64,000 nt of DNA from Ignavibacteriota bacterium (GTDB taxonomy: Bacteria > Bacteroidota > Ignavibacteria > UBA10030 > UBA6906): assembly GCA_963801355.1 (NCBI GenBank), contig CAWDEM010000008.1, positions 1,760,001 to 1,824,000 of the forward strand, given 5' to 3'. The notes below the pieces were generated by a model, which was not told the origin of the DNA, made no database searches, and saw nothing but the letters and a program-made list of their open reading frames with translations. Positions 1 through 64,000 of the stretch are shown in pieces. Positions within the stretch are counted from its first letter, which is position 1; every line of letters begins with the position of its first letter. A program made the position numbers and the translations under genes.

Positions 1-2161
1 TGTTCTCATCTCCGATCGGGTAGTGGGCCAGAACATATGGAGGAGCGCTGATCCAGTCTGCAAGCCCTGCAACCCTCTCGAGTACTTCGGTCGTGTCACC
101 GGCAATCAACACGACGCGAAATTCATGCACACCCTGGTCCATGTGCTTGAGGTGGCGCTGAACATTGACATCAAACGAATGTTCGTGGCAGTAGAGCGGA
201 CTCCGCAACACGGAGAGCCTGACTTCTCCTTCAGAGAGATCGAAGCCATACTGGCCGCTGTTCACAATGCCGAGCGCGGTTGGTTTGCCCACAATGGTGC
301 CCTGCAGCACCATCCAGCGACCTTGAATGTGTTCCTGCCCATCATGCGGCCGCACAATGGCCCCGCCCGGGACTTCGCAGAATGCATCGGATGAACGGAA
401 CAGTGTCGGGATCGCGAGCTTGAGTCTCTTCCGTTCTTCGTTCCAGTAGACCCGCAACCTGAACTCCAGGAAGGGAAACGACGCGTATGCGATAGTACGG
501 CAGACGATCCTGCTACGACCAGCTTCGAACACCGCCTCCGTGACTTTCTTCACGGGCCCGTGCTCAAGGGTCACGAATGATCCGGGAACAAACGAGAACG
601 TCCCCAACACCGTGTGATAGCTCCACTCCTCCATTCCCCAGGAATCCGCAAGGTCTTCCACAAGCAATGCCTTCAGGGCTTCGCCTGCCAGGACCTCCCG
701 CCCGCCACCCGCATCCAGATGTGTCACCAGTCCGGAATCGGAAGTCGCAAACTTCGCCATTGGCTCCGCAGCAGCGGACCGTATTGGGCCTTCATGCATT
801 TCGATCCGGTAGTAGGACGCACCGATCCGGGGTAGCCTTGCATTGAAGCAGATCTTTCTGCGCCACTGATCCGGCAACAGCAGCGATTCCGCCGGTTCTT
901 CCTGTACAGAAATCTCGGAACCGTCCAACGCAATGAGCCGGGCGTGCCAGACCCCGTCGAATTTCGGCACATGGTCTATCATATATTCGAGTTCCACGGG
1001 CACATCGGGCGCGCCCGGGTTCATGTTCAATACTGTGACCGGGATCTGGACTATTCGATGGCGACCTTTGAAGAAACCCGATATGGCCCCGAGACGAAGC
1101 CGTCTGGAAGTCTCGGAAGAACGTCCGTAGAGATCGAGCGCATCCTGTTCACCCGACTCAACCGAGGAACCGGCAAGGATGTCGTGGAAGTCGTTGAACA
1201 GATGGTCGCGCCATGCTTCGCGAATTTCCCCGGCAGGGTACTCTTGCCCCTCAACCCACCATGTCGCCGCACGCAATCCCTCCGTCTGCACCAATTCTCC
1301 GAGGTTCTGCTGCATCCTCCTCTTCAGCCGAGACATCGATGTGTAGCATCCGGTGAACACACGCTGCAAGTCCCCTTCGACAACGGGGAGCTCCGGAACC
1401 AACTCCCGGATCGCCTCATAGTACCGCTCGGTGGAGCTGTGGATGATCTCCACGCGTGTCTCCTGCTTCATAAGTCCCTGGATTTGCTCGAGTTCCCGGG
1501 CCGTGGCCCCTCCTCCGTGATCACCGAGTCCCCAAAAAACGGGCGTGTCGCGGTTGAATTTGAGGGCGATGTCTATACCAGCCTGGATCCGCTCAACGGA
1601 ACGGTCGTGGAACGTGTTGTATGCAAAAGGAATACGGTACACCGCGATCTCGGATCCGTCGACCCCCCGCCACCGGTAGAGGTCCGAGGGTAGTGAAAGG
1701 TACTTCTGCTCGGGACGCATATGGACGTACATCTTGTAGCCGGCCTTCAACAGAATCTGCGGCAGACCTCCGCTGTGGCCAAAGGAATCGAAGTTGTATG
1801 CCACCACGGGTCGCAGACCGAAATTCTCGGAGAAGAATTGCCGACCTTCGGCAATATGACGGATGATCGCTTCGGCTCCCGGCATATTCACATCCGGCTG
1901 CAGATCCCACCCTCCGGATATGCACCAGCGGCCTTCGGCCACAAGCTTCTGTATTTCCTTGAACAAACCCGGGTCATACTCCTCCACCCACCTGTAGAGA
2001 ATTGCTTCATTGTGATTGAACACGAACGACGGGAACTCTCGCAAGAGCCGAACGGCGATGCCGAATGTCGTGATGGCTTCAGCAGCACCTTCGTCCCACC
2101 GCCACTGCCAGACCGGGTCGAGATGAGCGTTGCAGATAAGATGGAGCACAGGTTTCTTCAT
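1..2161 (-). CDS. GH38 alpha-mannosidase family protein (3' end runs off the window)
   Basis: Not in the ORF track. Manual translation from the ATG at 2161 gives MKKPVLHLICNAHLDPVWQWRWDEGAAEAITTF, the GH38 N-terminal HxD zinc motif. The + strand ORFs here are antisense shadows. Confidence 0.85.
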   Translation of the reverse strand, partial: MKKPVLHLICNAHLDPVWQWRWDEGAAEAITTFGIAVRLLREFPSFVFNHNEAILYRWVEEYDPGLFKEIQKLVAEGRWCISGGWDLQPDVNMPGAEAIIRHIAEGRQFFSENFGLRPVVAYNFDSFGHSGGLPQILLKAGYKMYVHMRPEQKYLSLPSDLYRWRGVDGSEIAVYRIPFAYNTFHDRSVERIQAGIDIALKFNRDTPVFWGLGDHGGGATARELEQIQGLMKQETRVEIIHSSTERYYEAIRELVPELPVVEGDLQRVFTGCYTSMSRLKRRMQQNLGELVQTEGLRAATWWVEGQEYPAGEIREAWRDHLFNDFHDILAGSSVESGEQDALDLYGRSSETSRRLRLGAISGFFKGRHRIVQIPVTVLNMNPGAPDVPVELEYMIDHVPKFDGVWHARLIALDGSEISVQEEPAESLLLPDQWRRKICFNARLPRIGASYYRIEMHEGPIRSAAAEPMAKFATSDSGLVTHLDAGGGREVLAGEALKALLVEDLADSWGMEEWSYHTVLGTFSFVPGSFVTLEHGPVKKVTEAVFEAGRSRIVCRTIAYASFPFLEFRLRVYWNEERKRLKLAIPTLFRSSDAFCEVPGGAIVRPHDGQEHIQGRWMVLQGTIVGKPTALGIVNSGQYGFDLSEGEVRLSVLRSPLYCHEHSFDVNVQRHLKHMDQGVHEFRVVLIAGDTTEVLERVAGLADWISAPPYVLAHYPIGDEN

Positions 2162-2374
2162 AGATGATCAGTTCAATGGGGAAGGTTGAGTTCCGGACAC
2201 TTGGAAAGACCGTTTATCCGGATTCTACGGACAGAGAGACTCTGCGATGACAAAGAAAACTACAGAATAGCATATGGAGAATCAAGGCCACATTGGCCTC
2301 TGTCAACGTTTGCCTCAACTACTACAACTCCGATTATCAATGAGGCGACAACGGTCTTCAGGAACACTCCCGTA

Positions 2375-2403
2375 TTGACTTTACGCTTCCCGACTGGTAT
2401 CCT
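2375..2403 (+). promoter_or_regulatory. Putative sigma70 promoter for the DUF1846 gene
   Basis: TTGACT-N17-TATCCT ending 33 nt before the ATG at 2437. Confidence 0.55.
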
Positions 2404-2436
2404 CTATATATCGTACACATTATCCCGCCGGATACC

Positions 2437-3954
2437 ATGTCCCCACGCGTTGCATTTGACAATGAACGATACCTCGCCGAACAGAGCGCGGCTATTCTCG
2501 ATCGTGTCGCGAGGTTCGAGAATAAACTCTACCTCGAATTTGGAGGCAAGCTCCTGTTCGATTACCATGCTGCACGGGTTCTGCCGGGTTTCGACCCCAA
2601 TGTGAAGATCCGCCTGCTGCAACATCTGCGGGACAAGTCCGAAGTGCTTCTTTGCATCTTTGCCGGGGACATTGAACGGAGAAAGGTGCGTGCGGATTTC
2701 GGAATAACCTACGATGCTGACACACTCAAGCTCATCGATGATCTCCGCGAGAGGGGGATCAGCGTCACGGGAGTCATCATCACACGTTTTGACGGCCAGC
2801 CCTCAGCGCTGCTCTTCAAGAATAAGCTCGAACGGCGGGGCATCCGGGTCACCATTCATCGATTCACGAAGGGCTATCCGATGGATGTCGACACTGTGGT
2901 CAGCGATGCCGGGTATGGAGCCAACGAGTACATCCCGACAACCCGGCCTATCGTTGTCGTCGCGGGCCCGGGACCGCTGAGCGGAAAGCTTGCCACATGC
3001 CTTTCGCAACTCTACCACGAGTGGCGTCACGGTGTCCATGCGGGGTATGCAAAGTTTGAAACATTCCCCATCTGGAGCCTTCCCCTCAAACACCCGGTCA
3101 ACATCGCGTACGAAGCCGCGACGGCGGACATCAAGGATTTTAATCTGATTGATCCGTTCCACTTCGAGGCGTACAATCAGCCTGCAATCAACTACAACCG
3201 CGACGTCGAGGCATTTCCACTCCTCAGGCGGATCATCGAAAAGATCACCCGGAAACCTTCCTTTTACCTTTCACCCACCGACATGGGGGTGAACCGGGCG
3301 GGGTACGGCATTGTGAACGACGAGCTCGTGCGTGCTGCCGCAACACAGGAAGTGATACGCCGCTACTTGCGGTACGCGTGCGAGTATGCGATGGGCCTGG
3401 CCGATCAGGAAACCGTACAACGGGCAAAACTCCTGATGGAGGAACTCGGGGTCACAGCAGAAGACAGGAGCACCGTGCTTCCTGCCAGGCAAGCTGCCCG
3501 GGATGCGGAAAGCTGCGGAAAGGGCAACAACGGGGTGTATTGCGGAGCGGCCTTGCAGCTCTCTGACGGCACAATGATCACCGGAAAGAACTCTCCGGAA
3601 ATGCATTCATCTTCGGCACTCATTCTCAACGCAGTGAAGCAACTTGCGGGCCTTCCTCCGTCGCTCCATTTGCTGCCTCCTGCAACCATCACCTCCCTCA
3701 CACACCTCAAGCGGGAGATCCTGCAGCGCACGATGCTCAGTCTCGACCTCGAAGAGACACTCACGGCATTAAGTATCAGCGCGACGAGCGATCCGGCCGC
3801 CAATCTCGCGATCGAGAAACTCAAACAGCTCCGGGGATGCGAGGTGCATCTGACCCACATCCCGCCTTCCGGCGATGAGGCCGGACTTCGCAAGCTCGGC
3901 GTGAATCTCACCAGCGACCCTCAGTTTGTAGGCAATCTGCTGTTTCAGAGCTAA
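2437..3954 (+). CDS. DUF1846 / UPF0371 family protein
   Basis: 505 aa; FDNERYL..KLYLEFGGKL..HAARVLPGF, P-loop-like GPGPLSGK, GYAKFETFP, SPTDMGVN. Confidence 0.9.
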   Translation: MSPRVAFDNERYLAEQSAAILDRVARFENKLYLEFGGKLLFDYHAARVLPGFDPNVKIRLLQHLRDKSEVLLCIFAGDIERRKVRADFGITYDADTLKLIDDLRERGISVTGVIITRFDGQPSALLFKNKLERRGIRVTIHRFTKGYPMDVDTVVSDAGYGANEYIPTTRPIVVVAGPGPLSGKLATCLSQLYHEWRHGVHAGYAKFETFPIWSLPLKHPVNIAYEAATADIKDFNLIDPFHFEAYNQPAINYNRDVEAFPLLRRIIEKITRKPSFYLSPTDMGVNRAGYGIVNDELVRAAATQEVIRRYLRYACEYAMGLADQETVQRAKLLMEELGVTAEDRSTVLPARQAARDAESCGKGNNGVYCGAALQLSDGTMITGKNSPEMHSSSALILNAVKQLAGLPPSLHLLPPATITSLTHLKREILQRTMLSLDLEETLTALSISATSDPAANLAIEKLKQLRGCEVHLTHIPPSGDEAGLRKLGVNLTSDPQFVGNLLFQS

Positions 3955-4040
3955 CGCCCGGAAGTCCCCGCATCTTACCCGTTGCGTGTGGCCGCTTCGT
4001 TTTGCACATTACCTACGCTTCGTGCCCCTGACCGTGTCTA

Positions 4041-4069
4041 TTGCATTCACCGGGACACTTGGGTAAAAT
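4041..4069 (+). promoter_or_regulatory. Putative sigma70 promoter
   Basis: TTGCAT-N17-TAAAAT upstream of the ATG at 4134. Confidence 0.5.
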
Positions 4070-4133
4070 CTTCTCTGATCGTCATTTATGTCGATCTGCA
4101 GCTCTTCGTAGTGCACTTATCCGGAGCAGGTCT

Positions 4134-4796
4134 ATGGAAGAACTCATGAAGTTCCTCGAATCGCTGAAGCAGTTCTGGTTGCAACTGGCTGTCTATGCTC
4201 CCCCGTTGCTCGCGGCGGTGGTCTTTCTCCTGGCGGGATTGCTGATCGCTAAACTCTTCCGCCGGGGAGCAATCCGCTTCTTCAGACTACTCCGCCTCGA
4301 TACTCTGGCGGAGAAATTGGGGATCGAGGATTTTCTGATCCGCGGAGGGATACAGTATACGACAGTGACTATCCTGGCCAATCTGATTTACTGGTTCATC
4401 CTCCTCACGGTGACGATGGCCGTGTTGCACAGTCTAGGGCTGCAGGGAGCGGCAGATTTGTTCAACAAGTTCCTTCTGTATATTCCGAACGTTGTGGTGG
4501 CTTTGATGCTGCTGATCCTCGGCTCACTCCTCGCCCGCTTCGTCCGTGGAGTCTCCAGCGCCTATTTGAACAATATTGGACTGGTGGGGGCGGAATTCCT
4601 CAGCATCATCGCGCAGTGGGCCATCCTCCTTTTTGCCGTCTCCGTTGCACTTGAACAACTTGACATCGGCGGCCAGACACTCGTATCCGGGTTCCAGATT
4701 TCCTTCGGCGCGCTCTGCCTCGCCCTGGCGCTTGCCTTTGGACTCGGTGGGAAGGAATGGGCGGCGAGCATCCTGGACAAGATGTTGAAGAAATGA
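4134..4796 (+). CDS. MscS-related TM-helix repeat (CmpX-like) membrane protein
   Basis: Multiple TM helices, YIPNVVVA repeat unit, C-terminal LALALAFGLGGKE. Start moved to the ATG at 4134 after GGAG. Confidence 0.75.
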   Translation: MEELMKFLESLKQFWLQLAVYAPPLLAAVVFLLAGLLIAKLFRRGAIRFFRLLRLDTLAEKLGIEDFLIRGGIQYTTVTILANLIYWFILLTVTMAVLHSLGLQGAADLFNKFLLYIPNVVVALMLLILGSLLARFVRGVSSAYLNNIGLVGAEFLSIIAQWAILLFAVSVALEQLDIGGQTLVSGFQISFGALCLALALAFGLGGKEWAASILDKMLKK

Positions 4797-4841
4797 GATC
4801 CTGCCAATAGAACCCTGAACCTGACGCGGACGGATCACCCG

Positions 4842-5699
4842 ATGAATATCATCGATTGCCACACGCACGTCAACAACTACCATCGTGAAGACGTCGAATC
4901 ACTGCAACAATGCTTGAACGACCTGCAGCGCGAAATGCGCCGGAACCGTATCGATATCGCCCTGGTCCTCACGTCATATAAGGTGGCACCCGGTCGCCCC
5001 TCGACGCGAGAGGTCGTCCGCGCCACACGGGACCTCACGAATGTCTTCATTGTCGCGGGAATCAGCTATCAGCATTTCTCCCCGGGACAACTCACGGAAC
5101 TGCGGGAGTACCTTCTCGACGGATCCGTACGGGGGCTGAAGCTGTACCCCGGCTATGAACCGTTCTATCCGGGAGACGAGAAATTGCAGGGCGTGTATGA
5201 ACTCGCGGCGGAATTTGGAGTCCCCGTCATGATCCATTCCGGCGACACCTTCACGCCGCAGGGGAAAGTCAAGTTTGCCCATCCTCTGCATGTCGATGAG
5301 GTGGCTGTCGATTATCCCGATGTCAACTTCATCATCTGCCACCTCGGGAGTCCATGGTTCCGCGACTGCATGGAAGTAGTCTACAAAAATAAGAATGTCT
5401 TCACCGATATTTCCGGTCTCGTCCTCGGTGATTTTTCGGACCGCTTCGAGGAGTTCATGCACAAACAAATTCAGGAAATGTTGGCGTACGGCGTTGAACC
5501 GGACAAAGTGCTGTATGGGACAGACTGGCCCATTTCATCCATGGAATCGTATCTGGAATTCATGGAAGAGCTCAGGATGCCAGAGAAAGACCGGCGCAAG
5601 ATCATGTATGAGAACGCCGCAAGACTCTTCAGGCTTCCGGGTGTCAACTCCACCTCCAATCTGAAGACTCTGCTCAAAGGGTTTACAGATCCGGTCTGA
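4842..5699 (+). CDS. Amidohydrolase_2 family metal-dependent hydrolase
   Basis: IIDCHTH, GLKLYP, MIHSG, ICHLG, LYGTDWP motifs. Confidence 0.9.
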   Translation: MNIIDCHTHVNNYHREDVESLQQCLNDLQREMRRNRIDIALVLTSYKVAPGRPSTREVVRATRDLTNVFIVAGISYQHFSPGQLTELREYLLDGSVRGLKLYPGYEPFYPGDEKLQGVYELAAEFGVPVMIHSGDTFTPQGKVKFAHPLHVDEVAVDYPDVNFIICHLGSPWFRDCMEVVYKNKNVFTDISGLVLGDFSDRFEEFMHKQIQEMLAYGVEPDKVLYGTDWPISSMESYLEFMEELRMPEKDRRKIMYENAARLFRLPGVNSTSNLKTLLKGFTDPV

Positions 5700-5771
5700 A
5701 GACACTTCTGAAAGGATGTGCGAATCTAGGCATCCGCCGTCCGGCACTCATGCCGTTATGAAGAATCTCCG

Positions 5772-6989
5772 CTATTTGTGTTCATCCGCCGAATTGCTGC
5801 GTATGAATCCGAGGAGCGGCAGTGAGAAGAGCGACACTGCCGCCATGAAGAGAAACGCCACAGCGTAGCCCCACGTACCCTGCATTTTTCCCACTGCAAG
5901 TGCAGCCCATGCCTCACAACCATTCGTGGCTCCCATGAATGCACTGAACTGCGTGGCCCCGAGCCGCGGATCGATTGTGTCCATGAAGAGCGCATATGTA
6001 GCCGCGGTAAACATGCCGATAAACACGTAGAGCAGTGCCATGAGGACAAAAAGCATCGGGTGGTCGTCGGCCTCACTGGTCGCTGTCAGGACCGCGAGTC
6101 CGATGACGGCTCCCGCAATCAGCATCAACGTCAGCGCGACAGCACTGCGCCGATGCATCCTGTCGGCGAGGAATCCGCCAACGAGTGCGCCTCCCATCAT
6201 GCCCAGCACTGCGGGAATTGAGAAGAACAGTCCGACGTCCGATTGGCTGAATCCCTGATCCAGAAGGAATGGGCCGGCGACAGCCCCTACCGATTCGAAC
6301 GCCGCGCCACTGGTTCCGGCGAAGAGCAACACGAGCCATGTTGTCCGGCTGGCGAGTACAATCCTTATTCGGCCCACAAAATCCTGCACCCGTTGCCGGA
6401 ACAAGGCGGATGAAGGTTGGAGAGCCAGGGGATCCGGAGTGAGTAGGAGAAACGCCGAGGACATCCACGTTGCTGCAATCAAGAGAGGAACAGTGATATG
6501 CATCCCGGCACGGGATTCAATGAGCAGGACTCCCCCTCCCAGCAATGACCGGCCGAGGAGCATTCCGAACTGCATCCAACCGTTCAGCGATCCGCGCTCC
6601 CGGGATGGGATAACAGATATGGCGTAGGCATCGATGGCAGCGTCCTGCGTGGCCGCAAGCAGGGCGTGGAGAAACAGCAATCCCACGAGGAGATCTCGCT
6701 GCGCCTGGAAGTCCAGAAACAACAACGGCAGCAAGGTGATTCCCATGAAAAACTGGAGCGTTAGAATCCAGGCGCGGTATCCCCACTTCCGTGTGCGGCC
6801 GATGTCAATGACCGGAGCCCAGAGAAATTTGAACACCCAGGGAAGGACAAGGAGGGCGGAAAGGGATGCTGTGGTTTCGACGGAGACACCGGCCGCGCGC
6901 AGCTTTGTGGGCAAAGCCCACCAGATGAACCCGATCGGCGCGCCTTCACTGAAGTAGCATGCTGCAAAGAGAAGCTTCCGACTTCTCAT
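5772..6989 (-). CDS. MFS transporter, AmpG-like
   Basis: About 12 TM; LPWVFKFLWAP, AATQDAAIDA, ATQFS motifs. Confidence 0.85.
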   Translation of the reverse strand: MRSRKLLFAACYFSEGAPIGFIWWALPTKLRAAGVSVETTASLSALLVLPWVFKFLWAPVIDIGRTRKWGYRAWILTLQFFMGITLLPLLFLDFQAQRDLLVGLLFLHALLAATQDAAIDAYAISVIPSRERGSLNGWMQFGMLLGRSLLGGGVLLIESRAGMHITVPLLIAATWMSSAFLLLTPDPLALQPSSALFRQRVQDFVGRIRIVLASRTTWLVLLFAGTSGAAFESVGAVAGPFLLDQGFSQSDVGLFFSIPAVLGMMGGALVGGFLADRMHRRSAVALTLMLIAGAVIGLAVLTATSEADDHPMLFVLMALLYVFIGMFTAATYALFMDTIDPRLGATQFSAFMGATNGCEAWAALAVGKMQGTWGYAVAFLFMAAVSLFSLPLLGFIRSNSADEHK

Positions 6990-8530
6990 CAGCGAGGCTT
7001 CTTCAGACGGACCTCATAGAGGTCGGTCCGCCGGTCACGCCAGTTCAGGACCGTCCCGCTCTGCCGGTGGCGCTTGAGCAGTTCCAGGTCGATATCATCG
7101 ACGATCACTGTCTCGATGTTCGGGGTGGACTCGGCGATAATCGCGTCGCGTGAGAAAGGCAAGTCCGCCGGCGAAAAAATTCCCGATTGCGCATACTGGA
7201 CATCCATGTTTTCCACGGAAGGCAGATTCCCCACCGTTCCCGCAATGACAACATAGACGTGGTTTTCGATGCATCGTGCCTGCGCGCAATAGCGCACCCG
7301 CAGATATGCGTAACGTTCGTCGGTGGCGAAGGGGACGAAAATGATCTGTGCTCCCTTCTCCACCGCAAGGCGGCTCACTTCGGGGAATGCAATGTCGTGA
7401 CCGATCTGAATTGACACCTTGCCCTGGTCTGTGTCGAAGACTTCAAGTGCTTTCCCCGGTTCCACACCCCACCAGCGCTGTTCATCCGGAGTGATGTGCA
7501 GCTTGTACTGCTTGTTGATTGTGCCGTTGCGATGAAACAGATAGGCAATATTGTAGAGGTGACCTCCCTCCACGTTGAACAAAGAGCCGGCAACGATATT
7601 GATGTCGAACTTAACGGCAAGTTTGCTGAAGAGGTCGAGATACTGCGGCGTGAAGTCCGAAAGTTGCCTGACGGCAAGCCCGGGGCGAACCGGCTCCGCA
7701 AACGAAAGAAGCTGCATCGTGAACAACTCGGGAAACAGAATGAAGTCGCTCTTGTAGTCCCCTGCGACATCCACGAAATACTCAGCCTGCCGGGCAAACT
7801 CCTCGAAACTCTTGATCATGCGCAGTTGATATTGCACGGCACAAATTCTGACCGCTTTTTCCGCGACGAATATTCTGTGGACGTCGGGCTGGTAGTCGAT
7901 ATTCGTCCACTCCAGCAATGTGGCGTATCCCAGCGACTCCTTGTCGGGCTCTAGATAGGCTTTGAGAAGGCGCACCAGGACGAACCCGTTGGCAAGCTGC
8001 GCGGTCAGAACGGGATCGACCAGCTGCTTGTTCATTACCTTGTCAACATACTGGCGGGCGGTCATCTGGTCTTTGTATTTATGATAACCGGGTATGCGGC
8101 CACCAAGCACTATGCGCATCAGATTCTTCTCCCGGGCAAGCTTTTTCCGCGCATCATACAAACGGCGGGCAAGCCGCATACCGCGGAATTCCGGGTCAAC
8201 CATGATCTCGATGCCGTACAGCGTGTTTCCTTCGGGGTTGTGATTGCGAATGTACCCGGCATCCGCAATCTCCCGCCAGTTGTGCCAATCCGCGTACATG
8301 GCAAAATCGAGCATCAGACTGCTCGAAGATGCCACAATACTTCCGGCATGCTCAACACAGAGCTGCCCCTCGGGAAAAATCGTCAACTGACTCTCCATCT
8401 GCTCGCGCGACCAGGGCTTCATACCGGGAAAACATTTCAGCTGTAAAGCCACGATGCGGTCGAAATCTTCCAGACAAATCGGACGGACTACGATACTCCG
8501 CTCAAATGTGCTCAGATCGATGTTGGGCAT
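6989..8530 (-). CDS. GNAT acetyltransferase - carbon-nitrogen hydrolase fusion (YhcX-like) with the nucleophile Cys replaced
   Basis: [19 protein letters not shown]; nitrilase FPEL and [10 protein letters not shown]; [11 protein letters not shown] in place of IQICYDxEFPE. Confidence 0.9.
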
Positions 8531-8591
8531 GGCGGCACCTCTTTATTGACTCCTCTGCACGGACCGGACCCGACCGATATGCATAACCGTT

Positions 8592-9419
8592 CTATTGCTT
8601 CACCAACTCAACCCTGCGATTCTTTGCCCGGCCTTCCTCCGTCTCATTGGTGGCAATCGGAGCATACGGGCCCACCCCGTACGCTTTGAGACGGGAAGCG
8701 GCGACGCCATGGTGGCGTTCAAGCGCCTGCACGATCGCTTCTGCCCGACCCTGCGAAAGCTTTGTGTTGGCTTCCAGACCCCCAACGTTGTCCGTGTGAC
8801 AGACCACATAGAGGTGCAAGCCGGCATCACCCTTCAGGAGCCTGGCGATTTCAGCGAGAGCCGGATCCGATTCGGGTTTCATTTCGGACTTGCCGGAATC
8901 GAAGGAGATGCCATACACTGCAGCGTGGCCGGTGGTCTTGAGATTGTTCCGGAGTGGGTCGGTGTCGTCAACGACGTCTTGTGGCACGGCTTTCTTCTCC
9001 ACGATGATGAGGCCATACTTCCCCGTAACCTCCGCCCAGACCTCGATCCATACGTCCTTACCGTTCCCGGGCAACCTGAACGTCTCGCTGTTGTTTTTCT
9101 GGTAGAGTACCGTACCCCCAAGTTGGGCGACGCGCGTCTCAATATTCCGGAGGATCTGCATCTCGCTCGGCTTGGATTTGAGGGTGGCCATCGGATAGTA
9201 CTTGATTTCCCAGTACTGCCCTTCCACCTGCAGCGTCTTCCCCTCATCGATGGTGAAGACATGCGCGTTGAATTCCTTCTCCACACAGCTGTGAATCCAG
9301 TAATCGGGCATACGGGGGAAAAGCGGGTGGTCTTTGCAGCCCTGGCTGTCTTTCTGCTGTGCAGTGATTTGTGTTGACAGGCACAGGATGCCCAGCAGGA
9401 CATACACGCATCTTTTCAT
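8592..9419 (-). CDS. OmpA-family peptidoglycan-binding protein with N-terminal DUF4892-like domain
   Basis: Signal peptide, KDHPLFPRMP, C-terminal ISFDSGKS..CHTD..LSQGRAEA..NRRVELV; ATG at 9419. Confidence 0.85.
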   Translation of the reverse strand: MKRCVYVLLGILCLSTQITAQQKDSQGCKDHPLFPRMPDYWIHSCVEKEFNAHVFTIDEGKTLQVEGQYWEIKYYPMATLKSKPSEMQILRNIETRVAQLGGTVLYQKNNSETFRLPGNGKDVWIEVWAEVTGKYGLIIVEKKAVPQDVVDDTDPLRNNLKTTGHAAVYGISFDSGKSEMKPESDPALAEIARLLKGDAGLHLYVVCHTDNVGGLEANTKLSQGRAEAIVQALERHHGVAASRLKAYGVGPYAPIATNETEEGRAKNRRVELVKQ

Positions 9420-9494
9420 CGACGGTCTCCCTGGCAATCAAAAGTTGAGTAAAGGGTGCAGAAAATGCAGAAGGAATGGAATCGTGCTTCTAGA

Positions 9495-9523
9495 TGTTAC
9501 AACAGTGAAGCGGGATTGTCAAG
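9495..9523 (-). promoter_or_regulatory. Putative sigma70 promoter for the OmpA-family gene
   Basis: Minus strand TTGACA-N17-TAACAT (approx. 9522-9494). Confidence 0.5.
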
Positions 9524-9568
9524 AAGAGTTGTCGCCTTCCATGCCTCTGTGATCGCCGGAGCATAAAT

Positions 9569-10738
9569 TCAGTGCATGTCGGCTATGTCGTACTCGCCCA
9601 GTTGCAGAGGATATCGGCCGTGCTCGCGGAGGAGCCGGACGACATAGTCATAATTCTCCCCGGACACGTTGCTCGGCACCGAGTGGTCCGATTGAGGTAT
9701 GTACCCCCCGCCTTTTGCTGAGTTCAGTTTGCTGAGCACCATCTTCTTGATTTCGTCCTGTGTGCCATGGGCCCAGGTGATGACATCCAGATTGCCGCAG
9801 AACCCGATAGTGTGCCCGTACTGACGTCGCAATGCGATGACATCCATCCCTGCTTTGGCCTCAAGCGGGTTGTAAGCGTCCACCCCGATTTCGATGAAGT
9901 CTCCGAAAATTCTCCTCACGTTCCCGCATCCGTGATAGATGACGGGGAGTCCGTGGGAATGGCATTCCTCGACGATCGCTTTGACGACGGGTTTGAAGCA
10001 TCGCCGCCAGTACTGCGGGGAGAAGAATATATCCCTTGTGTACGCGACATCGCCCCAAATGACCATGCCGTCCAGCCTGCCCCCTGCCGCCTTTATCTGC
10101 GCTTGTGTGATACCCACGGCAAACTCGCCGATCCGTTCGATGAACTTCGCAACCTCGTCGGGATAGAGTCCTATCCAGAGCATCACATTTTCGGACCCGA
10201 TGATGCGCCACAGTGTCTCCTGCGCTTCACACACGCTGCCATACACGGCAAAATCCGGGTAGAGCGACTTCACGGTATCCAGCCATGGTGCCGAGTTTCT
10301 CGCAAAACCGTCCCCGACCCCGGCAACCTGGTTGTCGCCGGCACTGAAATATCGACGGGCGTCCCACGGATCATCGAACAGGAAGGACTCCATTTTCTCG
10401 AGCGTGTCGGTCTCGAATCTCAGAAAGGCAGGCATTGGATCGGCAAACTGCTTTCTGATCACCGCTTCAAATCCTGTGCGAAGAACCACATGGTCGGGTG
10501 ATTCCTCGAGCATCTGGAACTGCTTCACGTGCGGATCCATGTTAGGGACAGTCACCATCCAATCCAGGTCATAATACGCATAGATATCCGCATCTTTTCC
10601 CAGACCCAGTTCGCGACGCCAGCGATCGACAAAACTTCCCCAGAAGAAATCACTGACAGGCACCCGATCCGCCTCCTGGTGACGCAGAGTCCGGTTCATC
10701 CTCCTGACCTTTGCGTGACAATTCGGCGTCCGTTCCAT
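9569..10738 (-). CDS. Uroporphyrinogen decarboxylase-like / MtaA-CmuA family protein
   Basis: DRVP, WGDVAY, IYHGCGN, NPLE, GGGYIPQSDHSVP; ATG at 10738. Confidence 0.85.
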   Translation of the reverse strand: MERTPNCHAKVRRMNRTLRHQEADRVPVSDFFWGSFVDRWRRELGLGKDADIYAYYDLDWMVTVPNMDPHVKQFQMLEESPDHVVLRTGFEAVIRKQFADPMPAFLRFETDTLEKMESFLFDDPWDARRYFSAGDNQVAGVGDGFARNSAPWLDTVKSLYPDFAVYGSVCEAQETLWRIIGSENVMLWIGLYPDEVAKFIERIGEFAVGITQAQIKAAGGRLDGMVIWGDVAYTRDIFFSPQYWRRCFKPVVKAIVEECHSHGLPVIYHGCGNVRRIFGDFIEIGVDAYNPLEAKAGMDVIALRRQYGHTIGFCGNLDVITWAHGTQDEIKKMVLSKLNSAKGGGYIPQSDHSVPSNVSGENYDYVVRLLREHGRYPLQLGEYDIADMH

Positions 10739-10900
10739 GGTGTTTTTCCGTGGGTTTAATGTGAGTCGTCTGCTGGAATTTCTGGAATCGCCTTGAGGAG
10801 ACTCCAAACCACAAGATCTGAAGAGCAATATAGGAGGGAGTCTGGTGAGTTACAACTCGTAAGCGACAGCGGATCCCTTCATGAGCGAAAGTGAATCCCT

Positions 10901-11551
10901 TTATAGGAGAAAGCGGATCCCTACCGAGACCGGCAGGATGATGGCCGAACGCGTCGCCCCTCCGATATACTTCACTACAGAAGGGAAAAACAAACCTGAC
11001 ATCTTCAGCGAGGCAGCAAGACCATCGTTAAAGATTCGCATATACTCTACTCCACCCTGCACACCGAAGCTCACCTCACCGAGAAAATCATAGGGGTAGG
11101 TCCGCCTGCCGTAGGTCTCCTCGCCATGCGCAAGAAGAAGGGCGGGACCGACTTCGAACCGGATGACATCAGGGCCGCCCACCATGATGTGCGGCCGAAT
11201 GAGTATGGCAAAGTGAACGAACGACCCGGACACGCTTATCGTGTCCCCTTTCTTCAATGCATATTCCTCCCATGCGCTGCCGTTCAGCGGGGAGTATCCC
11301 CCTTCGACGCCGAGGGTCCAACGATTGGCAATCCGGAAATCCAGGTCTCCCTCGAATGCGATGCTGGCGTCAAAAAGGTTGACGGATGATGATACCGGAC
11401 TATTCCGCCAATCGCCCAAAGGTTGGAAGTAACTTGCACGAAGCCCGAGGGAACTCCTCGCAGAGTCAGCGCCGGTCTGCCCCCGGAGGTCCAAAGGAAT
11501 TGCAGTAACGCAAAACAACAGCGCCGATATAGCAACTCTGTTTGCTCGCAT
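10901..11551 (-). CDS. Outer-membrane beta-barrel protein (8-stranded type)
   Basis: Signal peptide, amphipathic strands, C-terminal PVSVGIRFLL; ATG 11551 follows GGGGGAGG. Confidence 0.6.
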   Translation of the reverse strand: MRANRVAISALLFCVTAIPLDLRGQTGADSARSSLGLRASYFQPLGDWRNSPVSSSVNLFDASIAFEGDLDFRIANRWTLGVEGGYSPLNGSAWEEYALKKGDTISVSGSFVHFAILIRPHIMVGGPDVIRFEVGPALLLAHGEETYGRRTYPYDFLGEVSFGVQGGVEYMRIFNDGLAASLKMSGLFFPSVVKYIGGATRSAIILPVSVGIRFLL

Positions 11552-11565
11552 GGCCTCCCCCTGCA

Positions 11566-12042
11566 TCAATTCTGTTTCAGGTCAGACTGCGTGACCACCC
11601 ATTGGACTGGATCGGCTGTTTCCGTCACGGTCGCTTCCGTCGATGAATCGCAGTCGTTGCCCTGCTGATTGCAGGTGCTCGCGATATCTTCGGAACTCGT
11701 GCTGGTCCTGTGGTACACAATCTCGAACGATTTCGAGGCACTCCCTTTGACACCCTGGCCGGGCGAGTAGCGGACATCGACGACAATATTCGCGAATCCA
11801 TCCGCATTGTGGTTCACCACCGCACCCGGCGGGATGTAGACGGAGGGTTTGTTGTTGATCACAGCGTGGAGGTAGTAGGATGTTCTGTTCACCAGTGTGA
11901 ACGTCGCGCCCTCCGCGCCGAAGGAAAATGCGTAGGGCCAGAGAACGGCCACTCCCGCGATGACGTAGGACGCAGTCCGGATGCGTTGCCGCCAGACAGT
12001 ATTCCCGGCCGAATTCGCCGGTACGAGCCTGCTCTGTCCCAT
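11566..12042 (-). CDS. Hypothetical exported protein
   Basis: 158 aa, RBS AGGAGG, hydrophobic N-terminal segment, beta-rich, two Cys near the C-terminus. Confidence 0.65.
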   Translation of the reverse strand: MGQSRLVPANSAGNTVWRQRIRTASYVIAGVAVLWPYAFSFGAEGATFTLVNRTSYYLHAVINNKPSVYIPPGAVVNHNADGFANIVVDVRYSPGQGVKGSASKSFEIVYHRTSTSSEDIASTCNQQGNDCDSSTEATVTETADPVQWVVTQSDLKQN

Positions 12043-12244
12043 GTTCGCCCTCCTGTACCTTGACTCAGAGAGACACTAGCGCCGTTCCAACAAGATGAAT
12101 GTACAGAGCATCACAATTTCAGTGGTTGGAACGAGCACTGTGCCCCTCGTTATAGTGAATCAAAGAGTTGGAGGGGCACTAGCTTGTGGGAGTTATGATC
12201 GCAAAACATACCCTGAGTGTTGTCACGAAATCGTCAAGAATGCG

Positions 12245-14098
12245 TCACACATACCCCGCCGCCTGAAGCCGGAACAGCTCCGCGTAGCGCTGCTTCCGCT
12301 CCAGAAGCTGCTCATGCGTCCCATCCTCCTCAAGCTGCCCGTTGTGGAGCACAAGGATCCTGTCCGCCATCCGGACCGTCGAAAACCTGTGGGAGATAAG
12401 GAGCGCCATGCGTCCTTTCGTCAGGTCGCTGAACCGCTGGAAGATCTCATACTCTGCCCGTGCGTCGAGCGACGCCGTGGGTTCATCGAGCACGAGCAGC
12501 TGCGCATCGCGCATATACGCCCTGGCGAGTGCGATCTTCTGCCATTCGCCTCCGGAGAGCTCTATCCCACCCTCAAACCGCCTACCCACCATCTGATCGT
12601 AGCCCCCCGGCAGCCGCTCGATGACCGCGTCAGCAAGGCTCTGGTTCGCTGCATGCACAATACGCGGACGATTGTCAGCCTCTTCGATCAACCCGATGGC
12701 GATATTCTCCGAGGCGGTCATCTGATAGTGAACGAAGTCCTGAAAAATAACGCCGACATCGCTGCGAAGCTGCTCGAGGTTGTACTCGCGCAAGTCATGC
12801 CCATCCAGCAGTATCCGCCCCTCCGTCGGATCGTACAACCGCGTGACCAGTTTGATGAATGTTGTCTTGCCCGAACCGTTCTCCCCCACAAGCGCAAGAC
12901 GCTCGCCGGGCCGGATGACGCAATTCACGTTCCTCAGGGCCCAGCGGTCGCTCTTCGGATACTTGAACCCCACATTCTCCAAACGAAATCCTTCACCTAT
13001 GGGCTGCGGGAAGGGACGGGGATTCTCGGGGGATTTCACGCGGGGCTCGATTTCAAAGAATTCATACAGGTCGCTCAGATATAGCGCACCATCTGCAATT
13101 TGCGTGAAGCGTCCGAGGACCCCTTCCATCAGCGAGCGTAGCCGGCTGAACGACCCCGAGAGGAACGTCAGGTCGCCAAGGCTCAACTGTCCACTCACCG
13201 TTTTGAGAATGATAAGGATATAGGCGGCGTAGTAGCCGCCGCTTCCCACGATGGCCAGCACACCCCCCCAGCCGGCACGCCGGATGGAGAGGTCGATGTT
13301 TGCCCGCGTGAACCGGTCGGCCAGCGTCCGGTATCGCTCCCGGAGAAAGCCGGACAGGCCGAAGATCTTCAGCTCCTTGGCAGTCTCATCGCTTGCTCCC
13401 GCATAGCGCAGATAGTCCAGTTGCCTGCGCTCGGGCGTCCACCTGTGCATCAGGGCGTAGCTCCGCGCGTTGAAATGTGACTCCCCGAGGAATGCCGGAA
13501 CAAGTGCAACGAGCAGGAGCACGATCAACCAGGGGTTGAACGCTACGAGGCCGGCACCAAGCGCGATGATTGTGACGAGGTCCTGTACCTGACCGAACAC
13601 CTGGGACATGAGCACTACGCGGCCCGATGTCTGCCTGCGGGCCCTGTCCAGCCGGTCATAGAATTCCGAATCTTCGAAATGATACAGGTCGAGTCTGGCC
13701 GCATGATCCATCAGCTGGAGGGAAGTTGCATTCGAGAAGAGGTCACCCATGATGGCGTCGACCAGCGCGACGGCACGTCCGAGCAGGTCTGACACTACCG
13801 CAAGGCCAAACTCTGCGGCCACCAGCATCCAGAGGTGGCGCGTGCTCCCCGATGCGCCCACGAGCCGGACCACCTCGTCGATGATGAGTTTACCGACATA
13901 GAGCGACGCCAGGGGCAGCGTGGCCCGGATCCCCCTGAGAACCAGATTGGCCACGGTGAGGAGGGGGCTGACCTGCCAGACCCTTTTGAAGAATTCCGGG
14001 AGATGGCGGAATGCCGTCAGGCGTTCGCGCAATGATACGTCTTGTGCAGGGGGACCCTCGCCGCTGATGCCGCGTCCCGGTCCAGATGACTTTGACAT
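12245..14098 (-). CDS. ABC exporter, fused permease/ATPase
   Basis: TM domain, Walker A GENGSGKT, LSGGEWQ signature, LVLDEPT, ISHRFST. Confidence 0.95.
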   Translation of the reverse strand: MSKSSGPGRGISGEGPPAQDVSLRERLTAFRHLPEFFKRVWQVSPLLTVANLVLRGIRATLPLASLYVGKLIIDEVVRLVGASGSTRHLWMLVAAEFGLAVVSDLLGRAVALVDAIMGDLFSNATSLQLMDHAARLDLYHFEDSEFYDRLDRARRQTSGRVVLMSQVFGQVQDLVTIIALGAGLVAFNPWLIVLLLVALVPAFLGESHFNARSYALMHRWTPERRQLDYLRYAGASDETAKELKIFGLSGFLRERYRTLADRFTRANIDLSIRRAGWGGVLAIVGSGGYYAAYILIILKTVSGQLSLGDLTFLSGSFSRLRSLMEGVLGRFTQIADGALYLSDLYEFFEIEPRVKSPENPRPFPQPIGEGFRLENVGFKYPKSDRWALRNVNCVIRPGERLALVGENGSGKTTFIKLVTRLYDPTEGRILLDGHDLREYNLEQLRSDVGVIFQDFVHYQMTASENIAIGLIEEADNRPRIVHAANQSLADAVIERLPGGYDQMVGRRFEGGIELSGGEWQKIALARAYMRDAQLLVLDEPTASLDARAEYEIFQRFSDLTKGRMALLISHRFSTVRMADRILVLHNGQLEEDGTHEQLLERKQRYAELFRLQAAGYV

Positions 14099-14123
14099 AA
14101 AGATCCTTGAAAGATCAATCCGG

Positions 14124-16707
14124 TTATTGGGCTTTCATCGCTCCCCAGTGAATCGCATTGAACAACAGTTTGAAAGTCGATTCCGTCTGGGCGCGTTGTT
14201 GGACGCGAAAGCCGAGCAGCACGATTTTCCCTTTTCCCCGGGTGAACGCCACAGCGGCCGCCCTGCGTTCCAACTTGTCTGCTCCGTCAATCCATCCGGA
14301 CATCAGCATGTCCTTTTCGTCATCCGGGTACCAGACAAGCACGTGACGCGTGACGTCCGCCGCCGGAGGAATCGTCCGAAATGCCATGCGCTGATTCACG
14401 AATGCGGCGATTTCTTGAGGCATGCCGTACGCCACGGGGTGGGTGGCATCAACGTATGCCCTGATGAGGGAGCCGGGACAATTGAATTCTTCGCGCTTCA
14501 ACTTCGCCAGCGCGTTCGCCACCGGTATGTTGAACTCATCGATGACAAAATCGCACGCGGACGCCAGCGCGACGAGCGTTCCACCCTGCTCGACAAACTC
14601 CTTCAGGTTCTTCACTCCTTCCTTGCCGATCCCGCCCGAATACTCCGGCGGAAAGTCGACGAAGTATTTTGACTCGCCTTCTTCCGGCTTCCGCTTCCCG
14701 TCCACAATCACGTCTTTGGAGATGTCCGGCAGGACGATAACATCGAAGGAGGCGGTGAGTTTCTTCTCCTTCATCTCTTTTGTGCTGATGCTCTGGAGCG
14801 GGAAACGATATTGCTCCAGCAGCCAGCGGGTCCAGCCTTCGTCCATGGAAGCCGTCCAGGGTTTGTACATGCCAAGCCGGAACCGCTGGAGCTTCTCCAG
14901 CGGGACGGCGATCGGCTCGCGAAGTCCGACGAGCCGCAGGCCGTAGGTCTTTGCGATCGCAGCAGGGTCTTTCACCTTCTCGAGCAAAAGGGCCCCTTTC
15001 ACAAATGTTTCGCCACCAACCTTGACATCGGCGGCGGTGAGACTCACACTTCCCTCCGCCTGCACCAGATCGTTGACCAGCCGCGATACCGCATTGCGCT
15101 CATGGGAAATGATAAACTGGCTGGCATCCGGATTCTCGACCGACCCCTGAGGAATGTCGGTCCCGTTTACCGGTCTGAGCGTGGCCCGTGCGTCGCTCCC
15201 CCGTGTGACCTTCTCAACGGTCACGCCCATCATCAGCGGGAGGGACCAGGCGGTGACGTCATATGGCGGAACGATGTCCGGACCTGGCACGGGTTTCACT
15301 TCTGGATACCGTTGCACGCCGAGCATCTCGTTGACGAATCGCGCCATCGGCTGGGCAGTCGGGATAAAGAAGGCGTTTTCCGTCTCGTGGAAGAGCACCT
15401 CGGCCCCGTTCTCACGCAGAAGATGCGCCAGATGTGCCGCTGAATGCGGATCCCGTTGATGCAGTGCAATGCGATAGAACAAATCCGACGAACCGAGCTT
15501 GACTGCATCGAGTGCCATTGAGGCAGCATCGCGGAGGATCTCCGCCCGATGGTCGGCGCATGCCTCGAGCAGCGCGTCAGAGGCTGCGCGCTCATAGTCC
15601 ATGATGTCACGGAGGCGCCAGACCCCGCCGGGCCACGGGTTCGGAAAATTCGCCTGCTGTGCGTATTCGATCAGTCCTTTGGTGTCTCCTCGCAGCTCTC
15701 CGGGGACGATGTCCACAGGAGTCGCCATCTGCGTCGACGCCGCTTCGGTCAGCAGGCCGCAGACGTTCTTCCAGCACGCGGTCCCCTCCCCTCCGCCCGG
15801 CCAGTACGTGTCGTACATCGCACCGTAGACCACTCCGGACTTTTGCTGCTCTTCGAGGCGCCACGCCATAAGCGTTCCGATATTATCCACAATCCGCCAG
15901 ACAAGGGGATGAACATTCAGCGCGACCGGATTCGTGTGGGGCGGAACAAAGAGCCTCGGTCCAGTCGACCCCATTTGGTGTTCGTCGAGCCAAACCTGCG
16001 GGTGCCATGTGTGATATGCAGCCTTGTTGACCGCCTGCGTCTCCTTCTGCGTCAGCATATACCAGTCACGGTTGTTGTCGTGCCCCACATACGGATGATA
16101 GAGCCAGGGCATCCGCCCCCCTTCGTATTTGGTCCCGACATACTTGCGGTACCAGTCGACAACCATTTGCTGGCCGTCGGGGTTAAGTGAGGGGATGAGG
16201 ACAAGAATGACCTCGTCGAGACGTCGGAGCGTCTCTGCATCCCGGGCAGTGACCAGATCGTGGGCCCACTCCATGAACATCTGTGTCGCACCGATTTCCG
16301 TTGAATGGCTGTTGCAGGTGACCAGCACGATCGTTTTTCCACTGCTCACCAGGTTCTCGATCTCCTGAGGCGCAAGTTCCGCGCGGGTCGGCGAGACGAC
16401 GGGCGATATCCTGGTACGTCTTCTTGTTCTTGACGTTCTCTTCGGACGAGATCACCGCGGCGATCAGATCTCTCCCCTGGGTCGTCGGTCCGAGGTGCTC
16501 CACCTCGATCCGTTTCGAAGATTTTGCGAGCGCGTCGAAGTACGATGCGATCTGGCCATAGTCTGCAAGTACCCGGTCTGCCCCGACAGTGAATCCGAGA
16601 AATTGCGTGGGACTCTGGATCTGGACCGGTTGTGCATGAAGCACGGATGCAACGACGGTCAGGATGGCAATGGTTCTGAGAACAAAAGACAGGCAGGGTG
16701 ATTGCAT
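14124..16707 (-). pseudogene. Secreted M14 zinc carboxypeptidase, split by a +1 frameshift (pseudogene or sequencing error)
   Basis: Signal peptide and N-terminus from ATG 16707 to LADPRG; the other frame continues LAPQEIENLVSSGK..HSTE..NPDG..DNNRDW..DEHQMG. One extra A at 16377-16378 separates them. Confidence 0.8.
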
Positions 16708-16728
16708 ATGGGTTCCTCTACTCAGAAG

Positions 16729-16765
16729 GAAAAAGTGAGCCCCATGCAAGACGGACATGGGGCTC
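16729..16765 (-). terminator. Rho-independent terminator after the T9SS cargo gene
   Basis: GAGCCCCATG (16737-46) / CATGGGGCTC (16756-65) stem followed by ACTTTTT on the minus strand. Confidence 0.75.
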
Positions 16766-16790
16766 GGGGGAAAAGAGACGCGTGCTCGGT

Positions 16791-19490
16791 TTACTTGATC
16801 AAAACCATCTTCTTCAGTTCAATATACGGAGCACCGCCGGCGGTCGGGCGCGCTTCCATGCGGTAGAAATAGATGCCGCTGGCTACACGCATACCGCTAT
16901 TGTTCGTCCCGCTCCACACCACCTGGACATAACCTGCTGGACGCTCCTCATTCAGCAAGGTTACGACCTCGCGGCCGAGGGCATCATACAGTCGCAGGGA
17001 AACACTTGATGCGGTCGGCAGTCCGAAACGGATCGTGGTGGTGGGGTTGAACGGATTCGGATAGTTCTGCGACAGCGAGAACGATGTGGGCATCATGTCC
17101 ATTTCGTTCAGTCCGGTGATTGTGCCACGCACCAGGGTCACCGTCGCCGTATCGGCATTGTAGACGACCGGATTGGGGTCCTTCACCATAACGGACCATT
17201 TCAAAATAACAGAGTCTGCAGTTCCAAGGTAGGTCAGGAGCTGTTTCCCCGTGCGTACCAACAATGTGTCATGGGCAGAGTTCGCGGTTGGAACAGCGGT
17301 CTTTCCTATCGGCATCCATTGATAGGTAAGGACATCGCCGTTGAAGTCCAGAGCACTCTTCCAGCGGAATGTGACAACTTGTGCGGTGTCGTTCAAAACG
17401 ATCCGCGAGTCTTTGGCTGGCTCGAGCAATGCGAACTTTCTCAGCGGCGGGGCGTTGAATGGCGCGAAGTCAGCTTTGAATATGGGAGTAATCTGGTATC
17501 CATTGTTGTGCACGGTTGTCGAGGTTGTGAATTGTGATGCAACGCCGGTAAGCTTAACCGGGAAGGCGGGATATGTGCTACCCGGTACCTCGGTGTCACT
17601 GTCCAGACGCATAATGAGCGTATCAACGCCGTCCCAAATGTTCAGGTTTGCCGAGCCTCCAAGTCCAGGCCACCCTGCAGATCCAAAATCAAGTGGATGT
17701 GCGAGGGTAAGCTGAATCCGGCGGCTCTCATACAATTCCGGATTGGTCTTGAATTGGCCGATGGTCAGTGGAATGGCAGCAATCACATTCGCGGTATCAA
17801 TGACAACGATATCCGTTGCCAGATCCCTCGGGACGATCTCCGTCGTTCCTCTGTAGTAGTCGAGCACTCCTGTTACCATTACCCGGTAGCCCGGCCCGAT
17901 AGTCGGGGCACCCGTGAGGCCACTCTTGAAGATCTGTAAGCCGCCGGTGGCATCCTGGACGAAGTAGCCGAAATTCGTCGTCTGGATATTGACGGAGTTA
18001 ATCACGCCAACAACACGGAGAGTGTCACCTTTCCGGTCCGGTTGGCGGTCGAGGTTTGCATCAATGCGGGCCTCTCCGATGGAGACGAGATCGAAAAGGT
18101 ACCCCGGAGTAGTGATCGTCAACGTGTCGGAACTTGTGAGTGCATAGGAATTCGACCCACCCGGCGCAGCCACCAACACTACTTGCTCATTTGAATTCTC
18201 GAAATAAACCAGGTTCCCCACGGCGTCAGTGATGACACAGCTGCGCGCCGAAGATGCGTTGTTGTCCGGATCCGCCCATGCGATGGCCCGCGTTGGTTTG
18301 GCCGCGTCGAGATGCGTGAACGCATACAGACCGCTGACCTCCGTTGGTGATCCGGTGCCAACATCATGTGACAGATAGAGGATATCATCTGATCCACTTG
18401 TGGTCGCTCCATCCCAGAGCGCAAGTGTCACAGGATCACCATCAGCCATCCGTGAAGTCCACACAGTGTCCGCAAGCGTTTTTGGGAGGGATCCCGAGGC
18501 GAGGTTGAACTTCAAGACGCCTCGCGATTTCACCGGCAATGTCCCGATCGCGGAGTCTGCTCTGTAGATAACGTATAGGGAATTATCCTGTGCGATCTTG
18601 GCATCCCAGAAGAACAGCCTCTTCCCGAGGTAGGAACCGACGGTGACGAGTTTCTGGGGAACTGCAGTGTTGAACTTCTGTGTGCCGATCGCCACACTGT
18701 AGACAGCGCTGTCGCCTGTAACATAAAGGGTCTTGGCAGATCCTGTCCCACGCACATCCAATCCCTGGATTTGCATGCCATATGCGCTGGAATCGAAAAG
18801 TGCAACATTTAGTGTGTCCACATGAAACCGATAAATGCGACGGTCGGTGAGGCCGATGACGTATATGTAGCCATCCTGATCTGCAGTGGGCGAGAACCGG
18901 ATGCCGGGCGTTCCGGGGATGGTGACGCCGGTGGTCGCAACATATGCGGAATCAGGTTTGAATCCCCACTGCCGTCCATCCGCAGAATGCCGCACAAGGC
19001 CGGTTGCATACCCCCCACCACTGACGGCATAGATGAAACCAAACCAGCGCGATGCAGGATTCTTGATGCTTGTTATGCCACGCGTGAAGATGGAAGGTGT
19101 TGTCACTGAAACTTCCGTGTAGGATGCATATCCAGCATGGTATGCAGTCACCATGGCTTTGTACGCGCCGGCGCCAGCTGCCACTTTGGGCGCGGTGGCA
19201 CCGTTCCACATGATGGCGTTGTCACCAACAGAAAGACCTGTTTTTTTCACAGTGGCAACGGGTGAACCACCTGCTGCCGGAACAATCTGTACCATCACGG
19301 AGTCGGCAGCCTGATTCAGAACGAAGCGAATTGCTGCACCGGTGCCATCCGCAAAGCTTCCGTCGAAGGCAGCGGTGGAATAGTCCTGTGTTATGCGGAT
19401 GAACGAAGGGAAGACATCTGCTACGGTGGATTGTGTAGCCACGACGACGAGTGTGGCCAGAAGCGCGATAAGTAGAGACCTTTTGCGCAT
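16791..19490 (-). CDS. T9SS type-A sorting domain protein (FlgD-like Ig, propeller-like region, OB-fold-like repeats)
   Basis: Signal peptide; C-terminal SLSQNYPNPFNPTTTIRF...SGIYFYRM..KKMVLIK; YFVQDATGGLQI OB-fold-like segment; ATG 19490 after GGAG. Confidence 0.85.
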   Translation of the reverse strand: MRKRSLLIALLATLVVVATQSTVADVFPSFIRITQDYSTAAFDGSFADGTGAAIRFVLNQAADSVMVQIVPAAGGSPVATVKKTGLSVGDNAIMWNGATAPKVAAGAGAYKAMVTAYHAGYASYTEVSVTTPSIFTRGITSIKNPASRWFGFIYAVSGGGYATGLVRHSADGRQWGFKPDSAYVATTGVTIPGTPGIRFSPTADQDGYIYVIGLTDRRIYRFHVDTLNVALFDSSAYGMQIQGLDVRGTGSAKTLYVTGDSAVYSVAIGTQKFNTAVPQKLVTVGSYLGKRLFFWDAKIAQDNSLYVIYRADSAIGTLPVKSRGVLKFNLASGSLPKTLADTVWTSRMADGDPVTLALWDGATTSGSDDILYLSHDVGTGSPTEVSGLYAFTHLDAAKPTRAIAWADPDNNASSARSCVITDAVGNLVYFENSNEQVVLVAAPGGSNSYALTSSDTLTITTPGYLFDLVSIGEARIDANLDRQPDRKGDTLRVVGVINSVNIQTTNFGYFVQDATGGLQIFKSGLTGAPTIGPGYRVMVTGVLDYYRGTTEIVPRDLATDIVVIDTANVIAAIPLTIGQFKTNPELYESRRIQLTLAHPLDFGSAGWPGLGGSANLNIWDGVDTLIMRLDSDTEVPGSTYPAFPVKLTGVASQFTTSTTVHNNGYQITPIFKADFAPFNAPPLRKFALLEPAKDSRIVLNDTAQVVTFRWKSALDFNGDVLTYQWMPIGKTAVPTANSAHDTLLVRTGKQLLTYLGTADSVILKWSVMVKDPNPVVYNADTATVTLVRGTITGLNEMDMMPTSFSLSQNYPNPFNPTTTIRFGLPTASSVSLRLYDALGREVVTLLNEERPAGYVQVVWSGTNNSGMRVASGIYFYRMEARPTAGGAPYIELKKMVLIK

Positions 19491-19589
19491 AAGCGGCTCC
19501 ATGAGGTTATTGTGGGGATTCTGGGAGGTTGACCAATTAGTAATATAATCGCGAATTGAGAGGAGAAAGGCAAGTGCCCGGTCTGACTT

Positions 19590-20819
19590 TCACCGGTTCC
19601 CGCCGCCCAGCACTTCTTTGATCGCGCTGACTGCTCCGCCGATGTCTTTGATGCCCGACCAATTGTAAATGCACATGTACCTGCATCTTGGATCAGCCAA
19701 TGTGTGGTCGATGGCCTGGCGCCAGTCAGCTGAATCCTTTTTCTCCATAAGCATCCACTCGACAGCGGCCCAGAATGGCGCATCGCTTTTCTCCAGTGCC
19801 TTTTGCACACCCTTGTCTTTTGTGGCATCGCCCGCATACCTGTAGAAACTCCATCCCGGGCAGGAATACCGGTTCAACGCGGTTTCGTAGAGGAGCTCTT
19901 CGTCCTTCCAGCCGCCGACATGCGTGAATAACTTCTCCCGGGGCACCCCCAACCCGGCGGCCAACGAACAGAGGTCGTCGACATGCCTTCTGACAATCTC
20001 GGCAAGGTGAGCCTCCTGCAACAGCCCGGAGTCAGCCAGTTGGGCGGTTCTGACGGCTGCATAACCGATCGCGGTTACGCCTCGATCCGGCACCAATTCA
20101 CCTTTTAGCTCGGTTTGGGGATCCCGGCTTTCGGGCTGGTCCAGGCGCGCATTCCCATCGGGATAGTAGAATGAGTTCACTCCTATGGCACTCTCCCATC
20201 CCAGCTTGATCCCGATGAGTAGGGACTTATTTTCCTCAGGCAACCTCCCCCACCACTCAAGAATCAGGGGAATGAGGATTTTCATCTCATCGTGACACGC
20301 TTTGCGGTAAGGGGGACTCATAAAATTGGGAGGCGGCAGGACCCGGACTTGTTTCCCCCAGTTCCGCCAAGCGATTTTCATTGCATATTCGGGACCCCAC
20401 CCTGACCACTCGACATTCCACCTGTTCTGCGGGTCGTACCCGGGATGTTCCCGATCCCACCAATTCCACAGGTCGGGGCGGGCTTCCCACAATTGTTCGC
20501 CGTCAAGTTGTACGACGATCGGAATATCATGCTGCTCTGCAAGGGTGAGGAATTCAAGCAGGTGGGCCTTGCATTGATCCCTGGGCCCGTTGAGGTACGA
20601 GAAGATGGCACCAATACCCAGCCTCACATGGCCCGACGGCCTGTCTTTCGCCAATTCCCCGATCTGCTCAAACAGAGAGTCAGGCCGCTCACCGGGAATG
20701 ATGTTCAGGACAAGGTACTGCTCCCCCCCGCTGGCATCATAGAGGGCGAACAACACCAGCGTCAGACATGCGAATGCTGTCCCGAATGCTCGGCTGTACA
20801 ATCTGTGCCTTTCTTTCAT
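19590..20819 (-). CDS. Hypothetical exported protein, possible TIM-barrel glycoside hydrolase
   Basis: 409 aa, signal peptide, Trp-rich, GIKLGWES and WAAVEW acidic motifs at predicted strand ends. Confidence 0.6.
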   Translation of the reverse strand: MKERHRLYSRAFGTAFACLTLVLFALYDASGGEQYLVLNIIPGERPDSLFEQIGELAKDRPSGHVRLGIGAIFSYLNGPRDQCKAHLLEFLTLAEQHDIPIVVQLDGEQLWEARPDLWNWWDREHPGYDPQNRWNVEWSGWGPEYAMKIAWRNWGKQVRVLPPPNFMSPPYRKACHDEMKILIPLILEWWGRLPEENKSLLIGIKLGWESAIGVNSFYYPDGNARLDQPESRDPQTELKGELVPDRGVTAIGYAAVRTAQLADSGLLQEAHLAEIVRRHVDDLCSLAAGLGVPREKLFTHVGGWKDEELLYETALNRYSCPGWSFYRYAGDATKDKGVQKALEKSDAPFWAAVEWMLMEKKDSADWRQAIDHTLADPRCRYMCIYNWSGIKDIGGAVSAIKEVLGGGNR

Positions 20820-20937
20820 TGTCGGATCAGGATGATCTATTCCTGAAGTCCTCCTTGCGTCAACGCTCTGGTCGAAATTGGGACTTCTCCCGCACTCAAG
20901 TATGAGGTTCTTGTGGTTTGCATCGACACGCTAGCAA

Positions 20938-20966
20938 ATGGTAGAAATGCGAAGTGAGATAGTCAA
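20938..20966 (-). promoter_or_regulatory. Putative sigma70 promoter for 19590..20819
   Basis: Minus strand TTGACT-N17-TACCAT. Confidence 0.55.
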
Positions 20967-21066
20967 GCGGTCGGGCGTAATGCGTTGGCCCCATGCCTTC
21001 GCCCCGTCACCAACGCACAACTGCGGACACTGAAAATCGATTGCCCGTTTCTGGAAATGGGGAAGC

Positions 21067-21149
21067 AAGTTGTCAACGGAGAGGCTGTACGGTGGAGTTG
21101 ACATAGAGTTGTCTACTGTGTATGTTACAGAAAAGCTGAAGTTGTCAAC
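21067..21149 (+). promoter_or_regulatory. Sigma70 promoter overlapped by repeated GTTGTCAAC-type operator boxes
   Basis: TTGACA(21098-103)-N17-TATGTT(21121-26); AGTTGTCAAC 21068-77, AGTTGTCTAC 21107-16, AGTTGTCAAC 21140-49. Confidence 0.7.
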
Positions 21150-21164
21150 CATGTGGACGGTACG

Positions 21165-22208
21165 ATGAATACCAGAGCTGCTATTTTCAAGGCCCTGTCT
21201 TCCCGGGGGGAGGTTCGTTCGAGCGTTATCGCCCGGGAGGCAGGGGTTTCGCGTGCGTATGTTCATCGTATGCTCCAGCAGCTCGAAAATGAAGGAATCT
21301 TGAGACTAGTTGGCAAAGCTAACCAGGCCCGATATGTCTCCGCCGATCGGGGGAGCATTAGAAAGGCCCTCGCTGCACAGCCCACCTTTCACGCAATGTT
21401 GCGCAACGAGAAGCTCGAAGAAGACAGGATCCTGGATCGGATCAAGGCGGAATCCGGCATCTTCCAGGGCATGCATGCAAACGTGGCCCGGATCATTGAG
21501 TACGGATTCACCGAAATGCTCAACAATGCGATCGAGCACTCTCGGTCCCGGATGATCGATGTCCGCATGGCGCGGTCCGATGCAGTAGTCACCTTCTCAG
21601 TGCTCGACCGTGGGATCGGGATTCTTCGCAATATCATGCAGAAGCGGCACCTCAAGGATGAGCAGGAGGCCCTCCAAGATCTCCTCAAAGGAAAGCTTAC
21701 GACGGCACCCGACCGACACAGCGGAGAAGGAATATTCTTCACATCTAAAGTCGCCGATGGACTTGTGATCCGAACCTCCGACAAGAAGGTCCTTTTCGAC
21801 AACCTCCTCCCGGACGTTTTCGTGCGCACTGTGAAGTCCCGGCAAGGAACACAGGTGGATTTCTGGATTGCGCTGGCATCCAAACGAAAACTCGGGTCAA
21901 TCTTCAACCGATTCACAGGAGAGGAGATGAGCTTTGACAAGACCCGCGTCGGTGTCGCACTGTTCAAAGCGGGCACAGACTATGTCTCCCGTTCGCAGGC
22001 ACGACGTCTCCTTGCCGGACTCGAAGAATTCCGCGAAATCGAACTGGACTTCACCCGTGTGGAGGTCGTCGGCCAGGCTTTTGCCGACGAAGTGTTCCGG
22101 GTTTGGAGCCGCCGCCATACCGGCAAGGTTATCCGGGTTGTACATGCCTCTCCCGATGTCCAATTCATGATCTCCCGGGCACTGGCACAACCATCCCCGA
22201 AGACATAG
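21165..22208 (+). CDS. wHTH - HATPase_c - STAS-like (DUF4325) protein
   Basis: N-terminal HTH (IAREAGVSRAYV), EMLNNAIEHS N-box, DRGIGI, HSGEGIFF, C-terminal SRSQARR..LDF..VGQAFADEVF. Confidence 0.85.
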   Translation: MNTRAAIFKALSSRGEVRSSVIAREAGVSRAYVHRMLQQLENEGILRLVGKANQARYVSADRGSIRKALAAQPTFHAMLRNEKLEEDRILDRIKAESGIFQGMHANVARIIEYGFTEMLNNAIEHSRSRMIDVRMARSDAVVTFSVLDRGIGILRNIMQKRHLKDEQEALQDLLKGKLTTAPDRHSGEGIFFTSKVADGLVIRTSDKKVLFDNLLPDVFVRTVKSRQGTQVDFWIALASKRKLGSIFNRFTGEEMSFDKTRVGVALFKAGTDYVSRSQARRLLAGLEEFREIELDFTRVEVVGQAFADEVFRVWSRRHTGKVIRVVHASPDVQFMISRALAQPSPKT

Positions 22209-22254
22209 CCCCTCACTGTCAGAAACCCTCGTCATACAGGCCGGAGGAGTCGTC

Positions 22255-23250
22255 ATGAAAGTCCTTTTTATCGGCGGCACGGGCAACATCAGCACATCGG
22301 TGAGCCTGGCTTGCATTGAACGGCGGATTGATCTGTACCTTCTCACGCGCGGGACGCGGCATGTCGATATCCCCGGGGCTCGACTGATCCGGGGGGATAT
22401 CAACAACCCAGGCGACATCAAATCGTTTCTTGAGGAGAACCGCTGGGACTCGGTTGTCGATTGGATAGCCTACACGCCGGAGGATATTGAAAGGGACATC
22501 GCGCTGTTCCGGGGCAGGACAGCCCAGTTCATATTCATCAGTTCCGCCTCAGCATACCAGAAGCCCCCCGTGCATCCGGTCATTACCGAGTCAACCCCGC
22601 TCTGCAATCCATACTGGGAATACTCGCGTAACAAAATCGCCTGCGAGGAACGACTGAACCGGGCTTACCGGGACGAAGGATTTCCGATGACGATCGTGCG
22701 GCCATCCCTGACCTACGACACGGTGATCCCCGTGGCGATCGGTGGTTGGACGGAATACACAGTGATCGATCGGATAAAGAAAGGCCAACCGCTTATCGTT
22801 CATGGCGACGGGACATCTCTCTGGACGGTAACGCACGCCGAAGATTTTGCGAAGGGATTTATCGGACTTCTCGGTCATCCGCAAACCATAGGGGAAGCGT
22901 TTCACATCACATCAGATGAGACACTCACGTGGGATCAGATTTACCGGAGGGTCGCAACGGCCGCGGGGTGCGAACCTCATCTGGTCCATATCCCCTCTGA
23001 CTTCATCGCGGGGTGTGAGCAGTCTCTCAGCGGAGGATTGCTTGGGGACAAAGCACACAGTGTTATTTTCGACAACAGCAAGATCAGGCGAATCGTCCCT
23101 GATTTCAAGGCGACGATTCCCTTCCATCTCGGCATCCGGAAGACACTGGCATGGTTTGATGCTGATCCTGCGCGCCGGATCGTCAAGAAGGAAACCCATG
23201 CAATGATGGACCGGATACTCCACGCCTACATGGGAAAAACATCCGATTGA
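22255..23250 (+). CDS. Atypical SDR / NAD-dependent epimerase-dehydratase family protein
   Basis: MKVLFIGGTGNIS Rossmann motif, FISSASAY, YSRNK. Confidence 0.9.
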   Translation: MKVLFIGGTGNISTSVSLACIERRIDLYLLTRGTRHVDIPGARLIRGDINNPGDIKSFLEENRWDSVVDWIAYTPEDIERDIALFRGRTAQFIFISSASAYQKPPVHPVITESTPLCNPYWEYSRNKIACEERLNRAYRDEGFPMTIVRPSLTYDTVIPVAIGGWTEYTVIDRIKKGQPLIVHGDGTSLWTVTHAEDFAKGFIGLLGHPQTIGEAFHITSDETLTWDQIYRRVATAAGCEPHLVHIPSDFIAGCEQSLSGGLLGDKAHSVIFDNSKIRRIVPDFKATIPFHLGIRKTLAWFDADPARRIVKKETHAMMDRILHAYMGKTSD

Positions 23251-23395
23251 GGATCCTTCGGATCGCTGTCTTCTTGCTCCGGTTCCCCGGTCGATGCGTT
23301 GCCACGCAGATGTGCAGTCCTCTTCGTGAGATATCCCACCCGGCTTTCCGCCTTGACCTGCGAGTGCGATCTGTCAATGCCAGACGCCGCCCGGC

Positions 23396-24547
23396 TTACG
23401 GTGTATACTTTGCTATCGCATATCCTGAACGTGTGGAGCTGTATCCTACCAAGTACAGTGCATCACCCGCAACAACTGGGAAAGAGCCAAAGCCGGATGA
23501 CGACATGACGGAGGCCAACCACGATCCCGCGACCAGATCGTACTGGTATATGTCGACCCCGGAGAAGAAGAATATCTTCTTGTCAAACACCACTGCCTTA
23601 GGGCGGCCATCAAGATTTGCGAAGGGGATTTCGGGCATCGTCGTCCACGTATTGCCCACCGGGTTAAACCGCGCCATTTTGTTTGGCGTCTCGGTGCCTC
23701 CCAACACATAGATTTGCCCGTTGTAGGAAACCGCTGCAGACCAGGAGATTGCAATGGGGTAATTCGCGATCGATTTCCAGGTGTTCGTTGTTGCGTTATA
23801 TACTTGGCATGTGTTCAGAGGGCCACGGCCGCCCACAAAGTAGATGTCATCGCCGTTGACTGCCACGCCGGCTTCTCCCCTGCGATTGGCGGCAGGATAA
23901 TTCCCGGCACTCCATGTGTTCGTGACGGGTGTGTACACCATCCCGTCGTTCGCAAAGTAGTAGAGCTTATTGCTGGAAGCGACGAGATTTGACATGTACC
24001 CGCACGCGCACAGGGGGTTCCCCGTCAGACTCTTCTCAGCATAGGTGTTAGTGGGCAAGTCGTAGGCAATGAAGTGCTGCTGGGACCCTGTATTGTTAGG
24101 AGTTGCGAAGTAAATGGTGTTGTTCAACCCTGAGGCAAATTCCCAGCCTGTCGGGCCCGGGATCGCGATGGTATTGCCGTAGTAATCCCACGGAATGGGT
24201 ATCATGCCGATGCTGTCATAGGTGAGCGGAGCAGCAGAGGGAACCGTGATGGGTCCGTAGAAATTGTTGTACTTCGGCGCCTGGGCAGAGATCGTGTGGG
24301 CACCGACCGACAAACTCAATTGGAACTTACCATTGGCGTCAGCCGTGTCCACCTTTCCGCCAGCGCTGACGATCGCCCCCGGAACCTTCGTCGTGGTCCC
24401 CTGGCGGTAGACCGTTCCTGTCACCGTCGCCAACGCGCCCGCCCCCCCAGACGCTGGTTGTGTAGGAGCACTGTCCTCTTTTGAACAACCTGCCCATAAC
24501 AAAGCTGCTGACAGCAGCACAATGCCTGTACCCGTGGCCTGTTTCAT
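23396..24547 (-). CDS. Lipoprotein with carboxypeptidase-regulatory-like domain and Kelch repeats
   Basis: Lipobox LWAGC; IYFVGG and IYVLGG..W Kelch blades; ATG at 24547. Confidence 0.8.
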   Translation of the reverse strand: MKQATGTGIVLLSAALLWAGCSKEDSAPTQPASGGAGALATVTGTVYRQGTTTKVPGAIVSAGGKVDTADANGKFQLSLSVGAHTISAQAPKYNNFYGPITVPSAAPLTYDSIGMIPIPWDYYGNTIAIPGPTGWEFASGLNNTIYFATPNNTGSQQHFIAYDLPTNTYAEKSLTGNPLCACGYMSNLVASSNKLYYFANDGMVYTPVTNTWSAGNYPAANRRGEAGVAVNGDDIYFVGGRGPLNTCQVYNATTNTWKSIANYPIAISWSAAVSYNGQIYVLGGTETPNKMARFNPVGNTWTTMPEIPFANLDGRPKAVVFDKKIFFFSGVDIYQYDLVAGSWLASVMSSSGFGSFPVVAGDALYLVGYSSTRSGYAIAKYTP

Positions 24548-24650
24548 GACTCTGTTTCCTCCAATGATAATAGAAGGTAACGCAGGGTCCAGCCCGAAGG
24601 TTCCCACGAAATGCCCGGTGGCCGGGCGCAGAGTCAACTTCGCCCTGATG

Positions 24651-24679
24651 TTGATTGGAAGTTCCCCATCAGTTACATT
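24651..24679 (+). promoter_or_regulatory. Putative sigma70 promoter of the DUF1080 operon
   Basis: TTGATT-N17-TACATT 30 nt before ATG 24710. Confidence 0.5.
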
Positions 24680-24709
24680 CTTCTATCACATTCTCCGAAA
24701 GGAAAATGC

Positions 24710-25456
24710 ATGAATCTCCGTGTGTCATTCGTGCTGAGCCTGTTTCTCTCTTCCTTCCTGCTTCCCGCTGTAGCGCAGCACACACAAATCGCACCGAACA
24801 CTCTCTCACCCAAAGAGCAGAAGCACGGCTGGCGCCTCTTGTTTGATGGGAAGACGATGAACGGCTGGCGCGGTGCCTACATGGATTCCCTGCCGGCGCG
24901 CGGATGGGAAGTGCGAGACGGCATGTTGATCGTCCAGGCCTCCGGCGGCGGTGAAGCTGCGTTCGGCGGTGACATTGTGACCGTCGAGGAGTTCAGCAAC
25001 TTCGAACTCACGGTGGATTTCAAACTCACCGAAGGAGCAAACAGTGGCATCAAGTACTTCGTGACAGAGCAGTTGCCCAAAACACCGGGCTCGGCGAAAG
25101 GACTGGAATACCAGGTCCTGGATGATGCAAAACATCCTGATGCGAAGATGGGCATCAACGGAAATCGTACGCTCGCCTCATTATATGACCTGATCCCCGC
25201 ACAACATAAGAAGCCCGCCCCGATCGGAGAATGGAATCACGCACGGATCCTCGTCAAGAAGGCTCATGTCGAACACTGGCTCAACGGCGTGAAAGTGCTC
25301 GAGTACGAACGAGGAGGGAAGAAATTCCTCGCCCACAAAGCTGAAAGCAAGTTCAAAGACCTCCCGGGGTTTGGCGAGGCAGAAAAGGGTCACATACTGC
25401 TTCAAGACCACGGGAACCAAGTGTTTTTCCGGAACGTCAAAATTCGACCTCTCTAG
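24710..25456 (+). CDS. DUF1080 (3-keto-disaccharide hydrolase/hydratase family) protein
   Basis: Signal peptide, [41 protein letters not shown]. Confidence 0.9.
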
Positions 25457-25471
25457 CAAGGACGCCGCCCA

Positions 25472-26322
25472 ATGAACCATCCATCCCGACGTGACTTTCT
25501 GAAGACTGCGGACTTACAGTCGCGGGCGCGACGGTGGTACCGCAGCTCTCCCGGGCGCATGCCTCCCCCGTTCCCATCGCCGCGTACCCGTTCCAGTTCG
25601 GCATCGCCTCGTACACCTTCCGGGCGTTCTCACTTGATCAGACCATTGAAATGACGAAGCGGCTCGGCCTGACGCATATGACGTTGAAAGACATGCACCT
25701 CCCGCTGAGCTCCACACCCGAACAGATCGCCGATGCGAGGAGGAAAATTGCCGGTGCCGGCCTGACGCTCATGTCCTGCGGCGTGGTCTATATGAACACG
25801 GAAGATGAGCTGAAGAAAGGGTTTGCCTACGCGAGGGCCACCGGACTTCCTATGCTTATCGGTGTTCCCGACAAATCCTTGCTGGGTCCTGCGGAAAGTC
25901 TGGTCAAGCAAACTGACATTGTTCTCGCGATACACAATCATGGCCCGACGGACGAACGGTTCCCGAGCCCGGAAAGCGCCTATTCGCTGATCAAGAACAT
26001 GGACAAGCGGATGGGATTGTGCGTGGACGTGGGTCACACACAACGGCTCGGATTGGATCCTGCTGAAGAGATCGAAAAGTTTGCGGACCGCGTCTTCGAC
26101 GTGCACATCAAAGACGTCACCTCGGCTGACGCAAAGGGCACGACGGTCGAAATGGGGCGCGGGGTCATCAATATCCCCCGTATCATGCGGGTGCTGAAGC
26201 AGATCGGCTATTCCCGCACGCTTCACTTCGAATTTGAGAAGGATCAGAAGGATCCGCTTCCTGGCGTCGCCGAGTCGGTCGGCTACCTGCGAGGAGTACT
26301 GGCGGCGGACTCACAAGGATAA
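25472..26322 (+). pseudogene. Tat-exported sugar phosphate isomerase/epimerase (xylose-isomerase-like TIM barrel), -1 frameshift after the Tat motif
   Basis: MNHPSRRDFLKTA in one frame; (G)LTVAGATVVPQLSRAHA..AIHNHGP..DVGH..VHIKD..EFE in another. GG at 25510-11 would need to be GGG. Confidence 0.75.
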
Positions 26323-26343
26323 GTGTGCCAAAGGAGCTGCACG

Positions 26344-27702
26344 ATGACTATGACACAGACACGACGGGAATTCCTCCGCAACGCCGCCGCCGGCGGCACG
26401 GCGATTGCCGCGGGCATCATCGGCACCGGCGCTCTCAGCTATAGCCGCATCCTCGGATCGAACGACCGTGTACGGGTTGGCATCGTCGGGTTTTCGGACC
26501 GCGCAAAGGCGACCCTGATTCCGGCACTCCTCGTTCACGCGAAGGAATTGAACTTTGAGATCACCGCGATCTCAGACATCTGGAGCCGTCGCCGGGAAGA
26601 AGGTGCGGCGTTCGTGAAACAGCTCACCGGCAAGGCGGTGACTCTTGCCCGGAACAACGAGGAACTGTATGAACGCCGGCTCGCCGATGCTGTGATCATC
26701 AGTACAGCGGACTTCCAGCATGCCCTCCATGGAGTGGAAGCGGTACAGGCCGGCGTTGATGCCTACATCGAAAAGCCGATGGCAGAGTCGATGACGGATG
26801 CGCGCACAATTCTCAAGGCGGTGAAGGCATCGAAACAGGTCGTGCAGATTGGCTCGCAGCGACGCAGCGGTGCGAACTACATAGCAGCTCACAAGTATAT
26901 CGCCTCGGGCAAGTTCGGCGCGATCACGATGGTGGAAATGACCTGGAACGTCAATCAGCCGGGTCGCTGGCGCCGCCCGAAGCTCGTCGCTGAGATTCAG
27001 CAAGGCGATACCGATTGGAAACGGTACGTAATGGGAAAAACTCACGATACATGGGATGCGCGGAAGTACATCGAATATCGCCTCTTCTGGCCGTATTCCT
27101 CCGGCATCCCGGGTCAATGGATGTCGCACCAGATCGATACGGTTCACTGGTTTTCCGGCTTGCGACGTCCACGGAGCGTGGTTGCGAACGGAGGCATCTA
27201 TGTGTGGAAAGACGGGCGCGAAAATGCGGATACGATGACCGCGGTGTTTGACTATGGACCACTGAACGATCCGGCTACGGGATTCCAGGTGTTGTATTCC
27301 TCCCGCATGCACAATTCCGCCGGAGGCGTCAAAGAGATCTATTTTTCCAATGCCGGCACACTCAATCTCGACATGAATGAAATCACGCCGGACGGAGGGC
27401 TGAAGGCTCCGCAGGCGGCGGAGATGGGAATGGCGCCGAATCTCCTCGAACCGATGACACTGGAATCAGACGAGCGGGTCGTGACGGAAGCTAATACCAG
27501 CGTGGATGGCATGAGTTCGGCGCATATGCGCAATTGGATGGAATGCATTCGAAGCCGCAAGACCCCGAATGCCGACATCGTGGCGGGCTACGACCACTCG
27601 GTCGCAGATGTCATGACGACGGCAGCTCTGCACACCGGCCAGCGGGTGACGTTTGATGACGCCACGCAAGAAGTGAAGGCGGGTGACACAATCTTCAAGT
27701 GA
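26344..27702 (+). CDS. Tat-exported Gfo/Idh/MocA oxidoreductase
   Basis: TRREFL Tat motif, RVGIVG, YIEKPM, QIGSQRRS, HQID. Confidence 0.92.
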   Translation: MTMTQTRREFLRNAAAGGTAIAAGIIGTGALSYSRILGSNDRVRVGIVGFSDRAKATLIPALLVHAKELNFEITAISDIWSRRREEGAAFVKQLTGKAVTLARNNEELYERRLADAVIISTADFQHALHGVEAVQAGVDAYIEKPMAESMTDARTILKAVKASKQVVQIGSQRRSGANYIAAHKYIASGKFGAITMVEMTWNVNQPGRWRRPKLVAEIQQGDTDWKRYVMGKTHDTWDARKYIEYRLFWPYSSGIPGQWMSHQIDTVHWFSGLRRPRSVVANGGIYVWKDGRENADTMTAVFDYGPLNDPATGFQVLYSSRMHNSAGGVKEIYFSNAGTLNLDMNEITPDGGLKAPQAAEMGMAPNLLEPMTLESDERVVTEANTSVDGMSSAHMRNWMECIRSRKTPNADIVAGYDHSVADVMTTAALHTGQRVTFDDATQEVKAGDTIFK

Positions 27703-27766
27703 GGGACCTGCAACGAAGACAATGTCAGAAGGAGACTCACAACGATAAGTTGATTGAGGGCGCATT

Positions 27767-30358
27767 TCATTCAAATACGTTCTCGATGAGGACAAAGCGC
27801 ATTTTTCGGTAGCTCTCAGTGTAGGCGATCTCGCTGGCATCCCTGCTGACACTGAAGTAGGCACCCAGACCCGGGAATCTCCTCACCATCAGGTCCTTCC
27901 CGCCCGGCAGGGAAATATGGTGAAGCTCCGAGCTCCCAAGAGGGACATAATACAAATCGCGCATCCCCGGGGGAAATATCCCGTACGAGATCCCTCTGGT
28001 CAGTCTTCTTGTGTTTGCCGTCCTTGTTGCACTGAAGGCGGATCCCGCAGTTATCCACCAACCTTCTCTGCCGCTTCGCCAATCAAGCCCGACAACGTAC
28101 TTCCCTTGTAGCACTGGGACCGCCATCACTGAATCTTCTGAGATCTTCACCCCGCCGGGCTTATCGATAGCCCTCGTGTATGTGCCTGAAAATCCCCATG
28201 ATGCAAACTCCTTTTCACTGTACCAGGGAGAGTTTCCCCCTCTGCCCATAGCTCTCGGCTGGCCTGGGCTGTCAGCCTGAATCAGATAGACTTGCGAGGA
28301 ATCTTGGGGGTCGGAACCCCTGCGGGAATGGTATGTTATCCACTTCTCATCGGGAGACCAGAGTGGCGCGGATTTGTACAGAAGATCATCCGTCAACTTC
28401 CTGACGTTCCCCCCGTCTCTGTCCATCAAGTAAATGTTTCTCGCGGTGTTGATGGCGTCAACTTCTTGTGCGGGAAAAGCGATATACCGCCCGCTTGGTG
28501 AAATCGAGGCCAGCCCTCGTTCCCGTTCATCCACAGTGAGTTGCCGGATGGTGCCATCTTTGGTGCTGGCGATCTTGATCTGTCCGATGTCCTGGATTTC
28601 TGCGTACATCAGCTTGTCGCCATCCGGCGTCATGCCCAGGGGGACGTCAGGTCCGCTACCGCGGGTTACCCGAACAGGCTCTCCCCCGCTTGCCGGGATC
28701 ATCCAGATATTAACGTTGCCGCCCCTGTTCGATGAATAGAAGATATGACCTGTCCGGGTCCAGATTGCATCATCCGCAAATTTCTCATCACGGGTCAGTG
28801 GAAGGTCTCTGCCACTCTCAAGGTCACGGATCATGATCTCGGAGTGTCCCTGCGGAAAGTTCCTTGTCCATGCGATTGATTTGCCATCGGGCGAGTAATG
28901 GAATGCGAAGCGAATCCCGGGACTTGCTGTTATGGTGTCGGTGATCTCGATACGGCGATCCGATCCGTCCGGTTTGCAGCTCCACCACCGATTGATCGAT
29001 CGACCCGCCCTGAGATCCTCGTCGTGCAGATATCCGAACCGCTCCCCATCGGGCCTCCAGACCTGGTCGTAGCCATTGTCCACGACGACCCTCCCCGTCC
29101 CACCCAGCGAAGAAATACTTACGATTTCGTAAGGTTCCCGGGGAGCAGAGTGACGCGAATAGAGGATCGTGCCTGCATCCGGCGATAGGGCGACATTGAA
29201 TATGTGACTGCAGGAATCGTGTGTAATTCTTCGCGGTTGTCCCTGCGCAACGTTCATCATGTAGACGTCAAACTTGTCGCGATCATCTGCAGCGGGGAAA
29301 GCGATCCAGCTTCCATCCCGTGACATGCTGGCATAGGCAACATCCCGGAAAGGGAGTTGCAGGACCCGGAATTTCATCTCCGGATTGAGCCGAGGTGCAC
29401 GGGAGAGCAGAAGAACCGCGACGACCGCACACACAACTGCGATTGCACCGGACAGGAGAAAAGCGAGCCGCCGCTTTGAGCGACCCCGCGGATTCCCCGG
29501 AGGGACCATGGCCATCTCCCCATGGCGCTCGGGGAATCGCACAACTCTCGTGCTCTCCTTTTTGAGTCTGCGAAGGTCAATCACCATATCGTGGACAGTC
29601 TGATACCGCTCCTCAGGATCCTTTTCCAGCGCCCGGTTGACTACATGCAACAACTCCGACGGGGCATCCGGGAGAGCCTTCTGTAGCGATTCAGGCTCCT
29701 CGTTCACGATTGAATACATCATCGCCGCCTCGTGCTCTCCCCGGAAAGGCAGGTGGCCCGTCAGCATTTCATAGAGCACCACGCCGAACGAGAAAATGTC
29801 CGACCGGGCATCAGTTTCTCTCCCTTCAATCTGCTCCGGTGCCATGTATGCCAGGGTCCCAACGGTGCTCGATGTCTTTGTAAGCTTCAGTGACCCCTTC
29901 AGCCTCGCTAACCCGAAATCCATCACTTTTACCTGGTCTTTCGAGTTGACCATGATGTTGTCTGTCTTGATGTCGCGATGCACGATCCCTTTGCTGTGGG
30001 CCTCATGAAGTGCCTCACCGATCTGTATCGCGTAGCCGACCGCTGCCTGGATCGAGCGAACAGGCACCATCTGGCTGAGTGTCTTGCCATCGACATATTC
30101 CATCGCGATGAAGGGCTGGTCTTCAGCTTCTGCAATATCGTAGATGGTGCAGACGTTGGGATGGTTGAGGGCGGAGGCGGCCTGAGCTTCCTGCAGAAAA
30201 CGGGCCCGCTCGGGTTCGTGAGACTGGAGACTGTGGGGGAGGAATTTCAGCGCGACGGTACGTTTGAGGCGGGTGTCTTCTGCTTTGTAGACGACACCCA
30301 TGCCGCCTTCGCCGAGCTTTTCGAGGATCTTGTAGTGGGAAACGGTCTGGCCGATCAT
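27767..30358 (-). CDS. Ser/Thr protein kinase K1: kinase - TM - PD40/TolB-like beta-propeller
   Basis: GEGGMGVVY, VALK, HRDIK, DFG, YMAPE; one TM; SPDG/WSPD repeats; ATG at 30358. Confidence 0.92.
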   Translation of the reverse strand: MIGQTVSHYKILEKLGEGGMGVVYKAEDTRLKRTVALKFLPHSLQSHEPERARFLQEAQAASALNHPNVCTIYDIAEAEDQPFIAMEYVDGKTLSQMVPVRSIQAAVGYAIQIGEALHEAHSKGIVHRDIKTDNIMVNSKDQVKVMDFGLARLKGSLKLTKTSSTVGTLAYMAPEQIEGRETDARSDIFSFGVVLYEMLTGHLPFRGEHEAAMMYSIVNEEPESLQKALPDAPSELLHVVNRALEKDPEERYQTVHDMVIDLRRLKKESTRVVRFPERHGEMAMVPPGNPRGRSKRRLAFLLSGAIAVVCAVVAVLLLSRAPRLNPEMKFRVLQLPFRDVAYASMSRDGSWIAFPAADDRDKFDVYMMNVAQGQPRRITHDSCSHIFNVALSPDAGTILYSRHSAPREPYEIVSISSLGGTGRVVVDNGYDQVWRPDGERFGYLHDEDLRAGRSINRWWSCKPDGSDRRIEITDTITASPGIRFAFHYSPDGKSIAWTRNFPQGHSEIMIRDLESGRDLPLTRDEKFADDAIWTRTGHIFYSSNRGGNVNIWMIPASGGEPVRVTRGSGPDVPLGMTPDGDKLMYAEIQDIGQIKIASTKDGTIRQLTVDERERGLASISPSGRYIAFPAQEVDAINTARNIYLMDRDGGNVRKLTDDLLYKSAPLWSPDEKWITYHSRRGSDPQDSSQVYLIQADSPGQPRAMGRGGNSPWYSEKEFASWGFSGTYTRAIDKPGGVKISEDSVMAVPVLQGKYVVGLDWRSGREGWWITAGSAFSATRTANTRRLTRGISYGIFPPGMRDLYYVPLGSSELHHISLPGGKDLMVRRFPGLGAYFSVSRDASEIAYTESYRKMRFVLIENVFE

Positions 30359-30472
30359 GGGGAACCCCAAGGGATTATCCACTATCCATGGATCTTGGGT
30401 AATTCGATCCCAACGGCACCGAGAACCAGGAGTACGGCACAATGATACGGCAGGAAAAATCGATAGTCAAAC
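30351..30472 (-). repeat. Promoter/leader/start module, copy 1 (K1)
   Basis: TTGACT-N17-TATCAT (30470-30442). Block 30407-30439 matches 32793-32825 at 28/33 nt. 24 nt longer than the other copies. Confidence 0.8.
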
Positions 30473-30475
30473 GAT

Positions 30476-31645
30476 CTATTCTGTGACGATTTCGATGATG
30501 TCCTCCAGCATGCGGTCAGGACACTTCCCATGCATGACGTTGATGATGACGGCTATGCTCACACCGTAATCCGGCAGATATGCCATATAGGCGGACGTGC
30601 CGATATTTCCTCCTCCATGTCCGTACGCCTTCTCCCCATTTGTTATCTTCTCCTTGAAGAGGAACACCCCCAGACCGTAGCCTTCGCACCAAGAACCTGC
30701 AGCGGCAGGATTGAAATCCAACATCTGATCCAATGACGCTCTTTTCAGGATCTTTCCGCCAAAGAGAGATTGACACCATACTGCCAGATCCTGGGCGGTG
30801 GTAAACACTCCTGATGATCCATATGTAATACTTTCGTGCGATGCCCTCGGAATGTATGTCAAATCCCTGATCGAGCCGTCCTTTTCAAAATTGTCTCCCC
30901 ACACATGCGCCAGCTGATCCATTGGAATATCCTCTTCCATCGAAAGGTACGTGTGTGTGAGTCCAAGCGGTTGCCAGAAACGCCGACGGAATTCTGTCGA
31001 GAGGGACGAACCGGTTGCCCGGGTTATGATCTGTGCAAGCAACAGGTAGTTCGTATTCGAATACCGGAAGCCCTTGCCCGGAGCGAAATGGGGATCTTTC
31101 AAATAGGTCAACACGACTTCCGGAGTGAAGACACTGTCACGATAGGCGATGAGGTCATCCCACAACTTCTGGTTCTCCCAGAACATGAAAACCCCGCTCG
31201 TGTGCGAGAGAAGCTGCCGGATCGTGATCGCGCCATCGATCTTGGGATGTGTCGGAAGCCATCTCTTCACCGGATCTTCCAGGGAGAGCAGTCCTTCCTC
31301 CGCGAGTCGGAGCACAAGGGCTGCGACCATGTTCTTGGTGATGCTGCCGGTGGCAAAGAGCATGTTTGGTTTCATGGCAACGGTATCGTGCGAGACACCT
31401 GCGCCTATGCAATGGACGGTTCCATCGCGCAACACGACTGCCGTGGATGCCCCCTTTACATCGTACTGTTGCAGCCGATCATTCAGAGCATCTCTCAACC
31501 GTTCGTCAAGTGAACGGACATCCCGGGAGCATGACGAGATGTAGGCAAGTGCTGAGGTAAGCAGTATGACGCCGAGTCTCGGACAGCAGACAATGGAAAA
31601 CCTTTCAAAGCAGTGACTCTTCCGTCGTTGTCGCTGGTTCTTCAT
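30476..31645 (-). CDS. Serine hydrolase, beta-lactamase/S12 family
   Basis: SITK (SxxK), LLSHTSG, YSNTNY, GHGG motifs; possible lipoprotein signal (YISSC). Confidence 0.88.
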   Translation of the reverse strand: MKNQRQRRKSHCFERFSIVCCPRLGVILLTSALAYISSCSRDVRSLDERLRDALNDRLQQYDVKGASTAVVLRDGTVHCIGAGVSHDTVAMKPNMLFATGSITKNMVAALVLRLAEEGLLSLEDPVKRWLPTHPKIDGAITIRQLLSHTSGVFMFWENQKLWDDLIAYRDSVFTPEVVLTYLKDPHFAPGKGFRYSNTNYLLLAQIITRATGSSLSTEFRRRFWQPLGLTHTYLSMEEDIPMDQLAHVWGDNFEKDGSIRDLTYIPRASHESITYGSSGVFTTAQDLAVWCQSLFGGKILKRASLDQMLDFNPAAAGSWCEGYGLGVFLFKEKITNGEKAYGHGGGNIGTSAYMAYLPDYGVSIAVIINVMHGKCPDRMLEDIIEIVTE

Positions 31646-31654
31646 TGCACCCTC

Positions 31655-31816
31655 CTACTCCGATTCCGGAATGACGCACCGGAAGCCGATCCAGTGGATG
31701 CGATTGGATGAAGGGGTCAGTCCCTTGCGATAGGAGGCTCGAACGTGCCAGCGGGGATCGTACACCATAACCATCTTATCCTTCTCGCGAACGAATGTGC
31801 TTCCTAACTTCTTCAT
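31655..31816 (-). pseudogene. Internally deleted FGE-sulfatase (SUMF1/EgtB-type) gene remnant, 53 aa
   Basis: MKKLGSTFVREKDKMVMVY|DPRWHVRASYRKGLTPSSNRIHWIGFRCVIPESE*: typical FGE-domain start fused in frame to the typical R..R..GFRC end. Confidence 0.7.
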
Positions 31817-31898
31817 GAACCGCCTGGAGGACAGGGTGAAGAGTCCCCCGTGGGTGGAGAGGGACTTGAATTCAATGGTTGAATACAGGTGTACTTCG

Positions 31899-32768
31899 TC
31901 AGAACATCACCATCAGCGATGATAGAACAATGGCAACGCACACAGCGAGGTGTATGATAAATGCGTAGCTCCGGGCCTTTGCCATCTTCCTTGTATTCGT
32001 GTGTTCGTTCCACGAAAGGGTCACGATTTTCAGTGCTAGACCGACTGAAAGGAGTGCGATCAACGACAGGGGTGCCAGCGATGACCGCATTCGTACCCCC
32101 GAGACAAGTGCTGCGTAGATCAGCATTGACAGGACGAGCGTGACATAGCGACCAGAAAGGCGAGGGGCAAACATCATGACCATAGTCTTGCGCCCAGTTC
32201 TCTCGTCATCGACCCTGCTAACTAGTTCATCGGTCCAAACCCACAGACCGGTTGCAGCAACAATCGGCAGTGCAGCCAGGTACACATTGCGCGTGAGGTC
32301 GCCGACCTGGACGAGGTACCCTCCGAGCACAGGCACCAAACCAAGACCTTCGGCAAGGAGAACCTCACCACCGGCCCGCCGGCAGAAGTTGAACGGCGGC
32401 ACGACGTAAAGCACACCCGTGAAGAGCGTGACCAGCCCGTACACAATGAAGATGCTTTCAGGAACACCGCCGTGCAGTGTCAGTCCGCTATTCATATGGA
32501 GACCCAGGAGGCAGCCTGCTGCAATGCACACGACGGCAACCCGGGGAAGTCTGGGCCCTGTCCACCCATCCGTGAACCTGCCTTCGAAACGGACCAGCAG
32601 GGACGAGAAGCCGGCGTGGAATAATGCAGTCGCGATGAGAAACTCGATTGCCGCAAGCCAGTTGAACGAAAAGTCCGGCGGACGAAGCCAGAATGGAAGC
32701 GTCGTACCAACGAAGGCCGGGAGCAGAGAGGCGGTCCAAAAGCGGATTCCAGCGATTTCGCCGATCAT
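31899..32768 (-). CDS. UbiA prenyltransferase family (MenA-like) protein
   Basis: Multi-TM; ASLLPAFVG, YVVPPF..GGE, DELVSRVDDERTGRKT motif. Confidence 0.75.
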   Translation of the reverse strand: MIGEIAGIRFWTASLLPAFVGTTLPFWLRPPDFSFNWLAAIEFLIATALFHAGFSSLLVRFEGRFTDGWTGPRLPRVAVVCIAAGCLLGLHMNSGLTLHGGVPESIFIVYGLVTLFTGVLYVVPPFNFCRRAGGEVLLAEGLGLVPVLGGYLVQVGDLTRNVYLAALPIVAATGLWVWTDELVSRVDDERTGRKTMVMMFAPRLSGRYVTLVLSMLIYAALVSGVRMRSSLAPLSLIALLSVGLALKIVTLSWNEHTNTRKMAKARSYAFIIHLAVCVAIVLSSLMVMF

Positions 32769-32856
32769 GGGATACCTACACGAGAGAGCATCATCCCGAC
32801 GGCATGGAGAACCAACAGTACGGCAGTGACTTACGATTGAGAATACCTAGAGTCAA
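32761..32856 (-). repeat. Promoter/leader/start module, copy 2 (in front of the UbiA gene)
   Basis: CCGATCATGGGATACCT vs CCGATCATGGGAAACCT at 51109 (16/17); TTGACT-N17-TAAGTC; -10 lies 60 nt from the ATG as in K2 and K4. Confidence 0.75.
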
Positions 32857-32949
32857 GATGACGGATACAAGTGATCGCGGACTTCCAATTGAAAAGCCCG
32901 TGGAAGGTAGATAGACAGAAGTACTGTCCCTCCGGATCGCTGTGACGCG

Positions 32950-34455
32950 TCATCGAATGCGGGGAGTGGACCGACCGTGTGCGGTTCCTCCTGGGCGCTT
33001 CCCTCCCCGCCAGGGTTCCATAGCCTTGCGAACTTCCTCGGCAAGCCAGTCGGCCTCCCTCCTGTCATTAAGAAAAAGGAACGGAGAGATGGATTTCCCA
33101 TCCTCCTGGGTGAGGGTGATCGAGTAGTAACCGCGTTTCCCCGCTTGCGCCTCGCCTTTTACGCCGATCTTCGTAATGCTCGAGCAGGGCATGCGTCTGC
33201 CCATTGGCAATCGGAAACCGAATAGCAAGTTGCGAACGTTCACGTGCCCCTCCTCCACCACTATGCGGCTCTCGCCGAATACGAGAAAAACAGTTATGAA
33301 AGCGATGAGCAAGCTGAACATCCCGAATACCAGAGGGAAGATGAACGGTGCGCCGCCGAATATGAGGAGTGCGACAATTCCGGCAAAAATGAGGAAGATG
33401 GCCAGTGTAGGCAATGTGGCCGGTATCCCCCCGCGGGTTTTGAGGACGAACTCCGCCCCGCCCCCCGCGCTCGGAAGGATGGTGACACCCGTGTGGTCGG
33501 CGGGTGCGAGGATTGGAGTCCCGGCAGCAACATCCTCCGCGCGGAGTCGTTCCTCAGTGAGCTGAGGGGAGGATGCCATCGATTTGAAAACAGGAATCTC
33601 GAAACTCGTGGCAAAGTCAACACCCGGGACCGCAGCGGTAGCCTCAAGCTTCCAGAAGACCGAATTGCGCTCGTCTATCTGGCCGGTCGGGCTGAGGTCG
33701 TACGGGACCAGGAATCTCACCGTCGCGCTCTGTGTCACCCCTTCTCCCGTGGGCGATAGCTGGGCGACGGACTGCTCAGTCTGCCATTGCACTTCTTCGT
33801 GTGTGGAAGTGCCCTTGTTGGTCTTCCGCAATTGTCTGTGGATGCAGGAGAGCCGCACATTGAGCGCCTGGGCAGTCGGAAGGCCGCGCGGCAGAAGGAT
33901 GTTGCCCGTCACCTCTCCACCGAGGATTCCTGGCACACGCACCATCTGGAACAGACAGTCGCCGTATTTCACGCGTTGCATGGTCTTCCGCACAGCAACC
34001 ACGATGAGTCCGATGCCGACAATGGGAAACAGGAAGCCCAAGAGAGCGGCATAGTTTTCTTTTTCAAAGATCTCCTCGGGAAGGAAGATCAACGTTGGTG
34101 CGGCAATGAGGTTCCAGAGGAGGGCAAATCCCCAGAAGAACCATGTGGTGGACTTCTCCATGCTGCGAACTTGCCCGATGGCCCAGTCGTCGCGCCACTT
34201 CCAGGGCTCACTGGGGTAGGTCGCTCGCAGGCTTGCCTCACGTGCCTGGCTCCGGAATCCCGCGGAAGTGAGCGCAAGCACACCCAGACCAAAGCCCCCG
34301 AACGCCAGAGCCGCAATCAGCATCACAAGCGCGTTTGTCGTCTCGCCATCCTGAAGAGCCACGAAGGCTCCGTATGCAATCCCAATGCCGATCGCGCAGA
34401 AGATAAGCACAAATACATAGATGGCGATCTTTCCGAAATTCGATTCTGGTTCCAT
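32950..34455 (-). CDS. Hypothetical multi-pass membrane protein
   Basis: 501 aa, three TM pairs, PWKWRDDW and WKLE..A..PGVDFATSFEIPVF soluble beta-domain. Confidence 0.7.
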   Translation of the reverse strand: MEPESNFGKIAIYVFVLIFCAIGIGIAYGAFVALQDGETTNALVMLIAALAFGGFGLGVLALTSAGFRSQAREASLRATYPSEPWKWRDDWAIGQVRSMEKSTTWFFWGFALLWNLIAAPTLIFLPEEIFEKENYAALLGFLFPIVGIGLIVVAVRKTMQRVKYGDCLFQMVRVPGILGGEVTGNILLPRGLPTAQALNVRLSCIHRQLRKTNKGTSTHEEVQWQTEQSVAQLSPTGEGVTQSATVRFLVPYDLSPTGQIDERNSVFWKLEATAAVPGVDFATSFEIPVFKSMASSPQLTEERLRAEDVAAGTPILAPADHTGVTILPSAGGGAEFVLKTRGGIPATLPTLAIFLIFAGIVALLIFGGAPFIFPLVFGMFSLLIAFITVFLVFGESRIVVEEGHVNVRNLLFGFRLPMGRRMPCSSITKIGVKGEAQAGKRGYYSITLTQEDGKSISPFLFLNDRREADWLAEEVRKAMEPWRGGKRPGGTAHGRSTPRIR

Positions 34456-34515
34456 CGAACACCTTCTCTTCGGAGTACGTAAACAGTACAGCTGGTATTT
34501 GTCAAAAGTATCGAA

Positions 34516-35283
34516 TCACGCCCGCATGGGATTCCGGATTGTCTGCACGGCGACCGCAAAGAAGATCACAAGGAAGCACACGTAAGCCACCCCCTTCACG
34601 ACAAGCCCTTCAACCGTACCGGCTCCGATAGTGGCATACCGGAGGAAGTCTGTGTGCCAGCTCAGTGGATTGCCGAGCGACACCGTCTGCAGCCATCGCG
34701 GCAATGTCTCCGCCGGATAGAACATCGAACTGCTGAACATGAGAACGAAGTAGACCAGGTTGAGGAATGTGTTGAACATGTCGTTCCGGCGAATCCGGAT
34801 CGCAAACGTCACAAGGAAGAAGAACCATCCCGCCGTGCCAAGCACCTGGCCGACCGCGACAAGCCCGAGGAGATCCCAGCGGATGGTCAGACCGAGCACC
34901 GCACTCCCCACCACGATAGTCACGGCTGCCTGCACGAGCGCAAGAGCGCAGTTGAACAAAATCTTCCCCACAAGAAACTCGGAGCGTGTCATCGGGTAGG
35001 TGAGGAACTCATAGAAGATCCCGTTTTCTCGATCGACAAAGAAACCGTAGGAGGTATTGATCGCGATGCCGAAACTGGCCATGGACAGCACCCCGGCGAG
35101 AAAGAAGGCATTGTAGCTCACACGCAGACCGTCGACGACTACCCCGGACGGAAAAGCGCTGTTGAAACCGATGCCGAAAATCAGCAGGTACACCAGCGGC
35201 ATGAAGATATCATAGAACATCCAGTTCAGGCTGGTTGTCCGGATGCGGTAGTCCCGGTACATCACCGCGAGGATCATCCTCAT
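34516..35283 (-). CDS. ABC-2 type exporter permease
   Basis: 6 TM, DRENG..EFLTYP, FSSSMFYP..LP.W....NPL. Confidence 0.88.
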   Translation of the reverse strand: MRMILAVMYRDYRIRTTSLNWMFYDIFMPLVYLLIFGIGFNSAFPSGVVVDGLRVSYNAFFLAGVLSMASFGIAINTSYGFFVDRENGIFYEFLTYPMTRSEFLVGKILFNCALALVQAAVTIVVGSAVLGLTIRWDLLGLVAVGQVLGTAGWFFFLVTFAIRIRRNDMFNTFLNLVYFVLMFSSSMFYPAETLPRWLQTVSLGNPLSWHTDFLRYATIGAGTVEGLVVKGVAYVCFLVIFFAVAVQTIRNPMRA

Positions 35284-36260
35284 GAGTTCCCTCCCTCTGC
35301 TCCATTCCTGCCCCTTGTGCCGAGCAGCTCCAGGAACACATCCTCCAGCGATGCACTGGTCACTTCAAAATGCACTATGGGTTCAACACGCGACAACGCA
35401 TCCAGCAGAGCAAACGCTGAGACATCGGGTGTCTTGATGCTCATCTCGAGCGTCGTATGAGTCGTGTGGAGTTTGAGGTGAGGGAAAGACCTCGCCGTCT
35501 CAAGAATTGCCGGCTTCATCTGCTTGAACGCGACAGTGACATCGCACACCTGTACGGCCATGGACTTGATCATAGCCAGATCGCCGATGGCGATGCAGCG
35601 GCCATGGTCCACGATGGCAATTCGGTCGCAAAGCTCTTCCGCTTCTTGAAGGATGTGCGTGGTCAGCAGGATGGTCCGCCCCTGCTGCGCCTGCTGACGG
35701 ATGGCCTCCAGCGTTGCCCTCTTGTTTACCGGATCCATTCCGGTGGTCGCTTCATCGAGAAAGACCACGGGTTTGTCCACCATGAACACTTTGGCAACCT
35801 GAACCCGCCGTTTCAGCCCGCCGCTCAGATCTATGACTGTCTGGTGCCGGTACTCATCAAGTCCGAATTGGGCCATAACGCTTTCGGCACGAGAGAGGAT
35901 CTCCCGCTGCGGGATCGAATGGAATCGCCCGAACGTGGTAAGATTGTCCAGAACAGAAAGGAAGGTATCGACGGCATTCTCTTGGAGGACGGCGCAAATG
36001 GACTGGCGGACCCGGTACGGATCAGTGACGACATTCAGTCCGCACACCTCAGCCGTTCCACCGGTGGGTTGGATCAGCGTGGTCAATATCCGAAGGAGAG
36101 TGGTCTTCCCTGCCCCATTCTTCCCCAGCAGTCCGAGGATCTCTCCCTTCCTGACTTCAAGACTCAATCCATCCAGTGCTCTGACCGGATTTCGGGATGT
36201 CTCGCGGTATATTTTGACCAGGTCCTGTACCCGGACCACGGTATCGTTATGAGAACTCAT
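35280..36260 (-). CDS. ABC transporter ATP-binding protein (DrrA-like)
   Basis: GKNGAGKT, LSGG, FLDEAT, LTTH; 4-bp overlap with the permease. Confidence 0.93.
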   Translation of the reverse strand: MSSHNDTVVRVQDLVKIYRETSRNPVRALDGLSLEVRKGEILGLLGKNGAGKTTLLRILTTLIQPTGGTAEVCGLNVVTDPYRVRQSICAVLQENAVDTFLSVLDNLTTFGRFHSIPQREILSRAESVMAQFGLDEYRHQTVIDLSGGLKRRVQVAKVFMVDKPVVFLDEATTGMDPVNKRATLEAIRQQAQQGRTILLTTHILQEAEELCDRIAIVDHGRCIAIGDLAMIKSMAVQVCDVTVAFKQMKPAILETARSFPHLKLHTTHTTLEMSIKTPDVSAFALLDALSRVEPIVHFEVTSASLEDVFLELLGTRGRNGAEGGNS

Positions 36261-36287
36261 GCGTTTCAGTGTAACGATGAAGCAGCG

Positions 36288-38390
36288 TCAAAGGACCCGT
36301 GTGAACACCAGTACTACGGCCGGTTCTTGATTCGACCTTGTCTGCCTACTCTCGCGCACCGTGAGAGTCATCCCACCTTCCGATAACGCGTATTCGCTCC
36401 TGGACGTCGTCGCGAACGTCCCCTGCGATGTCTGCAGTGTCAGCGCTGTCGTGACCACAAGCGTTGTACCATCGGCACTCCACGCTGCCGAACTCACGAT
36501 GCTGTCCGACCACCCTCCGCTATATCCCATCCGCCGGGTCATCTCCTCGGCAGAAGCAACCCCGCCGCCGCCAATGATCATCTGTTTGGTGGTCGTGAGC
36601 TCCCGGTGCTGGATATACCGGCTCTCCCTGGCCGTCGTCGTCATCGTAATTGCGTTCCCGCGCTGGTCGATGACGAGCTCGAGAAGCGAGGGGAAATGAT
36701 TCCGGCTCCTCGCCGGGACGAGTTTCCAGCGTCCGGAAAAGTCGGGCCGCTCTTCGAGATACCGCGTTGTCATTGTGGGTCGCCGTCCTGCCATCATCAT
36801 GAACTCCCGCGGAGGAACAACCTCGCAATCGTCGCCGAGGAGTGCAATGACCCGCTTCATCCGCTCTATGTCGTTGTGCTCCCGAACATGGACCGGCAGA
36901 AAATACGGTCTTCGTGGATTGATCCGGCCAAGCTCCCGCAGATCCTCGGCAACCTCTTCTGCCGGCTTCGTGACATCAACGTAATAGTCGTAGGAGATCA
37001 ACGGACGTCCGTTCCGGATATCGAATGTGTTCGCAGGACCGTAGCCATTAAGGAAACCGTCAGCTGTCGGGAGATTTTCAAAGTAGGCATCGACGATCCG
37101 CTTCGGGAGGTCGGCATTGCCGACCCTATGGTCTCCCTCCGAAAAGTCCATGATTGCAAAGACGTGGAGATCCATCTGGCGCATCAGCGAATCCTCCCTC
37201 CGCAGCACCCCCGGGAGCATCCCCGGCGGATAGGCCTTCGGGTAGAAATACCCCGGGCCGCTCAGACTGCCGATGAAGTGGTCATTCTCGGTCGCCGTCT
37301 CGTAGTAATACTGCAGGAGCGCAGGAGCGACATGGAAATACTCCTCGTTCATTTCCCACCCATAAGGCAAATCACCGCGTCCCGGCTTCAGCCATGACCC
37401 GATCCCGAGGCCGTCGCTCTCAATGAGTGTGAGGTAGACCTTGTCCTCGATCTTCGGGTTCGGGTCGAACTTCCCTTTCTGTTTGAACCGGAAGTCGGGG
37501 GAGACAGGAAGCTGTCCGTGGAAACTCATATTCGGAAGCGACGCAAGCCCCTCGGCAACGATCAAGGCATGCCGGGAGAGAAGAGTGACGTGCTCTTCTT
37601 CTTTGTCTTTGCAGTACGAATGCCATCCGAAGATGTACGCATACGGCCGCATCTCGCTGAAGATCTTCTCCGCCAGCTGGTATTCCCCCGTCTTCGCGGG
37701 CATGGTCGAGAGATCTGTGCAGAAGGCCTTCTGCACGATGGCAAGATCTGCGACGGCCGGCCGCATCCCGGGGCCATTTTTCAGCCCCGTGCAATACTCG
37801 CCGAGGTACACCAGATAGTCGCGGCTGCACCTTGCCCAGTAGCGGTCGTACGCCCATTGAAAGATCTCCAGATCCGTCTTCCCCCGGAAAATCTTTCTGA
37901 AGTCCGCGATTGGTTTGATCCCCAGCTTCTCCATCAGGGGGAGGTATGCTTCCGTTACCACGAGGGCATCTTCCAATCCTGCCACGGTGTAGGAGACCAT
38001 GAGAGAGGTCTTCGCTTCGGGGTCCCATATAACGCACCCCTTGAGAAAACCCCTGTACAGTTTCACTGCTTCCTCAGTGGATTTTATTTCTTGGGTGTTC
38101 AGCTTGTGGCGGACCCGATAGAATTCCAGGATGGCCCTGGAGCCAGGGTGCAAATGCTCCGGGGGATAGAGAAGATAGATGTGGGCTCCATGCTTGTTGG
38201 CGATTCCCTGAAGGCTTATGTAGAGCGCCTGGCGGGGAAGATCACCTGCAGTCTCCCAGTCACCTGCCATAGCGATGACCGATACGCGGGACGGGATATC
38301 GAGGGCGGGAGCGGCCGGGAGAGAGAGAGGGAGAACAACGAGTTGAAGAGCGATACCGACAGTACGGAGAATACCGGTGGTGGTTGTCAT
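36288..38390 (-). CDS. GxGYxYP domain protein (putative glycoside hydrolase) with an extra C-terminal beta-barrel-like domain
   Basis: SLQGIANK, FGWHS, ESDG, SGPGYFYP; C-terminal PDFSGRWKL...WSADGTTL; ATG 38390. Confidence 0.8.
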   Translation of the reverse strand: MTTTTGILRTVGIALQLVVLPLSLPAAPALDIPSRVSVIAMAGDWETAGDLPRQALYISLQGIANKHGAHIYLLYPPEHLHPGSRAILEFYRVRHKLNTQEIKSTEEAVKLYRGFLKGCVIWDPEAKTSLMVSYTVAGLEDALVVTEAYLPLMEKLGIKPIADFRKIFRGKTDLEIFQWAYDRYWARCSRDYLVYLGEYCTGLKNGPGMRPAVADLAIVQKAFCTDLSTMPAKTGEYQLAEKIFSEMRPYAYIFGWHSYCKDKEEEHVTLLSRHALIVAEGLASLPNMSFHGQLPVSPDFRFKQKGKFDPNPKIEDKVYLTLIESDGLGIGSWLKPGRGDLPYGWEMNEEYFHVAPALLQYYYETATENDHFIGSLSGPGYFYPKAYPPGMLPGVLRREDSLMRQMDLHVFAIMDFSEGDHRVGNADLPKRIVDAYFENLPTADGFLNGYGPANTFDIRNGRPLISYDYYVDVTKPAEEVAEDLRELGRINPRRPYFLPVHVREHNDIERMKRVIALLGDDCEVVPPREFMMMAGRRPTMTTRYLEERPDFSGRWKLVPARSRNHFPSLLELVIDQRGNAITMTTTARESRYIQHRELTTTKQMIIGGGGVASAEEMTRRMGYSGGWSDSIVSSAAWSADGTTLVVTTALTLQTSQGTFATTSRSEYALSEGGMTLTVRESRQTRSNQEPAVVLVFTRVL

Positions 38391-38658
38391 GATGGGACGC
38401 CAGATGGGTTGTTGTGGATCAGGGTTTTCCGACTTCGAGCGCATGACGCGGTTCAGTCGCCGAACGGGCTGTCAACAGGGCATGGAACGAAAGATAGATC
38501 CCTCTGCCCGCGAGCGTGAGGATTGCAGCCAACCACCAAATATGGCCCGCAGCAAGCACCGCGAACTGGCTGGTCCATTCGGCGGCTCCATGCAGGTGGG
38601 GGATGCGTGAAATAACGTTGAGTATACAGAATTCGCCACAGAGAATCAATGAAACGGG

Positions 38659-38694
38659 AGATTGGCACAGAAGTCCAGATTGGTACAGAAGACC
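38659..38694. repeat. 18-bp tandem repeat x2
   Basis: AGATTGGCACAGAAGTCC / AGATTGGTACAGAAGACC (16/18). Confidence 0.75.
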
Positions 38695-38729
38695 TTCTAA
38701 CGATGGCAAACTCTGCGAGTTCTATGCCG

Positions 38730-39158
38730 TCAAGACTCTGCAGGCGGGCTTTGATCGATGGGGGCAACATCGCCGTGGCGGTGGACGATCTTCCACACAC
38801 CGTTCTCTCGGCGGTAGACGTGGGTGACGCGCAGCGTGCTACGCTCGACCGAGCCACCGTCTACGGACCTTGAAGAGTGCTCGTGGCCCACTGTGTAGGC
38901 CAGGTTGCCATCAACGCCTGCGGTGATGAGCTCGTACCTGTAGGCATTGCAGTTGGAGAATCGAGACGCGACCCAGCGGGAGATCCGGGTCACCTCATCC
39001 AATCCACTCTTGCACGGCCCCCATGCCCCGAACAGGGTCACCGGATCTTTTGTTGACCACATCTCCAGTCGCGGTTTCGGGTCGCCGTTGTGAATCGCTT
39101 CTTCGGCCGTGATCTGGCGGGCAAGGGTGTTCGTGAGGAAATCGTCGAGTTCACTCAT
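38730..39158 (-). CDS. NTF2-like / SnoaL-like (DUF4440-type) protein
   Basis: 142 aa; LAYTVGHE..LRVTHVYRRENGVWKIVHRHGD. Confidence 0.85.
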   Translation of the reverse strand: MSELDDFLTNTLARQITAEEAIHNGDPKPRLEMWSTKDPVTLFGAWGPCKSGLDEVTRISRWVASRFSNCNAYRYELITAGVDGNLAYTVGHEHSSRSVDGGSVERSTLRVTHVYRRENGVWKIVHRHGDVAPIDQSPPAES

Positions 39159-39195
39159 GACCCTCTCCTTCCTTTCAAAAGGGAGCTACCACTTT

Positions 39196-40611
39196 TCAAA
39201 ACGGCTTAATGTTATGGTTCGTACGAAACGTATTTTCGGGATCCCACTTTTTCTTGACTTCAGCGAGGCGCTGAAGTGACTTCCCCAGTGCAGTCTTGAT
39301 GCGATCAGGGCCTTCGTCTTCGGTCAGGAAGTTTATGTACGTGCCACCCGTAGAAAAGGGTTTCATGTCGTCCCAGGCCTCACGTGCCCATGTGATATTT
39401 GCCCCGTCCTCACCCGATTGCTCCCACGAGCTTGCCACGTTGAGTACGTAGCGCGCGTCGCGGTTCCCGACGGGAGAGTGCATTTCTTCGAGTCGGTTCA
39501 GAGCGCCACCCACTTGGAACAAAATCACGGCAGAGTGCGGCGATCGAATCCTCGCGGCATGCACAAGAACTTTCTCGTACAGAGATCGGTCGATGCGCGG
39601 GAGATACTCGCTCTTCCAATAGTAGCGCCGGCCCTTCGGCTGCGTGGCGTCGAGCAAGGACTGCAACTGCGCGTATGGCCTGCGCACAAGGATGTCACCG
39701 ATAGGATTGCCGAACGACTTGATGGGTGCGACAGCTTTCTCGCCGTCCTCCGGCTTCCCGCTGTAACAGGCGAGCAGTGCCACGATCGGAGTCCCATGCC
39801 GCTCCTTTGGAAGCCACGGTGCTGGAGGTGCCATGCGCATCATAGCTGCGAGTGTGAGTTCGGGTGGTGCATTCTCAGCAAGCGCCTGGTACAACTCTAA
39901 CACCTTGGGTGCCTCGCTTGCAGGCCAGGCAACAACGCCGCCGATGATCTCCGGACCGACGGGGTATAGTGCATAGTCGATCCCGGTCACGACCCCGAAG
40001 TTTCCGCCACCACCCCGCAGCGCCCAGAAGAGATCCGCATTCTCGTCGTTGCTTGCTCGCACCAGTCGTGCATCGGCAGTCACGATATCCATCCCGACGA
40101 CATTGTCCGCCGTCCACCCCCAACGCCGCGTCAGGTAGCCGAACCCGCCGCCTACAGTCAGTCCCGCGATCCCCGTGAGCGACACAAAACCGAGGACGGC
40201 AGCGAGTCCGTGTAGCTGCGTCTCTCGATCCACATCCCCAAGCAAACAGCCGGCCTGTGCATGGGCGATTTTCCCCCGCGTGTCCACCCAGACGCCGCGC
40301 ATGAGTGACATATCGAGCATGAGGGCGCCATCGGCCGTGGCCAGACCTGCGATGTTGTGTCCTCCACCCTTTATGCATAGCAGGACGTCGTTGTCCCGCG
40401 CGAATTGCACGCAACTGATCACGTCCGCGATCCCGAGGCAGCGGACAACGACGGAGGGTCTTCTGTCAATCATGCCGTTCCAGACGGTACGAGACTCTTC
40501 ATAGCCGATATCACCCGGCAAGAACACCGGACCGCGAAGACGCATCCTCAGATTATCAACTCTGTCCTGTTTCAGGTCGATCTCGCGGCCTTCCCGTGAC
40601 TTCACTTTCAA
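39196..40611 (-). CDS. FAD-binding oxidoreductase, berberine-bridge-enzyme-like
   Basis: KGGGHN, GGGFG, LFWALRGGGGNFGVVT, YINF..KKKWDPENTF; TTG start after AAGGAG. Confidence 0.92.
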   Translation of the reverse strand: MKVKSREGREIDLKQDRVDNLRMRLRGPVFLPGDIGYEESRTVWNGMIDRRPSVVVRCLGIADVISCVQFARDNDVLLCIKGGGHNIAGLATADGALMLDMSLMRGVWVDTRGKIAHAQAGCLLGDVDRETQLHGLAAVLGFVSLTGIAGLTVGGGFGYLTRRWGWTADNVVGMDIVTADARLVRASNDENADLFWALRGGGGNFGVVTGIDYALYPVGPEIIGGVVAWPASEAPKVLELYQALAENAPPELTLAAMMRMAPPAPWLPKERHGTPIVALLACYSGKPEDGEKAVAPIKSFGNPIGDILVRRPYAQLQSLLDATQPKGRRYYWKSEYLPRIDRSLYEKVLVHAARIRSPHSAVILFQVGGALNRLEEMHSPVGNRDARYVLNVASSWEQSGEDGANITWAREAWDDMKPFSTGGTYINFLTEDEGPDRIKTALGKSLQRLAEVKKKWDPENTFRTNHNIKPF

Positions 40612-40866
40612 GGTGCGGGCTCCTTCCTATTGAATCTTGTTTGAGTTCTGCATATTAATGTCACCCTGTTCGGCGAGCACGACAACCTCCCATCGATATT
40701 CATCGTAAGCATACATCCATTAACACAAGAATCCACGTCTCTGTTCCTCCAGTTTCCTCCCTGAACTCCTATGGAATAGTCCGGGGAAATCATTCCCCGG
40801 GAATCCTCCGCGGAGCGGGAAGGTACATCTTTGATTCTCCCCCTCCCTCAGGTGGTGTGGTGGTGA

Positions 40867-43197
<2,331 letters not shown>

Positions 43198-43230
43198 GCG
43201 TCGTGGAGACATCTTCCATGAATAGCATCC

Positions 43231-43263
43231 AGGAGTGCCACATCGTACCGATGTGGCACTTCT
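43231..43263 (+). terminator. Hairpin terminator between convergent katG and kinase K2
   Basis: AGTGCCACATCG-TAC-CGATGTGGCACT perfect 12-bp stem. Confidence 0.75.
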
Positions 43264-43306
43264 GTTACGAAGCCTCGTTCGATCCCAAAAAACGAGGTCA
43301 TCCACA

Positions 43307-45712
43307 TCATTCGACGAGCTTCAATTTCTTCAGGAAGGCCGTGAACCGGGGATCGCTTTCAATCCGCCTGAGCAACGGATCACCCACGATCTGACTCACG
43401 CCAGGATCCCGGCGCTCGTATGCGGTCTCGAGCCACTCAAACGCACGGTCCGCGTCACCCCGGTATGCATACACTTCCGCAATCTGGAACGGACCGTCGT
43501 TACTGTACGTTTCGATCAGTCTCTGCAGCAAACTGTCCGCGTCCTGCGTCCTTCCCGCAGCATGGTAGGCAATTGCCAGAGCCTGCTGCCGCCAGAATTC
43601 ATCCTGTTCGAGGCCGGCATTAGCGATCGCGCTGTCGACTTTTCCGAGCGCAAGGTAGCAGAATGCGATCAATGTGCGGGCGGCCGGATACCCCGGGCTC
43701 AGCTCCAGGACTTTGCGCACTTCTGCCAGGGACTCATCAATCCGGTTTGCATACCAATAGGCGAATGTCAGCACCCAGTGACTTCTGTCCAGGATCGGAT
43801 CGAGTGCGACGGCTTTTCGAGCGAGCGCGATGGCCTCATCCTGACGCCCCATGACCAGGGCAAAGACAGCCCTTCGGTTCACCGTCGCTGCATTTCCACG
43901 CCCGAGTTCCAGCGCTCTGCTGAACTCGCGATCTGCCCCCTTCCAGTCCCAGTCCTTTGTGTAGAGGACCTCTGCGAGGTTCCGGTGACCTTCGGCCAGC
44001 ATATCATCGAGTGCAATCGCCTTCAGCGCAGCCTTCCGCGCCTCTTCGACACTGACGGCGCTCCAGCCCTGGGCGAAAGCCATCTGGGCCAGAAGTGCAT
44101 CCGCGAGTGAGGCCCAGAGGCGTGCATCGGTGGAATCGATGTCAAGCCCGCGCCGATAGTACTCGATCCCCTTGAGAACGCTGGCGCGGTCACGTCGATT
44201 CACAAGATGTCTTCCTTGGAGGAGAAAACTGTACGCCGCCGTATTCACCTCGGACGGAGCGCTCAGCTCTGCTACTTCCACGGGAGAGAGGCGGGCCTTG
44301 AGCGCGGAGGCAATTTTCTGAGCGATCTCGCTTTGAATGGCGAAAATCTCCCTGTACTTCCGATCGTACGTCTCGGCCCAGAGATGCCTGTCGTTCGTCG
44401 CATCGATGAGCTGGGCAACGATCCTGACCTGATCCCCTGAACGCCGCACGCTTCCCTCCAGGATCACACCCGCATTGAGCTCCCTGCTAACCTCCCGGAT
44501 GGATTTTGTCGTCCCCTTGTACTGCATGACGGACGTCCGGGAAATAACATTGAGCTCGCCGATCTTGGCCAGCTGGGTAAGGATGTCTTCCGTGATGCCG
44601 TCCGAGAAGTACTCTTCCTCTTTGTCGCCCGCAAGATTGGTGAACGGGAGCACGGCGATCGTCTTATTGTTTGCCGCGCCAGGAGGAGTAGAGGGAAGGA
44701 ACAGATAGAGGCAGATGGCCGCGGCACCGAAGACTCCAGCGGCAATGAGGGAGTACAGCTTCCCCCGTGGTTTTCGCCCGGGTCCCGGAACCCTTCCATC
44801 CGGTACATTCTCGTGAGCAGGAGCCCCGACGGACGTTATTGCATTCGGTTGAACCTCTGCCGCGAGAAGTCTTGTTGTGTACCCGGCCGCCGCGAGATCC
44901 AGATGCTTCCGTTCGCGACGCAGATCGGAGAGCATGTCATCCACGCGCTGGTACCGCTCGTCGAGATCCTTGGCAAGTGCCTTGGCCACGATACGTTCCA
45001 CCTCTGGGCTCACCTTGTCATTGTACCGTGCCATCGGCGCCGGCTGCTCGTTTACCACCGCGTACAGGAGCGCTGCCTCGTGTTCACCCCTGAACGGAAG
45101 CTTGCCCGTAATCAGTTCATACAGGACAACTCCAAAGGAGAAGATGTCGGTTCGATGATCGACCTCCTCCCCACGAGCCTGTTCAGGTGACATATACGCG
45201 GCCGTCCCGAGGGTTGAACCAGCCCTGGTGAGTCTCGTCACACCCTTGAGCTTGGCAAGCCCGAAGTCCATGATCTTGACTTTTCCCTTCGGTGTGATCA
45301 TGATGTTATCGGACTTGATGTCCCGATGGACAATTCCCTTCTCGTGGGCGGTCGCTAGCCCGTCCGCAATTTGCATAGCCACGTCGAGAACCTGGGTGAG
45401 CGGGAGCATTGACCGGGAGGCAAGAACTTTGAGCGTCTCTCCTTCCACGTACTCCATGGCGAGGAACACGTTCTTATCGTGCTCGCAGATCTCGTATATG
45501 GTCGTGATGTTCGGGTGGTTGAGAGAAGACGCTGCCCGGGCTTCATGGTAGAATCGCTCCTTCTCCGAACTCTCGGATGTGAGGTGTGACGGAAGGAACT
45601 TCAAGGCCACGAGTCGATCGAGGGTCGAGTCATGGGCCTTGTACACAACACCCATTCCTCCCTCGCCCAGCTTTTCGAGGATCCGATAGTGGGAGACAAC
45701 CTGGCCTACCAT
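43307..45712 (-). CDS. Ser/Thr protein kinase K2: kinase - TM - TolB-N-like - TPR
   Basis: Hanks motifs (HRDIK, DFG, YMSPE), TM, IAVLPFTNL..LEGSVR, TPRs, DPRF C-terminus. Confidence 0.92.
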   Translation of the reverse strand: MVGQVVSHYRILEKLGEGGMGVVYKAHDSTLDRLVALKFLPSHLTSESSEKERFYHEARAASSLNHPNITTIYEICEHDKNVFLAMEYVEGETLKVLASRSMLPLTQVLDVAMQIADGLATAHEKGIVHRDIKSDNIMITPKGKVKIMDFGLAKLKGVTRLTRAGSTLGTAAYMSPEQARGEEVDHRTDIFSFGVVLYELITGKLPFRGEHEAALLYAVVNEQPAPMARYNDKVSPEVERIVAKALAKDLDERYQRVDDMLSDLRRERKHLDLAAAGYTTRLLAAEVQPNAITSVGAPAHENVPDGRVPGPGRKPRGKLYSLIAAGVFGAAAICLYLFLPSTPPGAANNKTIAVLPFTNLAGDKEEEYFSDGITEDILTQLAKIGELNVISRTSVMQYKGTTKSIREVSRELNAGVILEGSVRRSGDQVRIVAQLIDATNDRHLWAETYDRKYREIFAIQSEIAQKIASALKARLSPVEVAELSAPSEVNTAAYSFLLQGRHLVNRRDRASVLKGIEYYRRGLDIDSTDARLWASLADALLAQMAFAQGWSAVSVEEARKAALKAIALDDMLAEGHRNLAEVLYTKDWDWKGADREFSRALELGRGNAATVNRRAVFALVMGRQDEAIALARKAVALDPILDRSHWVLTFAYWYANRIDESLAEVRKVLELSPGYPAARTLIAFCYLALGKVDSAIANAGLEQDEFWRQQALAIAYHAAGRTQDADSLLQRLIETYSNDGPFQIAEVYAYRGDADRAFEWLETAYERRDPGVSQIVGDPLLRRIESDPRFTAFLKKLKLVE

Positions 45713-45802
45713 GAGAGAACTCCACAGGGGTGTATGAGCCGCATCGCATGGTGTATCTGGAGCGTGACAGCATAATACGAAGGGGGATCTGGATAGTCAA
45801 AC
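45705..45802 (-). repeat. Promoter/leader/start module, copy 3 (K2)
   Basis: TTGACT-N17-TATTAT (45800-45772); 25/31 identical to 51176-51206; gap-free colinear with the K4 leader. Confidence 0.8.
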
Positions 45803-45844
45803 CAGACCGAGCTGGCCCGACACCTCGGAGTCAGCAGAGCCTGA
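45803..45844 (+). pseudogene. 42-nt HTH gene remnant
   Basis: Translates QTELARHLGVSRA*, 10/13 aa identical to QTELARHLCVGRV at 51566. Confidence 0.7.
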
Positions 45845-45859
45845 CAGAGTTTCCTCATG

Positions 45860-48181
45860 CTACTTCTCCAGACCGAGCTTCTTGACCAGCGCTATGAAGC
45901 GAGAATCCGATCGGAGCGGGTCAACGCGGGGATCGCCCTTCAGCCAGATTACCTGATCATTCTTTTCCTCATACGCCTGTTGTAGCAGCTCTATCGCCCT
46001 CTCCTTCTTCCCCATGGAGCAATAGATCAGGGCGATGTCATAGGACGGCGGATAGGGATACATTGACAGTGCCTTAAGGATGGAATCGGCTCTCGTGGTT
46101 TCACCAGCTGCAGCATATGCCCGGCCGAGACCTGCCAAAACTACCGAGGAATTCTCCATCCGGAGTGCTATCTGGAACTCCGAGATTGCAGAGGAATAGT
46201 CCCCTTTTTGGAGATATTGGTCGCCCAGGACATATCGTGCGAAGTAGAATGAGGGATTCATTTCGACCGCTTTGCGGGCGTTTTCAAGTGCTTCGTCATA
46301 CCGGCGCATGAAGAACGCGGGCAGACCCATTTCGATGTTGATGAAAGGTGAGAGCGGGTCAAGCTGATGTGCTCGCTGCAGCTCCGCCTTGCCCTCATCG
46401 TAACGCCCCAGAAAAGTCAGGTACCTCCCGAACCAGAAGTGGGCCCCGGCGAAACCAGGGTTTAGCTCAATTGCCCGGCGAAATTCCGCCTCTGCTCCCG
46501 GCCAATCGAAGTCGTAGGCCATTTTCACGAGGGCAAGCGAAAGGTGTGCCTCGCTTAGCTGGCCGTCTCTTTCAACAGCCCGCAGTGCCGCTGCGCGCGA
46601 TCTCTCCATCGCTTGCTTTGGGGGAAGATACGTGTTCGACACCCAGTAGTACGCATCAGCCAGTCCCGCGTATGCCAGCGCGTATGTGGGATCCCTTGCG
46701 ATTGCCTGATCGTAGAATCCAACCGCCTTATGAAATCCTTCCTCTGTCAGTCTCTCGGCCCAGAAGCGACCCTTGAGGTAGAGCTGGTAGGCTTCTGCAT
46801 CCTGGGTGAAGGATTTGGAAAGGCGCCCTTGTTCAGCTCCGGACAACTTCAATCGCAGGCGGTCTGATATCTCTTCCGCGATCTCCTCCTGAAGAACCAG
46901 AATATCACTGAACTTGCGGTTATAGCGTTCCCCCCAGAGTTGGGTCCCTTCGATGGCATCGACCAGATCTGCTTGAATAGTCAGCAACTCCTCCCGTCGG
47001 ATTATTTTCCCCGTCAGCACTGCACGGACTTTGAGCGTTCTTCCGATTATTTGCGGTTCCTGTTCCTTCCCCTTGTAGCTGAACGCCGTCGTTCTCGCGA
47101 TGACACGCAGCTGAGGAAACTGAGCAAACTTGTTGATAAGGGTTTCTGTGAGGCCATCACAAATGTATTCAAGCGTCGAGTCACCTGTTGCATTGACAAA
47201 CGGCAGGAGGGCTACCGAATCGATGGCGGCAGGACGACGGGCAAGAAAAAGAGTTCCTGCCACTGCAAGGACAATGAATGCGACGACAACACTTGCATTT
47301 CGGATCAAACGTGGCCTTTGCCAGAATGGTTGCCTGAACTCCGGTCGAGGCAGACTGCTTGAGTCGCGTCCGCCGTTCAGCGCTCGCAGGTCCGCGCCCA
47401 ATGTCTCAATCTGCTGATATCGTTCTCGCTGGTCTTTCTGCATTGCTTTCATGACAATTTGCTGCAATGCTATTGGAGTTTCCGGCCTGAGTGTCTCAAT
47501 GCGCGATGGTTCCGCATTCAGCGTCTGGTAGATGATCGCCTGGTCATACTCGGCTTCAAAAGGCCGCCTGCCGGTAAACATTTCGTAGAGCACCACCCCC
47601 AGCGACCAAATATCGGTTCTGTGGTCAGCCGGTTCGCCTCGTGCCTGCTCGGGCGACATGTATGCTGCAGTCCCGAGTGTGCTGCCTGCTTTAGTGAGCA
47701 TCGTGCGGCCGCTAAGCTTTGCCAGTCCGAAATCGACGATCTTTGCCACGCCGTCTGTGGTCACTATGATGTTGGCCGGCTTGATGTCGCGGTGGATAAT
47801 GCCGTGCTCGTGAGCCTTGGTGAGACCCTGCGTCACCTGAACCGCGACATCGATAGCTTCGTCTATCTTCAGCGGTCCACGCTCGATCTTCTTCTTCAGT
47901 GTCTCTCCCTCGTAGAAGTCCATGACAATGAACGATTGCCCGTCGTCTGTCTCGTCGATATCATGGACGGTGCAGATATTATTGTGCTGGAGGGCGGAGG
48001 CAGCCTTCGCCTCGTGGATAAATCGCTGCTTTGCTTCGGGGTCACGGGTGAGATCGGGAGGAAGAAACTTAAGAGCTACCGTTCGGTCGAGCTTGAGGTC
48101 CAAGGCTTTGTACACAACACCCATCCCACCGCCGCCGAGGTGCTCGAGGATCTTGTAGTGCGAAACAGTTTTTCCAATCAT
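45860..48181 (-). CDS. Ser/Thr protein kinase K3: kinase - TM - TolB-N-like - TPR
   Basis: [41 protein letters not shown] TPRs. Confidence 0.92.
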   Translation of the reverse strand: MIGKTVSHYKILEHLGGGGMGVVYKALDLKLDRTVALKFLPPDLTRDPEAKQRFIHEAKAASALQHNNICTVHDIDETDDGQSFIVMDFYEGETLKKKIERGPLKIDEAIDVAVQVTQGLTKAHEHGIIHRDIKPANIIVTTDGVAKIVDFGLAKLSGRTMLTKAGSTLGTAAYMSPEQARGEPADHRTDIWSLGVVLYEMFTGRRPFEAEYDQAIIYQTLNAEPSRIETLRPETPIALQQIVMKAMQKDQRERYQQIETLGADLRALNGGRDSSSLPRPEFRQPFWQRPRLIRNASVVVAFIVLAVAGTLFLARRPAAIDSVALLPFVNATGDSTLEYICDGLTETLINKFAQFPQLRVIARTTAFSYKGKEQEPQIIGRTLKVRAVLTGKIIRREELLTIQADLVDAIEGTQLWGERYNRKFSDILVLQEEIAEEISDRLRLKLSGAEQGRLSKSFTQDAEAYQLYLKGRFWAERLTEEGFHKAVGFYDQAIARDPTYALAYAGLADAYYWVSNTYLPPKQAMERSRAAALRAVERDGQLSEAHLSLALVKMAYDFDWPGAEAEFRRAIELNPGFAGAHFWFGRYLTFLGRYDEGKAELQRAHQLDPLSPFINIEMGLPAFFMRRYDEALENARKAVEMNPSFYFARYVLGDQYLQKGDYSSAISEFQIALRMENSSVVLAGLGRAYAAAGETTRADSILKALSMYPYPPSYDIALIYCSMGKKERAIELLQQAYEEKNDQVIWLKGDPRVDPLRSDSRFIALVKKLGLEK

Positions 48182-48191
48182 CGGCAGATTT

Positions 48192-51116
48192 TCAATTCAC
48201 CGGCCCAAGATACCGATCGAGCCAGGCAAGTGTCTCCCTGGTTACGTCCTTGAGGGGCACGTAGTGATCAGAATCGTACAGCAGAAGCCGCTTCTGTCCC
48301 TGGGGGGTGCCCAGGCGTTCGTACATCGGCTCGATTGAAATGTCAAGGGGAAAAAACATATCATACTTCCCGTTGAGCATTAACGTCGGAATGTGTACAC
48401 GGGGGGCATAGTTGAATTCGTCCGCTTCCGGCCGCGGGGAAGCGTCAGCTCCAAATCCGCCCAGGAGGAGAATGCTTGCTTTCAGGCGCCCTTCCACTGC
48501 CGCAAAGATTGTCCCCAACCGGCCGCCCCAACTGAATCCATAGTATGCGAGCTTTGAAGTGTCAATGTCCTTCCTTGTGGAGAGATAGTCGATTGTCCTG
48601 CCGAAATCCTTGACCCATTTTACCACGAGCTCTGTGTACGCGTTCTGATATTTCTTCTTTGGCCAGACCTGATCGAACTTCACCCCAATGGTGTTCCGTT
48701 CGTAGGTCCCATAGTAGACCGGATACACTACGGCGCGCCCGCTTTTCAGTATGAAATCGAATAGTGTCTCGCCAACGAGTTTCTCACTCGACGGCAGGTG
48801 GGGTGCGTTCATTCCTGGAAAGAAGATGACCGTCTGGAAAGGCCCTGCAGATCTCCTGGGCAGGTACAGAAAGGCGATAACCCGTTCTCTGCCATAGGCC
48901 GCATCGAATGTGACCTTCTCTCGAATCCAGTCCGGTGAGCTTTCATTCCGACCCTCAACGGCAGAGTTGAGATCCATCTTGTCGTAGGAGAATTGATCCG
49001 CATACACATGGAAGATCGCGTCTGGTACGGGATGTTCATGCCTGTAGTCTCTTGTTGGCCAGTCCACTCGAGCAAATGCTCGCTGGGGGATCCTGGCCTT
49101 GTCCAGGTAGCAAACGCATCGAAACCCGTTCTTTTCTGAGCGGTCAAACGCCGGAGCCTGGCTCAAATGACCGTACATATAGGAGACGTCGTTCCAGGCG
49201 CCACCCCTCACGCAACGCCCTCCTTTCGATTCGTTGAAACACCACTCCCGCACATTCCCTGCCATGTCATAAGCCCCGTAGGTACTCATCCCCTCGTAGG
49301 CCCCGACGCGACAAGGTCCCGAGCTGCCGAAGTTGCTGAGGTTTCCAATCTTGGTGGGAAAGTACTGATACACTATCTGCAGTCCTGCGGCAACGTACCA
49401 ATGGTATGCCGTCGGTAGATCCTTCCCCGAGAATTCTGCGTATGCCGCGGCTTCATACCAGTTTACGCCGGACACCGGATAGTCTTCCTGTCCGTCCGGA
49501 TAGTCTCCCGCTTGCCATGTCGAGGGGCCCGGCCTCCCCGTCGCGTCCACGAATTGCTGCATCGCTTCCTGCCACGAGAGCTTCTTGCCATCCCTGACGA
49601 ATTCATGCTTCCAGTACTTGATGTTTTGATAGCCTCCTGCCTCGATGAACTTCATGTACTGAGCGTTCGTCACTTCATATTTGTCCATGAAGAATTCGCC
49701 AAGAGTCACTACGGTATCTTCTATTTCGTACGACCTCCCCCCGGACACACGCACCATTCCCTGGGGTGTTCTTCCCAGTGTGTCCAATCTCCTCCAGAGC
49801 GAGTCTTGTGTGAAGAACACTGCGAAGAGGGTGTCAAAGCCTGCTTTCTCGAATTTCCAGCGGAAGAAGCCTTTGGGTACTCTTACACTGTCCAGTGGGG
49901 TCACACCGACATTGGTCCATTCGCTCTCCACAGACGAATACTCTTTGCGGAAAGCATTCGCACCCGGCGGGTCAGTCCGGATGTTCATTCTCACTGAAAA
50001 CGTCGGCCAGAGCTTCGCCAATGCGGAGTCATCGGGAATGTACCTCTCCGCCTTCTTGGCGAGCATAAATGCATCTTGAAATTCAGTTAATCTTCCGGTC
50101 AGAATTGCCTGTTCCGCCAGCCGTTTGATTTCGGGAATCGCCTCATTTCTTGCCCATTGGGTTTTCTCAGCCTGGTCTACGTACCAGGCAAGTGCACCAA
50201 CGATCACAACCACCGCTCCAATAAGCGGGATGAGTGTCTTCGGACGTATGAACCTTCGTGCGAGAGCGACAGGGCTGCGCTGAGTTGTGGTAGGCTGAAG
50301 ACATGTGCTTTTGATCTCGGTAAGATCGTTGAGAAGGTCTGTGGCAAGCTTGTATCGTTCCGAAGGGTTCTTCTCGAGTGCCTTCCGGACGATCTTCGAC
50401 AGCTCCGGCGGCACGTCGGGTCGAATCTGGTCTATCGGTTTCGGATCTTCGTTGAGAATGGAATACATGAGCGCGGCATCATGGTCGCCCCTAAACGGGA
50501 GCTGTCCGCTCAACATTTCGTAGAGGACAGCTCCAAGCGACCAGATGTCGGTGCGGTGATCGGTGAGTTCGCCCCGCGTCTGCTCGGGCGACATGTATCC
50601 AGCCGTCCCGAGCGTGGTGCCTGTCTTGGTGAGCATCGTTCGGCCGCTGAGCTTCGCCAGTCCGAAATCGACGATCTTGGCCACGCCATCGGTGGTGACC
50701 ATGATGTTGGCGGGCTTGATGTCGCGATGGACAATGCCGTGATCGTGGGCCTTGGCCAGACCTTGAGCAATCTGGATCGCGATGTCGATCGCTTCCTCAA
50801 TCTTCAACGGGCCGCGCTCAATCTTCCTCTTGAGCGTCTCGCCTTCGTAGCAGTCCATGATAATAAAGAGCTGGCCCTCAGGTGACTCCTCGATATCATG
50901 GATCGTACAAATGTTGTTGTGTTGGAGAGCAGAGGCTGCCTGAGCCTCATGGATGAATCGCTGCTTGGCCTCAGGATCGCGAGTGAGCTCGGGAGGGAGG
51001 AATTTCAGCGCAACCGTGCGTTCAAGCTTGAGGTCCTGGGCTTTGTAGACAACACCCATCCCGCCGCCGCCGAGGTGCTCGAGGATCTTATAGTGGGAAA
51101 CGGTGTGGCCGATCAT
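48192..51116 (-). CDS. Ser/Thr protein kinase K4: kinase - TM - FGE-sulfatase domain - alpha/beta hydrolase
   Basis: Kinase motifs; [27 protein letters not shown]; GFSWGG nucleophile elbow with downstream D and H. Confidence 0.92.
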
Positions 51117-51206
51117 GGGAAACCTGGATGAGCGTGTACGATTCCCGTGGCATGAAGAATCAGCAGTACGGTCGTATAATACGGGAGGGGATGGTGATAG
51201 TCAAAC
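51109..51206 (-). repeat. Promoter/leader/start module, copy 4 (K4)
   Basis: TTGACT-N17-TATTAT (51204-51176), 60 nt from the ATG. Confidence 0.8.
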
Positions 51207-51250
51207 GCCGCATAGGCCCCGGGTCGATCAAGTCACAGTTAGAGAAGCCC

Positions 51251-51302
51251 GAAAACACGAAGACCCAAAGCCACCTTTCCTCAGTAGTTTGAGTCTTCGT
51301 GT
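51251..51302 (-). terminator. Terminator-like hairpin directly downstream of the tRNA fragment
   Basis: ACACGAAGAC (51255-64) / GTCTTCGTGT (51293-302), followed by a short T run on the minus strand. Confidence 0.65.
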
Positions 51303-51305
51303 ACT

Positions 51306-51330
51306 TGGCTCCGCGAGCAGGACTCGAACC
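51306..51330 (-). mobile_element. tRNA 3'-end fragment (Asn-like), putative att site of an integrative element
   Basis: Minus strand GGTTCGAGTCCTGCTCGCGGAGCCA = T-loop, 3' T-stem, acceptor 3' strand and CCA. The 5' half of the tRNA is absent. Confidence 0.75.
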
Positions 51331-51649
51331 GAGCCCAAACTCATCATATGGCGAAATCAGGCACCTGGCGCGTCCAAGAGTTCTCTTTGTTCACGGTTGT
51401 TACGCCTCAAGGGTACAATTGCAGTACAGTCGAATTGAGAGGCACTCTGAGAAGCTCGAGGCGAGAAAGGACCCACAAACAACTCAACGGGGCCCACCAC
51501 GTTTCGATTACCATGCACTTCAACAGAGCTATGCGAAGATGCTGTCTGAAGGACCGTTCAAAACGCAGACGGAGCTCGCTCGTCATTTGTGTGTCGGCAG
51601 AGTGTGGGTCAGTAGGGCGTTAAAGGGGATCAAGAGGAGGGCCAGCTGA
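51331..51649 (+). pseudogene. Small HTH protein remnant adjacent to the att fragment
   Basis: ..YAKMLSEGPFKTQTELARHLCVGRVWVSRALKG..; true start unclear. Confidence 0.55.
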
Positions 51650-51784
51650 TGAATGTCACATGGATTCAAGCATTGACTCTGTTGTAGAAAAACAGGATCA
51701 TACCATCCCCGGACGTCTGCACTCCCTGCACACGCACACAAGCGGAAGGACCGGTTCACGACTTTCGAAGAGGCGGAATCAGCC

Positions 51785-54550
51785 ATGGGCCTTCATTTTG
51801 ACATTGCGAGCCGCAATCGGTTTTCCCGTTCTTGTGGCACTGCCGCCGTTGCCGCATGGCTGTTTGCCTCCCCATCTTCGATTCTTGCAGGGGAGGGAAA
51901 TCCAGGCAAGCCTGCTCCGGACGGGGATTCCCGGCGGGTGGTCTATCTCGTCCCCAATTTTCACCCTGCATGCTGCGGCTGGCTGACCGACTGGTCCACC
52001 GAGCGCAACTACTGCGCGAACAACTACATCGATCACCTGGACCGGGTGCGCGACGACCCGAACTACGCCTTTGCCCTCTCCGAGGTGCCGAACATGATCG
52101 CCATGTTCAATTTCCACCCGGAGCGAAAGGAAGAGCTGATCCGCCGCTTCCGCGAGGGGCGGGTGGAGCCGTGCAACGCCTTCTTCCTCGAATCGACGAT
52201 CAACCTGCCGGGGGGCGAGGCGCTGGTCAAGAACGGCGTAGAGGGTCTGCGCTGGCAGAACCGGGTGCTCGGGGTCCGTCCGCGTTATGCCTGGATGATC
52301 GACGTGACGGGAACCCACGAGCAGATGGCGCAGATAACCGCCGGGCTCGGCCTGGACGCCCTGTTCTATACCCGGCACAATCCGACAGGATCCACGATCC
52401 ACTGGGCCGAATCTCCCGACGGCACGTGTGTGCTGGCCGTCGCCCCGGGACACTACAGCGAGTGGAACCCTCTCTTCAAGACCGCCCAGCCCCTCGACGA
52501 GACGGCGCTTCGGGAATTGAAGGATGATCTCGATTACCGGATGGGGCTGAAGACGATGACTCCCGAGGAGATCGAGAAACGGCCCTTCAAGTGGGACGGA
52601 ATGAGGCAACGTGTCCCCGAGGGGGCTCCGGTGCTGATCCTGGCAGGCAACGGAGACTACAGCGTCGCCCCCGCCTACAAGGGATATCCGACCGAGTTCC
52701 TCCGTCAATTCAAGAGCGTCGCCCCCCGAATCGACCTGGCCTTCGTCACCCCCAGTAGATACGTGGACGCGATCCTGCCCGCGGCCCGATCGGGCGCCAT
52801 GAAGCTGCCCACAATGAAGGGGGGAACGAAATTTAGCTTCAACGCCTTCTGGATGGAAAACCCACGCGTCAAAACCGCGTTTCGCCGCGCGGAGCAGGAC
52901 CTGCAGGCGGCCGAGATGCTGTCGACAGTCGCCAGCCTCGAATCCCGTTTTACATACCCGGTTCAGCCGCTGTATCACGCCTGGCTCATGCTGCTGCTGA
53001 ACATGGACCGCAATTCCCTCTGGGGATCGGCTGGCGGCATGGTCTTCGAGCACCCGCATTCGTGGGACGTTCGCGACCGTTACGAAGCCGTGGGCGCCAT
53101 CGCCCGCAGAACATCCGAGGAGGCGATCGGCACCCTATTTCCCGAGGGATCGTCTGTGGCGTTGTTCAACCAGCTCAACTGGGAGCGACGCGATCCGGTA
53201 CTGGTAAACCTCCCAAATGGAAGCAGCCTGAAAGGCGTCCGGTGCCAAGCTGTGCCGGGGACGCCGTACGTCCTGTGCCGGCCAACGCTCTCTTCGGTTG
53301 GAACGGTTTCCCTCGAGCCCTCGTCGAAGCATCCCGAACTCCCGATATCGGTTCCTTTGCCCGACTCGATTGATACGCGTTTTTACCGGGCTCGGATCGA
53401 TAAGGGCACGGGCGCTCTGACAAGCCTGAAGTTGAAACCCTCGGGCCGGGAAATGCTGGGCGGGCCGGCGAACGTCATCGCGGCTGAAAAGCCGAAGACG
53501 CAGACGGGCGATCCGGGCGACCACATCCTCGACCGGCCGGAGCGCCTGACACTGGCGAATTCGAGCCAGTTTCGCCCGAGGATCTCCGTTCAATCGGGGC
53601 CCTTGGCCACGACTGTCGAGATTGAGTCCGGGTTCTACGGCGGCGGACGCATGGTTCGAACCATCCGCTTCTACGACGAATATCCGCGCATCGATTTCGA
53701 GACGGAGCTGAATGACATCCCCGACAGCACCGTGGTGGCGGCGGAGTTTCCGCTGAGCGAGGAGATCGTCGAGATCCGTCGTGGCATTCCTTACGGCTTC
53801 TCACACGGTGCCTGGTCGAGGCCGAACACCGGCCTGCACGGCTGGACCAAGGGGATCGTCCCCGCGGTGCGCTGGTCGCACTACGCGTTTGCCGACGGAG
53901 GTGGAGTGGCGCTGCTCGACCGCGGCCTCTCCGGGCGCGAGGTGACCGGCAAGACCCCGATCATCTTTCTGCTCAACGCCACAGACAAGTACTACGGATA
54001 CGACAACCCGTGGCTGAGCGGCAAGGGGAAGCACCGGCTCGAGTACGCCCTGGTCGCCCACGAATCTACCTGGGACAAGGCGCGCATTCCACAACTGGCG
54101 TGGGAATTCAACTGCCCGCCGGTCGCGGTCCCCAACCGCGGGAAGACCGCTCCCCGATCATTCGTCAAGACATCGGAGAACGTGATCGTCGAAGCGATCC
54201 GCCGCGAAGGTTCCGATATTGAATTGCGCATGGCCGAATGCCTGGGAATCGCCGGCTACGCCGAAGTGAAACTCTCGATGCCCCACGAGCAAGCGGCGCT
54301 GACCGATCTCGCCGGCGCCAATCGTGTCCCGCTCAAGCCCGCCTCCGTCTACCGTTTCCCCGTACGTCCGCAGCAGATCGTCACCATGCGTTTCCGCACC
54401 CGGAATGCCGTGGCCGGAATCCAGCCCCTGACCGATTGGACTCCCCTGGTTCCCGAGGCAAAGCTCGCCGCACTGAACACCCGCATTGACAAGAAGGGCC
54501 ATCCCCCCCGCGGCGACGCGCCCAGGGATCCGGGATCCAATGGACCTTGA
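51785..54550 (+). CDS. GH38-like glycoside hydrolase with atypical N-terminal metal motif
   Basis: VYLVPNFHPACCGWL, PGGEALVKN, AWMIDVTG, NGDY, FNQLNWER, C-terminal VEAIRREG..RPQQIVT. Confidence 0.8.
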   Translation: MGLHFDIASRNRFSRSCGTAAVAAWLFASPSSILAGEGNPGKPAPDGDSRRVVYLVPNFHPACCGWLTDWSTERNYCANNYIDHLDRVRDDPNYAFALSEVPNMIAMFNFHPERKEELIRRFREGRVEPCNAFFLESTINLPGGEALVKNGVEGLRWQNRVLGVRPRYAWMIDVTGTHEQMAQITAGLGLDALFYTRHNPTGSTIHWAESPDGTCVLAVAPGHYSEWNPLFKTAQPLDETALRELKDDLDYRMGLKTMTPEEIEKRPFKWDGMRQRVPEGAPVLILAGNGDYSVAPAYKGYPTEFLRQFKSVAPRIDLAFVTPSRYVDAILPAARSGAMKLPTMKGGTKFSFNAFWMENPRVKTAFRRAEQDLQAAEMLSTVASLESRFTYPVQPLYHAWLMLLLNMDRNSLWGSAGGMVFEHPHSWDVRDRYEAVGAIARRTSEEAIGTLFPEGSSVALFNQLNWERRDPVLVNLPNGSSLKGVRCQAVPGTPYVLCRPTLSSVGTVSLEPSSKHPELPISVPLPDSIDTRFYRARIDKGTGALTSLKLKPSGREMLGGPANVIAAEKPKTQTGDPGDHILDRPERLTLANSSQFRPRISVQSGPLATTVEIESGFYGGGRMVRTIRFYDEYPRIDFETELNDIPDSTVVAAEFPLSEEIVEIRRGIPYGFSHGAWSRPNTGLHGWTKGIVPAVRWSHYAFADGGGVALLDRGLSGREVTGKTPIIFLLNATDKYYGYDNPWLSGKGKHRLEYALVAHESTWDKARIPQLAWEFNCPPVAVPNRGKTAPRSFVKTSENVIVEAIRREGSDIELRMAECLGIAGYAEVKLSMPHEQAALTDLAGANRVPLKPASVYRFPVRPQQIVTMRFRTRNAVAGIQPLTDWTPLVPEAKLAALNTRIDKKGHPPRGDAPRDPGSNGP

Positions 54551-54712
54551 CTCGAAAGCTGCATCGAGGGGCTGGTCACCTCGAACTCGATACGCCGTAT
54601 TCGGAGGCACCAACGGAAGCCAAACGCAAGCGAAGAACGCGCCGGGACTAACGGATTGAGCCGGCTCCCCCTTGGAGTGCCGAAGATTTGCTGATCAGAC
54701 CGTGGCCTAGCA

Positions 54713-56209
54713 CTACTGATGGCCCGACCCGTTCAGGGCCGCGAAATACCTCCGGGCAAATTGAATGAAATACGACCAGTTCGGGCCAACCGTGTGCCCC
54801 GCTTCATGCTGTCGAAAGGCCAGATCTCCTTGCGTGAGAGCCACCCCGATCGAAGGCATGCGAGTGTCAACGAGGCCCTGCTTATCAAGCAAAGCGTACA
54901 CCGGGCTCGCCGCCACTGCAGCCCTGAACTGCCCCTCGCTGTCCACCCATCGCCCTTCGACTTCCGGCGAGCCGCAACTTATGAAGACCGGGCGAGGAGC
55001 ACAGAGAGCGATCAACTCGTGAGCATCCACTGAAAGGGTGTCCGGACGGAGGACGTACCTCAGGAACGTCCCGCCGAACCAATGAAACTCCTCCGAGGAA
55101 CAGATATTGCCCATCGACTCTCCATAATCACGCCGATAGAGTGTCGCTCCTCCTTTGCCTGACGACGCGACCAGGGCGATCGCAAAGCGTTGGTCGTACA
55201 CCATTGTGGAAAGTACCGCCTTCCCATACCTGGACACCCCTTCAATGCCGATTCGGGTCGCGTCAATGCTCTTGTCGGTCTCAAAATAGTCCATCACTCT
55301 GCTCGCACCCCACGCCCACGCCCGAAGGGCACCCCATTGGTCAGGGTTTCTCTGTCGGCCTCTGTTGACAAGCCCGATGATCCCTTCGTTTAGCCCAGCA
55401 CCATTATCGGGCTGAACGCTCGTGGGGACATACACGGCAACCCCCCATCCTTGTTCCAGCACCTGCTGCTCCCAGTTTGGTCCTTCCGGCTTCGTCATGC
55501 CCGGGAAGTGAAAGCCCGGCGGAAAGACGAGCCCGAACTCCATGATTACCGGCACCGGTTCCTTTGCTGCCGCCGGCGTCGTCAATCTTGCCTGGATAGC
55601 GACATGGATGTTCGTATCGAGAGCATTGTCGATGCGCCCCAGGAGCTCTTTCGTTACGGCTCTCACGTTCCCGATCGTCGTATCTGCCGCACGAAGGACG
55701 GACCACTTGACCCCGGGGACGTTTTGGGGCACCTCGCCAAAGATCTCTCGGCTGAACGCCTTGATGATTTCCTCTCTCCGTTGCCCCCACCACATCTCCT
55801 GCGTAACAACCCGTCGACCATCATCGAGCCGAAACGGGTCGGGAAGCCGGAGAAACGGATTTGCTTTCGATTCGTCGTAATTGTTCCACGTGCCCCACGG
55901 AGATCGCGTGTACAGATTCCCTCGTTTGTCATACCAATTGGCGAACCCTTGTTTGCGAAACGTGTTTGCCGGCCGTCGAGGGTCATTTTCCGGCGGAGGG
56001 AGGGACTCCGGCACCTGGATGTCGAGGAGATCGATCATTCTCCTCCATTCCTCCGACGACCGGGCGTTGATCTTCGCGAAATGAGCGGCGCGATCCTGTT
56101 GCGACATTGTGAAGACGTTCGGCGTCTGCGCACCCCCGGTCGAGAAGACCACCGTCACCAAAGCGAGTAAAATCCCAACTCTGTGTCCGCCCAGCGGTTT
56201 CATTGCCAT
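54713..56209 (-). CDS. CE15-like (glucuronoyl esterase family) secreted esterase
   Basis: NYDESKA..LPDP, WGALRAWAWGASR, EGVSRYGK, DAHELIALCAPRPVF, HEAGH. Confidence 0.85.
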   Translation of the reverse strand: MAMKPLGGHRVGILLALVTVVFSTGGAQTPNVFTMSQQDRAAHFAKINARSSEEWRRMIDLLDIQVPESLPPPENDPRRPANTFRKQGFANWYDKRGNLYTRSPWGTWNNYDESKANPFLRLPDPFRLDDGRRVVTQEMWWGQRREEIIKAFSREIFGEVPQNVPGVKWSVLRAADTTIGNVRAVTKELLGRIDNALDTNIHVAIQARLTTPAAAKEPVPVIMEFGLVFPPGFHFPGMTKPEGPNWEQQVLEQGWGVAVYVPTSVQPDNGAGLNEGIIGLVNRGRQRNPDQWGALRAWAWGASRVMDYFETDKSIDATRIGIEGVSRYGKAVLSTMVYDQRFAIALVASSGKGGATLYRRDYGESMGNICSSEEFHWFGGTFLRYVLRPDTLSVDAHELIALCAPRPVFISCGSPEVEGRWVDSEGQFRAAVAASPVYALLDKQGLVDTRMPSIGVALTQGDLAFRQHEAGHTVGPNWSYFIQFARRYFAALNGSGHQ

Positions 56210-56237
56210 TTCTTTCTTCGTTTCTTGCGAAATGAGC

Positions 56238-58184
56238 TTAGCGAATATGAGATTGTCCGGTCGGACTCAGCCGGGCGCTCGTCAACGCCCGCCAGTACAT
56301 CATGTACCGCGCATCATGGATTTGCCAGAACGGCTCCAGCAGGATCTTCATTGGATTGATCATCCTCAAGTGAGGGAGAGTGAAAGCAAGGGGATTGCCT
56401 CGCACTGGCACGAGTTTGTCAGCAATCGCAGCAAAGGAATCTCCGATCAACACAGGTGCTTCAGCAAGAGGGAGTCGTTTGCCCCCTGCAATGTGGCCCC
56501 ATCTGCTGTCGTCTGCAACGAGGCCCACCAGGTCTTCCGTGCCCGTCTTCGCTGCAAGCAGAATCGGGCCGTGCATGAAGGCAAAATAGGTGGGCAGATG
56601 AGGGAGTTGGGCGATCGTGTTGTGCATCGGCAGAAGAATTTGTATCACGTCGCCAGCTTGCCATAGGCGGTCAACAACGATGTAGGACGACGGGTGAGCC
56701 ACACAGGATACGCTATCCCCGTTGACAATGAGCCCGAGCTTTCCTTCGGCTACCCAAGATGGGTAGCGAACCATCAATCGAAAACGTGAAGAACCTTGCG
56801 TGACGATCAGTTTCGTTTGCTCTTCGTACGGAAATGCGGTTTCCTGTCGGATCGTTACTCCCTCTTCGCTCCAGTGTAACTCCGATGCAATGAAGAGATT
56901 GACGAACAGGGAGTCATGCTGGTGTGCGTAAATGAATTGATTGTATTTCCCATGGTTTTCCATGCCAGTCCCCACGCAACACCACATCGCCTCATTGGGC
57001 GCGGAATACACTCTGTAGTGGCGCGGGCGCGCCGGAGTAAAATACACATAGCCACCATGGACGGGATGCTGAGTTGAGAGTATGTGATTGAATAGTGTTC
57101 GTTCATAGTAGTCTGTGTATCCCGCTGACGGGTCCATTCTAAAGAGATCCTCAGTCAACTTGAGCATGTTGTAAGAATTGCATGATTCAGGACCTTCGAC
57201 GTCACTGACAAAATCGCCGCATGCAGAAGCGCCTGGGAAATGTTCCCTCCTGCTGTTTCCGCCAAACGCCAGTGTGCGATTCCGCGTCACCGTTTCCCAG
57301 AAGAATCTCCCGGCTCGGATGTACCGCTCGTCATGAGTGAGCTCCGCAATTCGTTGGAATCCAATTGCCTTCGGGATTTGAGTATTCGCGTGTTTGTCGT
57401 CGAGATTGTCATTCCCCGCGGTCATTGCGTCAAGCAGCATCCTGTGAGAAAACCGCCGGGCAGCCGTCAGGTATTTCGCATCGCCGGTCATCTGATACGC
57501 ATCCGCAAAGATCTCAGCCATGCCGCCGTGCTCAGTATCAAGCACCACCTGCATCTGAGAGTCCGCCAGCGCCGATGTGACGGTAATTCCCCAGTCACAG
57601 AATTTCAAGAAGATTTCCCTGGCATCTTCGTTCCCGGTGTACGCCCAGGCATCCCTGAGTCCCGCATACATCTTATGGACATTGTACCATGGCACCCACG
57701 CGGATTTGTATTCAGCAAAGTCTCCTCTTTTCAAAGCGGACCAGACGTTTTTGCTCTTCGGGACCCCGCCAACATATCCCCCTCCCCAATCCGGATTATT
57801 CCTGGTGTTTGAAGCCTGGCATGCCTTCAGTTCCGATATTACGTATTCCAGCCGTCTGCCGCACTCCGGATTGCGGGTTGAAGCGAAATTCATTGCCAGA
57901 GCCGACAGATAGTGTCCTCCCACATGCCCGTCAAGTCCATCCCAGTTGGTATAGCTTGCGGCTCTTGGGGTCAGTCCGGCTTCCCGACGATACGGAGCGA
58001 GCAACCGATCAACATCGTATTTCAGGAGAACCTGGATATTCAGGTCCCGAGCATGTTTAAACGGTCCATCAAGCAGAACGACTTTACTCAACGGAAACGC
58101 GTTCTGATAGAGTCTCTCCTGAGCACACACCGCACCGCTTAGGAAAGCGCTGCCTACAACCACACTGAACATGATAGCTCTCAT
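56238..58184 (-). CDS. GH127/GH146-like beta-L-arabinofuranosidase family protein
   Basis: LDGHVGGHYLSA, PWYNVHK, EHGGM, HANTQIPK, ESCNSYNMLK, WCCVGTG. Confidence 0.88.
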   Translation of the reverse strand: MRAIMFSVVVGSAFLSGAVCAQERLYQNAFPLSKVVLLDGPFKHARDLNIQVLLKYDVDRLLAPYRREAGLTPRAASYTNWDGLDGHVGGHYLSALAMNFASTRNPECGRRLEYVISELKACQASNTRNNPDWGGGYVGGVPKSKNVWSALKRGDFAEYKSAWVPWYNVHKMYAGLRDAWAYTGNEDAREIFLKFCDWGITVTSALADSQMQVVLDTEHGGMAEIFADAYQMTGDAKYLTAARRFSHRMLLDAMTAGNDNLDDKHANTQIPKAIGFQRIAELTHDERYIRAGRFFWETVTRNRTLAFGGNSRREHFPGASACGDFVSDVEGPESCNSYNMLKLTEDLFRMDPSAGYTDYYERTLFNHILSTQHPVHGGYVYFTPARPRHYRVYSAPNEAMWCCVGTGMENHGKYNQFIYAHQHDSLFVNLFIASELHWSEEGVTIRQETAFPYEEQTKLIVTQGSSRFRLMVRYPSWVAEGKLGLIVNGDSVSCVAHPSSYIVVDRLWQAGDVIQILLPMHNTIAQLPHLPTYFAFMHGPILLAAKTGTEDLVGLVADDSRWGHIAGGKRLPLAEAPVLIGDSFAAIADKLVPVRGNPLAFTLPHLRMINPMKILLEPFWQIHDARYMMYWRALTSARLSPTGQSHIR

Positions 58185-58219
58185 TACGGATAACTCGCTT
58201 TGCTCACATGATACTCTGC

Positions 58220-60873
<2,654 letters not shown>

Positions 60874-60968
60874 CAAGTTCAGAGATCTGAGTACATCGCG
60901 TTGAAACGCTCATCCGCCTTTGTCTCATTACCGCCGTGGTCGACCACCGGGAGAATTGTCAGTTTTGC

Positions 60969-62519
60969 CTATTTCCCTGATACCTCAGTGCGGTGCTCAA
61001 CTTTCACCCGTACCTGCGTGAATGAATGCGGCGGAAATGAGCACGTGATTCTGTTCCCAGCAACCTTGGCTTCCTTGATCACGGGTTTGTACTGCTCCTG
61101 CTTGTCGGAGGTGAACGGCTCTTCGAGCGAGGCGGCTGTCAACAGGCTCAGCTCAGCCTTCCCCGTAAGTTTGCCAGAAGTACTATTGATTTCAGCGGTA
61201 ATCGTCTTCTCTTTGTGTCTGTTGACAACGTTCACGTAGATCGTATTCCCTTCTTTTGAATAGACCGAGGTCACGTCGAGATACGGAATGCCTTTGTACT
61301 TGTCGACATTGAACGTGTCGCATTCAACATATGTGTCGACGGAAGAGCCGCGGCAGTTGGTTGAGAACGACTTGAAGATGTGAAACAGTGGCGCTTTGAA
61401 GGTCTTCCTTTCTTTGTCAGTCGCCAGCAGAGACGTGAACATCGTGAAGTTGGCCATCTTCACCACATCCGCATGCCGGACGAACGAGTTGAGGCATTGC
61501 GCTATTGGCAGAACGGATCGGAAATCCCTGCCAAAGGTTCCCCACTCGTCGAATGATATGTAAATTGGCTTCCTCAGGTCGTTCATTGCCCGGACGGCAT
61601 CTATCTGTGCGGCCGGTATTGTGATCTTTTCCTCGAAGTCCATCGCGCGTTGCCCCATGTAGGTATAGTAGTCCGGCGTGGGGTCCCAGTAGCGGTGGAT
61701 GGAAATGTAGTCTATGACATCTCCGAGCCCGGCGAGCACTTTCCGGTTCCATTCCACCCACTGCCCGGTGCTTTCGTAATAGGATGATCCGGAGGCAACG
61801 AATTTGATAGTCTTGTCTACTGAGCGCATCGCCTTGGCAGCTTCTCTGGCAATCCTGACGTATTCTTCTGGGGTCTTATGTCCCAGTTCCCATGGTGACC
61901 CATCGACCTCATTGCCGAGATTCCAGATCCCGACATTGAAGGGTTTCTCATGTCCCATTTTGGCTCTCAGGTCGGACCAGTAGGTTCCTTTGGGATAGTT
62001 GCAGTATTCTACCCAGCCGCACGCGTCGTTGATCGTGGCGAGACCCAGGTTGACACAGATGACGTTCTCGCTTCCCATTGCCCGGTTGAGCGCGATCCAC
62101 TCGTCCGTGCCCACGTGATTATTGTCGAGTCCCCCCCAGGCAAGGTTGATGCGCACCGGCCGCTGATTCTTTGGCCCAACGCCATCCTGCCAGTTGTAGC
62201 CCATCACAAAATTCCCGCCCGGCCAGCGCATGTTGGTGATTTTCAGCTCTCTGGCCGCTTCGAGGTAATCCTTCCGGAAGCCATTTTCGTCCGCGAGCGG
62301 CGACGAGGGATCGTAGAGGCTCCCATACATTGTGTTGAAGTCGACCGTGTCGGGCAACCCCATGCGTTTCCCATCGAAATGGATGGGCTCCATAAACACA
62401 CCGTAGATCCGTGGATCGATCTCTCCGATCGTTCGGTCAATATCGATCTTGATGTTCGCGGTCTGCGCGAGCAATGGGAGAGGGAGAGCGAGCAAGAAGA
62501 TGAGAAGGATCTTTTTCAT
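60969..62519 (-). CDS. GH51 alpha-L-arabinofuranosidase
   Basis: IYGVFME, RWPGGNF, GTDEW, LGNE (acid/base), SFDEW (nucleophile). Confidence 0.92.
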   Translation of the reverse strand: MKKILLIFLLALPLPLLAQTANIKIDIDRTIGEIDPRIYGVFMEPIHFDGKRMGLPDTVDFNTMYGSLYDPSSPLADENGFRKDYLEAARELKITNMRWPGGNFVMGYNWQDGVGPKNQRPVRINLAWGGLDNNHVGTDEWIALNRAMGSENVICVNLGLATINDACGWVEYCNYPKGTYWSDLRAKMGHEKPFNVGIWNLGNEVDGSPWELGHKTPEEYVRIAREAAKAMRSVDKTIKFVASGSSYYESTGQWVEWNRKVLAGLGDVIDYISIHRYWDPTPDYYTYMGQRAMDFEEKITIPAAQIDAVRAMNDLRKPIYISFDEWGTFGRDFRSVLPIAQCLNSFVRHADVVKMANFTMFTSLLATDKERKTFKAPLFHIFKSFSTNCRGSSVDTYVECDTFNVDKYKGIPYLDVTSVYSKEGNTIYVNVVNRHKEKTITAEINSTSGKLTGKAELSLLTAASLEEPFTSDKQEQYKPVIKEAKVAGNRITCSFPPHSFTQVRVKVEHRTEVSGK

Positions 62520-62590
62520 GATAGTTGCCCTGTCGTTCGAGTCAGTTGAATGTCACGCACGTATGTCAGATACTCTCTTTATCGGATGAT

Positions 62591-63805
<1,215 letters not shown>

Positions 63806-63887
63806 CTAATGCGACCTTCGGGATCACGCAAAGATCTATGCGGTTTGACACGATTGCTACACCACCTGTTCGACCCGCTCCAACGGG

Positions 63888-64000
63888 TTATTGGATGACC
63901 ATCTTGACCGTCTTGAGATTCTTTGCATCCGAGTTGTTTCCATAGAGAATCTCGTAGTCCCCGCCTCGCACTGCCATCCGGCCGCTCTCCCGGTCAAAGA
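63888..64000 (-). CDS. C-terminus of a probable GH3 beta-xylosidase (Fn3-like domain), partial
   Basis: Manual translation FDRESGRMAVRGGDYEILYGNNSDAKNLKTVKMVIQ*. Confidence 0.6.
   Translation of the reverse strand, partial: FDRESGRMAVRGGDYEILYGNNSDAKNLKTVKMVIQ

Follow-up and report, generated by a model that had tools for sequence, protein, structure and literature searches.

Hanks kinases, small HTH genes and displaced tRNA-Asn fragments in a strain-variable zone of an Ignavibacteriota genome

Results

Kinase genes and promoter modules at the locus

The window analyzed here is a stretch of 64,000 nt on contig C8 of the 4.8-Mb genome of an Ignavibacteriota bacterium (G000). Four minus-strand ORFs in it, K1 to K4 (Table 1), each carry a Pkinase domain (Pfam, E 7.6e-51 to 5.6e-57) directly followed by one hydrophobic segment, which bears out their first-pass annotation as same-strand single-pass Hanks kinases. 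Their differing C-termini had also been named correctly (PD40 in K1, TPR in K2 and K3, FGE-sulfatase plus hydrolase in K4) except for TolB-N, which has no Pfam match in K2 or K3, the former showing only a sub-threshold match to FlgO. We placed the start of K1 at MIGQ, while the ORF list extends it to a TTG at 30442.

A promoter/leader module had been reported to recur four times in the window, and all four copies were recovered with an nhmmer profile made from three seed sequences, including those before K2 and K4. The leader of the K4 module has no special fold (z -0.25). As the head of a kinase the module fails in one case, a copy at 32.8 kb that precedes a UbiA-type gene. The ORF behind it retains just the MIG of the kinase start, and this module is probably what remained after loss of a kinase. 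K3, which lacks its own module, begins 10 nt past the K4 stop codon and is therefore probably transcribed together with K4.

Table 1. Features in and around the kinase region (window coordinates unless a contig or locus is named).
Feature	Position	Strand	Details
Last gene of conserved left flank	22255..23250	+	Variable zone begins right of it; 80% aa identity to G004 C5 327010-328014
K1, single-pass Hanks kinase with PD40 repeats	27767..30358	-	Pkinase E 5.6e-57; TM aa 295-325
Module before K1	30383..30480	-	nhmmer E 1.6e-9
UbiA-type prenyltransferase gene	31899..32768	-	UbiA E 4.2e-9; starts MIG... behind module; MenA-type NCBIfam matches weak, below cut-off
Module before non-kinase gene	32766..32867	-	nhmmer E 6.5e-9
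Catalase-peroxidase gene	40912..43197	+	Peroxidase E 2.7e-74; 85.7% nt identity to L019 3458-5786
K2, single-pass Hanks kinase with TPR	43307..45712	-	Pfam; TM aa 317-342
Module before K2	45710..45811	-	Seed; TTGACT-17-TATTAT at 45800-45772
HTH remnant, 14 codons, SNQTELARHLGVSR	45797..45838	+	14/14 identical to intact copy C8 1858045-1858302 (tblastn); 85% over 47 nt (blastn)
K3, single-pass Hanks kinase with TPR	45860..48181	-	Own module absent
K4, single-pass Hanks kinase with FGE-sulfatase and DLH/PETase-type hydrolase	48192..51116	-	TM aa 289-316
Module before K4	51114..51215	-	Seed; TTGACT-17-TATTAT at 51204-51176
Terminator hairpin, type T1, after tRNA fragment	51251..51302	-	-27.1 kcal/mol, z -4.9, then UUUUC
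Displaced tRNA-Asn 3' fragment (T-loop to acceptor end), 25 nt	51306..51330	-	Exact 22-nt core 51308-51329
Island-side arm, beta type	51331..51465	-	TGTACTGCAATTGTAC at 51413-51428; 78% identity to C8 1887517-1887659
HTH 3' part, 49 codons + stop of 86-aa family	51500..51649	+	69% aa identity to intact copy
GH38 alpha-mannosidase-like gene	51785..54550	+	First cargo gene of next segment

A split tRNA-Asn gene and its displaced 3' fragments

At the rightmost module the order is as first described, with K4, module, strong hairpin, tRNA 3' fragment and an HTH gene reading right, the 5' part of this HTH gene being replaced by the beta arm. The collapsed version of this junction near 45,800 is likewise confirmed: There, the HTH remnant directly abuts the K2 module and the tRNA fragment is absent. 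No such fragment lies on the left side of K2, neither fragment nor HTH gene adjoins K1, and the module at 32.8 kb has no link to either; we assign neither K1 nor this module to a unit.

The window contains no tRNA gene, and an intact minus-strand tRNA ending ...GGAGCCA had been predicted beyond it. A tRNA-Asn(GTT) whose 3' end matches the fragment indeed lies on the minus strand at C8 1895347-1895731, 71 kb past the window end and 84 kb right of the window fragment, but the gene ends in ...GGAGC and does not encode the CCA. A group I intron of 312 nt interrupts it (Rfam RF00028, 86 bits; aragorn -i), and plain aragorn found no second tRNA-Asn in the genome. The predicted module and kinase are present 0.9 kb downstream of it. 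Displaced tRNA fragments, another part of the earlier proposal, occur at two more places between window and tRNA (C8 1862015-1862036 and 1887537-1887558), which makes three exact and co-oriented copies of the 22-nt core. The displaced copies in G000 and five further genomes (G004, G001, G013, G031 and G032) all begin at an identical position (GTTCGAG...), and the sequence ahead of it is unrelated. The T1 hairpin beside the window fragment is probably the old terminator of the tRNA; hairpins homologous to it stand behind the cores of L019 and L020, and one at C8 1860972-1861028 precedes a further array kinase, kinase B.

Kinases and modules are spread over the genome

The related N-terminus of the window kinases had been proposed to mark their units together with the module. 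The likeness is real, but 29 of the 31 kinases in the genome share it. Similarly, 12 of the 19 module copies lie outside the array, and copies preceding kinases without a nearby tRNA-Asn fragment or HTH gene occur genome-wide, which the first-pass annotation itself had named as evidence against its model. Neither feature therefore marks units. The single-pass Hanks kinases of this genome are a family of 31 copies in which those of the array are nothing out of the ordinary; the other 25 are encoded elsewhere, and K1 groups with three of these (100/100). The six in the array form no clade (6 changes are needed on the tree, and 5.7 on average after shuffling) and are thus not simple local duplicates. 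Truncated kinase heads that come with a module are frequent (C8 1857722-1857867, 1858342-1858481 and 2188353-2188431; C4 865897; window 32766-32867), which shows that these heads have often been broken and joined.

An HTH gene behind a decayed tRNA fragment is the hallmark

The HTH family comprises 79 database proteins, mostly of 86 aa, and its only three copies in G000 (tblastn) are all within the array. In the copies examined from six genomes, the true hallmark is an HTH gene behind a decayed tRNA-Asn fragment and terminator. The hairpin plus (TT)GGCTCCGCGA... was found in nine of ten aligned HTH upstream regions (G000, G031, G032, G033, G034), the tenth, L019_b, lacking it, and also upstream of the HTH copy of L021, which was read separately. 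Divergence has affected the flanking hairpins and the T-stem part of the decayed fragments, but six of seven have the acceptor part GCTCCGCGA unbroken. The fragments upstream of HTH copies share a derived expansion of 5-6 nt between T-loop and acceptor parts and hence have one ancestral junction, which tandem duplication of a chromosomal HTH/kinase pair and spread of an element would explain equally well.

The proposed unit, with promoter and kinase proximal to the tRNA and an HTH gene distal, has counterparts in HTH/kinase units between tRNA-Asn fragments of other genomes; it does not account for K1, for the module at 32.8 kb or for one island with neither gene. L020 has two successive HTH+kinase units of ca. 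3 kb between fragments, followed by an exact core, and its HTH copies are 49% and ca. 78% identical to the G000 copy. In G033, HTH/fragment units come with other cargo, and in G031 the orthologue of the catalase-peroxidase gene directly abuts a decayed tRNA-Asn fragment and HTH gene. G031 and G032 carry kinase/HTH units beyond their outermost exact core, which has only the island-side arm motif.

Island segments, arm motifs and variation between genomes

The 25.5-kb middle segment, one of three islands bounded by exact repeats, contains neither kinase nor HTH gene, and the 7.8-kb segment adjoining the tRNA carries kinase A near its tRNA-proximal end and a beta arm at its far end. The genome has 34 occurrences of TGTAC-N5-8-TGTAC where ca. 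25 are expected; three of the four cores have one of these repeats 67 or 99 nt away, in their own orientation. Of 12 distinct cores from other genomes, 6 have the repeat at the same offsets (-109/-110 and +67 to +69). The exact copies in G000 carry a positioned TGTAC-N6-TGTAC direct repeat, which we infer to be a recombinase arm site. The +67 motif that marks island heads is missing on the kinase flank of the fragment at 51306; from this pattern of motifs, that side seems to be old chromosomal flank and not an element head. Nearly the same beta arm stands beside cores on two metagenome contigs (L069 and L070), both without an HTH gene, so that the adjacency of HTH gene and fragment at 51306-51649 may be secondary.

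The same-genus genome G004 is syntenic from tRNA-Asn rightwards and again from the gene at 22255-23250; between these conserved flanks lie 34 kb in G004 and 112 kb in G000 without a single ORF in common (blastp 1e-10), as expected from the earlier description of a polymorphic locus. Copies of the 22-mer number 4, 2, 2, 0 and 3 across same-genus genomes. One core-less junction is orthologous between G000 (C8 1857722-1858434) and L020 (8630-9344; 77-84% identity), which indicates that this part of the array was inherited and not recently gained. No excised or empty-site form was seen at thin read cover.

No recombinase gene in the array

The claim that the window holds no integrase stands, as Pfam gave no Phage_integrase or Resolvase match there or in any of the three G000 segments. 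The recombinase expected near the tRNA did not materialize: The nearest Phage_integrase match is an Xer-like gene beside leuS, 27 kb off on the tRNA 5' side and below all NCBIfam cut-offs. A Pfam scan of some ORFs in the islands of G004, G031 and G032 found no recombinase, and all PF00589 places in the whole genomes of G004 and G000 are outside the arrays. Since no segment encodes a recombinase, the enzyme would have acted in trans or since been lost, and the segments resemble cis-mobilizable elements.

Discussion

We favor, with a probability of roughly 55%, that the region from 27767 to 51649 is the tRNA-distal, oldest end of a ca. 112-kb strain-variable zone at the 3' end of tRNA-Asn(GTT). 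Site-specific insertions would have built the zone one after another, each entering the T-loop/acceptor part of this gene, restoring the tRNA and displacing a copy of its last 22-25 nt plus everything downstream. In the older layer of the zone, kinases would be paired with an 86-aa HTH gene, and between the pairs would stand decayed tRNA-Asn fragments with the terminator of the tRNA still attached; in the window, this layer would read K2, HTH remnant, K3-K4 and fragment. Several findings weigh against this reading, among them the missing recombinase gene, the common ancestry of the decayed fragments, the inherited junction shared with L020 and the beta arms on contigs without an HTH gene. The units outside the outermost core of G031 and G032, with only an island-side motif there, likewise count against it, as they fit an origin of the kinases as old chromosomal flank.

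Taken literally, the first-pass annotation has every window kinase heading its own mobile unit, with serial entry at the tRNA yielding a growing repertoire of receptor kinases. The order of core, terminator, module and kinase at K4, found again at kinase B, where the core is decayed and a DUF6036 stretch of 1 kb is inserted, agrees with this, as do the module and kinase close to the intact tRNA, the layout of the 7.8-kb segment and the two clean units of L020. We nevertheless consider it unlikely, given that module and N-terminus are family-wide, that K1, the left side of K2 and the 32.8-kb module lack a fragment, and that the kinase flank lacks the motif of island heads. The middle segment without kinase or HTH gene, the absence of kinases from the G004 islands at tRNA-Asn, the other cargo in G033 and the failure to find a recombinase also speak against it. 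A chance meeting of numerous kinases with a stray tRNA-like 25-mer could draw on the 31 kinase genes in 4.8 Mb but is extremely improbable and was rejected: The 25-mer has four genome matches at up to three mismatches, all of them in one 84-kb stretch of the minus strand, versus none for the reversed control, the same junction architecture exists in G031 and G032, and two of the three displaced cores have a kinase domain starting nearby, at distances of 216 and 1227 nt, where one kinase per 155 kb is the average.

Alternatively, the HTH/kinase pairs could be ordinary chromosomal genes, the original neighbors of tRNA-Asn, that were multiplied by unequal crossing-over between the conserved kinase heads and modules and broken by deletions, only the three exact-repeat segments being true insertions that pushed this block away. 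Common derived features giving the decayed fragments one ancestor, the junction orthologous in L020, the units beyond the outermost core of G031/G032 and the frequent truncated heads would all suit such a history, as would the fact that C8 15954-17265 has a paralogous copy in kinase A and the 0.7 kb upstream of it. This account seems doubtful to us, however, as the acceptor part stayed mostly unbroken amid diverged surroundings, the array kinases are not each other's closest relatives, a single genome (L020) can hold widely differing HTH copies, and the tRNA-Asn fragment was kept upstream of the HTH copies examined in six genomes.

Serial accretion with older HTH/kinase pairs, the reading we prefer, has several parallels. 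Integron cassette arrays are rows of promoter-poor or single-gene units with short recombination sites between them and a recombinase outside the units. The G000 array shares this layout but has no intI beside it (the only nearby tyrosine recombinase being the distant Xer-like one), and its repeats are tRNA-derived rather than attC hairpins. Pavlovic et al. in 2004 reportedly described CIMEs and the accretion-mobilisation of ICESt1-type elements in Streptococcus thermophilus; mobilisation in G000 is putative, and a cognate integrase-bearing partner element is absent from its array.

In Dehalococcoides, tandem islands lie between 20-bp ssrA repeats; some have no integrase and are considered as cis-mobilizable elements brought together by accretion (PMC3146451). 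Likenesses to them include a succession of several islands in the 100 kb downstream of a single small-RNA gene, a ca. 20-bp direct repeat of the gene 3' end bounding each, insertion in the T-loop, strain-variable number, cargo dominated by one paralogous environment-facing gene family, members without integrase, and an older, fixed, paralog-rich block beyond the last repeat (PMC3146451). In contrast, most Dehalococcoides islands have a conserved integration module with the serine recombinase DsiB (PMC3146451). No recombinase was found in the G000 array, the target here is a tRNA-Asn with its own group I intron instead of ssrA, and the genes that recur, dehalogenases there, are here Hanks kinases and a small HTH gene. 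The tDNA tandem arrays of Islander share the regenerated tRNA gene followed by displaced co-oriented 3' fragments marking island ends, and a T-stem/T-loop type crossover site; Islander lists 125 tandems of two or more and 4 of three or more among 3919 islands, and accepts a tandem array only if every member has its own integrase, a filter that the G000 array would fail (PMC4383910).

Our best reading is thus a tandem island array at a tRNA, a kind of accretion already known and unusual here for its lack of a recombinase gene, in which the HTH/kinase pairs would be early-generation accreted units without integrase that are now fixed in the genome.

Gene order in the window

The first-pass annotation had described four minus-strand kinases in the window (K1–K4; see the table) as single-pass Hanks kinases, and the ORF listing and Pfam agree: each has a Pkinase domain (173-194 bits, Pfam cut-off 31.7) and one hydrophobic segment immediately C-terminal to it. 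Their outer parts differ as stated, with PD40 in K1, TPR in K2 and K3, and an FGE-sulfatase domain plus a DLH/PETase-type hydrolase in K4, except that Pfam did not find the TolB-N domain proposed for two of them, the juxtamembrane part of K2 giving only a sub-threshold FlgO match. K3 starts 10 nt past the stop codon of K4 and has no copy of its own of the module, the promoter/leader sequence that recurs before kinases here. Right of K4, the reported succession of promoter, terminator hairpin, tRNA 3' fragment and rightward HTH gene is present. The window has no tRNA gene, and it lacks an integrase as had been noted, since family profile searches gave no tyrosine or serine recombinase match within it.

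Coordinates of features in the array, elsewhere in the genome under study (G000) and on a metagenome contig
Feature	Location	Strand or direction	Remark
K1	window 27767-30358	minus	Hanks kinase
K2	window 43307-45712	minus	Hanks kinase
K3	window 45860-48181	minus	Hanks kinase
K4	window 48192-51116	minus	Hanks kinase
Promoter TTGACT-17-TATTAT	window 51204-51176		right of K4
Hairpin, then UUUUC	right of K4 promoter		-27.1 kcal/mol, z -4.9
tRNA T-loop/acceptor end, 25-nt copy	window 51306-51330	minus	between hairpin and HTH
Small HTH reading frame	right of the 51306-51330 fragment	rightward	
HTH, 3' 49 codons	window 51500-51646		
HTH, 14 codons	window 45797-45838		abuts module of K2
HTH, intact	C8 1858045-1858302		
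TGTAC-N6-TGTAC repeat	window 51413-51428; C8 1887642-1887657; C8 1895286-1895301		
Truncated kinase heads with module	window 32766-32867; C4 865897-865987; C8 2188353-2188431, 1857722-1857867, 1858342-1858481		
tRNA-Asn(GTT)	C8 1895347-1895731 (L008 11347-11731)	minus	outside the window
Xer-like gene	C8 1922581-1923636 (L061 18581-19636)		beside leuS
154-nt repeat	C8 1889621-1889773, 1894838-1894991, 15954-16106, 36558-36733, 62749-62854, 72502-72597		
rve-type IS transposase remnants	C8 1890550-1890846, 1886110-1886258		in the array
rve-type IS transposase, intact	L069 3715-4740		next to intact tRNA-Asn on a metagenome contig

An intron-bearing tRNA-Asn gene and its displaced 3' ends

At up to three mismatches, the 25-nt fragment right of K4 has four matches in the genome, all on the minus strand (C8 1811306, the window copy, 1862013, 1887535 and 1895345), compared with none for the reversed 25-mer used as a control. 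The fourth match corresponds to the 3' exon of the gene for tRNA-Asn(GTT), the minus-strand tRNA that had been predicted to the right of the window; three copies are thus displaced, and the one in the window lies farthest out. These three share an exact 22-nt core (C8 1887537, 1862015 and 1811308) that lies downstream of the tRNA gene and in its orientation, as the proposed displacement of tRNA fragments implies, and the segments between exact cores measure 7.8, 25.5 and 50.7 kb. Displaced cores in G000 and in the related genomes G004, G001, G013, G031 and G032 all begin at GTTCGAG and have 5' arms unrelated to the tRNA; an identical start base is predicted by recombination with a fixed crossover and not by random duplication.

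The tRNA-Asn gene is interrupted in its anticodon loop by a 312-nt group I intron (Rfam RF00028, 86 bits; aragorn with introns), and plain aragorn found no second tRNA-Asn among the 47 tRNAs of G000. Apart from the intron, Rfam detected no structured RNA in the four core loci. Intron-bearing tRNA-Asn genes also occur in G018, G031 and G032 (introns of 249-307 nt), the syntenic tRNA gene of G004 has a 265-nt intron and is labelled tRNA-His by aragorn, and the tRNA-Asn gene on locus L039 has no intron. A literature search judged by titles returned no bacterial case of a group I intron in tRNA-Asn.

Variation among relatives

G000 and the same-genus genome G004 are syntenic from the tRNA gene rightward for at least 24 kb, and G004 also has an orthologue, 80% identical, of the gene at window 22255-23250. 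Between these anchors lie 34 kb in G004 versus 112 kb in G000, with no ORF in common (blastp, 1e-10). The G004 stretch contains no kinase and two displaced cores; among the ten ORFs scanned in its islands are genes for trehalose synthesis, NhaA and ClC, and none encodes an integrase. The 22-mer occurs 4, 2, 2, 0 and 3 times in five same-genus genomes and at least once in 13 of 31 related genomes. Because of the G004 comparison and these counts, we regard the zone from about window 23250 to the tRNA gene, K1–K4 included, as strain-variable and anchored at tRNA-Asn, which substantiates the suspected polymorphism of the locus.

The module belongs to a genome-wide kinase family

The module and a conserved kinase N-terminus had been taken as marks of each inserted unit, and neither serves as such. 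A profile built from three module copies (matches counted at E < 1e-3) found 19 in the genome, 7 within the variable zone and 12 elsewhere, the latter preceding full kinases (8), truncated kinase heads (2) or other genes (2). Genome searches detected no tRNA-Asn fragment or HTH gene near the outside copies, both being confined to the array, a distribution that the first-pass annotation had itself named as refuting where the module is concerned. The N-terminus is common to 29 of the 31 kinase genes of G000. The module is the promoter and 5' leader of the kinase family; a structured RNA in the leader was rejected (folding z -0.25 and +0.39). Within the zone, too, the claimed linkage fails for K1 and for the module at 32766, which have neither fragment nor HTH gene beside them. 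This module now heads a UbiA-type gene (31899-32768) that retains only the kinase codons MIG. Fusion via the first three kinase codons is seen in this UbiA-type case, and the other truncated heads end after 18-68 codons; kinase genes often break inside the conserved head.

The two array kinases right of the window, A and B, have Pkinase scores of 181-193 bits (cut-off 31.7). Kinase A and its module lie 0.9 kb from the intact tRNA gene, where such a pair had been expected, and kinase B lies behind the core at 1862013 with a 1-kb DUF6036 gene and a decayed core in between. Two of the three displaced cores have a kinase domain starting at a distance of 216 and 1227 nt, respectively, against an average for the genome of one kinase in 155 kb. 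On the kinase tree the six from the array do not form a clade (6 changes versus 5.7 on average after shuffling). K1 falls with three kinases sited elsewhere in the genome (100/100); with 16 of 28 inner branches open, the tree otherwise shows only this absence of a clade.

The HTH gene as hallmark of the array

The real hallmark of the array is the small HTH gene, whose family counts 79 database proteins, typically of 86 aa, and whose three copies in G000 all lie within the array. Of ten HTH upstream regions in an alignment covering G000, G031, G032, G033 and G034, nine have a terminator-like hairpin and then (TT)GGCTCCGCGA..., i.e., the tRNA-Asn acceptor end, after which a diverged T-arm part follows. 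The pattern is missing in the tenth region (the second copy on L019, a locus of G031) and is present at the HTH copy of L021 from a sixth genome, which was read separately. The alternation of fragment, HTH gene and kinase appears most clearly on L020 (G032), where the order is fragment, HTH, kinase, module, fragment, HTH, kinase, module, hairpin and exact core.

For the HTH protein itself, Pfam and NCBIfam gave sub-threshold HTH matches only, and its AlphaFold model (pLDDT 80) had no PDB match at E <= 0.001, the best, non-significant ones being generic HTH domains of the ParB, XRE and Aca type. We rejected a role as excisionase or recombination directionality factor because the 25 commonest Pfam families among 72 neighbouring ORFs at 24 loci include no integrase or resolvase.

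Candidate arm sites beside the cores

A direct repeat TGTAC-N6-TGTAC, typically TGTACCGTAATTGTAC, accompanies cores in the same orientation, 99-110 nt upstream and 67-69 nt downstream. Three of the 34 genome-wide motif matches in G000 fall at these offsets, at three of its four cores, and the motif is present at 6 of 12 distinct cores in other genomes; five metagenome contigs were excluded as support because they had been selected by the motif. We infer that these repeats are recombinase arm sites. In the window, a promoter-like TTCACG-18-TACAAT directed toward the HTH gene shares part of its sequence with the repeat.

The +67 site is present at intact tRNAs, an internal core of G031 has both sites, and the outermost cores of G031 and G032 as well as the window core have only the upstream site. 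The +67 site would then mark the head of an island, and the hairpin-module-kinase side of 51306 would be old chromosomal flank and not an element head, because the window core has the upstream site only. In G031 and G032, kinase/HTH units lie beyond the last exact core and kinase-free islands adjoin the tRNA, the latter being the younger ones.

Search for a recombinase

A recombinase had been predicted near the tRNA gene, and the nearest Phage_integrase match in G000, 27 kb off on the 5' side of the tRNA, proved to be a divergent Xer-like gene adjoining leuS; in profile searches, PF00589 had no match from C8 1586k to 1922k and PF00239 none in the whole genome. The best NCBIfam matches of this gene are XerC/XerD, far under cut-off, and it scores below every NCBIfam cut-off. 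Weak Phage_integrase matches 24-28 kb from the tRNA-Asn core also occur in G004, G013, G016 and G018, with synteny in five genomes. With its place next to leuS, the gene looks like a housekeeping gene and is no more than a candidate recombinase.

No recombinase was found in the G000 array or in the examined parts of three other genomes. Pfam scans covered only part of the roughly 55 ORFs of the segments (glycoside hydrolases, an esterase, an XRE regulator, kinases and DUF6036 in three segments), and the absence rests on the whole-genome family searches. Two scans for arm motif plus core found no viral contig, and a metagenome scan found five contigs, eight scanned ORFs of which include no tyrosine integrase; these searches identified no cognate integrase. 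An rve-type transposase on the island beside an intact tRNA-Asn was considered as the island's recombinase and read as an IS because many broken copies of it occur in G000. When four metagenome runs were aligned to C8 1884001-1904000, only short low-depth contigs matched, with shares of at most 0.15; no joint between the two cores appeared among them, and 330-nt skips at the tRNA in these reads were attributed to intron-less tRNA-Asn genes of other organisms. Exactly bounded islands in which these searches found no tyrosine integrase, together with conserved and positioned arm motifs, point to a trans-acting recombinase.

Other repeats in the genome

A 154-nt repeat that begins with the last 49 nt of tRNA-Pro(CGG) recurs on C8. 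Its copies at 1889621 and 1894838 (95% identical) flank a 5.2-kb segment holding kinase A, and another lies about 430 nt before the module of the C8 16659 kinase, whose locus is paralogous to that of kinase A (77-82%). Contig C4 ends 2 kb away from the tRNA-Pro(CGG) gene, and C8 may therefore open with a second island array. Exact displaced 3' fragments also exist for tRNA-Lys(CTT) (3) and tRNA-Pro(TGG) (4) (C8 614067-636582 and C4 442721-527491), with no kinase beside them. Two paralogous gene clusters in different array segments, C8 1824041-1835773, which begins just right of the window, and 1876504-1883283, share 72-75% nucleotide identity over about 5.5 kb in four pieces.

Origin of the older layer

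The decayed fragments have in common a 5-6 nt expansion between T-loop and acceptor parts and therefore derive from one junction, and one core-less junction is orthologous in G000 and L020 (77-84% identity). Both observations fit a spread of the older layer as one element family whose attachment arm carried the expanded sequence, and they fit equally a tandem duplication of a chromosomal HTH/kinase pair. Repeated recombination is favoured, short of proof, by the acceptor part, which is intact in six of seven decayed copies amid diverged neighbouring sequence, and by the large sequence distance between HTH copies of one genome. The beta arm, island-side sequence at window 51331-51465, substitutes for the first ~37 codons of the HTH gene and is also found on two metagenome contigs without HTH, so the sole exact core-HTH adjacency may be secondary.

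The proposed accretion at a tRNA gene stands as far as the tRNA, the displaced fragments and the polymorphism are concerned and falls with regard to module and N-terminus as unit markers, and kinase-headed units are at most putatively mobile; the observation as a whole is largely correct and clearly not attributable to chance.

Discussion

The locus amounts to a tRNA island array that lacks integrases and includes a conserved layer of HTH genes and kinases. Tandem island arrays at tRNA genes are well known. Islander describes regenerated tRNA genes with displaced fragments and accepts tandem arrays only if every island has an integrase (PMC4383910). The present locus has an intact tRNA gene with co-oriented 3' fragments on the same replicon, a common crossover position and presence/absence variation, and it lacks one integrase per island, PF00589 being absent across C8 1586k-1922k. 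As in cis-mobilizable elements (CIMEs), its segments are att-flanked and without recombination or transfer functions among the genes scanned. An integron was rejected, with the nearest tyrosine recombinase 27 kb off beside leuS and the integron integrase model at 25 bits against a cut-off of 265.

The closest known system is the tandem ssrA islands of Dehalococcoides, of which the present locus is a variant. Those islands have 20-bp repeats within 100 kb, a strain-variable number, paralogous dehalogenase cargo and a fixed paralog-rich block past the last repeat, and some integrase-free members are discussed as cis-mobilizable elements that accretion has joined (PMC3146451). By comparison, the target here is tRNA-Asn, the recurrent genes are a kinase and an HTH gene, and there is no recombinase anywhere in the array or in the examined parts of three other genomes.

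Standard detectors that require an integrase per island would miss this array, and four genomes of one little-studied family have exactly bounded tRNA-Asn islands in which neither whole-genome search nor partial scan revealed a tyrosine integrase. The array also shows the reshuffling of a large sensor-kinase family, whose promoter-bearing heads have repeatedly been cut short, duplicated and fused to other genes. Should the HTH/kinase pairs prove mobile, the locus would be a natural system that swaps receptor kinases between strains. A bolder reading, to which we give perhaps one chance in eight, is a cassette system lacking an integrase of its own, with small units of one HTH gene and one receptor kinase, each ending in a tRNA-Asn 3' repeat, that would be inserted, stacked and lost at the intron-bearing tRNA-Asn gene by a chromosomal or unrecognised recombinase reading the putative TGTACCGTAATTGTAC arm sites. 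Were it true, members of this Ignavibacteriota-like family would possess an exchangeable repertoire of environmental sensors, integron-like in function and based on a tRNA gene.
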